Below, piece by piece: positions 1-57,333 of a stretch of 57,333 nucleotides of DNA. Below the pieces are notes generated by a model. It was given only the letters and a program-made list of their open reading frames with translations. It searched no databases and was not told where the DNA came from. Both the position numbers and the translations under genes were made by a program. The stretch's first letter is position 1. Each line of letters starts with the position of its first letter. The stretch spans positions 1 to 57,333 of the forward strand of contig CAIOTT010000045.1 of NCBI GenBank assembly GCA_903861305.1. Direction: 5' to 3'. Source of the stretch: Candidatus Omnitrophota bacterium. Lineage in GTDB: Bacteria > Omnitrophota > Gorgyraeia > Zapsychrales > Fredricksoniimonadaceae.

Positions 1-595
1 CATCATTCAATAATTACGAGGTTGAGCACGATTTTTCGAACATCGGGCGGCGTATCATGCTGCTGAATGCCCGGCAGATCGAAATGGCGAAGGGTAAAGA
101 ACGTGTCATCCTCCTCGCTATTGAGGATATTACCGTGCGCCGTGAAATTGAGAACGGCCTGGAAAAAGCCCGTTTGGACCTGGAAACGACCAAAATTTCA
201 GAAGATGCCGCCCGCGAATATGCGGAGAGCATCATTAACACCGTGCGTGAGCCTTTGATCACGCTGGACCACGATCTCAGGGTGGTGTCTGTCAGCCGGT
301 CATTCTATGATCTTTTCAAGGTCAACCCCCAGGAGACCGTGGGGCAGTTGATCTATGACCTGGGCAACAAGCAATGGGATATCCCCAAGTTGCGGGAACT
401 TTTGGAGAACATCCTTCCGCAACAAGCATCATTCAATAATTATGAGGTTGAGCACGACTTTTCGACCATCGGTCGGCGCATCATGCTGCTGAATGCCCGG
501 CAGATCCAAAGGGTGCAGGGTAAAGAGCGTGTCATTCTCCTTGCCATTGAGGATATTACCGTGCGCCGTGAGATCGAGAACGGCCTGGGGAAAGC
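1..595 (+). repeat. Tandem intragenic duplication of a PAS module, period 426 nt (142 aa)
   Basis: 1-~169 is nearly identical to 427-~595 (catcattcaataatta[c/t]gaggttgagcacga ... gagaacggcctgg). Confidence 0.9.
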
Positions 596-1343
596 GCATG
601 ATGAGCTGGAGGTCCTGGCGGCCGAATTGAAACGCCTGGCGCGCGTCAAGGCGGAGTTCCTTGCCAATATGTCACATGAGCTGCGGACACCCCTCAATTC
701 CATCAACGGTTTTTCCGAAGTGCTCTTCGACGAGACGTTCGGGCCGCTCAATGAAAAGCAGAAGAAATATGTCAATAATGTTCTGACCAGCGGCAAGCAC
801 CTGCTGCTATTGATCAACCAGATCCTTGACATGGCCAAGGTCGAAGCCGGGAAGATGACGCTGGCCTTGACGATCCTGCCGACCAGAACGCTGTTGAATG
901 AGCTCTCCATGCTGATAGCGGACATGGTCACCAAAAAGAAGATCGAATTGCTGGTCGAAATGCCCGTGAACCTCCCGGAGATCGAGGCGGATGAGCTTAA
1001 GGTCAAGCAGATCATCTACAACCTGCTGTCCAACGCGGTCAAGTTCACCCCCGAGGGCGGGAAGATCGGGATGCGGGCAAAGAAACTGAATGGCGAGATC
1101 GAGATCCAGGTCTGGGATTCGGGGGTCGGTATCGCTGCCGAGAATATGGAAAAGATATTTGAAGGGTTTTTCCGTGTGGATACACCGTATTCCCGGATAA
1201 CCGAAGGGACCGGGTTAGGTCTGCCGCTCTCCAAAAAACTGGTGGAGCTGCATGGCGGCAAATTCATCGTTGAGTCAGCGGGCCTGGATAAAGGCACACT
1301 GGTCCGGTTCACGCTGCCTATCGCTCACAAAAAGGCGGTTTAG
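1..1343 (+). CDS. Multi-PAS sensor histidine kinase (5'-truncated by window edge)
   Basis: Frame is open from position 3 (SFNNYEVEHDF...). Repeated PAS units, H-box FLANMSHELRTPLN, N-box NLLSNAVKF, G boxes DSGVG and GTGLGL. Confidence 0.9.
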   Translation, partial: SFNNYEVEHDFSNIGRRIMLLNARQIEMAKGKERVILLAIEDITVRREIENGLEKARLDLETTKISEDAAREYAESIINTVREPLITLDHDLRVVSVSRSFYDLFKVNPQETVGQLIYDLGNKQWDIPKLRELLENILPQQASFNNYEVEHDFSTIGRRIMLLNARQIQRVQGKERVILLAIEDITVRREIENGLGKAHDELEVLAAELKRLARVKAEFLANMSHELRTPLNSINGFSEVLFDETFGPLNEKQKKYVNNVLTSGKHLLLLINQILDMAKVEAGKMTLALTILPTRTLLNELSMLIADMVTKKKIELLVEMPVNLPEIEADELKVKQIIYNLLSNAVKFTPEGGKIGMRAKKLNGEIEIQVWDSGVGIAAENMEKIFEGFFRVDTPYSRITEGTGLGLPLSKKLVELHGGKFIVESAGLDKGTLVRFTLPIAHKKAV

Positions 1344-1344
1344 A

Positions 1345-1710
1345 ATGAAGAAGATCGCACTCGTTGTTGACGACAATGCCAATAATCTCCTGCTGGAAAA
1401 GGATCTTCTTGAGGTGGCCGGGTTTGAGGTGTTCCAGGCTGATAACGCCACTGACGGCATCGCTATTGCCAAAAGGGAACTGCCGGTGATCATCATCATG
1501 GATGTACGGCTTCCGGATATGCGCGGGTATGAAGCTGCCAAAATATTGCGCGATGACAAAGAAACCACTCATATCCCCATTGTGTTTGTGACCGCATCGG
1601 TGCTGGCCGAAGGCAACGATGATATCAAGAATATCACCAACAGCGGATTTATCGGCAAGCCGATCAACACACGCACGTTCGTCAGTGAGATCAGCCGTTT
1701 CCTGAACTGA
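1345..1710 (+). CDS. Single-domain response regulator (DivK/CheY-like)
   Basis: Start moved to ATG 1345 (MKKIALVVDD). Motifs IIMDVRLP, VTAS, GKP. Confidence 0.88.
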   Translation: MKKIALVVDDNANNLLLEKDLLEVAGFEVFQADNATDGIAIAKRELPVIIIMDVRLPDMRGYEAAKILRDDKETTHIPIVFVTASVLAEGNDDIKNITNSGFIGKPINTRTFVSEISRFLN

Positions 1711-1749
1711 TCGACCTGTTCATTAATTTTAACGGAAAAGAGATGGAAC

Positions 1750-2808
1750 ATGAAAGACCGATCTGTGATCCTGGCTGTTGATGACCAGCCTCAGAACATT
1801 GAACTTCTAGAAGCGTTCCTCGGCCCGGCGGGTTACCGGGTCGTGCCGGCAGATAGCGGGGAAAAAGCCCTGGAGGTGCTGGCGCAGGAGCTTCCGGATC
1901 TGATCCTTCTGGATGTGGTGATGCCGCGCATGAACGGTTTTGAGGTCTTGCGCAAATTGCGCGCCGATCCCCGGACCCAGTACATCCCGGTCATTATGCT
2001 GACGGCATTGAAAGGGATCGAAGACAGGGTCAGGGCCATTGAGGCGGGTTGTGATGATTTTCTTTCCAAGCCTTTTGACAAGGTCGAACTTCTGGCCAGG
2101 GTCAGGTCACTGGTAAGGATCAAGGCGTATCATGATCAATTGCTCGCGTATGAAAGCCGCCTTGAGACAGAAGTGGCCCATAAGACGGCCAAGCTTCAGC
2201 GGGCTTTGCTGGAAAAAGAACGCGCGTACCTGGAAACGATCTACAGCCTTTCGCGGGCATCAGAATACAGGGATGATAATACAGGCGCGCATATCCTGCG
2301 GATCAGCCTTTACACCAGGGTCATAGCCGTTAAGATCAGATTGAAAGAAAGGTTCACGAAAGTCCTTTTCCAGGCAGCTCCGATGCATGATGTCGGGAAG
2401 ATCGGCATTCCGGATGCCGTCCTGCTTAAACCGGGGAAATTGGACCTTGAAGAATGGGAGATCATGAAACGGCATTCTGCCATTGGAGCAAAGATCCTGA
2501 AAGGTTCCAAAGTCGGGGTGATCAGGATGGCGGAACGGATCGCGCTGACCCATCATGAGAAATGGGACGGCAGCGGATATCCCCTGGGATTAAAAGGCGA
2601 CCGGATCCCTTTGGCCAGCCGTATTGTGGCTATCGTGGATGTTTTTGACGCCCTTATTTCTGAGCGCCCTTATAAGAAGCCTTTCCCGCTGGAAAAAGTC
2701 TTCGAGATCCTCAAAGAGGGGGAAGGAACGCATTTTGACCCTCGCATGGTGAAAGCTTTCTTTGATTCCCAGGATGAAATACTCACGATCGCACAGCAGA
2801 ACAAGTAA
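1750..2808 (+). CDS. Response regulator with HD-GYP c-di-GMP phosphodiesterase domain (RpfG family)
   Basis: N-terminal REC domain; HDVGK and HHEKWDGSGYP motifs. Confidence 0.92.
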   Translation: MKDRSVILAVDDQPQNIELLEAFLGPAGYRVVPADSGEKALEVLAQELPDLILLDVVMPRMNGFEVLRKLRADPRTQYIPVIMLTALKGIEDRVRAIEAGCDDFLSKPFDKVELLARVRSLVRIKAYHDQLLAYESRLETEVAHKTAKLQRALLEKERAYLETIYSLSRASEYRDDNTGAHILRISLYTRVIAVKIRLKERFTKVLFQAAPMHDVGKIGIPDAVLLKPGKLDLEEWEIMKRHSAIGAKILKGSKVGVIRMAERIALTHHEKWDGSGYPLGLKGDRIPLASRIVAIVDVFDALISERPYKKPFPLEKVFEILKEGEGTHFDPRMVKAFFDSQDEILTIAQQNK

Positions 2809-2822
2809 AACCTTCAACTTCA

Positions 2823-2851
2823 TTGACGTAAAGCCTCCATTTCTCTATAAT
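2823..2851 (+). promoter_or_regulatory. Sigma70-type promoter upstream of acnA operon
   Basis: TTGACG (2823-2828), 17 bp spacer, TATAAT (2846-2851), then SD GAGGGG before ATG 2876. Confidence 0.75.
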
Positions 2852-2875
2852 CCTTAAACAAAACGAGGGGTGCTT

Positions 2876-5557
2876 ATGTCATTCGACCGGTCAAAGGTTG
2901 TTCAGGAACTTAAGATCTCGGGTAAGAAGTACCGTATCTTTTCGCTGTCGAAGCTTTCCCGGCATGGGTTTGGCGATGTTTCCAGGCTTCCTTTTTCCAT
3001 AAGGATCCTCCTGGAAAGCGCTGTCCGCAACTACGATGATTACCAGGTCACACTGGATGATATCAAGACCCTGGCTGGTTGGGCGCCCAAAGGGCCGCTG
3101 AAGGAGATCGCGTTCAAACCAGGGCGTGTGATCCTGCAGGATTTTACCGGCGTTCCCTGTGTGGTCGATCTTGCGGCCATGCGGGCCCAGATGAAGCGCA
3201 TGGGCGGCGATGTCAAAAAGATAAATCCCCAGGTCCAGTGCGACCTTGTCATTGACCATTCCCTCCAGGTCGATGCGTTCGGCACGGCCAAAGCGTTTGA
3301 CACGAATGTTGCCCTTGAGTTCAAGCGCAACAAGGAGCGTTATGAATTCCTCAAATGGGGCCAGGCCGCGTTCCGTAATTTCCGTGTCATCCCGCCGGCA
3401 ACAGGCATCATCCATCAGGTGAACCTGGAGTATCTGGCATCAGGCGTCCTTTCCAAGGACGATGTCCTTTATCCTGATTCCCTGGTGGGTACCGACAGCC
3501 ATACCACCATGATCAACGGGATCGGGATCGTGGGATGGGGCGTGGGTGGCATTGAGGCGGAATCCGTGATGCTGGGTGAACCGTTGTCGCTGGTGATGCC
3601 CCAGGTCATTGGCGTGTGCCTTTCGGGGAAGCTCAATAACGGGGTGACGGCCACGGACCTTGTTTTGACGATCGTCGAAATGCTGCGCAAGAGGGGTGTG
3701 GTTGACAAATTTGTTGAGTTTTTTGGCCCCGGGGTGAAGGGCCTTTCCCTGCCTGACCGCGCTACGGTGGCCAACATGTGCCCCGAATACGGCGCGACCA
3801 TCGGGATATTCCCGGTCGATGCCGAAACCATTTCTTTTTATACCAAGACAGGCCGTGCCCGTGAAGCGAAACTTGTCGAGTCCTATTACAAGGCCCAGGG
3901 CTTGTTCGATCCTTACAAGAAGAAGGCGCCTGAATTCAGCGATCTTCTGGAGCTCGACCTTGCTGCCGTGAAGCCGAGCCTGGCGGGCCCCAAGCGGCCG
4001 CAGGACCGCGTCCTTTTGTCTGACCTGAAGGAAACCTTTGCCGAGGCCTTGTCGGCGCCGGTGGGTCACAAGGGTTTCGGATTGTCCCCGGAGGATGTCG
4101 AGAAAGTTGAACCCGTTGCCGGCTCCAAGGACCTGGTGGCCCATGGCAGTGTGGTTTTGGCCGCGATCACCAGCTGCACGAACACATCGAACCCTTCGGT
4201 CATGCTCGGCGCCGGGATACTGGCGAAGAAGGCCGTGGCCAAAGGCTTGAAGGTCACGAAATTCGTCAAGACATCACTGACGCCTGGTTCCCAGGTCGTT
4301 GACGCCTACCTCAAGAAGAGCGGGCTGATGAAGTATCTTCAGGCGCTCGGGTTCCATAATGTGGGTTATGGTTGTGCGACGTGCATCGGCAACAGCGGGC
4401 CTTTGCCCGAGGCTGTGGCCGGGGCGGTCGAGAAAGGGAACCTGGTCGTTGCCAGTGTGTCATCAGGGAACCGGAATTTTGAAGGCCGCATCAATCCGCA
4501 TGTTAAGGCGAATTATCTTGCCTCACCGGTCCTGGTCGTGGCGTTTGCCATCGCTGGAACGGTGAACATCAATTTGGCCGAGGACCCGCTGGGCGTTGAC
4601 AAAAAAGGGAAACCTGTTTATCTTCGGGACATATGGCCCTCACGCGCGGAGGTTGACGCGGCGGTCAGGAAGTTCATTACGGCCGGGATCTTCAGCGGGA
4701 AATACAAGAATGCGCTCAAGGGCAATGCCCTGTGGAAGAAGGTCAAGTCCGTCGCGGGTGAACTTTACAGGTGGGATGAGGCCAGCACGTATATCCAGCA
4801 GCCACCGTATTTCGAGAATATGGCCCAGGGCTTGAGAAAGATCGAGGACATCAGGGACGCCCGTGCGCTTGTGCTGCTGGGTGACTCCATCACGACCGAC
4901 CATATTTCACCGGCTGGCAATATCTCCAGCGCCTCACCCGCGGGGAAATACCTTGTTTCGCTCGGTGTTGAGCCAAAAGACTTCAACAGTTACGGGGCCC
5001 GCCGCGGCAATGACCGCGTGATGGTCCGCGGCACGTTTGCCAATATCCGTTTGCGCAATAAACTGGCGCCTGAAACCGAAGGCTCGTGGACGACCCATTT
5101 TCCGACCGGTGAGAAGGTCAGTATCTTTGACGCCGCGACGCGTTATAAGAATGCGGGCACGCCGCTCATCGGCCTGGCCGGCAAGGAATACGGGACGGGT
5201 TCAAGCCGCGACTGGGCGGCCAAGGGCGCAGCCTTGCTGGGTATCAATGCCGTGATCGCGGAAAGTTTTGAAAGGATCCACCGCTCGAACCTGGCGGGGA
5301 TGGGGATCATGCCGATCCAGTTCAATCCGGGGGAGAACGCGGCGTCACTTGGCCTTGACGGCAGCGAGGTGTTCCATATCCAGGGATTGGACGAGAGCCT
5401 CAAACCGAGGCAGAAGGTCAGGGTCGCCGCGGTTTCTTTCGACGGAAAAAACAAGGAATTCACGGCCATTGTCAGGCTCGACACCCCTGTGGAGATCGAT
5501 TATTACCGCAACGGCGGTATACTCCAGACGGTGCTCAGAAAACTGGCGAAAGCCTAA
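2876..5557 (+). CDS. acnA: Aconitate hydratase A
   Basis: [67 protein letters not shown]. Confidence 0.97.
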
Positions 5558-5568
5558 ACGGAGTTGTT

Positions 5569-6981
5569 ATGGGAAAAACGATGTATCAGAAGATATGGGA
5601 CAGCCATCTTGTCCATACCGGCGGGGATGGCGGCTCCATCATTTATGTGGACCGTCAGTTCGTTCATGAGGTCACAAGCCCCCAGGCGTTCGAGGCCTTG
5701 AGGGAGGCGGGCAGGAAAGTCCACGCGCCTGAAAAAACTCTGGCGGTCATGGACCACAATGTCCCCACCACCAGCAGGGATATCGCGTCAACGTCCGCCA
5801 TATCACGTACCCAGATGGAACAGCTCAGTAAGAATTGCGCTGAATTCGGTATCCGCTGCCTTGCCCTTGAGGATGAGGATCAGGGTGTTGTCCATATTGT
5901 CGGGCCCGAGTTGGGGATCACCCAGCCCGGGATGGTCATTGTCTGCGGTGATTCGCATACCGCCACGCACGGAGCTTTCGGTTCACTGGCGTTCGGCATC
6001 GGCACGTCGGAAGTCGAGCATGTCCTTGCCACCCAGACCATCCAGCAGAAGCCATCGAAGACCATGCTGATCAATATCAATGGCGCTCTGGCGGAGGGTG
6101 TTACGCCCAAAGACGTGATCCTTTATATCATTGGCCTTATCGGCACGGCGGGTGCGACGGGTTATGTGATCGAGTATGCGGGTGAAGCGATCCGTGCCAT
6201 GAGCATGGAAGGACGCATGACGGTCTGCAACATGTCCATTGAAGCCGGAGCGCGCGGCGGGATGATCGCTCCGGATGAGAAGACGTTCACGTACCTCCAG
6301 GGCCGGGACAGCGCGCCCAAGGGGGATAATTGGGTCAAGGCGGTCACTTACTGGAAGACCGTGGCCAGCGACAAGGACGCGTCATTCGACAAGGTCATTG
6401 ATATCAAGGCCCAGGACATCGCGCCACAGGTCACCTGGGGGACCAGTCCCGGCCAGGTTGCCGCGGTCAGCGATGTTATCCCAAGCCCGAAACAGTTCAA
6501 GGACGCTGTTGAGCAGACTGCGGCGGCGAATGCATTGCGGTATATGGATCTGACGCCGGGGACGAATATCTCCGATATCAAGATCGACATCGTGTTCATC
6601 GGTTCCTGCACCAATGGCCGTATCGAGGACTTGCGCGCCGCGGCAACGGTCATCAAGGGCAAGAAAGTCGCCCATGGCGTTCAGGCGTTGATCGTTCCCG
6701 GGTCAGGGCGCGTGAAGCGCCTGGCCGAGCGGGAAGGCCTGGACAAGGTTTTCCTTGAGGCCGGGTGTGAGTGGCGTTATGCCGGTTGTTCCATGTGCCT
6801 GGCCATGAACGACGACCAGTTGAAACCGGGCCAGCGCTGTATTTCCACGTCGAACCGTAATTTTGAAGGCCGTCAGGGCCCGGGCGGGCGCACGCATCTG
6901 GCCAGTCCTGAAATGGCCGCCGCCGCCGCGGTGACAGGGCATATCACGGATATCAGGAAATTCCTGAAGAGAGGCAATTAA
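5569..6981 (+). CDS. leuC: 3-isopropylmalate dehydratase large subunit
   Basis: [55 protein letters not shown]. Confidence 0.97.
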
Positions 6982-6982
6982 C

Positions 6983-7594
6983 ATGCAACCTTTTAAGGCA
7001 CTTACCGGCATTGCAGCGCCGCTGGACCGTTCCAATGTCGATACCGACGCGATCATCCCCAAGCAGTTCCTCAAGAAGATCGAACGGACCGGTTTCGGCA
7101 AGCACCTGTTCCATGAATGGCGTTATCTTGATTATGAAGGAACGAAGGAAAATCCTGATTTCGTGCTGAACAAGGATCCTTTCCGCAAGGCGCAGATCCT
7201 CCTGGCGCGGGATAATTTCGGATGCGGGTCTTCACGGGAACACGCGCCCTGGGCGCTCAGCGACTTCGGGTTCCGGTGTGTCATCGCCCCGAGTTTTGCC
7301 GATATTTTTTACAGCAACTGCATCAAGAACGGGCTTCTTCCGGTCCGTTTGAAGCCCGAAGAGATGGATGAGCTTTTTGCCGTGGCGGATTTTGGAGCTT
7401 CGGGCCTTATCGCGGTCGACCTCGAAAACCAGGTTGTCGGCGCGGCCGGCAAGAAATTCCGGTTCCAGATCGAACCGTTCAACAAGGAATGTCTCCTTAA
7501 AGGTTTGGATCAGGTCGGCTGGACCCTTCAATATCAGGACAAGATCGCGGCTTATGAAGAAAAGCTCATGGCCGAGAAACCCTGGTTAAAATAA
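6983..7594 (+). CDS. leuD: 3-isopropylmalate dehydratase small subunit
   Basis: [28 protein letters not shown]; follows leuC. Confidence 0.97.
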
Positions 7595-7605
7595 GGACAT
7601 CCCTT

Positions 7606-8670
7606 ATGGCTGGCAATATTTTTGGCAACATTTTTCGTGTGGCAACGTTCGGCGAAAGCCATGGCGCGGCCATCGGCTGTGTGATCGAAGGAGTTCCTCC
7701 CAACATCATCCTCTCTGAAAAAGACATCCAGGCCGACCTTGACCGGCGCAAACCCGGCCAAAGTGAGGTGACCACACCCCGCCAGGAAGGCGATGTCGTC
7801 GAGATCCTTTCCGGCGTTTTTGAAGGCCGCACGACGGGCACACCGCTGGCGCTGCTGATCCGCAACAAGGACCAGCATTCCGCTGATTACAATGACATTA
7901 AGGACGTGTTCCGTCCCGGCCACGCTGATTATACCTATACCCGCAAGTACGGCATCCGGGATCATCGGGGCGGCGGGCGTTCATCGGGACGCGAGACCGC
8001 GGCCCGCGTGGCGGCCGGCGCCGTGGCCCGAAAGGTGCTCGCGTTCGAAGGTATCCGTATCGTGGCGTACACGCTGGCCGTTGGCGATGTCCGCGCTGAA
8101 GAGATCGACCTTGATGCCATTGATCAGAACATCATGCGCGCGCCGGACCTCCTTAAGGCCCAGGCCATGATCGCGCTGGTCCAGGAAGCAAAACAGCAGG
8201 GCGATTCGCTGGGGGGTATCGTTGAAGCTGTTGTTTTGGGTTGTCCCGCCGGGCTGGGGGACCCTGTCTTTGACAAACTGGAAGCGAAGATCGCCCATGC
8301 GGTCATGTCGATCGGCGCGGTCAGGGGCATTGAATTCGGCGCCGGTTTTGCCGCGGCTAAAATGCGCGGCTCCGAGAACAATGATATTCCCGTTGTCGAG
8401 AACGACAAGGTGAAGAACCGGCATAATTATGCCGGCGGTATTGTCGGGGGTATCGCTAACGGCGACACCATCCGCTTCCGTGTCGCTGTCAAGCCGACGT
8501 CATCCATTGCAAAACAGCAGCTGGCCATAGCTACGGACCTTTCATCCAGGCATATCGAGATCAGCGGCCGGCATGACCCGTGCATTTGCCCGCGCATCGT
8601 TCCGGTCGTTGAAGCCATGACAGCTATTGTTTTGGCCGACGCTTATCTTATCCAGAAAACGATCCACTGA
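7606..8670 (+). CDS. aroC: Chorismate synthase
   Basis: TFGESHG, RPGHAD, RGGGRSSGRETAARVAAG, GRHDPC. Confidence 0.97.
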   Translation: MAGNIFGNIFRVATFGESHGAAIGCVIEGVPPNIILSEKDIQADLDRRKPGQSEVTTPRQEGDVVEILSGVFEGRTTGTPLALLIRNKDQHSADYNDIKDVFRPGHADYTYTRKYGIRDHRGGGRSSGRETAARVAAGAVARKVLAFEGIRIVAYTLAVGDVRAEEIDLDAIDQNIMRAPDLLKAQAMIALVQEAKQQGDSLGGIVEAVVLGCPAGLGDPVFDKLEAKIAHAVMSIGAVRGIEFGAGFAAAKMRGSENNDIPVVENDKVKNRHNYAGGIVGGIANGDTIRFRVAVKPTSSIAKQQLAIATDLSSRHIEISGRHDPCICPRIVPVVEAMTAIVLADAYLIQKTIH

Positions 8671-8676
8671 TCGGTT

Positions 8677-9546
8677 ATGACTGTTCGTTCCCGCGTTGTT
8701 CTGATCACAGGATGTTCCAGCGGCTTTGGCATGCTGGCAGCCCTTCGTCTAGCCGGCGCCGGGTGTTGTGTTTACGCGACCATGCGCGATCTCGGGAAAC
8801 GCGCTGCCATCGACGGGGAAGCGGCCCGCAGAGGGTGCAGCGCCAACATCCGTGTCCGTGCCCTTGATGTGACCGATACGGCTTCCATCAAGCGGGTCGT
8901 TGAAGAGATCATGACCGTGGACGGGCGCATCGATGTCCTGATCAATAATGCGGGGTTCGGGATCGGCGGGTTCTTTGAGGACCTTTCCGATGAGGACTGG
9001 CGCCGGCAGTTCGATACGAATTTCTTTGGTGTGCTTAATATGACGCGCGCGGTTGCTGCCAGGATGCGTTTGAGCTCCTCGGGGCGCATTATCAATATTT
9101 CCAGCATGGCGGCGTATTCCGGAACACCGGCTTTCAGCGCTTATGTCTCCAGCAAGTGGGCGCTGGAAGGTTTCTCCGAATGCCTTTATATGGAATTGAA
9201 ACCGTTCAATATCGACGTCATACTTGTTGAGCCGGGTTCTTACCGTACCCGTATATTTGAAGACAACGCGCGTTATGCCGAAGGTTTCTTTGAACCGAAC
9301 AGCCCATATTTCGCATTGAGCAGGCGGTTGAATGATTTTATTTCAGCGCGTGTCAAAAAGAATGAGCGTGATCCTGTAGACGTCGCGAAGCATATTGAGA
9401 ACATCGTCTTTACCGCGCATCCCAGATTTCGTAATATTATCGGGGTGGTGGCTAAATTGCGGGCATGGACGGTAAGGCATGTGCCGTTCGAGTTTTATGC
9501 CTGGACGGTACAAAAAGCGCTTTTTAACGGTAAGCCCCGTGCGTAG
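8677..9546 (+). CDS. SDR family oxidoreductase
   Basis: TGCSSGFG, NNAG, YVSSK (YxxxK). Confidence 0.92.
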   Translation: MTVRSRVVLITGCSSGFGMLAALRLAGAGCCVYATMRDLGKRAAIDGEAARRGCSANIRVRALDVTDTASIKRVVEEIMTVDGRIDVLINNAGFGIGGFFEDLSDEDWRRQFDTNFFGVLNMTRAVAARMRLSSSGRIINISSMAAYSGTPAFSAYVSSKWALEGFSECLYMELKPFNIDVILVEPGSYRTRIFEDNARYAEGFFEPNSPYFALSRRLNDFISARVKKNERDPVDVAKHIENIVFTAHPRFRNIIGVVAKLRAWTVRHVPFEFYAWTVQKALFNGKPRA

Positions 9547-9577
9547 ATCATAACAACCAACAACCTGGGACCGGCAT

Positions 9578-10417
9578 ATGTCTATCATCAAATTCAAGGC
9601 GAACAAGGATAAGTGCACGCTCTGCGGCCAGTGTGCCGCGGATTGCCCTGCGAATATCATTGCCATGACAGATAACGGGCCGCGCGTGGCGCCGGAGAAC
9701 GAAGCTTTATGTTACAAATGCCAGCATTGCCTTGCCGTATGCCCGACGGGCGCGGCATCTGTTCTTGGGCTTGACCCGGTGGACAGCACGTTGCTGGCGG
9801 GAACTTTCCCGACGGCTGTGCAGCTGGAGTCGCTCATCAAGGGGCGCCGTTCCGTGCGCCGTTACAAGGATGAGGACCTTTCACCGGAATTCATCCGTCA
9901 TCTTCTGGCGACAGCCCTGCATGCGCCCTCCGGCAGGAATGTGCGCAAGGTCCTTTTTACGGTCATCGACAATCGCGCCACGCTGGCCAAATTCCGCGCG
10001 AAAGCGCTTGAAGGCCTGGCGCGCGTTGCCCGGGAAGGAAAACTGCCGCCCGGAATGGAGCGTTTTGCCGATTTCCCCGTGCTTTGGGAGACCAAAAAGG
10101 TCGATGTCCTTTTCCGTGGCGCGCCGCATCTTGTTGTAGCCTCGGCTCCCAAAGATTGCGCGTCACCTCTGCAGGATTGCGTGATCGCTTTGTCGTATTT
10201 TGAGCTTCTGGCCCAAACTCAGGGTGTTGGTACGGTATGGGATGGCCTTGCCAAGTGGGTTATCGGCGACATCCTTCCGGGATTGCGCCTTGAACTTAAG
10301 ATCCCGGAAGACCACCTGATCGGTTACGCCATGGTCTTTGGTAAACCTGCCGTGAAATATTCCCGGACGGTCCAGCACGGGCCGGCCAATATCGTCACGG
10401 TCGATCTCCACGCGTGA
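9578..10417 (+). CDS. Nitroreductase family protein with N-terminal 2x[4Fe-4S] ferredoxin domain
   Basis: CTLCGQCAADCP and CYKCQHCLAVCP; RRSVRRY and APSGRN nitroreductase motifs. Confidence 0.9.
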   Translation: MSIIKFKANKDKCTLCGQCAADCPANIIAMTDNGPRVAPENEALCYKCQHCLAVCPTGAASVLGLDPVDSTLLAGTFPTAVQLESLIKGRRSVRRYKDEDLSPEFIRHLLATALHAPSGRNVRKVLFTVIDNRATLAKFRAKALEGLARVAREGKLPPGMERFADFPVLWETKKVDVLFRGAPHLVVASAPKDCASPLQDCVIALSYFELLAQTQGVGTVWDGLAKWVIGDILPGLRLELKIPEDHLIGYAMVFGKPAVKYSRTVQHGPANIVTVDLHA

Positions 10418-10427
10418 AAGGTCCCTT

Positions 10428-11297
10428 ATGCTGACACAAGAACTGAGAACCAAGGTTTTGGCAGCCCAGCGCCAGGAGATCACCGAGCGCATGGTTTATG
10501 TGGAGCTTGCGCGCACCGCCAGGAATAAAGCGCATGCCGACATCCTGGAAAAGATCGCGCTGGAAGAACTGGGCCATTACAATCACTTCAGGAGCATTAC
10601 GGGACAGGATGTTGGTCCGGACCGGTGGCAGGTCTTTTATTTCTCCTTCATCGGCAGGACGCTGGGGCTGAATTTCGGGCTCAAACTGATGGAGCAGGGA
10701 GAGCACCTGGCCCAGGAGATCTATGCGCATCTCAAGGCTGCCGCCCCTGACATTGAGGCTGTGATCAAGGATGAAGAGAAACATGAATTGATGCTCATTG
10801 ACCTGATCGAGGAAGATCGCCTGAAATATGTCAGTTCGGTCATCCTTGGGCTCAATGACGCGTTGATCGAACTCACCGCGACGGTGGCGGGTTTCACCCT
10901 CGCGCTGCAAAACACAAAACTCATCGGGATGCTGGGGCTCATCACCGGGATCGCGGCCGCGATGTCCATGGCCGCTTCCGAATACCTGGCGACCAAGCAT
11001 GAGGCGCAGGACAAGGATCCTTTCAAAGCATGCCTTTACACCGGCATTTCGTATATCGGCGTTGTCCTGGTGCTGGTCATGCCGTATTTATTGTTCACCA
11101 ACATCTTCCTCAGCCTTTTTCTGACTGTCCTTCTCGCGGTCATGACGATCTTCATTTTCACGTTTTACGTCTCTGTGGCGCAGGGTGAGGATTTCAAGGG
11201 CAAGTTCACCGAGATGGCGATCCTCAGCGTCACCATCACCGCGATCACGTTCCTGATAGGGATGGCAGCGAGGCATGTTTTCGGGGTCAGCGTATAA
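10428..11297 (+). CDS. Rubrerythrin/ferritin-like domain fused to VIT1/CCC1 Fe/Mn transporter (MbfA-like)
   Basis: ExxH pairs (EELGH, DEEKHE); VIT1 motifs ILGLNDAL and AMSMAASEYL. Confidence 0.85.
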   Translation: MLTQELRTKVLAAQRQEITERMVYVELARTARNKAHADILEKIALEELGHYNHFRSITGQDVGPDRWQVFYFSFIGRTLGLNFGLKLMEQGEHLAQEIYAHLKAAAPDIEAVIKDEEKHELMLIDLIEEDRLKYVSSVILGLNDALIELTATVAGFTLALQNTKLIGMLGLITGIAAAMSMAASEYLATKHEAQDKDPFKACLYTGISYIGVVLVLVMPYLLFTNIFLSLFLTVLLAVMTIFIFTFYVSVAQGEDFKGKFTEMAILSVTITAITFLIGMAARHVFGVSV

Positions 11298-11324
11298 CAC
11301 TAATGCGGTCGGGGAGTATCACGT

Positions 11325-11576
11325 ATGGTCCTTGAATTGTTCGGCTGGCTGGGGACGTCCCTTTTTGTCATCGCGTATTACCTGGTGTCCTGCGGAAAAA
11401 TGAAGGTCGAAGGCCGGTCCTACCAGATCATGAATCTTGCCGGGGCTGTGGCTGTCGGCGCGAGCGTCCTTCCCAAACACGCCTGGCCGGCGTTTTTTTT
11501 GGAGGTCATCTGGGGTGGTATTGCGTTCACGGCGTTGCTGAGGACAATTTCTTTGCAACAGCCCCGAGGCAAGTGA
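11325..11576 (+). CDS. Small membrane protein (CBU_0592-like)
   Basis: Three hydrophobic segments with GWLG..AY..YQIMNLAGA pattern; SD GGGGAG. Confidence 0.7.
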   Translation: MVLELFGWLGTSLFVIAYYLVSCGKMKVEGRSYQIMNLAGAVAVGASVLPKHAWPAFFLEVIWGGIAFTALLRTISLQQPRGK

Positions 11577-11595
11577 ATCAGAGGCCTCGGGTTTT
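11563..11595 (+). terminator. Putative intrinsic terminator ending the acnA operon
   Basis: Stem cccgaggc (11563-11570) / gcctcggg (11584-11591) followed by TTTT. The 13-nt loop is long. Confidence 0.5.
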
Positions 11596-11626
11596 AATCA
11601 TGAACCAAATAATGCCCGGCTATGCA

Positions 11627-11655
11627 TTGCTTAATTTATGCGGCGGATGTATAAT
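11627..11655 (+). promoter_or_regulatory. Sigma70-type promoter upstream of B12-sensor cassette
   Basis: TTGCTT (11627-11632), 17 bp spacer, TATAAT (11650-11655) in an AT-rich intergenic region. Confidence 0.55.
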
Positions 11656-11748
11656 ATGTTAATATTTTTATGTTTGTTCATGCGCTTCTTTTTAAAGAGT
11701 TCAGCTGATCATTATAAGTTTTATGCCATTTATGGATAAAGGAAATCA

Positions 11749-12402
11749 ATGATCTCGGAGTCACTTTATCAGGAATATCTCTCCTTTTTGCTAAAAGGGA
11801 ACAAATCAGGCTGTGCCAGGATCGTGGACGGGCTCATTGCCGATAACATTGACCTTGAGACATTGTATTTATCCCTTTTTAAAAGATCGTTGTATGAAAT
11901 AGGCGACCTGTGGGTGGCCAATAAAGTCTCTGTGGCGACGGAACACTTGTGCACGGCGATCACCGAAGCCTTGATGACCCAGGCCTATCCGCTCATATTC
12001 AGGCAGGTGCATACCGGCAAAAAAGCGGTGGTCGCGTGTGTAGCCAACGAGTATCATCAGATCGGCGGCAAGATGGTCGCTGATGTCCTTGAGCTTTATG
12101 GTTGGGACACTTATTTCCTTGGTTCTAACGTTCCTGTCGAAGGGCTTATTGCAACTATCCAGGAAAGGCATCCGCAACTGCTTTGCCTGTCGTTAAGCAT
12201 AAGTTCCAATTTTAACAGCCTGGATAAAACCATCAAGCTGGTAAGGATCAAGTGGGCTGAATTGCCGATATTCGTCGGGGGAAAGGCTTTCGAGTTTATG
12301 CCGCCGACGGTCCTTGATGCTTATAGCCATGTGAAGCTCGTCAATTCCCTGCCCGACCTGAAATTTCAACTGTTGACCTTTGGAGATGACCGTGCCCGAT
12401 AA
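11749..12402 (+). CDS. Stand-alone cobalamin-binding protein (four-helix cap + Rossmann domain), CarH-type motifs
   Basis: W-x9-EH (WVANKVSVATEH), ExHxxG (EYHQIG), LSLS and VGG motifs; no HTH. Confidence 0.88.
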   Translation: MISESLYQEYLSFLLKGNKSGCARIVDGLIADNIDLETLYLSLFKRSLYEIGDLWVANKVSVATEHLCTAITEALMTQAYPLIFRQVHTGKKAVVACVANEYHQIGGKMVADVLELYGWDTYFLGSNVPVEGLIATIQERHPQLLCLSLSISSNFNSLDKTIKLVRIKWAELPIFVGGKAFEFMPPTVLDAYSHVKLVNSLPDLKFQLLTFGDDRAR

Positions 12403-13027
12403 TATTGATGCGGCTTTAATGGAGTATCTGCGCTTGCACGCTTCCTTTCTTTATTTCATGCTGGATAAAGACAGCAAGATCATCGGGACCAACCAGTTCA
12501 CAGCGAAGATCATTGGCAGGGATATCGTGGGGGTGCCGTTCCAGGACCTGTTCGTTGATTTTTGTGATATGGGCGGCCCTTCGGCTTATTTCAGCGAGGA
12601 CAAGAAGGGCGGATTCTTTCCGTTGAGCGTTAACACTTCCGATGGCCTTCCCAGGACGTTCTATTTCATGTTCTTTGACCTTGGCGATGTGCGGGTTGCC
12701 TTTGGTGACCAGAACCATGAAGAGGTCGATAACCTTCAGAGGCAGTTCCTGACCCTTAACAGTGAACTTGGGAATATAACCCGTGAGCTGCAGAAAAAGA
12801 ATATGGAACTGGAAAACGCGATCAGGAAAGTAAGGACACTGGAAGGCATATTGCCGCTTTGTGCCAGTTGCAAGAAGATCCGCATTGAAGGGTCGGATCC
12901 GCGTGATCAGAAAAGCTGGTTGCGCATGGAGAACTATATCGAGGGCAAAACAGATGCCCAATTCTCGCACGGCGTTTGTCCTGAATGCCTTGAAAAGTTA
13001 TACCCGATGCCGAGACCGCAGCATTAA
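12386..13027 (+). CDS. PAS-like/coiled-coil protein with C-terminal Cys-rich signalling domain
   Basis: PAS-like N-terminus, coiled coil, then LEGILPLCASCKKIR...FSHGVCPEC. Overlaps the upstream gene. Confidence 0.75.
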   Translation: MTVPDNIDAALMEYLRLHASFLYFMLDKDSKIIGTNQFTAKIIGRDIVGVPFQDLFVDFCDMGGPSAYFSEDKKGGFFPLSVNTSDGLPRTFYFMFFDLGDVRVAFGDQNHEEVDNLQRQFLTLNSELGNITRELQKKNMELENAIRKVRTLEGILPLCASCKKIRIEGSDPRDQKSWLRMENYIEGKTDAQFSHGVCPECLEKLYPMPRPQH

Positions 13028-13055
13028 CGGATCAAACCCAGGAACCGGGTGAGTC

Positions 13056-13631
13056 ATGCCTCTCACGTCAGATAAAGCTCCCAGAAAATTCAAAGGCATC
13101 AAGAAATTTGTCAAAAAAGGCCTGATCATTGTCCACACGGGCAAGGGTGAAGGGAAGTCCACCGCTGCCTTTGGGACCGTGGTACGGGCGCTGGGCTGGG
13201 GCCACAAGGTGGGGATCGTGCAGTTCATGAAGGGGCCCTGGAAGACCGGCGAAATGGAATTTCTCAAGAAACTTCCGGGCCGGTGCACGATCTTTTCCAT
13301 GGGCAAAGGGTTTACCTGGGACACCCGGGACCTTGACGAAGATGTCCGCCTGGCGCAGAAAGCCTGGAAGCAATGCTGCGCCATGATCGATGATGAGAAA
13401 TATTTCCTCGTCGTTTTCGACGAGATCAATTATGCCATGAAGTATAATTTTATCGACGTCAAGGAAGTCTTGCGCAAACTCAAGCACAAACCGCTCTTGA
13501 AACATGTGATGCTGACGGGCAACGGCGTTCCGAAGGAGATCATCAAGATCGCGGATCAGGTCACTGAAATGAGATGCATCAAACACCCTTATCAAAAGGG
13601 GATCAATGCCCAGCCGGGCATTGATTATTGA
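13056..13631 (+). CDS. cobO: Cob(I)yrinic acid a,c-diamide adenosyltransferase (CobA/CobO/BtuR type)
   Basis: GLIIVHTGKGEGKSTAAFG, VQFMKG, DEINYA, KHPY..G..AQPGIDY. Confidence 0.93.
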   Translation: MPLTSDKAPRKFKGIKKFVKKGLIIVHTGKGEGKSTAAFGTVVRALGWGHKVGIVQFMKGPWKTGEMEFLKKLPGRCTIFSMGKGFTWDTRDLDEDVRLAQKAWKQCCAMIDDEKYFLVVFDEINYAMKYNFIDVKEVLRKLKHKPLLKHVMLTGNGVPKEIIKIADQVTEMRCIKHPYQKGINAQPGIDY

Positions 13632-13658
13632 TCCTAGATAAATAATTTCCTGGGAAGT

Positions 13659-14420
13659 TCAATCACCGGCGATAAGGTCCCTGACGACGGCTGAAGCTGC
13701 CACCAGTCCGGCCACAGCGGGAATGAAAGATATCGTTCCGGGGATGTCGCGGCGGGTCGAACAGTTGCGGACACTGCTGCCTTTGGGGCAGACGCAGGAG
13801 CGTTTGCAGGAGGCGTCCTCGGTCTCAAAAGGTTCCATGAGCGGCTCTTTGGAGTAGACGACCTTGAGCCTGTCGATGCCGCGCTTGCGCAACTCAATGC
13901 GCATGACCCTGCATAAAGGGCAGACGGATGTGTCAAAAAGGTCAGCCACCTCAAAGCGGGTCGGGTCAAGTTTCTTTCCTGAACCCATGCAGCTGATGAC
14001 CGGGATGCCGAGGGCTTTGGCGCGGATGACAATGTCGATCTTTGCCGTTACGGTATCCAGCGCGTCCACGATGTAATCGTAATCCTTGCGGATGAGCTCT
14101 GCGCCGTTAGCGGGCAGGTAAAATTTTTGGTGGATCTCGACCACGATATCGGGGTTGATATCAAGGATGCGTTCCCGCATGGCCTCGACCTTTGGCCGGC
14201 CGATGGTGGCGCGTGTGGCGTGCAGCTGGCGGTTGATGTTGGTCACGCAAATAAGGTCGTCGTCGACCAGGATGATGCGCCCGATGCCGCAGCGTGCGAA
14301 AGCTTCGGCCGTGTAACTGCCGACACCGCCGATGCCGAATACGGCGACCGTGGCGCGGTACAGTTTTTCGAGCGATCTCTTGCCGATCAGGAGTTCTGTG
14401 CGTGCGAATTGTTTTTTCAT
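13659..14420 (-). CDS. tcdA: tRNA threonylcarbamoyladenosine dehydratase (ThiF family)
   Basis: FARTELLIG, GIGGVGS, TNINRQLHA, CPLCRVMR, VVYSKE. Confidence 0.9.
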   Translation of the reverse strand: MKKQFARTELLIGKRSLEKLYRATVAVFGIGGVGSYTAEAFARCGIGRIILVDDDLICVTNINRQLHATRATIGRPKVEAMRERILDINPDIVVEIHQKFYLPANGAELIRKDYDYIVDALDTVTAKIDIVIRAKALGIPVISCMGSGKKLDPTRFEVADLFDTSVCPLCRVMRIELRKRGIDRLKVVYSKEPLMEPFETEDASCKRSCVCPKGSSVRNCSTRRDIPGTISFIPAVAGLVAASAVVRDLIAGD

Positions 14421-14545
14421 AAGTTTTGGTCCTAGAAGGATACCATATCAAGGGGATCCTGCCAGTAAAGTTTACATGCATTTTTAACGCCATAGATCAT
14501 AGAAAAGCGTTGTAATAGTTATATTTATGAGTATATTCATAATAT

Positions 14546-15448
14546 ATGGATTTGCATAACCCCACCCCTGCAATTCTTTTCGTTGCCCTCATTTTATTAG
14601 CCGTCTGTATCGCTTTGTTCGCGCTCTTTCAAAGGGCAAAGGGCGCCGCTTCCAGTGCCGTTGAACTGGCGCGTCTCAAGGCCCTGGAGCTGGAGCGCAG
14701 CCTGGCTGACCAGAAAGTCCTCACAGAACGCCTGATCGATCTGGAGAATTTTACCGCGCTGGCAGAGTTGACGTCCGGCATTGCGCATGAGTTGAATCAG
14801 CCCTTGAACGTGACCAAGATGATCTGCCAGGGTACATTGCATGATATCCAGAAGAACCGGTTTTCCCTGGAAGACGTTAAAAGGGATATACCTGAGATCG
14901 TCAGCCAGATGAACAGGCTTGCCGACATAGTCGCCCATATGCGCGTTCTGACCCGGCCCAGGGGCAAGATGTCCCTGGAAAAGATGGATATCACGCTGCC
15001 CGTCAATAATGCCCTGCAGTTCATTACGCACCAGTACAAAAGCCACAAGATCGATGTTCAGCTGGCCCTGGCAACGGGCCTTCCGTATATTAAGGCGGAA
15101 CCTGTCCGCTTTGAACAGACCGTCCTCAATCTTCTGAATCAGTCCCGTCGCCGCATTGAATCTTCTGACAGCACGCTCAGGAAGATAACCTTAAGGACAT
15201 ATACCGCTGTCGACGGGCGCGAGGTTGTTCTGGAGGTTGCCGATAATATCCCTGTGCTTTCTTCGGAGTTGCCGGCGGGTGCCGGCGCAGATCTGTTCCT
15301 GGCAGGGTGCCAGAGGACAGTGACGGCCATGGAGGGGCGGCTCGACCTGGAGGTCAGGCCTGCCGAAGGGAAGGTTTTTAAAGTCATTTTCGCGGCTGTT
15401 GCACAACCGCCTGCCGCAGAGGCCGGGAAAAAGGAGCTGTCGCCTTGA
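14546..15448 (+). CDS. Membrane-anchored histidine kinase-like protein with degenerate ATPase domain
   Basis: One TM segment and H-box IAHELNQPL; N/G boxes altered (NLLNQSRR, ADNIPV, GADLFL). Confidence 0.75.
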   Translation: MDLHNPTPAILFVALILLAVCIALFALFQRAKGAASSAVELARLKALELERSLADQKVLTERLIDLENFTALAELTSGIAHELNQPLNVTKMICQGTLHDIQKNRFSLEDVKRDIPEIVSQMNRLADIVAHMRVLTRPRGKMSLEKMDITLPVNNALQFITHQYKSHKIDVQLALATGLPYIKAEPVRFEQTVLNLLNQSRRRIESSDSTLRKITLRTYTAVDGREVVLEVADNIPVLSSELPAGAGADLFLAGCQRTVTAMEGRLDLEVRPAEGKVFKVIFAAVAQPPAAEAGKKELSP

Positions 15449-15822
15449 GCAAGATCCTTATTGTCAACGATACCCCGATCATCAATAAACTTCTCAAGCG
15501 CGGCCTGGAATCCGCGGACTTTCTTGTCGATACGGTCATTTTAGGCCAGGAAGGTGTCGCGCAAGCCAAGGCCCAACCCTACGACATTATCCTTCTGGAT
15601 TACAATTTGCCGGACATTAACGGCGATGTGGTTTGCAAGGCGATCAAGGCGGATTCTCTCAACAAGGCCACACCGGTCTATTATATTTCTTCGCTCGACA
15701 AGGACTCCCTTGACCAGGTGATCGCCGATACCGGGGCCTCCGGATTCCTTGATATCGCTGTTGATGTAGAAGAACTGTGCGCGAAGATCAAGGTTTTGCT
15801 GGGAGGCCCGTCCCATGGGTGA
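15445..15822 (+). CDS. Atypical single-domain response regulator
   Basis: KILIVNDT and ILLDYNLP; the conserved Lys-Pro is replaced (FLDIA). TTG start overlaps the upstream stop. Confidence 0.8.
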   Translation: MSKILIVNDTPIINKLLKRGLESADFLVDTVILGQEGVAQAKAQPYDIILLDYNLPDINGDVVCKAIKADSLNKATPVYYISSLDKDSLDQVIADTGASGFLDIAVDVEELCAKIKVLLGGPSHG

Positions 15823-16318
15823 ACATCAGCGCGTGACGTTAAGGGAAGAGGATCTTTACGCCAAGGCCGAGGCCAGGGAAGATACGCTGACCCTGGTCGT
15901 GTTCAGGCTCGCCAGCGAATGGTACGGCATCAAGATCGCGGATGTGAATGAGGTCCTTAACGTTGAGAAGATCGCATTCCTTCCCTCAAGCCCTGAATAT
16001 ATCGCCGGTATATTCAACCTCAGGGGCAATATCCTTTCCGTCACAGACCTGAGAAAGGTGTTTGGCCTCCCGCACGAGGAACTGACCGCGCGTTCAAGGC
16101 TTGTCGTCATCAGTTCAGGCGCGCTTGAAACAGGGCTCCTGGTGGATGAAGTTGTGGAGCCTCTGGAGGTGCCGCTCAGCCGTATCGATCCGGCGCTGGT
16201 GACCATTGCCCCTGACAGGGCTGAATGTCTTTCCGGGACGACGCATATTGACAAGAAGTTCATCGGGATATTAAAGATCGAAATGATCCTCAGGGCTATT
16301 GAAAGGAATGCGCCATGA
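15815..16318 (+). CDS. cheW: Chemotaxis adaptor CheW
   Basis: [35 protein letters not shown]. Confidence 0.92.
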
Positions 16319-17925
16319 ACTTTGTATTGACGCTGAAGAAAAAGTTGATCCTGGGGATCCTTGCGGCGTTCATCCTGATCATCATCCCTGTCGGGTATGT
16401 GATCACCTATTACAACCAGACTTTTGACAGGTTCCAGGTCCTTTCGAGCGTGCGCCTGCAGCAGGCGCAGCTTATTGCGGACACACAGCTCGCCTTCGGT
16501 TCCCAGGTCCAGGCGTGGAAGGACATCCTTGTCAGGTTCCAGGAGCCTGATGAGTTCCACAAGGCCAAGGCTGAGCTTTCGAAAGAGCAGGCGCAGGTGG
16601 CGGTCGATATCAATTTTCTCAAGAACGGGAAACTCCGGCTCGTTGATGAGAAAGATAAGGTGAAGCTGGCCCAGTTCGAGGAAAAGTTCAATGTCCTCAA
16701 GAATGAATACCAGGACGCCTTGAAGGTGCTTGAGTCAGGTTCTGTGGATGCACTGAACGCGGATGTCTTTCTCAGGGGCAGGGATAGCCATATCATTGAA
16801 TTGCTGAGCCAGATCCAGGTCGAGAATGTCAAGCAGATCCAGGCGGAATTTGATGCTGTCGAGGCGCATCAGAAAAGCGTGGAAGTCCTGGTCGTTCTGG
16901 CGCTGCTCCTTGCCTTCGGCACGGGATTCCTGCTGATCGTATGGTTCGCGGGGAGCGCGGCAAGGTCCCTGCGGCTTGTCGTCAACAGGACCAACGAGAT
17001 CGCCAAAGCATCCGGGAACCTGAATGCCACTATCCCTGTTACGAGCAACGATGAGGTAGGGGAGCTGGCCGGGGCTTTTAACCGGCTGCTGGGAGGGATC
17101 AAGGGGATCGTGATGCAGATCCATGCGGTCGGTTCGGAGATGGCTTCTTCCGCGCGGCAGATCAGCGCGGCCACGCATGAGCAGGCTGCCGGGGCTACAG
17201 AACAGGCTTCCGCGGTGAACGAGGCTTCGACCACGGTCAAGGAACTGGCCGTGACAGCAGCCCAGATCGCGCAGAACGCCGAGAGTGTGGCGGATACGGC
17301 GCAACGCACCATGGCCGGGATGCAGGAGATCAACGTGCGTGTTGACGGTACCGCGAAGAAGATCATGCTGCTGGGAGAGAAGTCGCAGGCGATCGGCAAT
17401 ATCACAAAACTTATCGATGGCATCGCGGAGCAGACCAATTTGCTTGCTCTGAACGCCGCGATCGAAGCCGCGCGGGCAGGGACGGCCGGCCGGGGGTTCG
17501 CGGTGGTGGCGCAGGAGGTCAGGAAGCTCGCGGAACGCTCTTCGGAGTCAACGGAAGAGATACGCCAGCTGATCACGGAGATACAGGTTGAGACCAACGC
17601 GACGATCATCGGGATCGAGGATTCTGTCAAATGGGTGCAGCGGGGCGTTGAAATGATCCATGAAACCGCGACGTCCGCGAAGGAGATATCGATCGCGACC
17701 CAGCAGCAGCGGACCGCTTCCGAGCAGACGGTACAGGCGATGCAGAACATCAACGCGGTGACCAAACAGTTTGCAGCGTCGACAAAACAGGCGGCCGCGG
17801 CGGCGGAAGGTTTGAGCGAACTGGCCCAGAAGCTGAAGTCATCCATTGAAGGGTTCAGGGAGGAAGACAAGGGGCCGGATGGGAAAAACATGGAAGTCCT
17901 GGCAAGGAAGGGGCGTAACGTATGA
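16315..17925 (+). CDS. Methyl-accepting chemotaxis protein (4HB-like sensor, HAMP)
   Basis: Two TM segments, HAMP (DEVGELA), [20 protein letters not shown]. Confidence 0.93.
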
Positions 17926-18728
17926 GAAGAGTTCTTGGCATCACGTTGATCCTGTGGGCGGTTTGCGGCCTTGGCGTAATGGCCGCCGCTGAAACGATCT
18001 CGTTCAGGGCAGATCCATGGATGCCTTATACCGGCGATCCCGCTTCCGATCACCCGGGGTATTGCATTGAGCTCATCAAGGCTGTTTTTGAACCTGAAGG
18101 GTATGCGGTCGATTACCAGGCCATGCCGTGGGCGCGTGATGTCCGCGATGTGCAGTCCGGCGAGATCAACGCGATCGTCGGCGCCAGTCACACCGATTGC
18201 CCCCAGTGTATTTTTCCTCAAAAACCTGTCGGGATGATCCAGAATTTCTTTTATGTGAAAAAAGGTTCTTCCTGGGTTTTCAAGGGTGTCAGTTCCCTGA
18301 AAGGATTGCGCCTGGGTGTCATTGACGGGTATTCCTATGATGACGGCGTCCTGGATGCCTATATCAAGGATGGCAAAGCCCCTGATATCCAGAAGGCGAC
18401 CGGTGATACGGCGTTGATGACGAATATCAAAAAGCTGGATGCGGGCCGGCTGGATGTTGTTGTTGAGAATAATTATGTCTTCAGCAGTGGGGTGACGGGG
18501 CTTGGCCTGCCTTCCGACGGATTCATTGTCGCCGGGCAAGCGAATGAATTTCAGGATATTTTCATTGCGTTCGCACCAGGGAAGATCAATTCAGGGGTCT
18601 ATATGAAGATATGGGACAAGGGTATCGCGAAGCTGCGCGGGTCCGGAAAGCTTGCCAGTATCCTGGCGAGGTACTCTCTTCCCGACTGGGAGCAACCTCA
18701 TCCGGCCGCCATACCACAGGGGAAATAA
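17922..18728 (+). CDS. Periplasmic substrate-binding protein (SBP_bac_3-like)
   Basis: Signal peptide; [22 protein letters not shown] motifs. Confidence 0.85.
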
Positions 18729-18729
18729 T

Positions 18730-20166
18730 ATGTCGATCCGCAACAAGTTGATCCTTTCGATCTTGTGTGTTGTCACGGTCTGTGTCGGCGGGGTACAGTT
18801 GCTCAATCTGAAGATCGAACGCGACCTGCTGCGCCGTGAATGGGACCAGGGTTCGGAGGAGATCCTGAAAAGGCTTTCTACGACACTTCCCCAGGCATTA
18901 TATGACTTTGCCACAGACCAGATCAACAAGACGCTTCAGTCGGAAGCGGATCACAAGGGTGTTGCGGCCATTATCCTTCAGGACCAGAAAGGTGAGATCG
19001 TTACCGGTTTTGCCAGGGATGATAAAGGAGCAACGTTCAAGATCACTGAATTGCCGTCAGGAGCGATCAATGTCCGCAAGGTAGATATCATCCACACTGA
19101 TCCCCGGCAGGTGCTGGGGAGGGTTTTGCTCTATGAAGATGAAAGGTATCTGACGCAGATCATCAGCGGGATGGCCTTGACCGCGGCGGCGGAAGTCCTT
19201 GTGATGGACGTGATCGTTCTTTTCCTGCTGGCTTACCTTCTTGAGAGGGTCCTTCGCAGGCCTTTGGCTGCCATGACCGAAAGATTGAAAGAGGGCGAAG
19301 GCGACCTCACCAAGCGCATGGATACGTTCGCCAGTGACGAGATCGCGGATGTGGCCAGGGCTTTTAACGAGTTCATCGAAAAGATCCAGGGGGTGGTCGT
19401 CCAGGTCAAGACGGATGTGGCGCAGATGAACACTTCCTCCTTCCATATTTTTTCTTTTACGCAGGAGCAGTCTGCGGGTGCCACGGAGCAGGCGTCGGCC
19501 GTGAATGAAGCTTCGACCACGGTGAAGGAGCTCGCGGTCACCGCCTCGCAGATCGCCTCGAACGCGGAGAATGTCTCCAAGGTCGCGGAAAGGACCGTGG
19601 CGGGGATGTACGAGATCAATACGCGCGTGGACCAGATGGCGAAAAAGATCCTGGCACTGGGCGAGAAGTCCCAGGCGATCGGCAATATCACGAAGTTCAT
19701 CGACGATATCGCGGAACAGACAAATATGCTCGCGCTCAACGCCGCGATCGAAGCCGCGCGCGCGGGCGAGGCGGGTAAAGGTTTTGCGGTGGTGGCCCAG
19801 GAGGTCAGGAAGCTCGCCGAACGTTCTTCGGAGTCAACGGAAGAGATCCGCCAGCTCATCATGGAGATCCAGGCGGAGATCAACGCGACGATCATGGGGA
19901 TCGAAGATTCGGTCAAGTGGGTGGCGCGGGGCGTGGAGATGATCCGCGAAACGGCCGGATCGGCCAAGGAAATATCGATCGCGACCCAGCAGCAGCGCTC
20001 GGCTTCCGATCAGACCGTGCAGGCCATGCACAATATCAATACCGTAACAAAGCAGTTCGCGGCATCGACGAAGCAGGCGACGACCTCAGCTGAACTTCTG
20101 ACCGCGCTGGCGAAGAAGCTGAAGGTGTCGATCGAGGAGTTCAAACTGCATGAAGGGGGCGCTTGA
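18730..20166 (+). CDS. Methyl-accepting chemotaxis protein
   Basis: Start moved to ATG 18730 (MSIRNKL). Two TM segments, [27 protein letters not shown]. Confidence 0.92.
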
Positions 20167-20170
20167 ATTT

Positions 20171-21709
20171 ATGAAGATCAGAACAAAATTCATGTCATGG
20201 ATATGCGTTATCCTGCTTCTGGGTGGAGCCTGGATCGGCTATTCTTCCTATGATAGTGCCGTCCGACAGTCTACGAGTGACGCGGCCATTTTGGCGGACA
20301 CGATCCGCGAGGCTGTTTACAGTTTCATGCTTGTCGGCCAGCAGTCTATCCTTGACGCGTATCTGGTAAAGGCCCGTAAGGTCGCGTCGGTCGGCGACGT
20401 ACGTGTGGCCAGGTCGGAGGCGCTGGATAGGGAAATTGGTCCAAAGACTAACGCGCCCATGAAAGATGAACTTGAGCTTCAGGTGCTGTCCACCGGACAG
20501 CAGGTCACACGCGAGGTGGTGTTAGGCAAGGCGCACGCCATCCGCTGCGTCACGCCGATCGTTGCCACGCATGCCTGCATCGCCTGCCATACGGGCAGCA
20601 AGGACGGCGATGTTATCGCCGTGCTGAATACGACCGTGCTTTATCAGATGAAGCTTGATGCCATGAAGAGCAACCTGCTGAGCCTTGCGGCTTTTCAGGG
20701 GATATTCATCCTGTGTGTCCTCGGCGCTATTTTTATCATTTTCCACAATTTTATCATGCGGCCGATCAACCGGCTTGGCGGTTTTATCAATAAGTTGACG
20801 CAGGGCGATTTTACGAGCCGTATCGTTATGCGCTCCAAGGGCGCGCCTGAGGCATCGGGGGCTCCTGTTGACGCGGGGATAGACCCCTCTGATGAGATCG
20901 GGGAGCTGGCCGCCATGTTCAACAAGCTGGCCGTTAACCTGCAGGGGCTTATCACGCAGATCCGCGATGCCGGGCTCGAGATCAATGCCTCGGGCAGCCA
21001 GATCAATTCGTTCACCAATGAACAGTCCGTGGGTGCCATTGAACAGGCATCCGCTGTCAATCAAGCCTCGATCACGGTCAAGGAATTGGCGGCCACGGCG
21101 TCACAGATCGCGCAAAACGCCGAGAATGTGGCCAAGCTAGCCGAGCGGAGCATGGCCGGGATGATGGAGATCAACGCGAAAGTGGACGGCAGCGCGAACA
21201 TGATCATGGCACTGGGTCAGAAATCGCAGGCGATCGGCAACATTGCCAAGCTCATTGACGATATCGCTGAACAGACCAATCTTCTGGCATTGAACGCGGC
21301 GATCGAAGCCGCGCGCGCGGGAGATGCCGGGATGGGGTTCGCGGTGGTGGCTGACGAAGTAAGGAAGCTCGCCGAACGCTCGTCCAAGTCTACGGAAGAG
21401 ATCCGCCAGCTCATCACCCAGATCCAGACCGAGACCAGCGCCACCATCCTGGGTATCGAGGACTCGGTGAAATGGGTGGGGAAGGGTGTTGAGATGATCC
21501 GCGAGACCGCGGGGACGGCCAAGGAGATCTCGATCGCGACCCAGCAGCAGAGGACTGCGTCCGATCAGATGGTACAGGCCATGCAGAACATCAATGTCGT
21601 GACCAAACAATTCGCGGCGTCATCCAAGCAGGCAGCTATAGCAACCAACACCTTGAGCGCGCTGGCCCGCAAACTGAAGACGTCCATCGAAGGGCTTAAA
21701 CTCGGATAA
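20171..21709 (+). CDS. Methyl-accepting chemotaxis protein with periplasmic c-type heme motif
   Basis: CIACH between TM1 and TM2; HAMP; MCP signalling hairpin. Confidence 0.9.
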
Positions 21710-21726
21710 TCATCGAGGCATCAGAC

Positions 21727-23991
21727 ATGTCCCAAAAAGACGAATTTATCATCATGTTCAAGGCCGAGGCCGAGGAATATGTGACCAAGCTTGAAAAAGG
21801 CCTGGTTGACCTTGAAAAAAATCCGGGCAATACGGAACTTGTCAAAGAACTTAACCGCGTGGCCCATACGCTGAAGGGGGCTGCGCGTGTTTTTGCTTTC
21901 AAGGATATCCAGGATGTCACGCACCGGATCGAGACCATATTTGAAAAGGTGCACAACAAGCAGCTCACCTTCACGCCGTTGATCGCGGACAAGATATTCA
22001 AGGGGATGGACCTTGTCAAGAGCATCGTCAATAACATTGGTAAGGGCGGTATCGTGGCGGTGGATGTGCCCGGGGTATGCCAGGGGCTGGATGAATGTTT
22101 GCCTGCGGGTAATGTTTTGCCCGCGAAAGCAGCACCCCCAGCGCCAGCAGCACCCGTCGCAACTGCCGAACCTGCCGCAGAGGCGCTTGCCGTAAAACCC
22201 GAGGCGTCGAAGACCGAAGCCGCGGGCCATGCGGCGGACGTCGAAGAGTACGTCCGCATGCCCTTAAGCCGGGTGAACAAGCTGCTCAATCTTATCGGTG
22301 AGATGGTCATCAACAAGATGACCGCGACAGCCAAGATCACGCGTGCCAAGAAGATGACCGTTCTGTCGAAGAACAGCCAGTCTTTGTTATATGTTCTTGA
22401 AGAGACGCTTAGAAAGAATCCCTCCGTGAGCGACGATGTTTATAAATTGCTCAGCCGTTGCAATGCCGAGGCCCGTAAGGTGAGGGAGCTTTCTTTGACC
22501 CTCTGGGAGACAGCTTCGATCGAGGCGTTCCATCTGAATCCTGTCATTGATGAGCTTCAGTCGAGCATGAAGGAATTGCGCATGCTGCCGCTGGCCACTA
22601 TTTTTGAGGGCCTGCCCAGGATGGTCAGGGATATTGCCCGGGAAAAAGGCAAAGAGGTCGATCTTGTCATTACCGGCGCCGAGACCCAGCTGGATAAGAA
22701 AGTCCTGGAGGGCCTTAAGGCATCGCTGGTGCATGTCCTGCGCAATGCGGTCGATCATGGCATTGAAATGCCCGAGACGCGAAAGTCTTTGGGCAAGCCT
22801 TCCGCAGGCACGATCAAAATGTCGGCGTTCCACGAAGGCGGCTCGGTTGTCATCAGGATCGAGGACGACGGGCAGGGGATCGATCCTGAACGGATCCGCC
22901 AGTCGGTCCTGCGCAAGGGGATCATCCCGGCTGATGAACTCGTTAAGATGACAGATAAAGAGATCGTGAATATCATTTTTATGAACGGGTTCTCCACCAG
23001 CCCTATCATCACGGATATTTCCGGCCGTGGCATCGGCCTTGACATCGTCCGCCGTGATATTGAACAGCTCAAAGGCAAGATATTTTTAACGTCGAAACCC
23101 GGCGAGGGGACGACCTTTTCTCTCATCCTCCCGTTGACGATCGCCATTATCCAGGTCCTCCTGGTGAGGGTCCATGACCTTATCTTTGCCATCCCCGTCC
23201 CGTCGATCGCGGAGAGTTTGTCTGTGGAAAAGAACGACCTTTCCACCATGGAAGGGCGCATGGCGATCAGCATCCGGGGGCACAGCCTGCCGCTGGCCCG
23301 GTTGAGCGATACGCTGGGTATTCCCTCCCATGCCAAAGAGGACGAGGCTGCAGGGCGTACCTCTGCGGGCAAGATGCCGGTGGTCATTGTTTCTTCCCTC
23401 GACAAGAAGGTTGGCTTCATCGTGGACCAGATCGTCGGTGAGGAAGAGGTGTTCATCAAGGGGTTGGGGGCCCATCTGGGCAAAGTCAAGAATGTCAGCG
23501 GGGCCACGGTCCGTTCCATGGGAGACGTGGTCGTGATCCTGGATGTCGAGGACCTTCTTTCCCACAGCAGCCTCGGCCATCCCGCGGCCATGGTCCGCAA
23601 AGCGAGCCACGTCGGCAAGGTGATCAAAAAGAGGGTGCTGGTTTGCGACGACGCCTTTTCCACCCGGGAATTGGTCAAGAGCCTCATTGAAGCCGTCGGT
23701 TATAGCGTTGATACGGCGGTCGACGGCCTGGACGGCTGGGAGCGGTTGTCCAAGGCCAAATACGACCTGGTCGTAACGGATGTCGAGATGCCGCGGATGA
23801 CGGGGTTCGAATTGTGTGACCAGATCAAGAAAAGCCAGGGCTTTGCGGATATCCCGGTCGTGCTGGTAACAGCCCTGGACAAGCCACAGGACAAGAAGTA
23901 CGGGATCGATGTGGGCGCTTCCGCCTACATTGTCAAAACATCGTTCGATCAGTCATCACTGCTCGATACCATCAAAAGGTTGATTGGATAG
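21727..23991 (+). CDS. cheA: CheA histidine kinase with C-terminal receiver domain
   Basis: HPt AHTLKG, HVLRNAVDHGIE, SGRGIGLD, CheW domain, C-terminal REC (TDVEMP); no P2 domain. Confidence 0.95.
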   Translation: MSQKDEFIIMFKAEAEEYVTKLEKGLVDLEKNPGNTELVKELNRVAHTLKGAARVFAFKDIQDVTHRIETIFEKVHNKQLTFTPLIADKIFKGMDLVKSIVNNIGKGGIVAVDVPGVCQGLDECLPAGNVLPAKAAPPAPAAPVATAEPAAEALAVKPEASKTEAAGHAADVEEYVRMPLSRVNKLLNLIGEMVINKMTATAKITRAKKMTVLSKNSQSLLYVLEETLRKNPSVSDDVYKLLSRCNAEARKVRELSLTLWETASIEAFHLNPVIDELQSSMKELRMLPLATIFEGLPRMVRDIAREKGKEVDLVITGAETQLDKKVLEGLKASLVHVLRNAVDHGIEMPETRKSLGKPSAGTIKMSAFHEGGSVVIRIEDDGQGIDPERIRQSVLRKGIIPADELVKMTDKEIVNIIFMNGFSTSPIITDISGRGIGLDIVRRDIEQLKGKIFLTSKPGEGTTFSLILPLTIAIIQVLLVRVHDLIFAIPVPSIAESLSVEKNDLSTMEGRMAISIRGHSLPLARLSDTLGIPSHAKEDEAAGRTSAGKMPVVIVSSLDKKVGFIVDQIVGEEEVFIKGLGAHLGKVKNVSGATVRSMGDVVVILDVEDLLSHSSLGHPAAMVRKASHVGKVIKKRVLVCDDAFSTRELVKSLIEAVGYSVDTAVDGLDGWERLSKAKYDLVVTDVEMPRMTGFELCDQIKKSQGFADIPVVLVTALDKPQDKKYGIDVGASAYIVKTSFDQSSLLDTIKRLIG

Positions 23992-23997
23992 GATCAC

Positions 23998-25065
23998 ATG
24001 GATATTGATGTTAAGAAGAAAGTCAAGGTACTGATCGCGGAAGATTCTCCGGTCATTGCCACGGTCATTGCAACGCTTTTGTCATCCGACCCTCAGGTCC
24101 AGGTCGTCGGCATCGCGCATAACGGGAAAGAGGCCGTTGAACTCGCGGCTGAAATGAGGCCGGATATCATCACCATGGATATCCATATGCCTGTGATGGA
24201 CGGCTATGAGGCGACAAAGCAGATCATGGCGCATACGCCCACGCCTATCCTGATCGCTTCGGCCGCGGTCCAGGCTGACGGGATCGACCGGATGTTCCGG
24301 GCCATTTCATACGGGGCCCTGGACCTGCTGGACATCAGCGGCCTTGCGGTCGGCGACAAGGCCCTGGCGGATAAATTCATCCAGAGCATCAAACTTCTCA
24401 GCCGCATCAAGGTGGTCCATCATTTGCTGGCAAAACTGGAACTTTCCGGGATCCGCGCGCCATTCTCGACGGAAACAAACTTGGCGCAGGGCACGGACGA
24501 CATCCTGGCGATCGCGGCATCGACGGGCGGGCCTTTGGCGATCATGAAGATACTCAAGGACCTGCCGAAAGACCTTCCGTGCGGTGTTGTTGTGGTCCAG
24601 CATATTACCAGCGGTTTTCTGGAACAGTTCGCCAACTGGCTTACGACGGAATGCCATTTGAATGTCAAGGTCGCCCAGAACGGGGAGTTCATCCGCGCCG
24701 GTGTGGTTTACCTTGCGCCATGCGACATGCAGATGAGGGTCAGCGAAGCCCATACTTTGTGTATTTCGGATGAAATGCCGTACGACGGCCACAAACCGTC
24801 CGGGACCGTTCTCATGGAGTCAGTGGCCCGTGTTTACAAAGAGAATGCCGTGGGCGTTATCCTGACCGGGATGGGGAAAGACGGTGCGCGGGGGATGCTC
24901 GAGATCAAGAAAGCGGGCGGCCGCACGATCGCGCAGGACGAGGGGACGTCCATCGTTTTTGGTATGCCGAAAGAGGCGATCGATCTCGGGTGCATCGATC
25001 ACGTGTGCCCGCTCGACCGCATCGCGCCGGAGATCGCTGGCATGATCATCAGGAGAGGGGCGTGA
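23998..25065 (+). CDS. cheB: Chemotaxis methylesterase CheB (REC + esterase)
   Basis: ASTGG, VQHI, LTGMGKDG. Confidence 0.95.
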   Translation: MDIDVKKKVKVLIAEDSPVIATVIATLLSSDPQVQVVGIAHNGKEAVELAAEMRPDIITMDIHMPVMDGYEATKQIMAHTPTPILIASAAVQADGIDRMFRAISYGALDLLDISGLAVGDKALADKFIQSIKLLSRIKVVHHLLAKLELSGIRAPFSTETNLAQGTDDILAIAASTGGPLAIMKILKDLPKDLPCGVVVVQHITSGFLEQFANWLTTECHLNVKVAQNGEFIRAGVVYLAPCDMQMRVSEAHTLCISDEMPYDGHKPSGTVLMESVARVYKENAVGVILTGMGKDGARGMLEIKKAGGRTIAQDEGTSIVFGMPKEAIDLGCIDHVCPLDRIAPEIAGMIIRRGA

Positions 25066-25069
25066 AACA

Positions 25070-25555
25070 ATGACACCAGCTGCCACTGCCAAGAAAAAGA
25101 ACCTGCGCCAGATACTGGTCTTTTCCCTGCGGGGCGAAGAGATGGCGCTGCCCATTGAGTCTGTCCGGGAAGTCCTCATGATGCAGTTGATCCACCCGCT
25201 GGTGCAGGCCCCTGACTTTATCGAGGGTGTCATCCATCTGCGTAAATTTGTCCTGGCGGTGGTCTCGCTGAGAAAGAGGCTTGGTTTCACCCCGTGCGAG
25301 GACGTTTCCAGGGAGCGCATCATCATTTGCAAGGTCAACACGATGATCATTGGCCTTATGGTGGACAATGTCAGCCAGGTGCTCACGGTGCCCGAACGCG
25401 ACATCCAGCCGGCGCCGGACATCCTTTCCCTGCAGAGATCGGGTCATTATGTGTCAGGCCTTGCCAGGGTGGGGGAACGTGTGATCACCCTGCTGGACAT
25501 CGAAAGGGTCATAACGCGCGAAGAATTGACACGTTTATCAGAGGTAACGGCATGA
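25070..25555 (+). CDS. cheW: Second CheW
   Basis: LVFSLRGEE, EGVIHLR, GLMVDNV. Confidence 0.88.
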   Translation: MTPAATAKKKNLRQILVFSLRGEEMALPIESVREVLMMQLIHPLVQAPDFIEGVIHLRKFVLAVVSLRKRLGFTPCEDVSRERIIICKVNTMIIGLMVDNVSQVLTVPERDIQPAPDILSLQRSGHYVSGLARVGERVITLLDIERVITREELTRLSEVTA

Positions 25556-27063
25556 GCCATCTCGAACCGTTGTCAGCTGAGGATTTTCGCCTTTTCCAGG
25601 AATTTTTCGTGGCGGAGACCGGCCTGTATTTTGACAACGCCTCGGACCACCTGCTGTTGGATGCTTTCCAGGAACGGATGAAAGTGAAAGGGCATGCCTC
25701 CCACAAGGAATACTATCACTATCTCAAATACCATCCGGAGGGCCGCATCGAGCTGCGGGAACTCCTGGTCCTTATCACGACGGGAGAAACATACTTTTTC
25801 AGGAACATAGCCCAGTTCGAGGTCCTGATGAACGACGTTTTGCCCGACATCATCCGCCGGAAACGGGCGGCTTCGGACAAGTCCATCAGGATATGGTCCG
25901 CGGGTTCCTCCAGGGGTGACGAGGCTTATTCGGTCGCGATCGCCATCATGGAGGTCCTGCCTGACTTCAGGGACTGGGATATCAGGATATTGGGCACTGA
26001 CATCAACCGCGATGTCCTCGCCGTGGCCCGCGCGGGGGTCTATACCCCCAAGGACATCGGCGAGCTGCCGCCTGATTACGTCGAGAAATATTTTGTCCGC
26101 GACAGGTCGGATTATGTGCTGAGCCAGGATATCAAGGCCATGGTCAGGTTCGATTACCATAATCTCGCCCGGGACCCGTTCACCCAGGACGTGATGAAGG
26201 GGCTGGATATCATTTTTTGCCGCAACGTCACCATTTATTTCAATCTTGAGACCACGCGCGAGCTGATGGCCAGGTTTTACGACAGCCTGCTGGAAGGCGG
26301 CTACCTGTTCCTGGGCCATTCGGAGACGTTGTGGCAGATCAATCATTCGTTCCAGACCATAGAATATCCGCACACGTTCATTTACAAGAAAGGGCCCCGG
26401 GCTGTTGTCCCTAAAGCCCCGGTATCGTCCATCACACTTCCCGTGATGGCGTTCGAAGGTGATCTTCCCGTGAGGACGGCCAGTCATGATCACAAGGCGC
26501 CCGCGGCGCGTGATGAGAAGCCGCGGCCGCCTGTCACATCGGACATGAAAGCGGATGTGCTTTTGACCGAGGCCACGCGGCTTTACCAGGAAAAAAAATA
26601 TGACGGGGCGCTGGCAACCCTTGACGGCATTGCGGCGCATCATGACGAGCATGCGCGCGCGGAATTCCTCAGGGCCGTGATCTTCGCGGACCAGGAAAAA
26701 TACGATGAGGCGCTGGCGCAGATCCAGAAGGTTGTTAAAAAAGACAGCCTGAACGTCGAAGCGGCATTCTTTCTCGCGACGCTTTATGCCAAGGTCGGCA
26801 AACTGGCTGACGCAGAAACACTTTTCCGCCGCGTGATCTATCTTGAGGCGGATGAGCCGCTGGCGTATTTTCATCTGGGAAATATTTATACATCCCAGAA
26901 AAAGGCTTCCAAAGCCTCTTTGGAATTCATGAATGCCGTCAGGATCCTGGAAAAGCGCAAACCTGAGGATCCGGTCAGGTTCAGCGAGGACCTTTCCTCC
27001 GGGCTTTTGCTGCAGTCCTGCAAACACAATTTAACCCCGCTGCCAAAAGCAGGGGGGGGGTAA
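25552..27063 (+). CDS. cheR: CheR methyltransferase with C-terminal TPR repeats
   Basis: Start moved to ATG 25552 (SD GAGG, overlaps cheW stop). TTGETYFFR, IWSAG, IIFCRNV, LFLGHSE, then TPRs. Confidence 0.92.
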   Translation: MSHLEPLSAEDFRLFQEFFVAETGLYFDNASDHLLLDAFQERMKVKGHASHKEYYHYLKYHPEGRIELRELLVLITTGETYFFRNIAQFEVLMNDVLPDIIRRKRAASDKSIRIWSAGSSRGDEAYSVAIAIMEVLPDFRDWDIRILGTDINRDVLAVARAGVYTPKDIGELPPDYVEKYFVRDRSDYVLSQDIKAMVRFDYHNLARDPFTQDVMKGLDIIFCRNVTIYFNLETTRELMARFYDSLLEGGYLFLGHSETLWQINHSFQTIEYPHTFIYKKGPRAVVPKAPVSSITLPVMAFEGDLPVRTASHDHKAPAARDEKPRPPVTSDMKADVLLTEATRLYQEKKYDGALATLDGIAAHHDEHARAEFLRAVIFADQEKYDEALAQIQKVVKKDSLNVEAAFFLATLYAKVGKLADAETLFRRVIYLEADEPLAYFHLGNIYTSQKKASKASLEFMNAVRILEKRKPEDPVRFSEDLSSGLLLQSCKHNLTPLPKAGGG

Positions 27064-27078
27064 ACAAAGGAATCCGCC

Positions 27079-28707
27079 ATGGAAACTAGAAAAGTGCTTA
27101 TCATTGACGACGATCGTGTGACCCGTGAACAGATCGCCAAAGAATTGAAGCGGCACTATTGCGAACCGTTCCTGGCGGCCGACGGAAAAGAGGGTCTTGA
27201 GGTTTTGTTGCGTGAGGATATCAGCATCCTTCTTCTGGACGTCAAGCTTCCTGATGTGGACGGGCTGGAATTCCTCAAGCAGGTGAAGGACCAAAAGCCC
27301 AATTGCGAAGTGATCGTCATTACGGGGTTCGGCAGCGAGTCGATCGCGATACAATCCCTGCGCCGAGGGGCTATCGACTACCTGGAGAAACCCATTAATT
27401 TTGATGAGCTGGCCGCCGCGCTCGGGCGGGCCCAGGAGAAGTTGTTAGAACGCGAGGAGCTTTCGTACAAGAGCACTGTCCTTTTGATCGATGACGAGGA
27501 AAGCGCCATCCTGCCACTTAAGCGTTTTCTGGAAAAGGAGGGCTATGAAGTCTTTACGGCCCTCAGCGGCAAGGACGGCCTGCGCCTCATCGAGAACAAC
27601 AAGATCGATATCCTGGTCACGGATATCCACATCGGGGACGCGAACGGCATTGAGATCCTGCATGCGGCAAAGAAGCTTTACAAGGATATCGAGGGGATCG
27701 TCGTGACGGGGCAGAAAGACGAGATCCTGGCCATCGATTCATTGCGGGCCGGCGCATCGGATTATCTGACCAAGCCCATCAACTTTGACGAGCTCTTGCT
27801 TTCCATGCAAAAGGTGGTGGATAAGATCAACCTCAACCGTGACCGGTTGTACCGTAACCGCGAGCTGAAGATATCCTCGGAGATCATCGCCAAGATGAAC
27901 GAGGAGCTTGAACGCCGCATCGAGGACCGCTCCAGGGAACTCAACCAGACCCAGGCCCAGCTGTTCCAGACGTCCAAGCTGGCGACCCTTGGTGAAATGT
28001 CCGCGGGGTTAGCCCACGAGATCAACCAGCCGCTCGGCGGTATCGCGCTTATTTGCGCCAATATCAAAAAATCGATCGAACGCGGGAAATTTTCCCAGGA
28101 AATGCTCATGGTGGATATCGCGGACATCCAGAAATCCATCCAGCGCATGACCCGTGTTATCCAGCACATGCGCACCTTTGCCCGTCAGGATGCGTTGAAG
28201 TTCATTGATGTCGAAGTTGATTCGACCATCAATTCCGCGTTGAGCTTGTTGGGTGAGCAATTGCGCCTGCATGAGGTCGAGGTCGTCCTTGAATTGGGGC
28301 AGGATATTCCCAAGATCATGGGTGAGCCCTTCCAGCTGGAACAGGTATGGATCAATTTCATGTCCAATGCCAGGGATTCCATGGATGAGAAAGAACTCAA
28401 GATCAAGGAAGGCAGGCTTCCGGCCGGTCCTTACAGCAAGAAATTGACGGTCTCAACGTCGTTCGAGCCCGGCGGGAAGTTCGTCAAGGTTGTGTTCGCT
28501 GACAACGGCATGGGGATCTCCGATGAAAAGAAGAAAAAGGTCTTTGAACCGTTCTTCACGACAAAAGAGGTCGGCAAGGGGTCGGGTTTGGGATTGTCCA
28601 TTTCTTTTGGCATCATCGAGAGCCATCACGGGAAGATCTCGGTTGAGGGGCCGGAGGGAGAAGGCGCGTCATTCATCGTTCTATTGCCTATTTGGGAGGT
28701 CAAATGA
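27079..28707 (+). CDS. Tandem REC-REC histidine kinase
   Basis: Two receiver domains, AHEINQPL, DNGMG, FFTTK, GSGLGL. Confidence 0.92.
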   Translation: METRKVLIIDDDRVTREQIAKELKRHYCEPFLAADGKEGLEVLLREDISILLLDVKLPDVDGLEFLKQVKDQKPNCEVIVITGFGSESIAIQSLRRGAIDYLEKPINFDELAAALGRAQEKLLEREELSYKSTVLLIDDEESAILPLKRFLEKEGYEVFTALSGKDGLRLIENNKIDILVTDIHIGDANGIEILHAAKKLYKDIEGIVVTGQKDEILAIDSLRAGASDYLTKPINFDELLLSMQKVVDKINLNRDRLYRNRELKISSEIIAKMNEELERRIEDRSRELNQTQAQLFQTSKLATLGEMSAGLAHEINQPLGGIALICANIKKSIERGKFSQEMLMVDIADIQKSIQRMTRVIQHMRTFARQDALKFIDVEVDSTINSALSLLGEQLRLHEVEVVLELGQDIPKIMGEPFQLEQVWINFMSNARDSMDEKELKIKEGRLPAGPYSKKLTVSTSFEPGGKFVKVVFADNGMGISDEKKKKVFEPFFTTKEVGKGSGLGLSISFGIIESHHGKISVEGPEGEGASFIVLLPIWEVK

Positions 28708-29939
28708 CACAGGAAAATATATACAAGGTACTCGTCATCGATGACGAAGAGATACTGCGCGACAGGTTAAAACAGCTGTTGCAGCTGGACGATTACGAGG
28801 TGACCACGGCCGAGAACGGCCCCAAGGGGATCGAGGAGTTCAGCAGGATCAGCCCTGACCTTGTCCTGCTGGACATCAAGATGCCCGGCATGGACGGCAT
28901 CGAGGTCCTTCACCGGCTCAAGCAATTGCCCCATTCCGCCGAGGTCTTCATCATGACCGGGCATGGCGGCCTTGAAACAGCCATCCTGGCCATGCGCGAG
29001 GGGGCTTTCGATTACATGACCAAGCCCATTGAATACGACGAGCTGGAGATCAATCTCAAGAGGGCCATTGCCAAGCGCCAGCTTGAGGCGCGTGAAAAGC
29101 TTCACGTGGATGAAATTGAAAGTGTTAACAAGAAACTGAAGATCCAGGGTGTCCAGCTTTTGCAGTCCGCCAAACTGGCGGCCGTGGGCGAGCTTGGCGC
29201 CGGCGTGGCCCATGAGATGAACCAGCCCCTGATGGCCATCGCCTCCCATATGGAGATACTCCTTCTTAACCCGGCGATCACGTCCGATCCCAAGCTTCTG
29301 GAAAAGGTCCAGAAGATCAAGGACCAGTTCGCCCGCCTTTCGACCATCGTCAAGCGCATGCACGATTATTCCAGCGGCCGGACCGGGAGCTACGTGGATG
29401 AGACCCTCAACCGCCCCGTCCACGACGGGTATTATCTTTTCGCCCAGCAGTTCAAGGACCATAACATTGAACTGACCATTAACCTGAAGGAAGACCTTTC
29501 CAGGACCAAGCTCGACCGTCACCAGATCCAGGATGTTGTCATCAACTTCCTTATAAATTCCCGTGACGCCGTGGATGATGTCTTCAGCTTGAAGGAGGGC
29601 GGACGGATCGATATTGTCACCCGTGAACTCCCGGCGAACGACTGCATCCTGGCCGCAGTGAGGGACAACGGGATCTCTGTCCAGGAAGGCACGGAAGAAT
29701 CGCTTTTTAATCCGTTCTTTACGACAAAACCTGTCGGCAAGGGGACCGGCCTGGGGCTGTCAGTGTGCTATAACATCATCAAGAACCATAACGGCATCAT
29801 CGGTTTCACGGCATTGCCGGACAAGCGCAAGGCGTTTTATTTTGCCTTGCCCAGGGACCCCAAGAAAAACCTTGTGGATGACGCGGGGGTCATCCCGGCG
29901 ATCCAGGAAGATCTCAAGGCCTGCTTTTCAGCGGCCTGA
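28704..29939 (+). CDS. REC-histidine kinase
   Basis: Start at ATG 28704 (MTQENIYKVLVIDD). AHEMNQPL, FFTTK, GTGLGL. Confidence 0.9.
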   Translation: MTQENIYKVLVIDDEEILRDRLKQLLQLDDYEVTTAENGPKGIEEFSRISPDLVLLDIKMPGMDGIEVLHRLKQLPHSAEVFIMTGHGGLETAILAMREGAFDYMTKPIEYDELEINLKRAIAKRQLEAREKLHVDEIESVNKKLKIQGVQLLQSAKLAAVGELGAGVAHEMNQPLMAIASHMEILLLNPAITSDPKLLEKVQKIKDQFARLSTIVKRMHDYSSGRTGSYVDETLNRPVHDGYYLFAQQFKDHNIELTINLKEDLSRTKLDRHQIQDVVINFLINSRDAVDDVFSLKEGGRIDIVTRELPANDCILAAVRDNGISVQEGTEESLFNPFFTTKPVGKGTGLGLSVCYNIIKNHNGIIGFTALPDKRKAFYFALPRDPKKNLVDDAGVIPAIQEDLKACFSAA

Positions 29940-29975
29940 TCCATATAACGTAACAAACAGAAGGGCTCATCATCG

Positions 29976-30794
29976 ATGGTCAAGGCCAAACGGAAAAGCA
30001 AACGCAAAGCTGCTGGTAAAGATCCAGATAAATGGCATTTAAAGCTCGCCTTTGCCCTGGGCAAGGGTGTTAAAAAAGTTTCTCGCAAGATCCCGCGTTC
30101 CAAAAAACCTTCCGGAAAACGGCCCGGCCGGAAAAAGAGCACGGCGAGGGAAGCTGAACTGCTCACGTTGAATATTTTCGAGGGCGACCCTGATCATCCG
30201 CTCACGCCTATCTTCAAGGAGCTGAAGGCAGTATTCGATATCAGCGGCTTGACCGCGGCGCTTGAGGAAATGAACCGTATCAGCCTCAGGCATTCGGACC
30301 ATCCTGTGGTCAACCGTTTTGTGGCGACGGTCAACAGCCTCTCGCCGGCGGAACAGGAGTTGCTTTCCAGAAAATTCATTGAACGGCTGCGCGACAACCT
30401 TTCGTTCAACAACACCCTCTACGCTCCGCACGGGAAGATGTCCGAAGAGGATTGCGAAAAGATCTCGGGAGCGTTCATTGAGGCTGTATCCTCAACGCTG
30501 GAAGACGCTGGCATCTCCGAGGAAGACCGCGCGTTCCTCCAGAAGATCTCCGATGATGTGACGCGGCCTTTGAACGAACTGGTACAGTTCTATCTCCATC
30601 CCAAAACGTTCTCCCAAAAAGTGAAGCGCTTGTGGCGGATGCAGCGGCTGATCATCAAGTTCATCAAGCTGGTGCATTTGAGCCGTTCGCTCGCGTTGAA
30701 GGATCCTGACGCCTTCACGGGCGCCGCCCCGCTGCGGGAGAATGTCGATCCAAGCCGCTGGCTTGCGGCAGGAGCTTCGGTCCATGAGCATTGA
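29976..30794 (+). CDS. Hypothetical protein with K/R-rich N-terminus
   Basis: 272-aa ORF co-oriented with and filling the gap between flanking genes; no recognised motif. Confidence 0.6.
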
Positions 30795-31854
30795 GGTCAG
30801 GCACATCCACAAGAAATTCGGCAATTTCCAGGCCCTTGAGAACCTCAGCCTTAAAGTTGAGACTGGGGAGCTCCTGGCGCTCCTGGGCCCTTCCGGTTCA
30901 GGCAAGACCACGCTGCTGCGCATCGTTGCCGGCCTGGATTTTTATGACAAGGGCCAGGTGCTTTTCGGTGACAAGGACGCCCAGGACAAGAAAGCCAGCG
31001 AACGCGGTGTGGGATTCGTTTTTCAGCATTACGCTCTTTTCCGTCACATGACGGTGTTTGACAATATCGCCTTCGGCTTGACCGTGCAGCCGCGCTATAT
31101 ACGCCCCTCGCGGGCCCAGATCCACGCCAAGGTCATGGAATTGTTGAAGCTGGTCCAGCTGGAATGGCTCGCGGACCGTTTTCCCTGGCAGCTTTCCGGC
31201 GGTCAACGGCAGAGGATCGCGCTGGCCAGGGCGCTGGCGGTGCGGCCGAGGGTCCTGCTTCTCGATGAGCCTTTCGGGTCGCTCGATGCCCAGGTGCGCA
31301 AGGAACTGCGTTTGTGGTTGCGGCGTTTCCATGATGAGTCCCAGATCACGACACTCTTTGTGACCCATGACCAAGAAGAGGCGCTTGAGGTTGCGGACCG
31401 GATCGTTGTCATGAACCAGGGCCGCATCGAGCAGATCGGAACGCCTGAGGAGGTCTATCATAATCCGGCGAACGCTTTTGTCCTAAATTTCCTTGGCAGT
31501 GTCAATTTCTTCCATTGCCGCCTCGAGCAGGGGAAAGCCATCATCGGGGACACGGCCATTGATGTCCCGGGGCTTACTGTCGACAAACCTCACCCCGCGA
31601 AACTCTATGTGCGTCCCAACCAGTTCAAGCTCTCCCGGTACCCGGGCAAGGGCTCCAGCCTAAAAGCCGTTGTGGAATACCTTAACCCGGCGGGGACGGT
31701 TGTGAAGGTCAACGTGAAGACCGAAACGGGCGAGCTGTTTTATATCGAGATCACCCAGGAAGAGCTGAAACAGCTCAAGCTTGTCAAAGCACAACAGGTC
31801 TATGTCACGCTCAAGGATGTCACGTATTCGGAATATGTTAAAAACACGCCTTAA
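30784..31854 (+). CDS. cysA: Sulfate/thiosulfate ABC transporter ATP-binding protein
   Basis: Start moved to ATG 30784. [30 protein letters not shown]-terminal TOBE-like region. Confidence 0.88.
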
Positions 31855-33706
31855 GACGGCCCTGGCCGCGCTGGCACTCACAGTGATCGTGTTCCTTGTG
31901 CTCCTCGGATCCTGGTGCCGTGTCTTTGAAAAGAACGAACTCGACACCCTAGACCTCAGGTTCCGCCTTCGCCCGCGGATCGCCCTGACCGACAAGGTCG
32001 CCATCATTGAGATCGATAACGCCACCATCAAACAACTCGGACAATTTCCTTTCCATCGCGGGTATCACGCGAAGCTCATCGACGCGCTTGCGGCAGCCGG
32101 CGCAAAAGCTGTCGTTTTCGATATGTTCTTCAGTGAACCCCGGGCCGGTGACAGCGACTTGCGTGAAGCGATCCAGGCGGCGGGGAACGTCTACCTGCCG
32201 TATGTCTTCGAGCTGGATCCTGTCAAGGGGAGCTCCCATGCTCATGCCGGCGCGTATGCCGCGCAAAATCTTCCTGACCTTGATGTCGCGGCCAGGGGCA
32301 CGGGGTACATCAATGTCATCGCGGACCCTGACGGAAAGTTCAGGAGGGTGCCCGCGCGCGTTCAATATCAGGGCAAAGGATATCTGCCGGTGTCGCTTCT
32401 GGTCAGCGGCGCTTTTCTGGGGGTTGATCCGGCCCGCCTCGATATCCCCCTTGACGAGAACGGGAACATGATCGTCAATTTTGCCGGAAAATGGACACGG
32501 TCCTACCGGCATTATTCTTTCGGCGAGATCCTGCGATCCCACGAGGCCAGGCTCTTGGGGAAAAGATCCTTACTTGACCTCGATGTGTTCAAAGGCAAGG
32601 TTTGCCTGGTCGGTTATACGGCTGACGGGACCACGGACATTCATCCAAGCCCGCTTGAAGCCCTTTATCCTTCCATTGGTATCCACGCCGATGTGTTCAA
32701 TGCCGTTATCCACAAGAGCTTTATTTCCAGGGTTCCCCGACCGGTGAACCTGGGCGTCCTGGCTTTCCTGCTGTTTTTGGTCGTCGCTGTTTCTTTAAAG
32801 GCCGCGCCCTTGCCGGGGTTCGGCCTGCTTGTTGAGATCATGGCGATATTCCTGATCCTGTGCAGCCTGCTCTTTAACAAGCTGGGCCTGTGGGTCGATG
32901 TTTTTTATCCCCTTGTTGCCATGTCACTGGCTTATGTCCTGTGCACGCTGTACAGGTCGATCGCGCATTTCAAGGAGAGGATCATCTTTGACAATGAGCT
33001 GAAGAACGCGAGGGAGATCCAGCAGAGTTTTGTTCCCGTCGTGTTGCCCGAGATCAAGGGTTTTGATATGGCGGCCGCGATGCTCACGGCCCGCGAGGTC
33101 GGCGGTGACCTGTACGATGTGCTCCGCTTCCGGGATGCCAAGGCGGGGGTCATGATCGGGGATGTGATGGGCAAGGGGTTCCCGGCCAGCCTTTTCATGG
33201 CCATGGTCGCGAGTTCTTTCAAGTTCTTCGCCCTGGAGGATACGGCCCCGGAGCGTACGCTTCTGGAGCTGAATGAAAAGATCATCCGGGAGGCCTCCTC
33301 GAACCGTTTCGTCACGCTGTTTTACAGTGTCTTTGACCTTGACCGGCGTGTCATGGCCTATGCCAACGGGGGGCATTTGCCGGTGCTGTATCTGGCCAAA
33401 GGCAGGGAGCCTGTCGTCCTCGATGTTGACGACGGCCTGCCGCTGGGCATGATGCAGGGAACGTATTCCGCCGGGGAGATAAAATTTGACCAGGGGGACA
33501 TCTTTGTTTATTATACGGACGGCATTACCGAGGCTGCTGACACGGCCAGGGAGATGTACGGCGTCCAGCGGTTGATGGCGTTCATCGCAAAGAACAGGAC
33601 GCTCGCCGCGCAGGCATTGGTCGATGAGATCATCAAGGACGTGCAGAAATTCATTGGTAAACGCAGTCAGCAGGATGACATCACGCTTGTCGTGATCAAG
33701 GTTTAG
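31835..33706 (+). CDS. CHASE2-domain PP2C (SpoIIE/RsbU-type) phosphatase
   Basis: Start ATG 31835. CHASE2 ([18 protein letters not shown]), 3 TM segments, [25 protein letters not shown]. Confidence 0.9.
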
Positions 33707-33725
33707 ACCAGGCGAGGAGCATATT

Positions 33726-34145
33726 GTGGCGTTAAGAATGATCATGGATGAGAGCGTGGGGTCGCAGCTGAACCTTGTAACCGGCTGTGTTGCGGGCGCT
33801 GTTAAAAAGCTGGAGGGCCTGGGCCTGGATGAGGCAACGTTATTCAACGTAAAGCTTTGCCTGCACGAGGCCTTGGTCAATGCCGTGAATCATGGCAACA
33901 AGTCAAACCGTGATCTGGCCGTCCGTGTTGTTATCAAGGCCGATGATCATGAAATTATTATCCAGGTCACGGACCAGGGCGAGGGCTTTGATTTCAGCCT
34001 GATCCCGGATCCGACCACGGAAGAAAATATCGGAAAATTCCATGGCCGCGGGATATTCCTGATCCAGAGTACGATGGATTCTGTCAGGTTCCTCGATGGC
34101 GGACGGACCATCAGCATGGTGAAGACTTTTAACAAGGGGATGTAA
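33726..34145 (+). CDS. Anti-sigma factor/Ser kinase (RsbW-like)
   Basis: EALVNAVNHGN, DQGEGFD, GRGIFLI. Confidence 0.9.
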   Translation: MALRMIMDESVGSQLNLVTGCVAGAVKKLEGLGLDEATLFNVKLCLHEALVNAVNHGNKSNRDLAVRVVIKADDHEIIIQVTDQGEGFDFSLIPDPTTEENIGKFHGRGIFLIQSTMDSVRFLDGGRTISMVKTFNKGM

Positions 34146-34147
34146 CG

Positions 34148-34480
34148 GTGGATATCGATCTCGAAAAGATCAATGACATCACGCTGGTGTCATTGAACGG
34201 TGAGCTCACGGTGGACAATACGCACCGTGTGCGTGAGGCGTTCAAGAAAATATTACTGGAAAAAAGGCCCAAGGTCCTCATTGATTTTGACAAGGTGCCC
34301 TTTGTGGACAGTTCGGGCATTGCCCTGTTGATCGAGATCGTCAAGGGGTTCGCCAAGATCAACGGACGCGCTTGCCTGTGCCATGTCAACAAGAAGATCG
34401 TGGCGGTTTTTGAGATCACGAAAGTCCACAAATTGTTCGGCATATACGACAGCCATGAAGACGCGTTGAGGAGTTTTTAA
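34148..34480 (+). CDS. STAS anti-sigma factor antagonist (RsbV-like)
   Basis: FVDSSGIALL phospho-Ser motif; 110 aa. Confidence 0.9.
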   Translation: MDIDLEKINDITLVSLNGELTVDNTHRVREAFKKILLEKRPKVLIDFDKVPFVDSSGIALLIEIVKGFAKINGRACLCHVNKKIVAVFEITKVHKLFGIYDSHEDALRSF

Positions 34481-34481
34481 G

Positions 34482-35255
34482 ATGACACAGGAAAAGAAGT
34501 CGCTCGAACAGCAGGCGCATGACCTGCTGGCAGAGGGGCAATACCAGCCGGCGGCCGAACTTTATTGGCAAGCCGCCAAGGGGTTCCAGCGCCTGGATAA
34601 GCATGATCGCGCCGCGATCTGCCTGGCGGCCTCGGCCAGCAGCCGTGGCTTGATCCTTGGAGAGAAGACGTTCCACCGCGTGGCGACCCTTTATGAGGAA
34701 GCGGCTAAAGAGGCCGAAGCGGCCCTGGACCTGGAGTATGCGTCCATGCTGTATAAATATGCCGCAGTCGCCTATGAACGGGATAATGACAATAATGACT
34801 TTTCTGATTGTTTCTTCAAGTCCAAAGAAACTTACCGCAAGTTTTTGCTGTATGACCTTTTCCAGGTAAGCAAGCCCAAGGACAAATCATCGCGGAGAAC
34901 ACTGGCATTCAGGTTTAAGCTACAACAGCTTTTTCCGTTCATCACGGTCACGATCGCGTCCATGGTGTGGGGGCATGGCGAGCGCCCGCATCGCACCGTA
35001 TATTTTGGTTTTGGGTTGATCCTGTTTTTCGCGATGATCTATGGTTTTGGACATTTTTCTGGCGATAACGGCCTGGTCCATCCGGGGTTTTTGCAGCTCG
35101 TTTATTTCAGTTTTACCACCTACACTAAAGTTGGGCCTGAAAAATTGTCACCTGTTGGATTCAACCAGGTTGTAGCCGTTATTGAAGCCTTTGTCGGTAT
35201 TTTTACGATCCCTCTGTATCTCACCGGTCTTTGCCGCAAATATCTCAGGTATTAA
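34482..35255 (+). CDS. Helical-repeat protein with C-terminal Ion_trans_2-like (2TM + pore) domain
   Basis: TPR/SNAP-like N-terminus; WGHGERP..., YFSFTTYTKVG, EAFVG. Confidence 0.65.
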   Translation: MTQEKKSLEQQAHDLLAEGQYQPAAELYWQAAKGFQRLDKHDRAAICLAASASSRGLILGEKTFHRVATLYEEAAKEAEAALDLEYASMLYKYAAVAYERDNDNNDFSDCFFKSKETYRKFLLYDLFQVSKPKDKSSRRTLAFRFKLQQLFPFITVTIASMVWGHGERPHRTVYFGFGLILFFAMIYGFGHFSGDNGLVHPGFLQLVYFSFTTYTKVGPEKLSPVGFNQVVAVIEAFVGIFTIPLYLTGLCRKYLRY

Positions 35256-35261
35256 ACACCG

Positions 35262-36227
35262 ATGGATTCAACAATTTCAACAAAATTGAAGGAGTATTAT
35301 GAGGCGAGGTCGTTTTTTGGGACCACGGTGTGGATCCATTGTTTCCATGAGGCCGCCCTTGACATAGCGCCCGTGGCCAGGGCTTGCTGGCAAAAGGCCC
35401 AGAGGATCCAGGACAATATGAATGTCTATGCACAGGCTGAGGCCGGTAACCTGGCATGGCTTAACAGTTTCGGGCATCAGGGCGTGCGCGTTCAGGAAGA
35501 TGTTTTCAAGATCCTCAAACTTTCGCTGGAACATATGCGCCTGACCCATGGGGCGTATGATGTTACGATCTTTCCCCTGGTCCAATTGTGGAAGGCTGCG
35601 GCCAAAGAAGGCCGGCTTCCTTCCAACGATCTTGTCGCTGGCGTTAAAGCCAACGTCGGCTATCAGCAAATCCTGCTTCAGGATCCGGACCTTGTGTTCT
35701 TTTTGAAGAAAGGAGTGATGGTCGATCTTGGGTCTCCGGCATCAGGATATTTCTGCGATGAAGTGGCCAGGATCATGGATGCCGCCGAAATTCAACATTT
35801 TATGATTGATGGCGGGGGAGAGATCTTTTGCCGGGGTAAGGACAAAGGCGGCATCCCCTGGCGTGTGGGGGTGCAGGACCCTTTTGACAAGAACAAGCTT
35901 GTCACCATGCTGGAACTGGATGGCAAGGGGGTTTCAACCTCCGGCAGTTACGAGAAGTTCTCTTTGATCGAAGGCCGTCAATTCGCGCACATCATTGACC
36001 CTGCCTCCGGGTATCCCCAGGAAGGCGCGGCGAGTGCCACGGTCATCGCCGCAACAACGCAGATCGCCAATGAATTATCAACGGCTTTCTGTGTTCTGGG
36101 TGGCGCCAGGTCGGTTGAGTTGGCGGTCGCACTGGGAAATGTTGAAGCGCTAGTCATTGAGAACAATAATGGCGTGATCACCCGATATCAGACAGCCTGT
36201 TTCTGCGGCCCAGCGACGGAAATATAA
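35262..36227 (+). CDS. apbE: FAD:protein FMN transferase (ApbE family)
   Basis: GAYDVT..PL..LW, DGGGEI, WRVGVQDP, STSGSYE, HIIDP.SGYP, LSTA; no obvious signal peptide. Confidence 0.9.
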   Translation: MDSTISTKLKEYYEARSFFGTTVWIHCFHEAALDIAPVARACWQKAQRIQDNMNVYAQAEAGNLAWLNSFGHQGVRVQEDVFKILKLSLEHMRLTHGAYDVTIFPLVQLWKAAAKEGRLPSNDLVAGVKANVGYQQILLQDPDLVFFLKKGVMVDLGSPASGYFCDEVARIMDAAEIQHFMIDGGGEIFCRGKDKGGIPWRVGVQDPFDKNKLVTMLELDGKGVSTSGSYEKFSLIEGRQFAHIIDPASGYPQEGAASATVIAATTQIANELSTAFCVLGGARSVELAVALGNVEALVIENNNGVITRYQTACFCGPATEI

Positions 36228-36267
36228 CGGCATTGCCCCTCCCGTATCAAATTCAACAATTTCAACA
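35266..36267 (+). repeat. 17-bp direct repeat ATTCAACAATTTCAACA at 35266-35282 and 36251-36267
   Basis: Exact match read from the sequence. Each copy holds two TTCAACA units 9 bp apart. Confidence 0.8.
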
Positions 36268-36304
36268 TTATCGCATTTATTTTCTCCCTTCCGGGAAAAA
36301 TTCC

Positions 36305-36334
36305 TTAACATATTTCCATCTTGATTGGTATACT
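36305..36334 (+). promoter_or_regulatory. Putative sigma70 promoter upstream of the HTH gene and magnetosome cluster
   Basis: TTAACA (36305-36310), 18 bp spacer, TGG-TATACT (extended -10, 36329-36334) in an AT-rich intergenic region. Confidence 0.5.
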
Positions 36335-36456
36335 CTCAAACATTCAAATTTGCTTTATTGAGAACGTGTTGCAAGGCTGATTATTACTGACACTTAAGTC
36401 ATTAGTTCGCATCAAGATAAATTCAGTTATTACATTTCGAAATAAGGCAGTCATCC

Positions 36457-36798
36457 ATCATATCCCAAAGCAGATCAACCCAGTTTTTTACCACCTCTGA
36501 AGCCGCAAAATTGTTGAATGTCACGCGCTTTACTGTGCTCAACTGGATCAAGCAGGGCAAGCTTAATGCGCAAGCGACACTTGGCGGCCACAAGCGCATC
36601 TCCCGTGAAGCCCTTGAAACTCTCCTAAAGCAGTGCCGATCTTCTAAAGGCGCGCCCGCTGAATTTGCCGGCATCAGCCGAAAAGATCCCATTCCCGGAA
36701 TGTTGAAAAAGAGCGCGTTTGTTTCCGGTAAATATATCGCTTCGTTGAAAAGCCGGGTTTCCCAATATTCTGGCCTGAGTTTTTTGAATAACAAATGA
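36457..36798 (+). CDS. Excisionase/MerR-like HTH_17 DNA-binding protein (start uncertain)
   Basis: QFFTTSEAAKLLNVTRFTVLNWIKQGKL...TLGGHKRI. The motif begins upstream of the first TTG (36511); candidate starts are ATC 36457 and ATA 36460. Confidence 0.75.
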   Translation: MISQSRSTQFFTTSEAAKLLNVTRFTVLNWIKQGKLNAQATLGGHKRISREALETLLKQCRSSKGAPAEFAGISRKDPIPGMLKKSAFVSGKYIASLKSRVSQYSGLSFLNNK

Positions 36799-36833
36799 AT
36801 AACGGTCTAGTCAATAACGGAAGGAGCAGTTAA

Positions 36834-37004
36834 ATGGTACATATTATCGGTGGCGCCATTGCAGGCGTGCTTGGGTTGGTCGGGATCATCGGGTGGTGGG
36901 ACAATTTCGGGGATTTCCTCCGCGGTAGTATCCCGCTTGCGCTTTTCATTGGCGGTCTTATCGCGATCAACACCGGCATGAAATTCCTCAAAGAGAAGAA
37001 GTGA
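36834..37004 (+). CDS. mamI: Magnetosome membrane protein MamI (56 aa; not in ORF track)
   Basis: SD AAGGAG; MVHIIGGAIAGVLGLVGIIGWWDNFGDFLRGSIPLALFIGGLIAINTGMKFLKEKK matches the MamI WW...FLRG..P...GL.A signature. Confidence 0.88.
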   Translation: MVHIIGGAIAGVLGLVGIIGWWDNFGDFLRGSIPLALFIGGLIAINTGMKFLKEKK

Positions 37005-37010
37005 TCACGT

Positions 37011-37238
37011 ATGATCGGCAAGAGCGACAAATGCTTTAGTCCGTGGTACGGGTATCTTGTTATCCTGATCGTGTGCATCGTGATCGCCAGTGCGATCTTT
37101 TTTGAATTCAATGGCAGCCGCCGCAGCCGGGTCCGCCACAAGAGAGTCCCCAAGGTTACGGCCATGCAACCTGTGGCTTTACCGGTATCTGATGAGCAAG
37201 GCGGGATCGATACCGCCAAAGGCAAAGTTCTTTTTTGA
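37011..37238 (+). CDS. Small single-TM hypothetical protein in magnetosome cluster
   Basis: 75 aa, one TM segment, basic stretch, between mamI and mamE. Confidence 0.65.
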   Translation: MIGKSDKCFSPWYGYLVILIVCIVIASAIFFEFNGSRRSRVRHKRVPKVTAMQPVALPVSDEQGGIDTAKGKVLF

Positions 37239-37261
37239 TCTGATGGAGTCGCGGAGTCAAT

Positions 37262-38641
37262 ATGCCTGAAGAGAATAACGAAGAATTTTGTCACCAGCCG
37301 CTGGGCCCGTGGATCATCACGCTGGTCGTGGTGTCACTGCTGTCGGTCATGTGGGTGATCTTCCGCAGGGAAGACATCTTCAAGCCGGTTGAGATCAATC
37401 CGCCCGAATTACCCAAGAAGATCCTTTCTACAGTGGGTGAACCGTCATTCCCCAAAGGTGTGACCCAGGCGGCGGCTAATACCGCTGTGGTGGACCAGAA
37501 TTACAAGGCAGCAGCCATCACCAAGGCCACGCCCAACGGCGGCATGCAGCTTGTGGCCAATCAGGTCAATGGCGGTGGTTTCCAGAATTCCCTTAAGGAC
37601 GCGGTCAATGCCATTATTCCCACCGTGTGCGATATCCATGCCCGGCGCATCGGGCGCGCGACACCCAGGACCGCGCAGAACGCTCAGAATTTGAAGTTCG
37701 TCCCTCCCTTTGACGGCGTTATTGATAAATTTGTCGCGAACAAAGGTTATGAGAAGATCGGTTCCGGAGTTTTTGTGGATGACCGCGGTTATGTGTTGAC
37801 GAATTACCACGTGACCATGGACGCCACGGATGTTATCGTCACGGTCTTTGATAACCCGGCCAAGGATTATCATGCCGATATTGTCGCGCAGGACCCGAAC
37901 CTTGACCTGGCCATCCTCAAGCTGCGCGCGGACGGCCCGTTCCCGGAAGCCAAGGTCGGGGATTCGAGCTGGACGCAGGTCGGCGATTATGTGGTGGCCG
38001 TGGGCAGCCCTTTCGGCATCGAGCAGACCGTGACCAGCGGCATCATCAGCGGTATCCGCAAGTCCCTTGTTATCGAGGGCGTCCGCTACCAGAACCTTTT
38101 CCAGACCGACGCGCCCATCAACCGCGGTTCTTCCGGCGGCCCTTTGGTGAATTTGCAGGGAGAGTTGATCGGGATCAATTCAGCCATTTACGCGCCCACG
38201 GGAGTATTTAGCGGGACCGGGTTCGCCATTCCCATCAACGATTGCAAAGATTTTCTCGGCACGACGCTTGGCCGCAACTACGCGGTCCCTGTTGACCAGA
38301 AGGGTATGACGACGGTCGCCTTGACCAAGTTCAGCCACCTGGCGCCCGGGCCGTTGCCGGTCCATTTCGGCATTGAGGTCATGGAAGTCAATCCGGTCAT
38401 CGCGCGGCAGTTTGGGATAGCCACGAACCAGGGTGTCCTGGTCAATCGCATCATCGACGAGTCTCCGGCCAGTTTTGCGGGTATCCAGCGTGGTGACGTA
38501 ATCGTTGCGGTCGCGGGCGTTCCTGTCACGGACAAGGCAGATATCCCCAAGATCGTGGCTCATTTTAAAACAGGCGACAATGTCAACGTGCGTTTTCTCA
38601 GGAACGGGAAACAGAATGAAGTTCTGGTGAAGCTACAATGA
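37262..38641 (+). CDS. mamE: HtrA-type serine protease with PDZ, MamE-like
   Basis: TM anchor; triad LTNYHV / DLAIL / INRGSSGGPL; one C-terminal PDZ; cluster context. No CxxCH. Confidence 0.85.
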   Translation: MPEENNEEFCHQPLGPWIITLVVVSLLSVMWVIFRREDIFKPVEINPPELPKKILSTVGEPSFPKGVTQAAANTAVVDQNYKAAAITKATPNGGMQLVANQVNGGGFQNSLKDAVNAIIPTVCDIHARRIGRATPRTAQNAQNLKFVPPFDGVIDKFVANKGYEKIGSGVFVDDRGYVLTNYHVTMDATDVIVTVFDNPAKDYHADIVAQDPNLDLAILKLRADGPFPEAKVGDSSWTQVGDYVVAVGSPFGIEQTVTSGIISGIRKSLVIEGVRYQNLFQTDAPINRGSSGGPLVNLQGELIGINSAIYAPTGVFSGTGFAIPINDCKDFLGTTLGRNYAVPVDQKGMTTVALTKFSHLAPGPLPVHFGIEVMEVNPVIARQFGIATNQGVLVNRIIDESPASFAGIQRGDVIVAVAGVPVTDKADIPKIVAHFKTGDNVNVRFLRNGKQNEVLVKLQ

Positions 38642-39237
38642 AAAAGAAACACGCCGTGATCCATACCGTGAAAAGCCATAAGGACCAGGTCATCGACTTC
38701 GCGAAGAAGAACCCTGTGATCCTGGCCGGTATCGTTATCATGGCGGCCCTGATCCTTTCATCCTATGTTTCATACTTGAGAGCGCAGGAGATCCTTCCTG
38801 AGACCCAGGCAGCGGCAGGTGCGCCAAAACCTTTACGCACGGGAGCAGGTGATACGTTCAGCTGGCTGGGCATGGAAGTCGCGCCGCTTTCGAATATGCT
38901 GCGCAAAGAGTTCACCATCCCCGGAAAGATCAGGGGGATGTTCGTGCTCGACGAAGGCAAAGATCTGGCCTTCCAGTACGGGCTTAAGACCGCAGATGTG
39001 ATCGTGTCGATCAGCCGTCAAAATGTCGCTACAGCCAAAGATTTTATCCGCGCCGCCAATGGTGTCCGGTTCAGGGAAGGCATCGTGATGGATGTTTATC
39101 GCAATGGGCAGAATTTATACATCACGATCCCTTTTAGTTATCAGTACGGGCCTCTCATGGGGCCGAACAAAGGTACATGGCAGCTGGGTTCGCCGGTCTT
39201 CGGACAAAGCGTGCAGTACGGGCCGGTTTTTAGATAA
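38638..39237 (+). CDS. Membrane-anchored PDZ protein (MamE/MamP-type PDZ)
   Basis: TM segment; FSWLGMEVAPL..., GLKTADVIVSI; ATGA overlap with mamE. Confidence 0.75.
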   Translation: MKKKHAVIHTVKSHKDQVIDFAKKNPVILAGIVIMAALILSSYVSYLRAQEILPETQAAAGAPKPLRTGAGDTFSWLGMEVAPLSNMLRKEFTIPGKIRGMFVLDEGKDLAFQYGLKTADVIVSISRQNVATAKDFIRAANGVRFREGIVMDVYRNGQNLYITIPFSYQYGPLMGPNKGTWQLGSPVFGQSVQYGPVFR

Positions 39238-39285
39238 TTGTCAAGCGTTCCCTCCGTCGAAAGGAGGGGGCATGGAAAGGGATGT

Positions 39286-40704
39286 ATGGTCACAAAACCA
39301 CAGCGCGTCGCAGGTTTTTCGCTTGAGGAATTCACCTCACGGTTCAAGGAGGCGGACCTCAACACATTCTTTATTTTCGGCGCGATCATCCTGATCCTTA
39401 TCATAGGTGGTTACGCGCTCTTCTCAGCGGATTCACGCAATGCCGCCAAGGGCAATCCCGCCTGCGGTAAGATCGTTATCGCTGCGGATGGTTTTTCTCT
39501 GGCGTCCAACGTGTCTGCCACGTTATCTGACGCGCGCTATTTCCTGGTGGTCGATCCTTTGACCCGGAAGCTCGTCGATTCGATCAAGAACCCCTACCGC
39601 GGCCAGCAGAACACCCAACTTGTTTATTTGATCGCCGGTAAAGGCGAAGAAGCTGTGATCGTTGGCAGTATCGATCAGCAGAGTTATGACATCCTTGGTC
39701 AATTCGGTATCAGGGTTTTTGGCGGGTATCAGGGCCGGGCGCAGAAAGTTGTCAGGCTTTATCGCGAAGCCAGGATCGCCGCTACCCCGCAGCCAATGGA
39801 TGCTAACGTGCAGGGCTTTCCCATGGCGCAACAGGTCCGAGGGATGGGCCAGGGAATGAACGCGCAGGGTGCGGGGATGGGAATGTACCAGCCATGTCCG
39901 ATGCCGACCAGGGCTATGGTGAACGGGATGGGCATGGGGCTTGGAACGCAGGTCATGCAGGGTGCCGGTGCGTATCCGCCTTGCCCTTTGCCAACCAGGG
40001 CGATGGGCAATGGCATGGGGTATGGCATGCAAGTCATGCAGCCACCAGCGGTAAATAATTATCCTGCGGCAAATCAGGTTGGCTTGTTTGGTTGGGGGCA
40101 ACAGGCCTTTGTTTGCCCTACCTGCAACTGGCGTATGAAAGCATCCCGACAGGGAAACAGTTTTCCTCGTTGTCCTAATTGCGGCGGTTCAATGGCGTTG
40201 GATATGCCAAATCAGAACAATGAGGCGACCATAATTCCGGAAGGCATGTGGGCGGCCAATACACCAGCGATGGTCCCTCAATATAATCAAGGGGCTGTCC
40301 AATACAACCAAATGTTCGCTCAACAAAACTTGCCCCAGCAGGGCGCTGATTTGACAGGGGCGTTCCTTTGCCCGAATTGCAACTGGCGTATGTACTCCCA
40401 GCAGGGGGCGAACGAGTTTCCGCAATGCCCGAATTGCGGGCAGATCATGGCGCGGGCAGGTAATAGCGCTCGGGTTGTCAATAATGCTGCGCAGGTCGCT
40501 TTCGCGCCTGCGGCCGCGGTGGCGCAGCAACCCGCGGCTGATAATGCGCCCCCAATTCCGGCTGATGCGCAAATGACGCACGCGTATCGCGGGGTTTGTA
40601 CGAATTGCCATCAGATATCGCCTTCCACAGTTGGGGCTCAGGCGCAGAATTTTCCAAGCCCGGCGCAGGATAGAGCGCGTATGGCCATCGGCGGCGGTAA
40701 ATAA
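39286..40704 (+). CDS. Membrane protein with NifB/NifX-like domain, two Zn-ribbon repeats and a magnetochrome (CxxCH) domain
   Basis: KIVIAADG...ARYFLVVD...AVIVGSI (NifX-like); CPTC...CPNC and CPNC...CPNC; PPIPADAQMTHAYRGVCTNCHQI. Start uncertain. Confidence 0.75.
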   Translation: MVTKPQRVAGFSLEEFTSRFKEADLNTFFIFGAIILILIIGGYALFSADSRNAAKGNPACGKIVIAADGFSLASNVSATLSDARYFLVVDPLTRKLVDSIKNPYRGQQNTQLVYLIAGKGEEAVIVGSIDQQSYDILGQFGIRVFGGYQGRAQKVVRLYREARIAATPQPMDANVQGFPMAQQVRGMGQGMNAQGAGMGMYQPCPMPTRAMVNGMGMGLGTQVMQGAGAYPPCPLPTRAMGNGMGYGMQVMQPPAVNNYPAANQVGLFGWGQQAFVCPTCNWRMKASRQGNSFPRCPNCGGSMALDMPNQNNEATIIPEGMWAANTPAMVPQYNQGAVQYNQMFAQQNLPQQGADLTGAFLCPNCNWRMYSQQGANEFPQCPNCGQIMARAGNSARVVNNAAQVAFAPAAAVAQQPAADNAPPIPADAQMTHAYRGVCTNCHQISPSTVGAQAQNFPSPAQDRARMAIGGGK

Positions 40705-40740
40705 TCATGGAATTCACAAACCGGAACAGAAAGGTGAGAT

Positions 40741-41004
40741 ATGGCCAGTAAGCCCATCCTTTGCATGCATTGCAATGGTGAGATGCAACTTTATACGGGG
40801 CCGCGCTATAACAGGAAAGTCGCTGGTTTCCTGATCCTCGGCGGGCTTTTTGCCACCCTGTTCTGGATCGGTGCGGTCCTTGGTATCCCTCTCATCCTGA
40901 TCGGTCTTTATATGATGGGTTCAAAACGAGACCTCTGGGTCTGCAAGGATTGCAGCAGCGCTATTGAACGGATCAAGCTCAACCCTGAAACGATCGGTAA
41001 ATAG
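40741..41004 (+). CDS. LITAF-like zinc-ribbon membrane protein
   Basis: CMHC, then a ~30-aa hydrophobic hairpin, then CKDC; SD AAGGTGAG. Confidence 0.7.
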   Translation: MASKPILCMHCNGEMQLYTGPRYNRKVAGFLILGGLFATLFWIGAVLGIPLILIGLYMMGSKRDLWVCKDCSSAIERIKLNPETIGK

Positions 41005-41016
41005 CCTAACAAATCT

Positions 41017-42228
41017 ATGCCAGAACCACTCAAAAACTACCATATTATAAGGAAGCAGCGGATCTTGTTATTCGTGACGCTTGCTTTCATAGGCCTTCTC
41101 ATTGTGGCCGCGCTCATGCACATCGGCGCCGGGGACGCGGAGTGGGCTGGCATGACGGTTTCCAAACCCACCCCAGCGCTCATGATGGAATTCAGCATTC
41201 CAAAAGATGAAGTGGGTGTTGTCGTGAACTGGTGTGAAGACCCGGCGTATATCGCGGGCGTTCGCGGCGGGGATCTGATCAAGGCCATCAATAACAAACC
41301 GGTCAAGAATTTGCAGGAATTTCTGGCAGTCACCAAGACCACGGATATGCGCCAGGGCGTGCTGCTGGATATCCTGCGCAGTGGCCAGCCATTGTATATC
41401 ACGATGGAATACAAGCCCGGGATCCATGACAAGCTCAAGCAGGCGCTCAATATGGATACCGGCGTCACAGGTAATGCGCATGCCGCTAATCCGGCTCTCG
41501 CTGATCCTGTTGTTCCACCTGCGGCTGCATTGTCCGCTCCGAGGGATCTGCAGGCGGGTGCACAGCAGGTAGCTTTTGCGAATCGTGCTCCGGCTGAAAC
41601 TACTGAGGCGGCAGCAGCTAATCCTGCGTTGCCAACGCGCGCGCCTACAGGGAAATTACCGACACCCAAAGAACAGGGCGCGGCCCAGAAAGAACTTATC
41701 GAAGGGCACTGGCTTGGACTTGAACTTATACCGCTGACACCCGAACTGGCCAAGGAATATAAAGTTCCCGCAGATACTAATGGGCTGCTTGTCGATGAAA
41801 TTTCACTCGAATCCGCCGAGTCAGGGATATTGGCGGGTGATCTGGTTGTCGCGGTGAATGGGTTCGCCACGCCAGATCTTGTGGCGTTTACCGAAGCCAC
41901 ACGCCGGGTGAAGAACAAACATAAGGCTGATGTGCTCGTGTCCCGCCGCGGACGTATCATGGAATTCACTTTTAATTCGGTCAGGACCCTGGGTTTTTCG
42001 CAGAATGAAGCGGCTCAGCCGATCACACCGGGTGCGTTAAGCCCCCATCGCAGCAGGAACAAACCTTGCACGGCGTGCCACATCATCATGGTCACTGGCG
42101 GGCAGTTGCCGACGGATGCGGGCGACATCCTGCCCAATCCGCCCCCGATCACCAAGGGCGCTGTGGCTCCCCATGAATATCGCGGCAAATGCAACACCTG
42201 CCATATCATGCTGAGGCCTGCTCTATGA
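41017..42228 (+). CDS. mamP: MamP-like protein: TM, two PDZ domains, two magnetochrome domains
   Basis: EGHWLGLEL PDZ signature; PITPGALSPH...CTACH and PPITKGAVAPH...CNTCH. Confidence 0.87.
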   Translation: MPEPLKNYHIIRKQRILLFVTLAFIGLLIVAALMHIGAGDAEWAGMTVSKPTPALMMEFSIPKDEVGVVVNWCEDPAYIAGVRGGDLIKAINNKPVKNLQEFLAVTKTTDMRQGVLLDILRSGQPLYITMEYKPGIHDKLKQALNMDTGVTGNAHAANPALADPVVPPAAALSAPRDLQAGAQQVAFANRAPAETTEAAAANPALPTRAPTGKLPTPKEQGAAQKELIEGHWLGLELIPLTPELAKEYKVPADTNGLLVDEISLESAESGILAGDLVVAVNGFATPDLVAFTEATRRVKNKHKADVLVSRRGRIMEFTFNSVRTLGFSQNEAAQPITPGALSPHRSRNKPCTACHIIMVTGGQLPTDAGDILPNPPPITKGAVAPHEYRGKCNTCHIMLRPAL

Positions 42229-42506
42229 AACTAATGACTGTAATTAAGATCATCCTTGGACTTTTGTTCATTGTTTTTTTTGGCATGTTTGTTTTCGAGA
42301 ACATTGATCCTGTCAGGATATGGATCCCTCTTTTTAAGGGCCGCCAGTGCGGGCTGATCTATATCATCCTGGTTTCATATATCATCGGTGTTTCGAACAT
42401 GTTCTGGTTCATGGTCCATTTTGGTTCAAAGATGAAGAGGAAGCAGAAGCTGACTGAATTGAAGGAGCAGGAGCAGGAGCAGGAGTTGTTCGAAGATGAA
42501 GGCTGA
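42225..42506 (+). CDS. mamL: MamL-like small membrane protein
   Basis: Start moved to ATG 42225 (overlaps mamP stop). Two TM segments with FENIDPV loop, basic KMKRKQK after TM2; directly before mamM. Confidence 0.65.
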   Translation: MKLMTVIKIILGLLFIVFFGMFVFENIDPVRIWIPLFKGRQCGLIYIILVSYIIGVSNMFWFMVHFGSKMKRKQKLTELKEQEQEQELFEDEG

Positions 42507-43386
42507 GCCAAAGGTGAAAAATCTCGCCAAATGCGAGTCCTGCGCGCGCAAAACCATTTTTGCCGGGATCCTGGCGAATATTTTTCTAGCCGCTTTCAAG
42601 CTTTTTGTCGGCTTCATGGGCCGCAGCCGCGCGTTGATCGGCAGTGGCTTGTGCAACCTTAGCGATGTCATTTCATCGATCGTGGTCATCATCGGCGTCA
42701 AGTATTCCAAAAAACCGGCCGATGGCCGTTATCCTTACGGATACGGCAAGGTTGAGTTCATCTGCCAGGTCGTGATGAGCGTCATCATGATCCTGGGTAC
42801 GGCCGCGCTGATCCTGAGTTCGTTCATTGTCATTGCCAAGCGTATTTTTGTCGTCCAGCACGTGGTCGTGTTCTTCGTGGCGATCCTCAGCGCCGTCATC
42901 AGCGCGTTCATTTACAAGTTCTCACACTGCGGCGGGGAAGAGCTGAACAGCCCTTCATTAAAAGCGCACGCTGAACACAACAAGATCGACGTTATTTCAT
43001 CGCTCCTGGTCGCCATCGGTGTGGTGGTGACGCACATGGGGTTGCACTGGGTCGACCCGGTCATTGCTATTTTTGAGTGCGCGCATGTCCTTCATGCCAG
43101 TGTCGGGATCCTCCAGAACGGCCTGCGCGGCATGGTCGACAGGAATTTGCCCGAAGATTATTTGAACAAGATAAAAACCCTTGTGCAGACAGTTAAAGGC
43201 GTCAGTGCCGTCAAGCACGTGAGGGCGCGCCAGACAGGCCGTCAGATCGTCCTTGATATCGCGATGCAGATGGACCCGGACATTACCGTTATGGAAGCGA
43301 AGCGGATCAACCAGTCGGTCCGCGCGTTCCTGCGCAGTGAAGATAAACATATAGGCCACATCTCTATTGTGGATGTTCCGGTATAA
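42496..43386 (+). CDS. mamM: Magnetosome CDF transporter MamM
   Basis: N-terminal CxxC, YPYGYGKVEF, NSP..KAHAEH...D, WVDPVIAIFE, RARQTG. Confidence 0.82.
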   Translation: MKAEPKVKNLAKCESCARKTIFAGILANIFLAAFKLFVGFMGRSRALIGSGLCNLSDVISSIVVIIGVKYSKKPADGRYPYGYGKVEFICQVVMSVIMILGTAALILSSFIVIAKRIFVVQHVVVFFVAILSAVISAFIYKFSHCGGEELNSPSLKAHAEHNKIDVISSLLVAIGVVVTHMGLHWVDPVIAIFECAHVLHASVGILQNGLRGMVDRNLPEDYLNKIKTLVQTVKGVSAVKHVRARQTGRQIVLDIAMQMDPDITVMEAKRINQSVRAFLRSEDKHIGHISIVDVPV

Positions 43387-43395
43387 GGTTAACAC

Positions 43396-44307
43396 ATGCA
43401 AGAAAAATGCGTCCGTTGCGGTAAAGTGGTCCCCTGGATCGTCCTTTTGGGCAATCTGACGCTGGCTATTTTTCAGATCTATGTCGGGTATGTCGCCAAG
43501 TCCAAGGGGTTGATCGCGGACGGGTTCCACTCCGGTACTGACGTTATCACAACGGTGATGGTCATTATCACCGTCAAGCTTTCCAGCCACAAGGATGACA
43601 AGAAATATCCCTGGGGACTGGGCAAGTCTGAATTTTTGGGCGCGGTATTCGCCTATATATTGCTCTTTGGTATTTCGCTCATGATCCTGATCGACGCGAT
43701 CGCTGTCATTTGCAGCGGCGTCATCCATCCGCCGCATATGGCCGCGTTCTTTGCCGCGGGTGTGGCTATCCTGGCCAATTACATCCTCTCGTCCTATGGC
43801 TTTTGCGTCGGAAGAAAATTGAATTCGCCGGCCATGATCGCCAATGCCCAGGAAAACCGTTCTGACATGCTCTCGAGCATTGCGGTGCTTTTGGGTGTTT
43901 TTGCAGCGAACATCGGATTTCCCATCCTTGACGCGCTGGCCGCTATCCTGGTCGGTTTGATGATCGGCAAGTCCGCGGTCACGCTGGGTATCCAGGCTTA
44001 CAGGAACCTGATCGATGAATCGCTGCCCGGGGAGAAGGAAAAGCTTATCGAAGAGGAAGTCATGCAGTACAGGGAGGTCAAGGGCGTCAATTACGTCCAT
44101 GCCCGCCGTGTCGGCCAGCAGGCGTGGATCGACATGGAAGTCATTATCGACGCCAAAAGAACGGTCAAAGAAGGCCACGCCATCACGCGTGAGATCCGCC
44201 AGGCGCTGATGCGCCGTTTCGCCCAGATCAAGGAAGTGACCATCTCATTCACGTGCAAAGAGAACACAGTCGTTAAACCGGCGGCAGTGCCAGCCGTTAA
44301 GAAATAG
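43396..44307 (+). CDS. mamB: Magnetosome CDF transporter MamB
   Basis: N-terminal CxxC, ADGFHSGTD, CVG...NSPAMIANAQENRSD, GFPILD. Confidence 0.87.
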   Translation: MQEKCVRCGKVVPWIVLLGNLTLAIFQIYVGYVAKSKGLIADGFHSGTDVITTVMVIITVKLSSHKDDKKYPWGLGKSEFLGAVFAYILLFGISLMILIDAIAVICSGVIHPPHMAAFFAAGVAILANYILSSYGFCVGRKLNSPAMIANAQENRSDMLSSIAVLLGVFAANIGFPILDALAAILVGLMIGKSAVTLGIQAYRNLIDESLPGEKEKLIEEEVMQYREVKGVNYVHARRVGQQAWIDMEVIIDAKRTVKEGHAITREIRQALMRRFAQIKEVTISFTCKENTVVKPAAVPAVKK

Positions 44308-44342
44308 ATCGTACAGGGCAATCAATAAACGCAGGAGAGAAT

Positions 44343-45203
44343 ATGGAAGAGCTCAAAAAACACAAGATCCACGCTGACATAGACGAGAAAAAGCTTCATC
44401 ACGCCGCGGTTGAAGAAGCGCCCGCCGCGGATGATGCGGATACCGATACCGACGATGCTGAAGAAACCGAAACGGTCGTCGTCAAGAAAGTCAAAAAACA
44501 TACCCGTTCCCGCAAGGTCGTTGAAGAAGAGAACGTTAAAACAGGCCCTTCGATCAACGAGAAGCTGAAGATCGCGGCGCATGTGTCGATGTCAACGGCC
44601 GAGCGCATCATCGGCGGTCTCACCAATGCCTATCAAAGCGTGTTCGTCGCACCTGAGGCGACCAAGGAGAATTTTCTCAAGGAACAGGGCTACAAATTCT
44701 TCCAGAAGGGTGATTTTGAGAAGGCCCGTGACAGTTTTCTCGAATACCTTGATACCGGTAAAGACCAGGACGCCGACCTTCTCTATATGATCGGTGTTTG
44801 CCACAAGAATCTCGACGAGTTCAAGGAGGCCCTGGAGTATCTGCGCAAAGCCGAAAAACTCGAGGCTGAAGACCCGAACATCATCACCGAGATCGGGGAC
44901 TGCCTCCTGACGCTCGAAGAATACCCCGAAGCCATCAGTTATCTGCTGAAGGCCGCGGATATCCATCCGGACCATGCCGATATTTATTACCATCTGGGCA
45001 CCTGCCACGAGAAGACCGAGCAGGTTGAAGAGGCCAAGAAATTCTACAAGAAAGCGATCGACCTGGAGCCGCGCGAGGCTGTGTATTATCAGGCGCTCGG
45101 ATTTTTGTATGAGAGCACCGGCAATCACAAGGACGCCATCGTCTGTTTCAAAAAAGCCATGGACATGGAAAAAGGTAAAAAACGGGGGGGGTCTAAACAA
45201 TGA
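44343..45203 (+). CDS. mamA: TPR scaffold protein MamA with acidic N-terminal extension
   Basis: About 5 TPR units; position between mamB and mamQ. Confidence 0.8.
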   Translation: MEELKKHKIHADIDEKKLHHAAVEEAPAADDADTDTDDAEETETVVVKKVKKHTRSRKVVEEENVKTGPSINEKLKIAAHVSMSTAERIIGGLTNAYQSVFVAPEATKENFLKEQGYKFFQKGDFEKARDSFLEYLDTGKDQDADLLYMIGVCHKNLDEFKEALEYLRKAEKLEAEDPNIITEIGDCLLTLEEYPEAISYLLKAADIHPDHADIYYHLGTCHEKTEQVEEAKKFYKKAIDLEPREAVYYQALGFLYESTGNHKDAIVCFKKAMDMEKGKKRGGSKQ

Positions 45204-45994
45204 GTTTGATATCAGACTCCGTCAAGAAACTTTTCCCCAGCGAGCTCGGCGAGCTAAGGCCTGTCGGGAAACACTGGTGGGAGAAGATCGACTTTTCGAA
45301 CCTTGAAAGCCGGGAAGGCCTGCTGATCGGGATATTTGCAGCGGTGCTCGTATTATCGGGGATCTATTACTATAACAGGTTCGTGGACCTGTCACGGTTC
45401 ACGGAAATGGAACAGCACCAGATCGAGGTGCAGATGCAGCGCAAGCGCAACCTCGCCATCAACCTGGCCAAGATGGTCATCGCGTACGCCGAGCACGAGA
45501 GGATGATGTTCCAGTACATGGCGGACAAACGCGCGGACACGCTCAACAAGTCGGATGTGATCATGGCCGCGCTCAAGCAGGGCGGGCTTGCGGACCTGGC
45601 CAACATCAAGCCGGAACACGTTGAAGGCGCGCTTTCAAAATTCATGGCCATTGCCGAGGCGTATCCTGACCTTAAACTGAGCCAGAATTTCCAGAAGCTG
45701 ATGGACGCGCTGATCGTCAGCGAAGACCGTATTGCGGCCAGCCGCATGGAATACAACAAGGCGGCGAGCGTTTTCCATACCGCTGTGCGTAATTTTCCCG
45801 GCTGTATCTATGCCTTCGTTTTCGGTTATAAGGAGAAGATGTTCCATTACGCGCAGGTCGATGAAGATGTCATGAACCCCAAGGTCGTACCTTACCGGGT
45901 TTTAGGTAATCCGGATGATATTCAGTACCAGGACCCAAAGCCTACAGTTTCAGCATCCCCGGCGCAAGTCAATGCGTTAAACGCTGGTAAATAA
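45200..45994 (+). CDS. mamQ: LemA-family magnetosome protein MamQ
   Basis: TM then YYYN, QRKRNL, AEAYPDLK.SQNF..LM, EDRIA..R.EYN, FPG. Confidence 0.88.
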   Translation: MSLISDSVKKLFPSELGELRPVGKHWWEKIDFSNLESREGLLIGIFAAVLVLSGIYYYNRFVDLSRFTEMEQHQIEVQMQRKRNLAINLAKMVIAYAEHERMMFQYMADKRADTLNKSDVIMAALKQGGLADLANIKPEHVEGALSKFMAIAEAYPDLKLSQNFQKLMDALIVSEDRIAASRMEYNKAASVFHTAVRNFPGCIYAFVFGYKEKMFHYAQVDEDVMNPKVVPYRVLGNPDDIQYQDPKPTVSASPAQVNALNAGK

Positions 45995-46004
45995 GGATTA
46001 CATC

Positions 46005-47807
46005 ATGGCGTTGAATATTCAGAAATCGTTCCAGGAAGAAGGCTTGAAGCACTTCAAGAGCTTCCCGTTCATGGAGGCGGCCATTGCGCTGGTGGTGATC
46101 ATCGTGCTGGCGGCGCTCTTCATTGATTCGCGCAATATGCCTACGCACACGGCGCCGCGCCTGGCGCAGTCCGGCGGGACCAATGCGATCGAATTTGACG
46201 GCATTACGGTCAATCCTGTCATCGCGAAGGACTTTAACCTGCCGCAGGTGGCCGGGGTCCTGGTCAACGATGTCCCCAAAGGTTCCGCGCGCCGTATTTT
46301 CGATATCCGCCGCGGTGACGTTATCCTTAAATACAACGCTGTCGATGTCCAGTCCGCCAGCCATTTGTCATACCTGATGTCCCAGAGCAAGCCCGGTGAC
46401 AAGGTCAGTTTCATCATCGCACGTAACGGGCAGAACCTGACCATGTCGGACCGTATCCCGGTGAACGCCGGTGTCGACCTTTTTGGGCCCAGCGGGCGCA
46501 ATATCCTGGTCGTTCTGGTCATTGTCGCGATAACGTTCACGATGCTGTTCCTGAATCTATTCAACCGTACGGTGTGTGTGACGCTTGGCGCGGTGCTGAT
46601 GTTGCTGGCGGGTACCGCATTCGGTTTTTATAACCAGTCGGAGGCATTTGACGCTATCCGCATGAGCCCGATCTTTATTTTTATGGGCATGAGCATTTTT
46701 GCCATTTTTCTTGATGACCTGCGATTCTTTGAGTATGTGTCCAAACGGATCATTGTCACCTTGAAGGCAGACACGATCAAGGTCATCTTCGCGTTGTGTA
46801 TCATGACGTTCATTGCTTCGGCGCTGGTCAACAACATGTCGGTCATTTTGGTCATCATCCCCATCACGATCTACGCGTCCAAGGGGATGGGGTTTGAGCC
46901 CATTCCCGTTGTGATCGCCGAGATCATTGCGTCCGTCATGGGCGGGAACATGACGCCGATCGGTGATTTTTCTAATATGCTGATGGCTTCGAGCGCGGGG
47001 CTGACATTCCTGGATTTTTTGATCGTCATGGGGCCGATATGCTGTCTTTTTCTGGCAGGGTTCCTATGGTACCTCTGGTTCTTTGAATTGAGGCATGAGG
47101 CCAGGCCAAGTTCGGCCAAGCTCCAGAAAGCTTTCCTTCAGAAGATGGAGCAGGATATCAAGACGATGAAAATGGACTGGCCGAGGATCAAGCGGGTGCT
47201 TTATATTTTGGGCGCGGTGCTTCTGGCGTTCATGATATTGCCGTTCTTCAAGGTGCATTTGGCGCCGATCGCTTTAGGCGGCGGGTTCCTTTTGCTGGCT
47301 ATCGAGAACCATAAGGCGAAAGATGTCATCAAGCGCATCAGCCTGACCGACATGCTGTTCTTTATCGCGCTCTTCCTGATCGTTGGCGGCGCGCTTTATT
47401 CGGGCCTGCTGAAGGTGGTGTCCAATGCGCTTATTGCGATGGCCATGGGCGACAAGATCCTTTATCCCATCCTTCTGATGCTGACCATGGCGGTTTTTAC
47501 GGCCGTGATGAACGCAGGGCCTGCTATGGCCTTCCTTGTTCCCATTGTCATGCATTCCGGGTTCGCGGATTTTACGGACGTCGTGTGGTGGGCGCTCAAC
47601 CTGGGCTCGATCGCCGGGGCGTGCGCGTGCATTTCCGGGGCCAGTGCCGGCATTATTTCGCAAACATTGATGGAAGAGCTGGGCAATGACCTTAAACATA
47701 AGGAAGGGTTGACCTTTGTCAGTTACGCGCGGCGCGGCTTGCCCGTTGCCGGCATGATCCTTCTTGTTTCGACGGTATATATTATTTTCTTAAGCATCAT
47801 CCCCTGA
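46005..47807 (+). CDS. mamN: MamN-like ArsB/NhaD (SLC13-like) permease with N-terminal TM+PDZ extension
   Basis: PDZ (GVLVNDV...IRRGDVILKYN); permease motifs SALVNN, GGNMTPIGDFSN, LFFIALFLIVGG, GASA. Confidence 0.7.
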   Translation: MALNIQKSFQEEGLKHFKSFPFMEAAIALVVIIVLAALFIDSRNMPTHTAPRLAQSGGTNAIEFDGITVNPVIAKDFNLPQVAGVLVNDVPKGSARRIFDIRRGDVILKYNAVDVQSASHLSYLMSQSKPGDKVSFIIARNGQNLTMSDRIPVNAGVDLFGPSGRNILVVLVIVAITFTMLFLNLFNRTVCVTLGAVLMLLAGTAFGFYNQSEAFDAIRMSPIFIFMGMSIFAIFLDDLRFFEYVSKRIIVTLKADTIKVIFALCIMTFIASALVNNMSVILVIIPITIYASKGMGFEPIPVVIAEIIASVMGGNMTPIGDFSNMLMASSAGLTFLDFLIVMGPICCLFLAGFLWYLWFFELRHEARPSSAKLQKAFLQKMEQDIKTMKMDWPRIKRVLYILGAVLLAFMILPFFKVHLAPIALGGGFLLLAIENHKAKDVIKRISLTDMLFFIALFLIVGGALYSGLLKVVSNALIAMAMGDKILYPILLMLTMAVFTAVMNAGPAMAFLVPIVMHSGFADFTDVVWWALNLGSIAGACACISGASAGIISQTLMEELGNDLKHKEGLTFVSYARRGLPVAGMILLVSTVYIIFLSIIP

Positions 47808-47821
47808 GGAGCCTGAAAAGA

Positions 47822-48838
47822 ATGTCAGACACGAAAGAAGTTACGTACGATTGGTGGAGTTACGCGAAAATAGGCGGGCTCATCCTGTTGATCATCATCG
47901 GGCTCGTGGCCATGTTCACGCCCTCGAAAACGCCTGTTTCGCAATCGTTGTCGACCATGCAGGCCGCGTTGCAGGGTGGTGTTGTGCCGCAAGGACCAGG
48001 GGCCGCGGCTGATCTTCCGGCATGGTGGATCCTTCTTTTCACAGGCTTTGCCATTGGTTGCTATGGCACCATCGTAGGTATTGGCGGCGGGCCGATCATC
48101 CTGCCGTTGCTGGTTTTTTTCTATGGGTGGGAGAATGAGCTCCTTGTGGCCACATCGCTTTTCATTGTTTTTCTGAACGCCGGTTCCGGATGCCTGGGTT
48201 ATTCGATGCAAAAACGGATCGACTACAAGGGCGGTATCAAGTTCACCCTCGCGGCCATGCCGGGCGCGTTGATCTCGAGCTTCACACACCATTTGATCAA
48301 CCTGACGTTCTTCAATGTCATTTTCGGGATATTCCTGATCTTCCTGGCGTTTTATACCATTTTCAGCATCAACAACCTTGACAAGTCAGCCGAGCAGGAA
48401 AAAGTGCTCCTCAAAGAGGCCAAGGCCGGCGGTTTCCGCCGTGTCAGGTTCATGGATAATTTCGGCGTCAAGTATGACTTCTATTCCAACGACAAGTTGG
48501 GTGTGGCCATGAACCTTCTGCTGGGCTTCTTCTGCGGATTCCTGGGAATTGGCGGCGGCGTGTTCCAGGTCCCGATCCTTATTTTTTTATTGCGCTATCC
48601 GTCACATATTGCGACGGCAACAAGCCATTTTGTTACGCTGCTGACGTGCGCGATCGCCTTAATGCCGCATATATTCCTCGGCAATGTCTGTTATGCCGAG
48701 GCCATCTGGATGGGGGTTGGGGTCATCGTGGGAGCTCAAGTGGGGGCGCGGATCGCGCCGAAGCTGAATACAAAAGTCACGCTATATCTGTTCGTGGTCA
48801 TTTTGATCGTCCTGGCGATAAAGTTATTTTTGGTATAG
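47822..48838 (+). CDS. mamO: TauE/SafE family protein (MamO C-terminal-type)
   Basis: GIGGG twice, ATSL/ATATSH, GAQVGA; no protease domain; cluster context. Confidence 0.72.
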   Translation: MSDTKEVTYDWWSYAKIGGLILLIIIGLVAMFTPSKTPVSQSLSTMQAALQGGVVPQGPGAAADLPAWWILLFTGFAIGCYGTIVGIGGGPIILPLLVFFYGWENELLVATSLFIVFLNAGSGCLGYSMQKRIDYKGGIKFTLAAMPGALISSFTHHLINLTFFNVIFGIFLIFLAFYTIFSINNLDKSAEQEKVLLKEAKAGGFRRVRFMDNFGVKYDFYSNDKLGVAMNLLLGFFCGFLGIGGGVFQVPILIFLLRYPSHIATATSHFVTLLTCAIALMPHIFLGNVCYAEAIWMGVGVIVGAQVGARIAPKLNTKVTLYLFVVILIVLAIKLFLV

Positions 48839-48895
48839 GGCCCGAACGAATAATATATAACTTGCGGTAACAGAATTGAGACCGGGGGGTGCAAC

Positions 48896-49072
48896 ATGGA
48901 ATTTTCACTGGCATTCGTAGCTGTTCTTGTCCTTGAGATCGTGGCCATTGTGGATGTGTTACGCAGTTCTCTATCGGGCACAAAGAAACTGCTCTGGGCT
49001 GCCCTTATCATCATTGTCCCTGTGGTCGGATTTATTCTATATTTTCTGTTAGGCCGTCCTGAAAAACTGTAA
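48896..49072 (+). CDS. PLDc_N-like two-TM microprotein (58 aa; not in ORF track)
   Basis: MEFSLAFVAVLVLEIVAIVDVLRSSLSGTKKLLWAALIIIVPVVGFILYFLLGRPEKL; G-rich SD. Confidence 0.75.
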   Translation: MEFSLAFVAVLVLEIVAIVDVLRSSLSGTKKLLWAALIIIVPVVGFILYFLLGRPEKL

Positions 49073-49083
49073 AGCGAGGCGTC

Positions 49084-49659
49084 ATGAAGAGAGAAACGCT
49101 TATCACCCTGAGCGCGATAATATTTTTTATCATGATCCTGATCGCGCTGTTCACAAATAGCAGTGTTCAGGATGCGTCGCTTGACACGCTCCATGAGATC
49201 AAAACAGCTGATGCATGGAAACAGCAGGCCGCGCTCGTACCGGGTGTCAATTGCCCTGTGCCGCAGCAGGGGGGTGCTCAGGGTTATTATCCCTATCAGC
49301 AAGGCCAGGGGATGCAGCAGGTCGCGGCTCCCGTTATTGCCCAGGGGCAGGCTGCGCCTGAGTTGATCAAATACATGGGCACTGAGGTCATTGAGGTCGG
49401 TGGCGGTAAGGTCAAGATCACGGGGGTCATGGGTAATTCCTGGGCCGCAAAATCGGGCCTGGAGGCCGGTGATATCCTTTTGTCGTTCGATACGCAGCCG
49501 ATCACCAGCCTGGCCCAGTTCAAAGATCAATTGGCCAAGGTGCCGCCTGAAAAAGATTACAAGATCACGTATTTACGCGGCGCACGGAAGAAAAAGGGCA
49601 TCATTTTTATCGGTGAAGGTGAAATGGAAGGCTTTTTGCCGATCCCGCAGGCGAAGTAG
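49084..49659 (+). CDS. Membrane-anchored PDZ protein (MamP/MamE-like PDZ, no heme motif)
   Basis: TM segment, Q/G-rich linker, KITGVMGNSWAAKSGLEAGDILL, C-terminal GEGEMEGF. Confidence 0.75.
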   Translation: MKRETLITLSAIIFFIMILIALFTNSSVQDASLDTLHEIKTADAWKQQAALVPGVNCPVPQQGGAQGYYPYQQGQGMQQVAAPVIAQGQAAPELIKYMGTEVIEVGGGKVKITGVMGNSWAAKSGLEAGDILLSFDTQPITSLAQFKDQLAKVPPEKDYKITYLRGARKKKGIIFIGEGEMEGFLPIPQAK

Positions 49660-49712
49660 AAGATTTCTTAAAAAAGACTTTTGAAAACGCCCCGGCAAGA
49701 TATGATGATGGC

Positions 49713-50048
49713 ATGTTCAAGCAAAAACTGGCTTCATTTTTGACCGAGGCTGCGCGCGAGGGTATCAGTAAGCTCGATAAAGATTCGCCGGCAGCCCGGG
49801 AACTTGGTACCCTTGATGTGGATGTCGTCCTTAAGGAAGATATTCATCAGATCTGTGAAGCGATCACTTTTCCCGAGATCATGAGGGTCCTTTCTCTCGG
49901 GGCGACGATCAAACTTGGCTCGGGAGATACGCAGCGCGCCAAGGACGATATCAAGAAGATGGCCCTGGTCATTGAGGACAGGATCACGCAGAGGCAGGGG
50001 AAGTTAAGGCTTCCTTCATCATGCCGTGATCTGTTATTTAATCTATAA
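49713..50048 (+). CDS. Hypothetical protein
   Basis: 111-aa co-oriented ORF; no motif recognised. Confidence 0.65.
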   Translation: MFKQKLASFLTEAAREGISKLDKDSPAARELGTLDVDVVLKEDIHQICEAITFPEIMRVLSLGATIKLGSGDTQRAKDDIKKMALVIEDRITQRQGKLRLPSSCRDLLFNL

Positions 50049-50062
50049 GAGGAAGGCGTTAG

Positions 50063-50833
50063 ATGAAATCGTTGCTTGTAAAAGTTTTTATGATGCTTTC
50101 AGCGGCGTTCTGCATGCTGGAGGGGCTCGTCCTGATCGCGGTTGGCCTTGGTCGGCTTCCGTCTGAACAATTGCTGGCGGTCTATACCCGTTTGATGGCG
50201 GCGCCCAAATCCCTGACAACCGTCCTGGGTATCGGTGTGTTTTTTGTCCTGCTGGGCTTTATTCTTCTTATCCTTTCTTCTCGGACCAAGCCGGTCCCGC
50301 ATGAGATCCAGGTGGAGAAGGATGGCAAGGTCTTGAACATCCCTGAGAGGGCGGTCAAGGATTTTATCCTGCAGATCATCGCGCAGAATCCCTGCACTTC
50401 TGATGTTACGGTCGCTTTTGAGCGTAAGGAAAAAGATATCGAGATCGAGATATCCGCTTCACTTGACGGTGTTTCATCGATCTACAAAGAGTTGAACGAG
50501 ATCGAGGACGTCCTCAAGAGCGAGCTCGACCGGGTATTCGAGTGGAAGGCCTTCACGATCAGCTTCCATTTGCGCGGTATCGGGGTTGACCCTAAAAAGA
50601 AATATTTTGCCGCGGCGCCTGCTGCTGTAGCGATCGCTGCAGCGGTCGAACAGGTTTCCCCTGCCTCGGAAGAAAAGGTTGAAGCCACTGAAGAGCCTCT
50701 GCGATCTGTCTTGGTTTCCGAGGCCGATGAAGAGGATGAAAAACCCGTCAACGAACAGTTGTTGGCGCGCAAAACACCCAAAGAGAGCCCTAAAGCCAGT
50801 TCATTTTTCAGTAAAATTTTACTAGGAAGATAA
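50063..50833 (+). CDS. AmaP/Asp23-like membrane anchor protein
   Basis: Two N-terminal TM segments, G.V.I...AV..F Asp23-like segment, acidic C-terminal tail. Confidence 0.55.
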   Translation: MKSLLVKVFMMLSAAFCMLEGLVLIAVGLGRLPSEQLLAVYTRLMAAPKSLTTVLGIGVFFVLLGFILLILSSRTKPVPHEIQVEKDGKVLNIPERAVKDFILQIIAQNPCTSDVTVAFERKEKDIEIEISASLDGVSSIYKELNEIEDVLKSELDRVFEWKAFTISFHLRGIGVDPKKKYFAAAPAAVAIAAAVEQVSPASEEKVEATEEPLRSVLVSEADEEDEKPVNEQLLARKTPKESPKASSFFSKILLGR

Positions 50834-52827
50834 TGGCGATCAGCCCCGCAGAAAGCCAACAGAGCCGTGTGCCCGAGGCGCATGGAAGCACGGGCGTGCC
50901 CCATGGCGCGCGTGTGAGGAAAGTTGCTATTGTCGGCCTTCCCAATACCGGCAAGACCCAGATATTCAACAACCTCACCGGCGAATACAGCATCGTTGCC
51001 AACTACCCCGGCACCACGATTGAAATGAGGCGCTCTGTCGTCATGATCAAGGACCAGCGTTACGAGGTCATTGATACACCGGGCCTGCATTGTTTATACA
51101 TCCATTCTGAAGAAGAGGTCGCTGTCCGCGACATGATCCTTGCGGAAGCGCCCGATGTTATTGTCCAGTGCCTTGATGCCAGCCAGTACAAACAGTCATT
51201 GCTTCTGACCGCGGAACTGCTGGAACTGGAAACGCCGATGGTCCTGGTGCTCAATGCCATGGATGAGGTCGGGCGTAAGGGGTTATGGGTCGATTCCACA
51301 CAGCTTGAGAAACTTCTTGGTATCCCTGTTGTCGAATCAGTGGCTTTGCGCGGCTTGGGCAAGGAAGAGCTGAAAGCCGCCATAGCAGCTGCCAGGAAGA
51401 GTTCCCTGAACGTCGCCTATGGGTTCAGGATCGAAAGCTTGATACTGGAACTTACTTCGGCGCTCCCTTTTTCGCTTGAATTCAAACACAAGATCGCAAC
51501 CCTCCTGTTGCAGAACGATCCTTTTTTGGAGAAGTACCTTGAGAAAAGAGTCGACGCCCAGGCGCTGACCCAACTGCGTTCGACGCTGGCGAATATTCGC
51601 GGGCAGGGCAAGGGCAACATTGCCCAGGCCATCAATGATAAACGCAACCGCTGGATCGACACGGTCGCCGCATCGGCTGTCAGGAAGCAAAAAATATCGT
51701 ACCAGGGGCTTTCACACTACGTCACCCAGGCCAGCCGCCAGCCGCTTTTTGGGATACCTATTTTCTTGTTCCTGATGGCGGTGGTATACCTTTCGGTAGT
51801 GTATGTCTCGGGAGCACTGGATAAACTCATCAATTTTGTGGCTGTTGCGCCCGTGACCGCCCTGATCACGTCTCTGTCCCTGCCTGTGTTCTGGAATGAC
51901 CTTCTGATCGGCAACCACGGCATCCTGACACTGGGGCTCTTTAACGCTATCTGCACGGTCCTTCCGATCCTTTCCGTGTTCTTCTTTATTTTTGGATGTT
52001 TTGAGGATAGCGGGTACATAACGAATTTTACGGTTTTGACCAAGACGATATTTGAAAAGATCGGGATACCCGGCAACGCCATTACATCGTTGGTCCTGGG
52101 TTTTGGCTGCAAGACCATGGCGACCCTCAGCACGCGCGGGCTTACGGTCAGGAAAGAGAAATTCATTGCTGTTTTTCTTATTGCCTTTGCCATTCCATGC
52201 TCGGCGCAGCTGGGGATCTCCATGGCTATCCTGGCGCGCGTGGGCCTGAGCGCTTTTTTGACCGTTTTTGTCGTGCTCATCCTTTGCGAGGTCGGGGCAG
52301 GGCTTTTGCTCAATACGATCCTTAAAGGACGGGACGCGAGCTGGTTTATTCAGGTCATCCCGCCATTGCGTTTCCCAAGCATGCGGGCGGTCTGCCGTAA
52401 GACCTACCACCGCATCGTCGATTTCCTGAAAGAAGCCCTTCCTATTTTTATTTTTTCGGCTGTAGGGTTGTTCATTTTTGACAAAACCGGCCTTTTGGGC
52501 CTTACCAAGCAGGCCATGACCCCCATGATCGTAAATTGGATGGGGCTTCCTAAAGATATCATTGATGTGTTCCTTCTGGCCCTTGCGCGGCGTGAAGCAG
52601 CCGCCGGGCTTATCCTCAAGATGGTCGATGCCGGTTCCCTGAACTATATCCAGTCCATTCTCGCGGTGATCGTGACAACGATATCATTCCCCTGCGTGGC
52701 GAACGTTATTGCCATCGGCAGGGAGATGGGGTGGAAAACAGCGCTCTTGATGACGACCCTTATCTTTGTTTCGTCATTCATCCTCGTTGGGGCGCTGCGG
52801 TGGGTATTGGTCCTTGTGTGTCACTGA
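50833..52827 (+). CDS. feoB: Ferrous iron transporter FeoB (magnetosome-cluster type)
   Basis: G1 GLPNTGKT, ANYPGTT, DTPG, NAMD; gate motifs EDSGY, LGFGC, IPCSAQL, FPC. Confidence 0.92.
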   Translation: MAISPAESQQSRVPEAHGSTGVPHGARVRKVAIVGLPNTGKTQIFNNLTGEYSIVANYPGTTIEMRRSVVMIKDQRYEVIDTPGLHCLYIHSEEEVAVRDMILAEAPDVIVQCLDASQYKQSLLLTAELLELETPMVLVLNAMDEVGRKGLWVDSTQLEKLLGIPVVESVALRGLGKEELKAAIAAARKSSLNVAYGFRIESLILELTSALPFSLEFKHKIATLLLQNDPFLEKYLEKRVDAQALTQLRSTLANIRGQGKGNIAQAINDKRNRWIDTVAASAVRKQKISYQGLSHYVTQASRQPLFGIPIFLFLMAVVYLSVVYVSGALDKLINFVAVAPVTALITSLSLPVFWNDLLIGNHGILTLGLFNAICTVLPILSVFFFIFGCFEDSGYITNFTVLTKTIFEKIGIPGNAITSLVLGFGCKTMATLSTRGLTVRKEKFIAVFLIAFAIPCSAQLGISMAILARVGLSAFLTVFVVLILCEVGAGLLLNTILKGRDASWFIQVIPPLRFPSMRAVCRKTYHRIVDFLKEALPIFIFSAVGLFIFDKTGLLGLTKQAMTPMIVNWMGLPKDIIDVFLLALARREAAAGLILKMVDAGSLNYIQSILAVIVTTISFPCVANVIAIGREMGWKTALLMTTLIFVSSFILVGALRWVLVLVCH

Positions 52828-52858
52828 CGTTGTAACGTAATCAGGAAGGCCACGCTTG

Positions 52859-53731
52859 ATGTACCAACGGACTGTCAACGGGACATGGTTCGCCGACCGG
52901 CAATCGCTGTGTTTGATGATCGCCGGCGCGCTTTTGGCGATCCTGCTGGCCGTTAACTTCTTGTGCAATGACACCCCGGACCGCGGACGTATTGTCCGTA
53001 TCAGTGGCCGTGTCACGCTCGAGCGCGCGGGCGAGGCCGTAACTCCGGGCGTAGGGATGTTGTTGAACGCCCAGGATAAAATATTGACCGGCGCGGACTC
53101 TTATGTTGAAGTTTCCTATGACGAGGCTGACAAGGATATCATGCGCATCGGGCCAGGGTCCCGCGTTGTCTTTGAAAGCGCCAGGATCGAGAAGCGTACG
53201 GCCATTTTCATGGACAGAGGCGAGATCAAGCTCAAACTCGACAGCCTTCAAAAAGGTTCGATGTTCAAGGTGCGCACACCGGTGGCCATTGCTGGTGTCC
53301 GGGGGACCGCGTTCGGCGTCCGGTTCAATGGCAAAGAGGTCCTGATCACGGATTACGAGAGCCGTATCTTTGTGAAGGGCTTGACACCGAACTACCTTGA
53401 GATGAACGACGAGCTATTGTTGAGCAATGGCTGGAACGTCCAGGTCGCGCAGTTCGAGAAGCCTTCAAGGGTGGCGCGCATGTCCGTCCAGGAGTTGCAG
53501 GAGTGGAAATCGTGGCTGGCCTCTGTTGACGCCTTGCCCAAAGCGGCGTCCGTGAGCAACGCGTCTTTTGTAAGCTTTATCCATTTCGCTCCGGGTTCCT
53601 GGCACCAGGCCGTGACGTTCCTGACGGCGGTGAGAACAAATCTCTCTTTATCACCATCAGCCCTGGCCCTTATGCTGTATGCTGTGCTGGCGCTGGGGAT
53701 GGGAAAAGTCGTGGAGAAAGTATGGCTGTGA
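52859..53731 (+). CDS. FecR-domain membrane protein
   Basis: G.V...GM.L...DKI.TG.DS, VRTPVAIAGVRGTAF; N- and C-terminal TM segments. Confidence 0.8.
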   Translation: MYQRTVNGTWFADRQSLCLMIAGALLAILLAVNFLCNDTPDRGRIVRISGRVTLERAGEAVTPGVGMLLNAQDKILTGADSYVEVSYDEADKDIMRIGPGSRVVFESARIEKRTAIFMDRGEIKLKLDSLQKGSMFKVRTPVAIAGVRGTAFGVRFNGKEVLITDYESRIFVKGLTPNYLEMNDELLLSNGWNVQVAQFEKPSRVARMSVQELQEWKSWLASVDALPKAASVSNASFVSFIHFAPGSWHQAVTFLTAVRTNLSLSPSALALMLYAVLALGMGKVVEKVWL

Positions 53732-54480
53732 CACGCAATGACGATCAGGATGAACACATTGAGCAATTGTGGTACATGAAGGAGGAGGGCAAGTCTTCTC
53801 TTGAATTCATGAAGAAAGCCATGAAACGCGCGTTTGATCCTAAGGTGGTCGATGAGTTGGCGCAACGCGGCCTTGTCGAACGCGGCGGGGAACCTGTAAC
53901 TATCAGATTGACGGTCCAGGGAGAAGCCAGGGCCCGTCAATTGATCCGCGCGCATCGTTTGGCGGAGCGGCTGATTGCCGACGTCCTGGGTGGCGGCGAT
54001 CTGGAGCAGATCGCGTGTGAATTTGAACATACCGTATCCCTGGAACTGGTCAACGGTATTTGCACGCTCTTGGGCCATCCCAAGGAATGCCCTCACGGCA
54101 TGCCTATCCCGGAAGGCGATTGCTGCCGTCTGGCCAAAAAATCAGAATTCAGTTTTATCATCCCCCTCGGTGACCTGAAACTTGGTGAAAGTGCCCGGAT
54201 CGCCTATATCAATTGCAAGAGCGACCAGCAGATCCACAAGCTTGAGGGCTTGTGCATACGTCCCGGTGTTGTCATCAAGCTGCATCAGACTTATCCGACC
54301 CATGTCATCGAGTGCGAAGGCGCCAGCATTGCCCTTGATAAAGGCGTTGTGGCGAATATATCGGTCTGGAAAAATCAGCCAGGGGTTGATGAGGTGGCCC
54401 TGTCCCAGGTTACTGACAAGAAAGAGCCTGCCAGCACAGGGAATAAATTTGTTGATTTCCTTTTCAGGAAAGTATTGTAG
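53722..54480 (+). CDS. DtxR/MntR-family metal-dependent regulator with FeoA domain
   Basis: LT..G...A..LIRAHRLAERL, ACEFEH, LGHPKECPHGMPIPEG, C-terminal FeoA. Confidence 0.85.
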   Translation: MAVTRNDDQDEHIEQLWYMKEEGKSSLEFMKKAMKRAFDPKVVDELAQRGLVERGGEPVTIRLTVQGEARARQLIRAHRLAERLIADVLGGGDLEQIACEFEHTVSLELVNGICTLLGHPKECPHGMPIPEGDCCRLAKKSEFSFIIPLGDLKLGESARIAYINCKSDQQIHKLEGLCIRPGVVIKLHQTYPTHVIECEGASIALDKGVVANISVWKNQPGVDEVALSQVTDKKEPASTGNKFVDFLFRKVL

Positions 54481-54504
54481 AATAAATCACTTCTGGAGGA
54501 TTTT

Positions 54505-55704
54505 ATGGAAGACCATCTTGAAGCTTTACGTCAGAAGCAAAAAAAGCTGACGTTCCTTTTCGGCGAACTTGTTTACGGTCTTTGCCGGTCCGACGATGCC
54601 CGGTTCCGTCCGATCGCCGAGAATAAAGAGGCAAAGAAGTTTTTGGACCTTCTGGACTATCTGGCTGACAGGATCGACAAGATCGAAGCCCTTTACAGTG
54701 TCGAACTTGAAGCTGAAGCCCAGGCGGAAGAGGACGAAGCTGCGGGTATGGCACAGCCTGAAGCAGAGCCTGTCGCTGAAGATGTGCCTGAGGCGGAGGG
54801 ATCATTTGAAGAGGCGGCGGTTGAGGAAGAAGCCGCGGCGGCGCAGGAAGCCATCACCGCGGAAGCTCCTGTCGAGGTTGCTGTCCCTCAGGAAGAAGCC
54901 GAAGCTGAACCTTTGCCTTCAGTAGATGATGTCCCGGCAGAGGATGAAGAGCCCCAGATCACGGAAGCCGTGGAAGATGAGGTCAATCTGATCGTTGCAG
55001 AAGAGAACCCTTCGCGTTCCTCTCTTTCCCGTCAGAGGTCTGAAGCCGCTGACACGCTGGCGGAGATACTGGAAACCGCCAAATTCTCGTCGAGCGCTAA
55101 CCGGAGGCTCTTTGAAAAGAATATCAAGCAGTTGCGCATGGGAACCGAGCTTGAGCGTGAGATCAGCGTGGCTCAGATCGCTCATATAACTCCAAAGGCA
55201 GCCCTCCACAGGGTTTACGAGATCGCGATGCGTGACGAGAGCCCCCTGGTCCGTCTTACTGTCATCAAGAATATTTCACGGATGAAAGAAGGTGATGCCG
55301 AAGGTTTTTTTGATCTTGGCATCAATGATCCGGATCCCAAGGTCAGGGCGGCCGCGATCAAGGGCCTGGGCAGCCGTGTTTGCGAAAAGCACCGCAAACT
55401 GCTCGAAGGGTTGTTGAAGGACGATGATGTCCATGTGCGGGGCCTGGCTGTTACCTACCTGGGGATATATTACGGTAAGGATGGGGTAAAAAAAGCCATG
55501 ACCTCGTGGACGGATGACAGCCCTTATGTGCGCGCCAGCCTCCTGGAAATGCTTTCTATCGTCAAGCCCGACGGGGTTCTCACGATCGTGAAGGACCTTC
55601 TTTCTGATCCAGATCAAGAAGTAAAAAAAGCGGCTGAGAAAGCGCTGGAAAAACTCATGCCGGAACGAACAAAAGGAAAAGCTAATGGCAAAAGAAAAAA
55701 ATAA
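54505..55704 (+). CDS. HEAT-repeat protein with acidic linker, Mad23-like
   Basis: C-terminal HEAT/PBS repeats (DESPLVR, DPDPKVR, DDDVHVR, DDSPYVR, DPDQEVK); E/A/P-rich middle; cluster context. Confidence 0.75.
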   Translation: MEDHLEALRQKQKKLTFLFGELVYGLCRSDDARFRPIAENKEAKKFLDLLDYLADRIDKIEALYSVELEAEAQAEEDEAAGMAQPEAEPVAEDVPEAEGSFEEAAVEEEAAAAQEAITAEAPVEVAVPQEEAEAEPLPSVDDVPAEDEEPQITEAVEDEVNLIVAEENPSRSSLSRQRSEAADTLAEILETAKFSSSANRRLFEKNIKQLRMGTELEREISVAQIAHITPKAALHRVYEIAMRDESPLVRLTVIKNISRMKEGDAEGFFDLGINDPDPKVRAAAIKGLGSRVCEKHRKLLEGLLKDDDVHVRGLAVTYLGIYYGKDGVKKAMTSWTDDSPYVRASLLEMLSIVKPDGVLTIVKDLLSDPDQEVKKAAEKALEKLMPERTKGKANGKRKK

Positions 55705-56134
55705 CAAGAATTCAGGTGAAGCTTTTGTAAAGACTGTTTCATACGGGACCGGCCTTATTTGCAAGAAGATCGCCGCGCTGGGAAAGGTCACCCAGACGAA
55801 GGCCTGGAAGAACGCGATCGCCAAAACAAAAGATGTGTGCGAAACGGTCGGCGGGAAGGCCGATGTCCTCCTTGATAAGGTGGCTACAAGTGTTGAAGAG
55901 GGTGCGCGGGATATTGGAAAATCCTTTAACGCCGGCATGAAATCTGTCGCCGAGGAAGCCAAAGAGACGGCTGTGCCTAAAAAGAAGTCTGCCGGCAAGG
56001 CCAGGCCTAAGGGCAAGCTCAAGAGCGCGGCCCGCAAGGCCAAGGTGGCGGCTGCTGTTGCGCAGGATATACCTGTTGAGCCTGTGCTGGAGCAAGAGAT
56101 CGAGAATGTCACCAAGGACGTCGAGACCGTATAG
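55685..56134 (+). CDS. Hypothetical basic helical protein
   Basis: 149 aa, K/A-rich, overlaps the upstream stop; SD AAGGA. Confidence 0.6.
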   Translation: MAKEKNNKNSGEAFVKTVSYGTGLICKKIAALGKVTQTKAWKNAIAKTKDVCETVGGKADVLLDKVATSVEEGARDIGKSFNAGMKSVAEEAKETAVPKKKSAGKARPKGKLKSAARKAKVAAAVAQDIPVEPVLEQEIENVTKDVETV

Positions 56135-56167
56135 ACTTTTTCGCGCTAGACGGACTGAAAGTATAAG

Positions 56168-57333
56168 ATGGCAACAAAAAAGACGCAGGAACTTCTCCAG
56201 GAGTCTGAAAAGCAGGCTGAATCCGTGTATGCTTCCCTTGGCCGGCTGCTCTACGAGAACATCCAGGCCGGGGCGATCAGTTATTCCTTTACATCGCCTG
56301 ATACCGCGCTGACCGCCAAGGCCAAGCGGCTGCTGAGGGATATTGTTGCGGAGAAGATCTCGGATCGAAGGACAAAACGTGCACCCCTCCTGCGTCCGCC
56401 GCCGGCTAAGGCTCCGGTCAAAGCACCGGTACGTCCTTCTGTTGAGATACCCCCCAGGAAAGCACCGAAAAACAAGGTCGTGGCTGTCCTCAAGGGCGTG
56501 GGGCATGTTCTCTCCGACCTGTCCGCGGCCGCAGCGCCTGCGCCTGCAAATGCGCCAAAGCCCGCGGTTTCCCGGCGAGGCCAGCTGGATCCCTATACAA
56601 AACTTATTGTTACGGGGCAGGTCTGCGCGAACAAGATCATTGATGTTCAAAAAGATTTTAATGACTGTCTCAGTGCCGGTCTCTTGCATACCACCGGCGA
56701 GCGGACGGCGGTCTTTCAGGCAGCTGCGGATGAGAAGATCCAGTCTATCATTTCATTGATGGCCCACAGGCGGGAGGAGATCAAAAGCGTTATGGAACAA
56801 AAAAGACAGTTCTTCGCGGAGAATCCCGAGGCCCCTATCTGGAAGGCCGAAGAGAATTTTCTCAAACATGTAGAACAGGAGATCGATGAAACCACGCGGC
56901 ATATCGATCGCCTTGTTGACGAGGTTGTCGGGCTTTTTAAGAACATCAACGATGTGTTTGAAAAAGACCTGGAGCACGCGCGGCTTTCCCGTGAAGCCCG
57001 CGCCGCGCTGGCCCAAGAGCCTGAAGAGGCCCCTCAGGAGGAGCCGTTACTTCCGGATCCGGTGTCCGATGAACCGGAGCCTTCCGTTGAAGAAGAGGGT
57101 CTTGTTGCTGAAGTGGCAACAGAAGAAGCCTTTGCCGCTGAATCTGAAGAAACCTCGTCTGAAGAAGCGGGTGATTACGGGCTATTTGAGACGGCGGCAC
57201 GCAAACTCGGCCGCGAGAGCATTTCCGACGAAGAGAAGCTCGCCGTCCTGCACACGCTTTTCCGCAATGCGCCCAAGAGGGCGGTCCCGTTCTTTTATGA
57301 ATTGACGCGGGAAGCGGATATCTTTTTCCAGAG
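56168..57333 (+). CDS. Hypothetical coiled-coil/acidic protein, 3'-truncated (not in ORF track)
   Basis: MATKKTQELLQESEKQAESVYASLGRLLYENIQAG...; frame open to the window end (...ELTREADIFFQ). Confidence 0.75.
   Translation, partial: MATKKTQELLQESEKQAESVYASLGRLLYENIQAGAISYSFTSPDTALTAKAKRLLRDIVAEKISDRRTKRAPLLRPPPAKAPVKAPVRPSVEIPPRKAPKNKVVAVLKGVGHVLSDLSAAAAPAPANAPKPAVSRRGQLDPYTKLIVTGQVCANKIIDVQKDFNDCLSAGLLHTTGERTAVFQAAADEKIQSIISLMAHRREEIKSVMEQKRQFFAENPEAPIWKAEENFLKHVEQEIDETTRHIDRLVDEVVGLFKNINDVFEKDLEHARLSREARAALAQEPEEAPQEEPLLPDPVSDEPEPSVEEEGLVAEVATEEAFAAESEETSSEEAGDYGLFETAARKLGRESISDEEKLAVLHTLFRNAPKRAVPFFYELTREADIFFQ

Follow-up and report, generated by a model that had tools for sequence, protein, structure and literature searches.

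The window analysed here, the entire 57,333-nt contig of an Omnitrophota MAG with 68% completeness, carries between 36834 and 57331 a set of 24 plus-strand ORFs, which in the ORF list of the window are all co-directional and tightly packed, with intergenic gaps of -40 to +57 nt (Table 1). As the window is the whole contig of so incomplete a MAG, the last of these ORFs is open at its 3' end and the cluster gene it represents is partial. Directly to the left of 36834, where an earlier note on this DNA had placed the start, lies a conserved HTH_17 gene, by which we extend the cluster leftwards. Comparisons were made with five other species genomes of Omnitrophota bearing a magnetosome gene cluster (MGC), namely G219, which is of the same family, G241, G327, G368 and G388.

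Table 1. Genes of the cluster and its left flank, with coordinates in the window
Feature	Coordinates	Strand	Support
ApbE-family flavin transferase	35262..36227	+	Pfam ApbE 4.3e-64
HTH_17 (MerR/excisionase-type) DNA-binding protein	36511..36798	+	Pfam HTH_17 4.3e-8
mamI, 56 aa, 2 TM	36834..37004	+	NF040963 MamI 3.7e-12, no other match
75-aa single-TM protein, family-less	37011..37238	+	one TM; chance-level PetL match only
MamE-type HtrA protease, TM + trypsin + PDZ	37262..38641	+	Trypsin_2 1.4e-31, PDZ_2
First TM + PDZ protein	38638..39237	+	PDZ best vs MamP model 2.5e-10; one TM
NifX-like domain + two zinc ribbons + one magnetochrome haem site, TM	39238..40704	+	Pfam
87-aa protein, CxxC - hydrophobic hairpin - CxxC (earlier 'LITAF')	40741..41004	+	layout
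mamP, TM + two PDZ + two magnetochrome haem sites	41017..42228	+	NF040965 5.3e-65
MamL-like small protein, 2 TM + charged tail	42189..42506	+	weak LapA_dom match only
mamM, CDF transporter	42496..43386	+	NF033615 1.1e-73, top match
mamB, CDF transporter	43396..44307	+	NF033616 1.1e-70, top match
mamA, TPR protein	44343..45203	+	NF040959 2.2e-40, top NCBIfam match
mamQ, LemA family	45200..45994	+	NF040966 4.2e-31, sole NCBIfam match
TM + PDZ + MamN-type (CitMHS/ArsB) permease fusion	46005..47807	+	NF040989 MamN 3.3e-72
TauE/SafE permease, 'MamO-Cter' equivalent	47822..48838	+	TauE 1.6e-55
58-aa PLDc_N small membrane protein	48896..49072	+	PLDc_N 2.3e-12; in 4/5 relatives
Second TM + PDZ protein	49084..49659	+	PDZ_2 3.4e-9; in 5/5 relatives
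111-aa soluble protein	49713..50048	+	in 3/5 relatives
AmaP-like membrane anchor, acidic tail	50063..50833	+	NF033218 2e-14; 2-3 TM
feoB	50833..52827	+	TIGR00437 327 bits, above cut-off 315.65; G1, G3 motifs present
Membrane-anchored FecR-domain protein	52856..53731	+	FecR 3.5e-11; TM at residues 18-36
DtxR/MntR-family metalloregulator, C-terminal FeoA/SH3-like domain	53722..54480	+	Pfam, NCBIfam
Helical N-terminus + acidic linker + HEAT repeats	54505..55704	+	HEAT_2 1.5e-21
149-aa K/A-rich soluble protein	55685..56134	+	in 3/5 relatives, 31-47% identity
Second helical + acidic-linker + HEAT protein, partial	56168..57333	+	open 3' end

The HTH_17 protein is a putative cluster regulator, as judged from its family and position: four of the five relatives carry a homologue ahead of mamI (the match in G327 instead follows the second TM-PDZ gene), and paralogues stand at the head of a further module of the source MAG (module 2: magnetochrome/CDF/NifX), which is found on other contigs, including C52 and C29. 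Where its translation begins is uncertain: the open frame extends back to 36421, the first canonical start, a TTG at 36511, truncates the HTH, and the profile match begins only at profile position 10. The ApbE-family protein may belong to the cluster at its left flank, with a homologue no more than about 3 kb upstream of mamI in G219, G388 and G368 (three of five). Upstream of it lies a gene for a 257-aa ion-channel-like protein, which was found in none of the five other species of the same genus.

The earlier list of domains for 36834-57333 is largely confirmed by Pfam and NCBIfam. The ATG of mamI, the sole MamI match in the MAG, is preceded by a GGAGG motif, and the protein shows 73-84% identity to its counterparts in all five relatives; the single-TM protein that follows occupies the same position in all five (39-56% identity). 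The MamE-type protease has the three triad motifs TNYHV, DLAIL and GSSGG and contains no CXXCH motif, and hence lacks the magnetochrome domain. The NifX-magnetochrome protein combines matches to Pfam MCR (1.4e-8), Nitro_FeMo-Co (2.6e-6) and zinc-ribbon families with a CXXCH at residue 454, four more CxxC motifs and Q/M/G-rich linkers; its homologues, about 58, are nearly all from Omnitrophica. MamP matches the solved MamP structure (PDB 4jj0, 4.7e-41) and has two MCR matches, with CXXCH at residues 351 and 392. Only two of the earlier labels lack HMM support: the protein called 'LITAF', 65-73% identical across the five relatives, matches nothing in Pfam at E<=0.01 and has no LITAF match in NCBIfam either, and 'mamL' is backed by no HMM. 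The latter, MamL-like protein has a K/E-rich tail and a likely start near 42225, and its orthologues measure 91-94 aa.

In the following group of genes, the homologues of MamB run at 52-97% identity within Omnitrophica and then drop to generic CDFs at no more than 37%, and MamA matches solved MamA chains at about 1e-16, amid many other TPR proteins. The MamN-type fusion has its PDZ domain at residues 80-147 and orthologues of 600-632 aa in each of the five relatives, and the TauE permease matches the MamO model over its C-terminal positions only (373-648; 3.1e-8).

Among the distal genes, the feoB may, by analogy, be of the Mad17 type, feoB being equated with mad17 in the available text of PMC9376291, and the DtxR-type protein matches Fe_dep_repr_C (5.3e-21), FeoA (6.5e-8), MntR (2e-17) and DtxR (9.6e-15), with no N-terminal HTH domain detected by the profile searches. 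The AmaP-like protein scores 53.7 bits, just under the NF033218 cut-off of 55. The 111-aa and 149-aa proteins have no Pfam or NCBIfam match; Asp23, considered as an identity for the former, was rejected. The first HEAT protein is Mad23-like in architecture, has relatives detected only in named Omnitrophota records and is a distant paralogue of the last cluster gene. The product of that gene is 653-687 aa long in relatives, with HEAT_2 at residues 459-517 of the G241 orthologue, and gives a weak match to BdpA (BAR-like; 2.8e-4).

In NCBIfam, the top-ranking model is a Mam-specific one for each of MamI, P, M, B, A, Q and N; all Mam-specific matches score below the curated cut-off. These models were presumably built on alphaproteobacterial (model-organism) sequences. 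The locus could be read as a generic envelope-stress and metal-efflux cluster, seeing that HtrA, CDF, LemA and TPR proteins are widespread families, that the protease scores higher with degP (2.3e-88) than with MamE (5.5e-78, second in the NCBIfam ranking) and that, among full-length PDB matches of MamB, the best is FieF. We give this reading next to no credence: MamI, the magnetochrome-bearing MamP and MamN, which are specific to magnetosome clusters, are all present, and the CDF and LemA proteins are set apart from housekeeping copies. In the CDF tree, the MamB and MamM of the window fall within MGC-linked clades (SH-aLRT 100 and 99), and six of the seven housekeeping CDFs taken from Omnitrophota genomes without an MGC group in a clade of their own. 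LemA matches occur in 291 of 401 Omnitrophota genomes with a bimodal score distribution: the window protein scores 278-360 bits against the six MGC genomes, and none of the others gives more than 98 bits. Both families thus side with MGC-linked copies and not, as the refuting condition of the earlier note would have it, with non-magnetosome homologues. The magnetochrome model finds three sites in the window, two on contig C29 and none in 14 control genomes, and MamP-type proteins are present in 6 of the 401 sampled Omnitrophota genomes, the source MAG among these. The earlier call of a magnetosome cluster is thereby upheld by the MamI, MamP and MamN models, the 4jj0 match, the CDF tree and the LemA scores, and the stretch that begins near 36.4 kb and reaches the contig end is, on its gene content, very probably the principal operon-like part of an MGC of Omnitrophota type.

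An Omnitrophota origin, previously a guess, is borne out by the best relatives of MamP, MamB and the NifX-magnetochrome protein, almost all of which are MAG proteins filed at NCBI under 'Candidatus Omnitrophica/Omnitrophota bacterium'; the named loci of related proteins are all Omnitrophota. The gene order, formerly described as unusual, is the standard one of the phylum: it is shared with all five relatives, and Omnitrophica MGCs are alike in content and order and unlike those of other phyla in the available text of Lin et al. (2018, PMC5955933). Fifteen of the 24 genes are matched in the same order in all five relatives and PLDc_N in four; the eight distal genes are matched in two or three of the five, within the stretches of the relatives compared, and a further copy on G327:C16 holds seven of the eight (all but the 111-aa protein). 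The roughly ten accessory genes that the earlier note could not assign do include some of no known family, but they form a conserved lineage-specific set and are not oddities. Nor does the novelty it implied hold, as Omnitrophica MGCs with their own shared content and order are already published, as far as the available parts of PMC5955933 and PMC7602337 go; the latter also states that feoB usually lies within MGCs (Lin et al. 2020).

Were the contig mis-binned, or the MGC recently acquired laterally, the cluster would have little bearing on the genus. MamP is found in none of the five other species of the genus, and a 19.5-kb stretch reaching from upstream into the beginning of the cluster finds only scattered DNA matches in congeners. 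We nevertheless consider this very improbable. In tetranucleotide composition the contig fits its bin (r=0.986 overall, 0.971 for the MGC half); its correlation with the rest of the bin ranks third highest among the 47 contigs of 10 kb or longer, its halves are alike, and GC content is flat over the left border. Synteny with G219 and G241 extends over the left flank (partner-switching genes; ApbE in G219), and in the CDF tree MamB and MamM each adjoin G219, with order-level and then class-level relatives branching outside this pair. As the earlier note had observed of integrases and IS elements, the left border shows no integrase or transposase among the 20 upstream proteins scanned, and there is no tRNA in the window.

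The roles of Mam proteins have been established by genetics in Magnetospirillum and Desulfovibrio magneticus RS-1. For the window proteins roles are predicted from family membership, and the cluster would most likely operate as follows: membrane shaping by MamI, the MamL-like protein, MamQ (LemA) and MamB; ferrous iron transport by the CDF transporters MamM and MamB along with the FeoB of the cluster; proton or anion handling by the PDZ-MamN and TauE (MamO-Cter) permeases; sorting and processing of components by an active HtrA protease (MamE) with three PDZ-only membrane proteins; balancing of Fe(II) and Fe(III) as the crystal grows by MamP, through its two haem sites, and the lineage-specific NifX-zinc-ribbon-magnetochrome protein. 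MamA would form the organelle coat, and the two HEAT/acidic proteins, with their Mad23-like architecture, may link the particle to a MamK filament encoded elsewhere. Regulation would likely fall to the HTH_17 protein at the head and the DtxR-type protein within the cluster.

The absence of mamK from the window, remarked upon earlier, extends to the whole MAG, in which no MamK or actin-like match was found. In G219 and G368, the gene adjoining mamK has its match at the extreme beginning of contig C63 of the source MAG, so that an assembly gap is the simplest account, and mamK is probably missing for that reason. The same absence, together with the doubtful start of the HTH_17 gene and the lack of MamP in congeners, which implies a readily lost trait, could instead point to a relic or conditionally expressed MGC in a cell devoid of magnetosomes; silent MGCs are documented, the available text of PMC9938234 describing one in a non-magnetotactic phototroph. 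Such a silent or incomplete cluster is unlikely, since all 24 ORFs are open and of the lengths of their orthologues, the MamE catalytic motifs and the CXXCH haem motifs of MamP and the NifX protein are intact, and the missing mamK is best put down to a gap in a 68%-complete MAG. Further, against G219 the core proteins (72-83% identity) are conserved as well as or better than the flanking genes (49-80%), which argues for purifying selection.

As to the mineral of the organelle, we favour magnetite, though only at moderate confidence as the literature is divided. Greigite or another iron sulfide appears considerably less probable, with evidence on either side. NifX-like and 4Fe-4S proteins are plentiful in the cluster and its companion module; in the available text of Uzun et al. 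(2020, PMC7449369) Omnitrophica MamABKMPQ go with the putative greigite group, the mineral being called uncertain and re-examination urged; and two Omnitrophota MAGs have Fe3S4-type genes according to Lin et al. (2020, PMC7602337). The latter study, however, as available, has most MGCs as Fe3O4-type, with only two Omnitrophota bins holding both types, and its 'Fe3O4-type Planctomycetota and Omnitrophota' group is matched by our nearest non-Omnitrophota MamB, which is from Planctomycetes. Omnitrophota are also listed among tooth-shaped magnetite lineages in the accessible part of PMC12748827.

Among characterized systems, the Magnetospirillum mamAB operon shares with the window the core mamI, E, P, M, B, A, Q, N and partial O, going by NCBIfam. 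The order differs, however; the MamE of the window lacks a magnetochrome domain, its MamO is the TauE half only, and the block is without mamJ, mamK and mms6-type genes and has many lineage-specific ones. Likeness to RS-1 is by domain content and architecture for FmpA, FmpB and Mad23: protease and PDZ-only proteins are encoded separately, the first TM-PDZ protein resembling FmpA or 'MamE-Cter' in domain content only (PMC4287615, available text); one protein joins magnetochrome and NifX domains as FmpB does; and the HEAT protein and feoA/feoB-type genes recall Mad23 and mad30/mad17 (PMC12748827, PMC9376291). Unlike FmpB, the protein here has NifX N-terminal, a reversed order, and no PDZ, and unlike RS-1 the window has MamM and the MamN fusion. 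The closest correspondence is with other Omnitrophota MGCs, as described from environmental MAGs (PMC5955933, PMC7602337, PMC7449369, as available). These differ in that G327 and G388 have a haem-synthesis operon inserted after mamP, ahead of the MamL-like gene, and G219, G368 and G327 the 10-gene module 2 directly after the second PDZ gene, both lacking at these points in the window, and the window proteins are 46-83% identical to those of the nearest species genome. Yet the mamI-to-HEAT set and its order are as here in five of five other species genomes, and double-PDZ MamP, PDZ-MamN fusion, TauE-only MamO, NifX-magnetochrome protein and in-cluster feoB are common to these MGCs and the window.

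The magnetosome gene cluster (MGC) comprises 24 plus-strand ORFs, separated by intergenic gaps of -40 to +57 nt and extending to the end of contig C45. This contig is the window itself, and belongs to a 1.74-Mb metagenome-assembled genome (MAG; G000) of 74 contigs that is 68% complete with 0.09% contamination. The genes of the cluster and the other loci discussed here are collected in the table. Pfam and NCBIfam searches recover nearly every item of the domain list given in an earlier note, the exceptions being its LITAF and MamL labels, which stand on architecture. The 87-aa protein has no Pfam LITAF match at E<=0.01 and shows just the CxxC-TM-CxxC layout; the LITAF label is unsupported. The MamL-like gene matches no model, and its layout is that of two TM segments followed by a charged tail. 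The scores against the Mam-specific NCBIfam models all lie below the NCBI cut-offs; yet each of these models ranks first for its gene, other than that of MamE, which ranks second.

Magnetosome gene cluster of the window and associated loci in G000 and related genomes
Feature	Location	Strand	Content
Signalling genes upstream of the cluster	C45:16315-27063 and 27079-34480	+	chemotaxis operon, two hybrid kinases, partner-switching set
HTH_17 gene	C45:36511-36798		left of mamI
Cluster, 24 ORFs	C45:36834-contig end	+	genes 1-24
gene 1		+	MamI
gene 2		+	75-aa TM protein
gene 3		+	HtrA/MamE protease with PDZ
gene 4		+	TM-PDZ protein
gene 5		+	NifX, zinc ribbons and magnetochrome in a single protein
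gene 6		+	87-aa protein, CxxC-TM-CxxC layout
gene 7		+	MamP, two PDZ domains, two CXXCH sites
gene 8		+	MamL-like, two TM
genes 9-12		+	MamM, MamB, MamA, MamQ, in that order
gene 13		+	PDZ-MamN fusion
gene 14		+	TauE, matching the C-terminal half of MamO only
gene 15		+	PLDc_N
gene 16		+	second TM-PDZ protein
gene 17		+	111-aa protein, no assigned family
gene 18		+	AmaP-like
gene 19		+	FeoB
gene 20		+	FecR
gene 21		+	DtxR-type with FeoA/SH3 domain
gene 22		+	HEAT protein
gene 23		+	149-aa protein, no assigned family
gene 24		+	last gene, cut by contig end
Module 2 in G000 (L019-L021)	C52:18417-19735 and C29:18177-41371		set of about ten genes with its neighbours
TM-PDZ gene with in-frame TGA	G000 C29:24307-24738	-	adjoins selA
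Third HEAT-repeat gene (L028)	G000 C34:57-974		related to the HEAT end of gene 24
Contig start with mamK-neighbour homologues	G000 C63:1-533		
Haem operon (L013)	G327:C11:41113-50994		
Haem operon	G388:C78:40127-50359		

The call of a magnetosome cluster is upheld by the match of MamP to a solved structure, the magnetochrome sites, MamI, the intact MamE triad, haem and FeoB G motifs, the tree of the MamM/MamB transporter family (CDF) and the distribution of LemA scores. MamP matches NF040965 (5.3e-65), has CXXCH motifs at residues 351 and 392, and recovers the solved MamP structure 4jj0 from the PDB at 4.7e-41, far better than any DegP. Of the five sites that the magnetochrome model recognizes in the MAG, three fall in the window; the 14 control genomes have no such site. 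MamI, present in one copy in the MAG, has NF040963 as its sole match (3.7e-12; 45.9 bits against a cut-off of 80). For MamM and MamB the top NCBIfam scores are 248 and 238 bits, as against 114 and 108 bits for FieF. The earlier note had held that its reading would fail if the CDF, LemA and HtrA proteins grouped with non-magnetosome homologues; the CDF and LemA proteins do not. In a quick IQ-TREE phylogeny of CDF proteins (42 rows, LG+G4, without named reference MamB or MamM from other phyla), MamB and MamM of the window fall inside clades made up of cluster-linked copies only (SH-aLRT 100 and 99), and six of the seven housekeeping CDFs taken from Omnitrophota without an MGC group apart in a clade of their own. 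The LemA family of MamQ has a match in 291 of the 401 Omnitrophota genomes sampled; scores of 278-584 bits are confined to the six MGC-bearing genomes and the best score among the others is 98 bits, setting MamQ apart from housekeeping LemA.

The remaining assignments vary in strength. The HtrA protease has trypsin and PDZ domains with intact triad motifs and no magnetochrome domain; it matches the MamE model at 5.5e-78 and the generic degP model scores higher. It is a putative MamE-type enzyme, a case resting on synteny and the second rank of the MamE model. MamA has NF040959 as its top NCBIfam match (2.2e-40), and in the PDB recovers MamA chains at ~1e-16 amid many other TPR proteins. Of MamO, the window has the TauE half alone (Pfam, NCBIfam); trypsin-only genes, one of them degenerate, are found on contig C29. 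The haem motifs (CXXCH) and the G motifs of FeoB are intact. The AmaP-like gene scores 53.7 bits against an NCBIfam cut-off of 55. We rejected Asp23 as its partner: the neighbouring 111-aa gene is not Asp23, and the Asp23 gene of the MAG lies on C22. The proteins left without a family are short, membrane-bound or low in complexity, with 3-6 orthologues at hand. The roles of the cluster genes are predicted from family membership and from what is known of Magnetospirillum and Desulfovibrio magneticus RS-1.

The guess that the lineage is Omnitrophota-like proved right. The best relatives of MamP (49-77% identity) carry the NCBI names 'Candidatus Omnitrophica/Omnitrophota bacterium', as do those of MamB and the NifX-magnetochrome protein. 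A scan of genome contigs for the HEAT protein with two very specific peptide patterns returned Omnitrophota records only, and the named loci so retrieved, six in number, all come from Omnitrophota MAGs. Of the 401 species genomes sampled from the phylum, six have MamP, G000 included. Matches to 15 of the 24 cluster genes occur, in identical order, in all five other MGC-bearing species genomes (G219, of the same family as G000, and G241, G327, G388 and G368; hereafter the relatives). The gene order, which the earlier note had called unusual, is therefore the norm of the phylum. The PLDc_N gene has matches in four of the relatives, and the eight distal genes in two to three of the five stretches fetched from them; seven of these eight, the 111-aa protein being excepted, recur in a further copy on G327:C16. 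Four Omnitrophica MGCs have been described as sharing their gene content and order and as differing from the MGCs of other phyla (Lin et al., 2018; PMC5955933); 20 genomes of magnetotactic Omnitrophota were subsequently added in a study which also noted that MGCs usually include feoB (Lin et al., 2020; PMC7602337), and all magnetotactic members of the phylum are reported to have a gene set of their own (Uzun et al., 2020; PMC7449369). The window MGC is a further example of this published type. MamP was found in none of the five further species belonging to the window's genus, whose genomes are 89-96% complete, and in one of the 15 other genomes of its family. This very patchy occurrence, together with a CDF tree that nonetheless follows taxonomy, agrees with the published view, in which descent is vertical and losses are many.

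At the left border, the upstream proteins scanned include neither integrase nor transposase, in keeping with the earlier remark on integrase and IS, and no tRNA was seen there. GC content and tetranucleotide make-up are unchanged across the border, and mis-binning of the contig is rejected on tetranucleotide composition and synteny. Immediately left of mamI is an HTH_17 gene, whose sole canonical start cuts into the HTH and whose frame is open from 36421. It lies upstream of mamI in four of the five relatives, the exception being G327, where the HTH_17 match is located after the second TM-PDZ gene. An ApbE gene precedes it, likewise in three of the five. Farther upstream, on the strand of the cluster, lie a chemotaxis operon (three MCPs, CheA-CheY, CheB, CheW and CheR-TPR), two hybrid kinases and a partner-switching set (CHASE2-SpoIIE, an RsbW-like kinase and STAS). 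G219 and G241 show synteny with this last set in the flank of their own MGCs. Comparison of the DNA of 18000-37500 with the five congeners gave scattered short matches only, and no match was found in them to the 257-aa ion-channel-like protein whose gene lies upstream of ApbE. Rfam at the gathering threshold gave no matches and no tRNA was detected; promoter and terminator scans did no better than shuffles (13 vs 13.2 and 27 vs 22.2). Elsewhere in the MAG, six contigs of 10-26 kb (C33, C74, C28, C6, C55 and C10) have a lower GC content, of 45-49%, and a tetranucleotide correlation of 0.62-0.82 with the rest; these are possibly islands or mis-binned pieces.

Two gene sets vary in position among these genomes. 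The first, which we term module 2, comprises about ten genes: HTH_17, NifX, a small zinc-ribbon protein, a membrane 4Fe-4S protein, a PDZ protein, a two-haem magnetochrome protein, two divergent CDFs, PAS and GCAxxG. It follows the second PDZ gene in G219, G368 and on G327:C16; in G000 it is placed on C52 and C29. In both G000 and G219 the module runs on into genes for a CDF-NifX fusion, selD-AhpD, methyltransferases, an HgdC-type activase together with three HGD-D proteins, two trypsin-only proteins, selA and selB; a PDZ gene with an in-frame TGA is also among its neighbours in the two genomes. One of the two trypsin-only proteins on C29 has a degenerate GSCGS site. Altogether, the parts on C52 and C29 include several NifX-like proteins, two Fer4_5 membrane proteins, PDZ proteins, and MamM-like and MamB-like CDFs. 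Four of the six MGC genomes have an orthologue of the module 2 MamB-like CDF; the other 395 genomes sampled have none. A TM-PDZ gene adjoining selA on C29 has a TGA in the middle of the PDZ domain, and its frame runs on for about 30 residues, completing the domain; it may encode a selenoprotein or else be a broken gene. We advance, as a speculation that is probably wrong, that Omnitrophota MGCs are modular and that module 2 constitutes a second, Fe-S- or selenium-dependent, redox and transport arm of biomineralization. Were this so, module 2 could decide mineral type or crystal habit in the phylum; another mineral, or an additional compartment, might be specified by it. The mineral of Omnitrophota magnetosomes is disputed (PMC7449369), and in this uncultured phylum just two species are reported to have been observed by microscopy (PMC10066038).

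The second is a complete 10-kb haem-synthesis operon inserted between mamP and the MamL-like gene in G327 and G388, where it adjoins genes for haem-binding magnetochrome proteins. It encodes GluTR, PBG deaminase, CobA/HemD, ALAD, HemL and two radical-SAM/SPASM enzymes, and because of the latter two appears to be of the siroheme-dependent type. In G000 the sole counterpart, on C24 and C36, is a distant one. The literature searched holds no mention of this MAG, of module 2 or of the haem insert, which the maps or tables of PMC5955933, PMC7602337 and PMC7449369 may show. In G327 the stretch running from the MamL-like gene as far as the HEAT genes is present twice, as L030/L031 on C16 and as L013/L014 on C11. 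Both copies are similarly identical to the window (e.g. MamM, 76% each), and the full module 2 is present in one only; either the stretch was duplicated or the bin mixes two populations.

At the right border, the orthologues of the truncated last gene are 653-687 aa long with HEAT repeats at the end. An exact search of metagenome contigs with the final bases of the window gave no match; beyond the cluster, the G327 sequence corresponds first to contig C34 of G000 and next to C66. C34 encodes a third HEAT-repeat protein, akin to the HEAT end of the last gene (E 2e-10). Since in G327 the gene syntenic with it comes second after the last gene of the cluster, the distal end holds a trio of HEAT proteins. 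MamK (NF040964) has no match in the window, as the earlier note had stated, or in the rest of the 68% complete MAG. Three of the five relatives have MamK above the cut-off on other contigs, with 86% mutual identity. As C63 of G000 opens with homologues of the genes flanking mamK in G219 and G368, mamK probably fell into the assembly gap ahead of C63.

The cluster leaves the picture of magnetosome evolution unchanged. Its annotation adds a data point for the gene set defining the Omnitrophota organelle, namely the NifX-magnetochrome protein, the PDZ-MamN fusion, three PDZ-only proteins, the HEAT trio and the in-cluster Feo, DtxR and FecR genes; and the comparison of clusters separates the fixed parts from the movable ones, module 2 and the haem operon. 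Compared by domain content alone, several cluster proteins are similar to FmpA, FmpB and Mad23 of RS-1. Like FmpB, the product of gene 5 combines NifX with magnetochrome; however, the order is reversed and there is no PDZ domain, which is instead found on the neighbouring gene. Mad23 combines HEAT repeats with a coiled coil, and in the window HEAT repeats occur in two genes.
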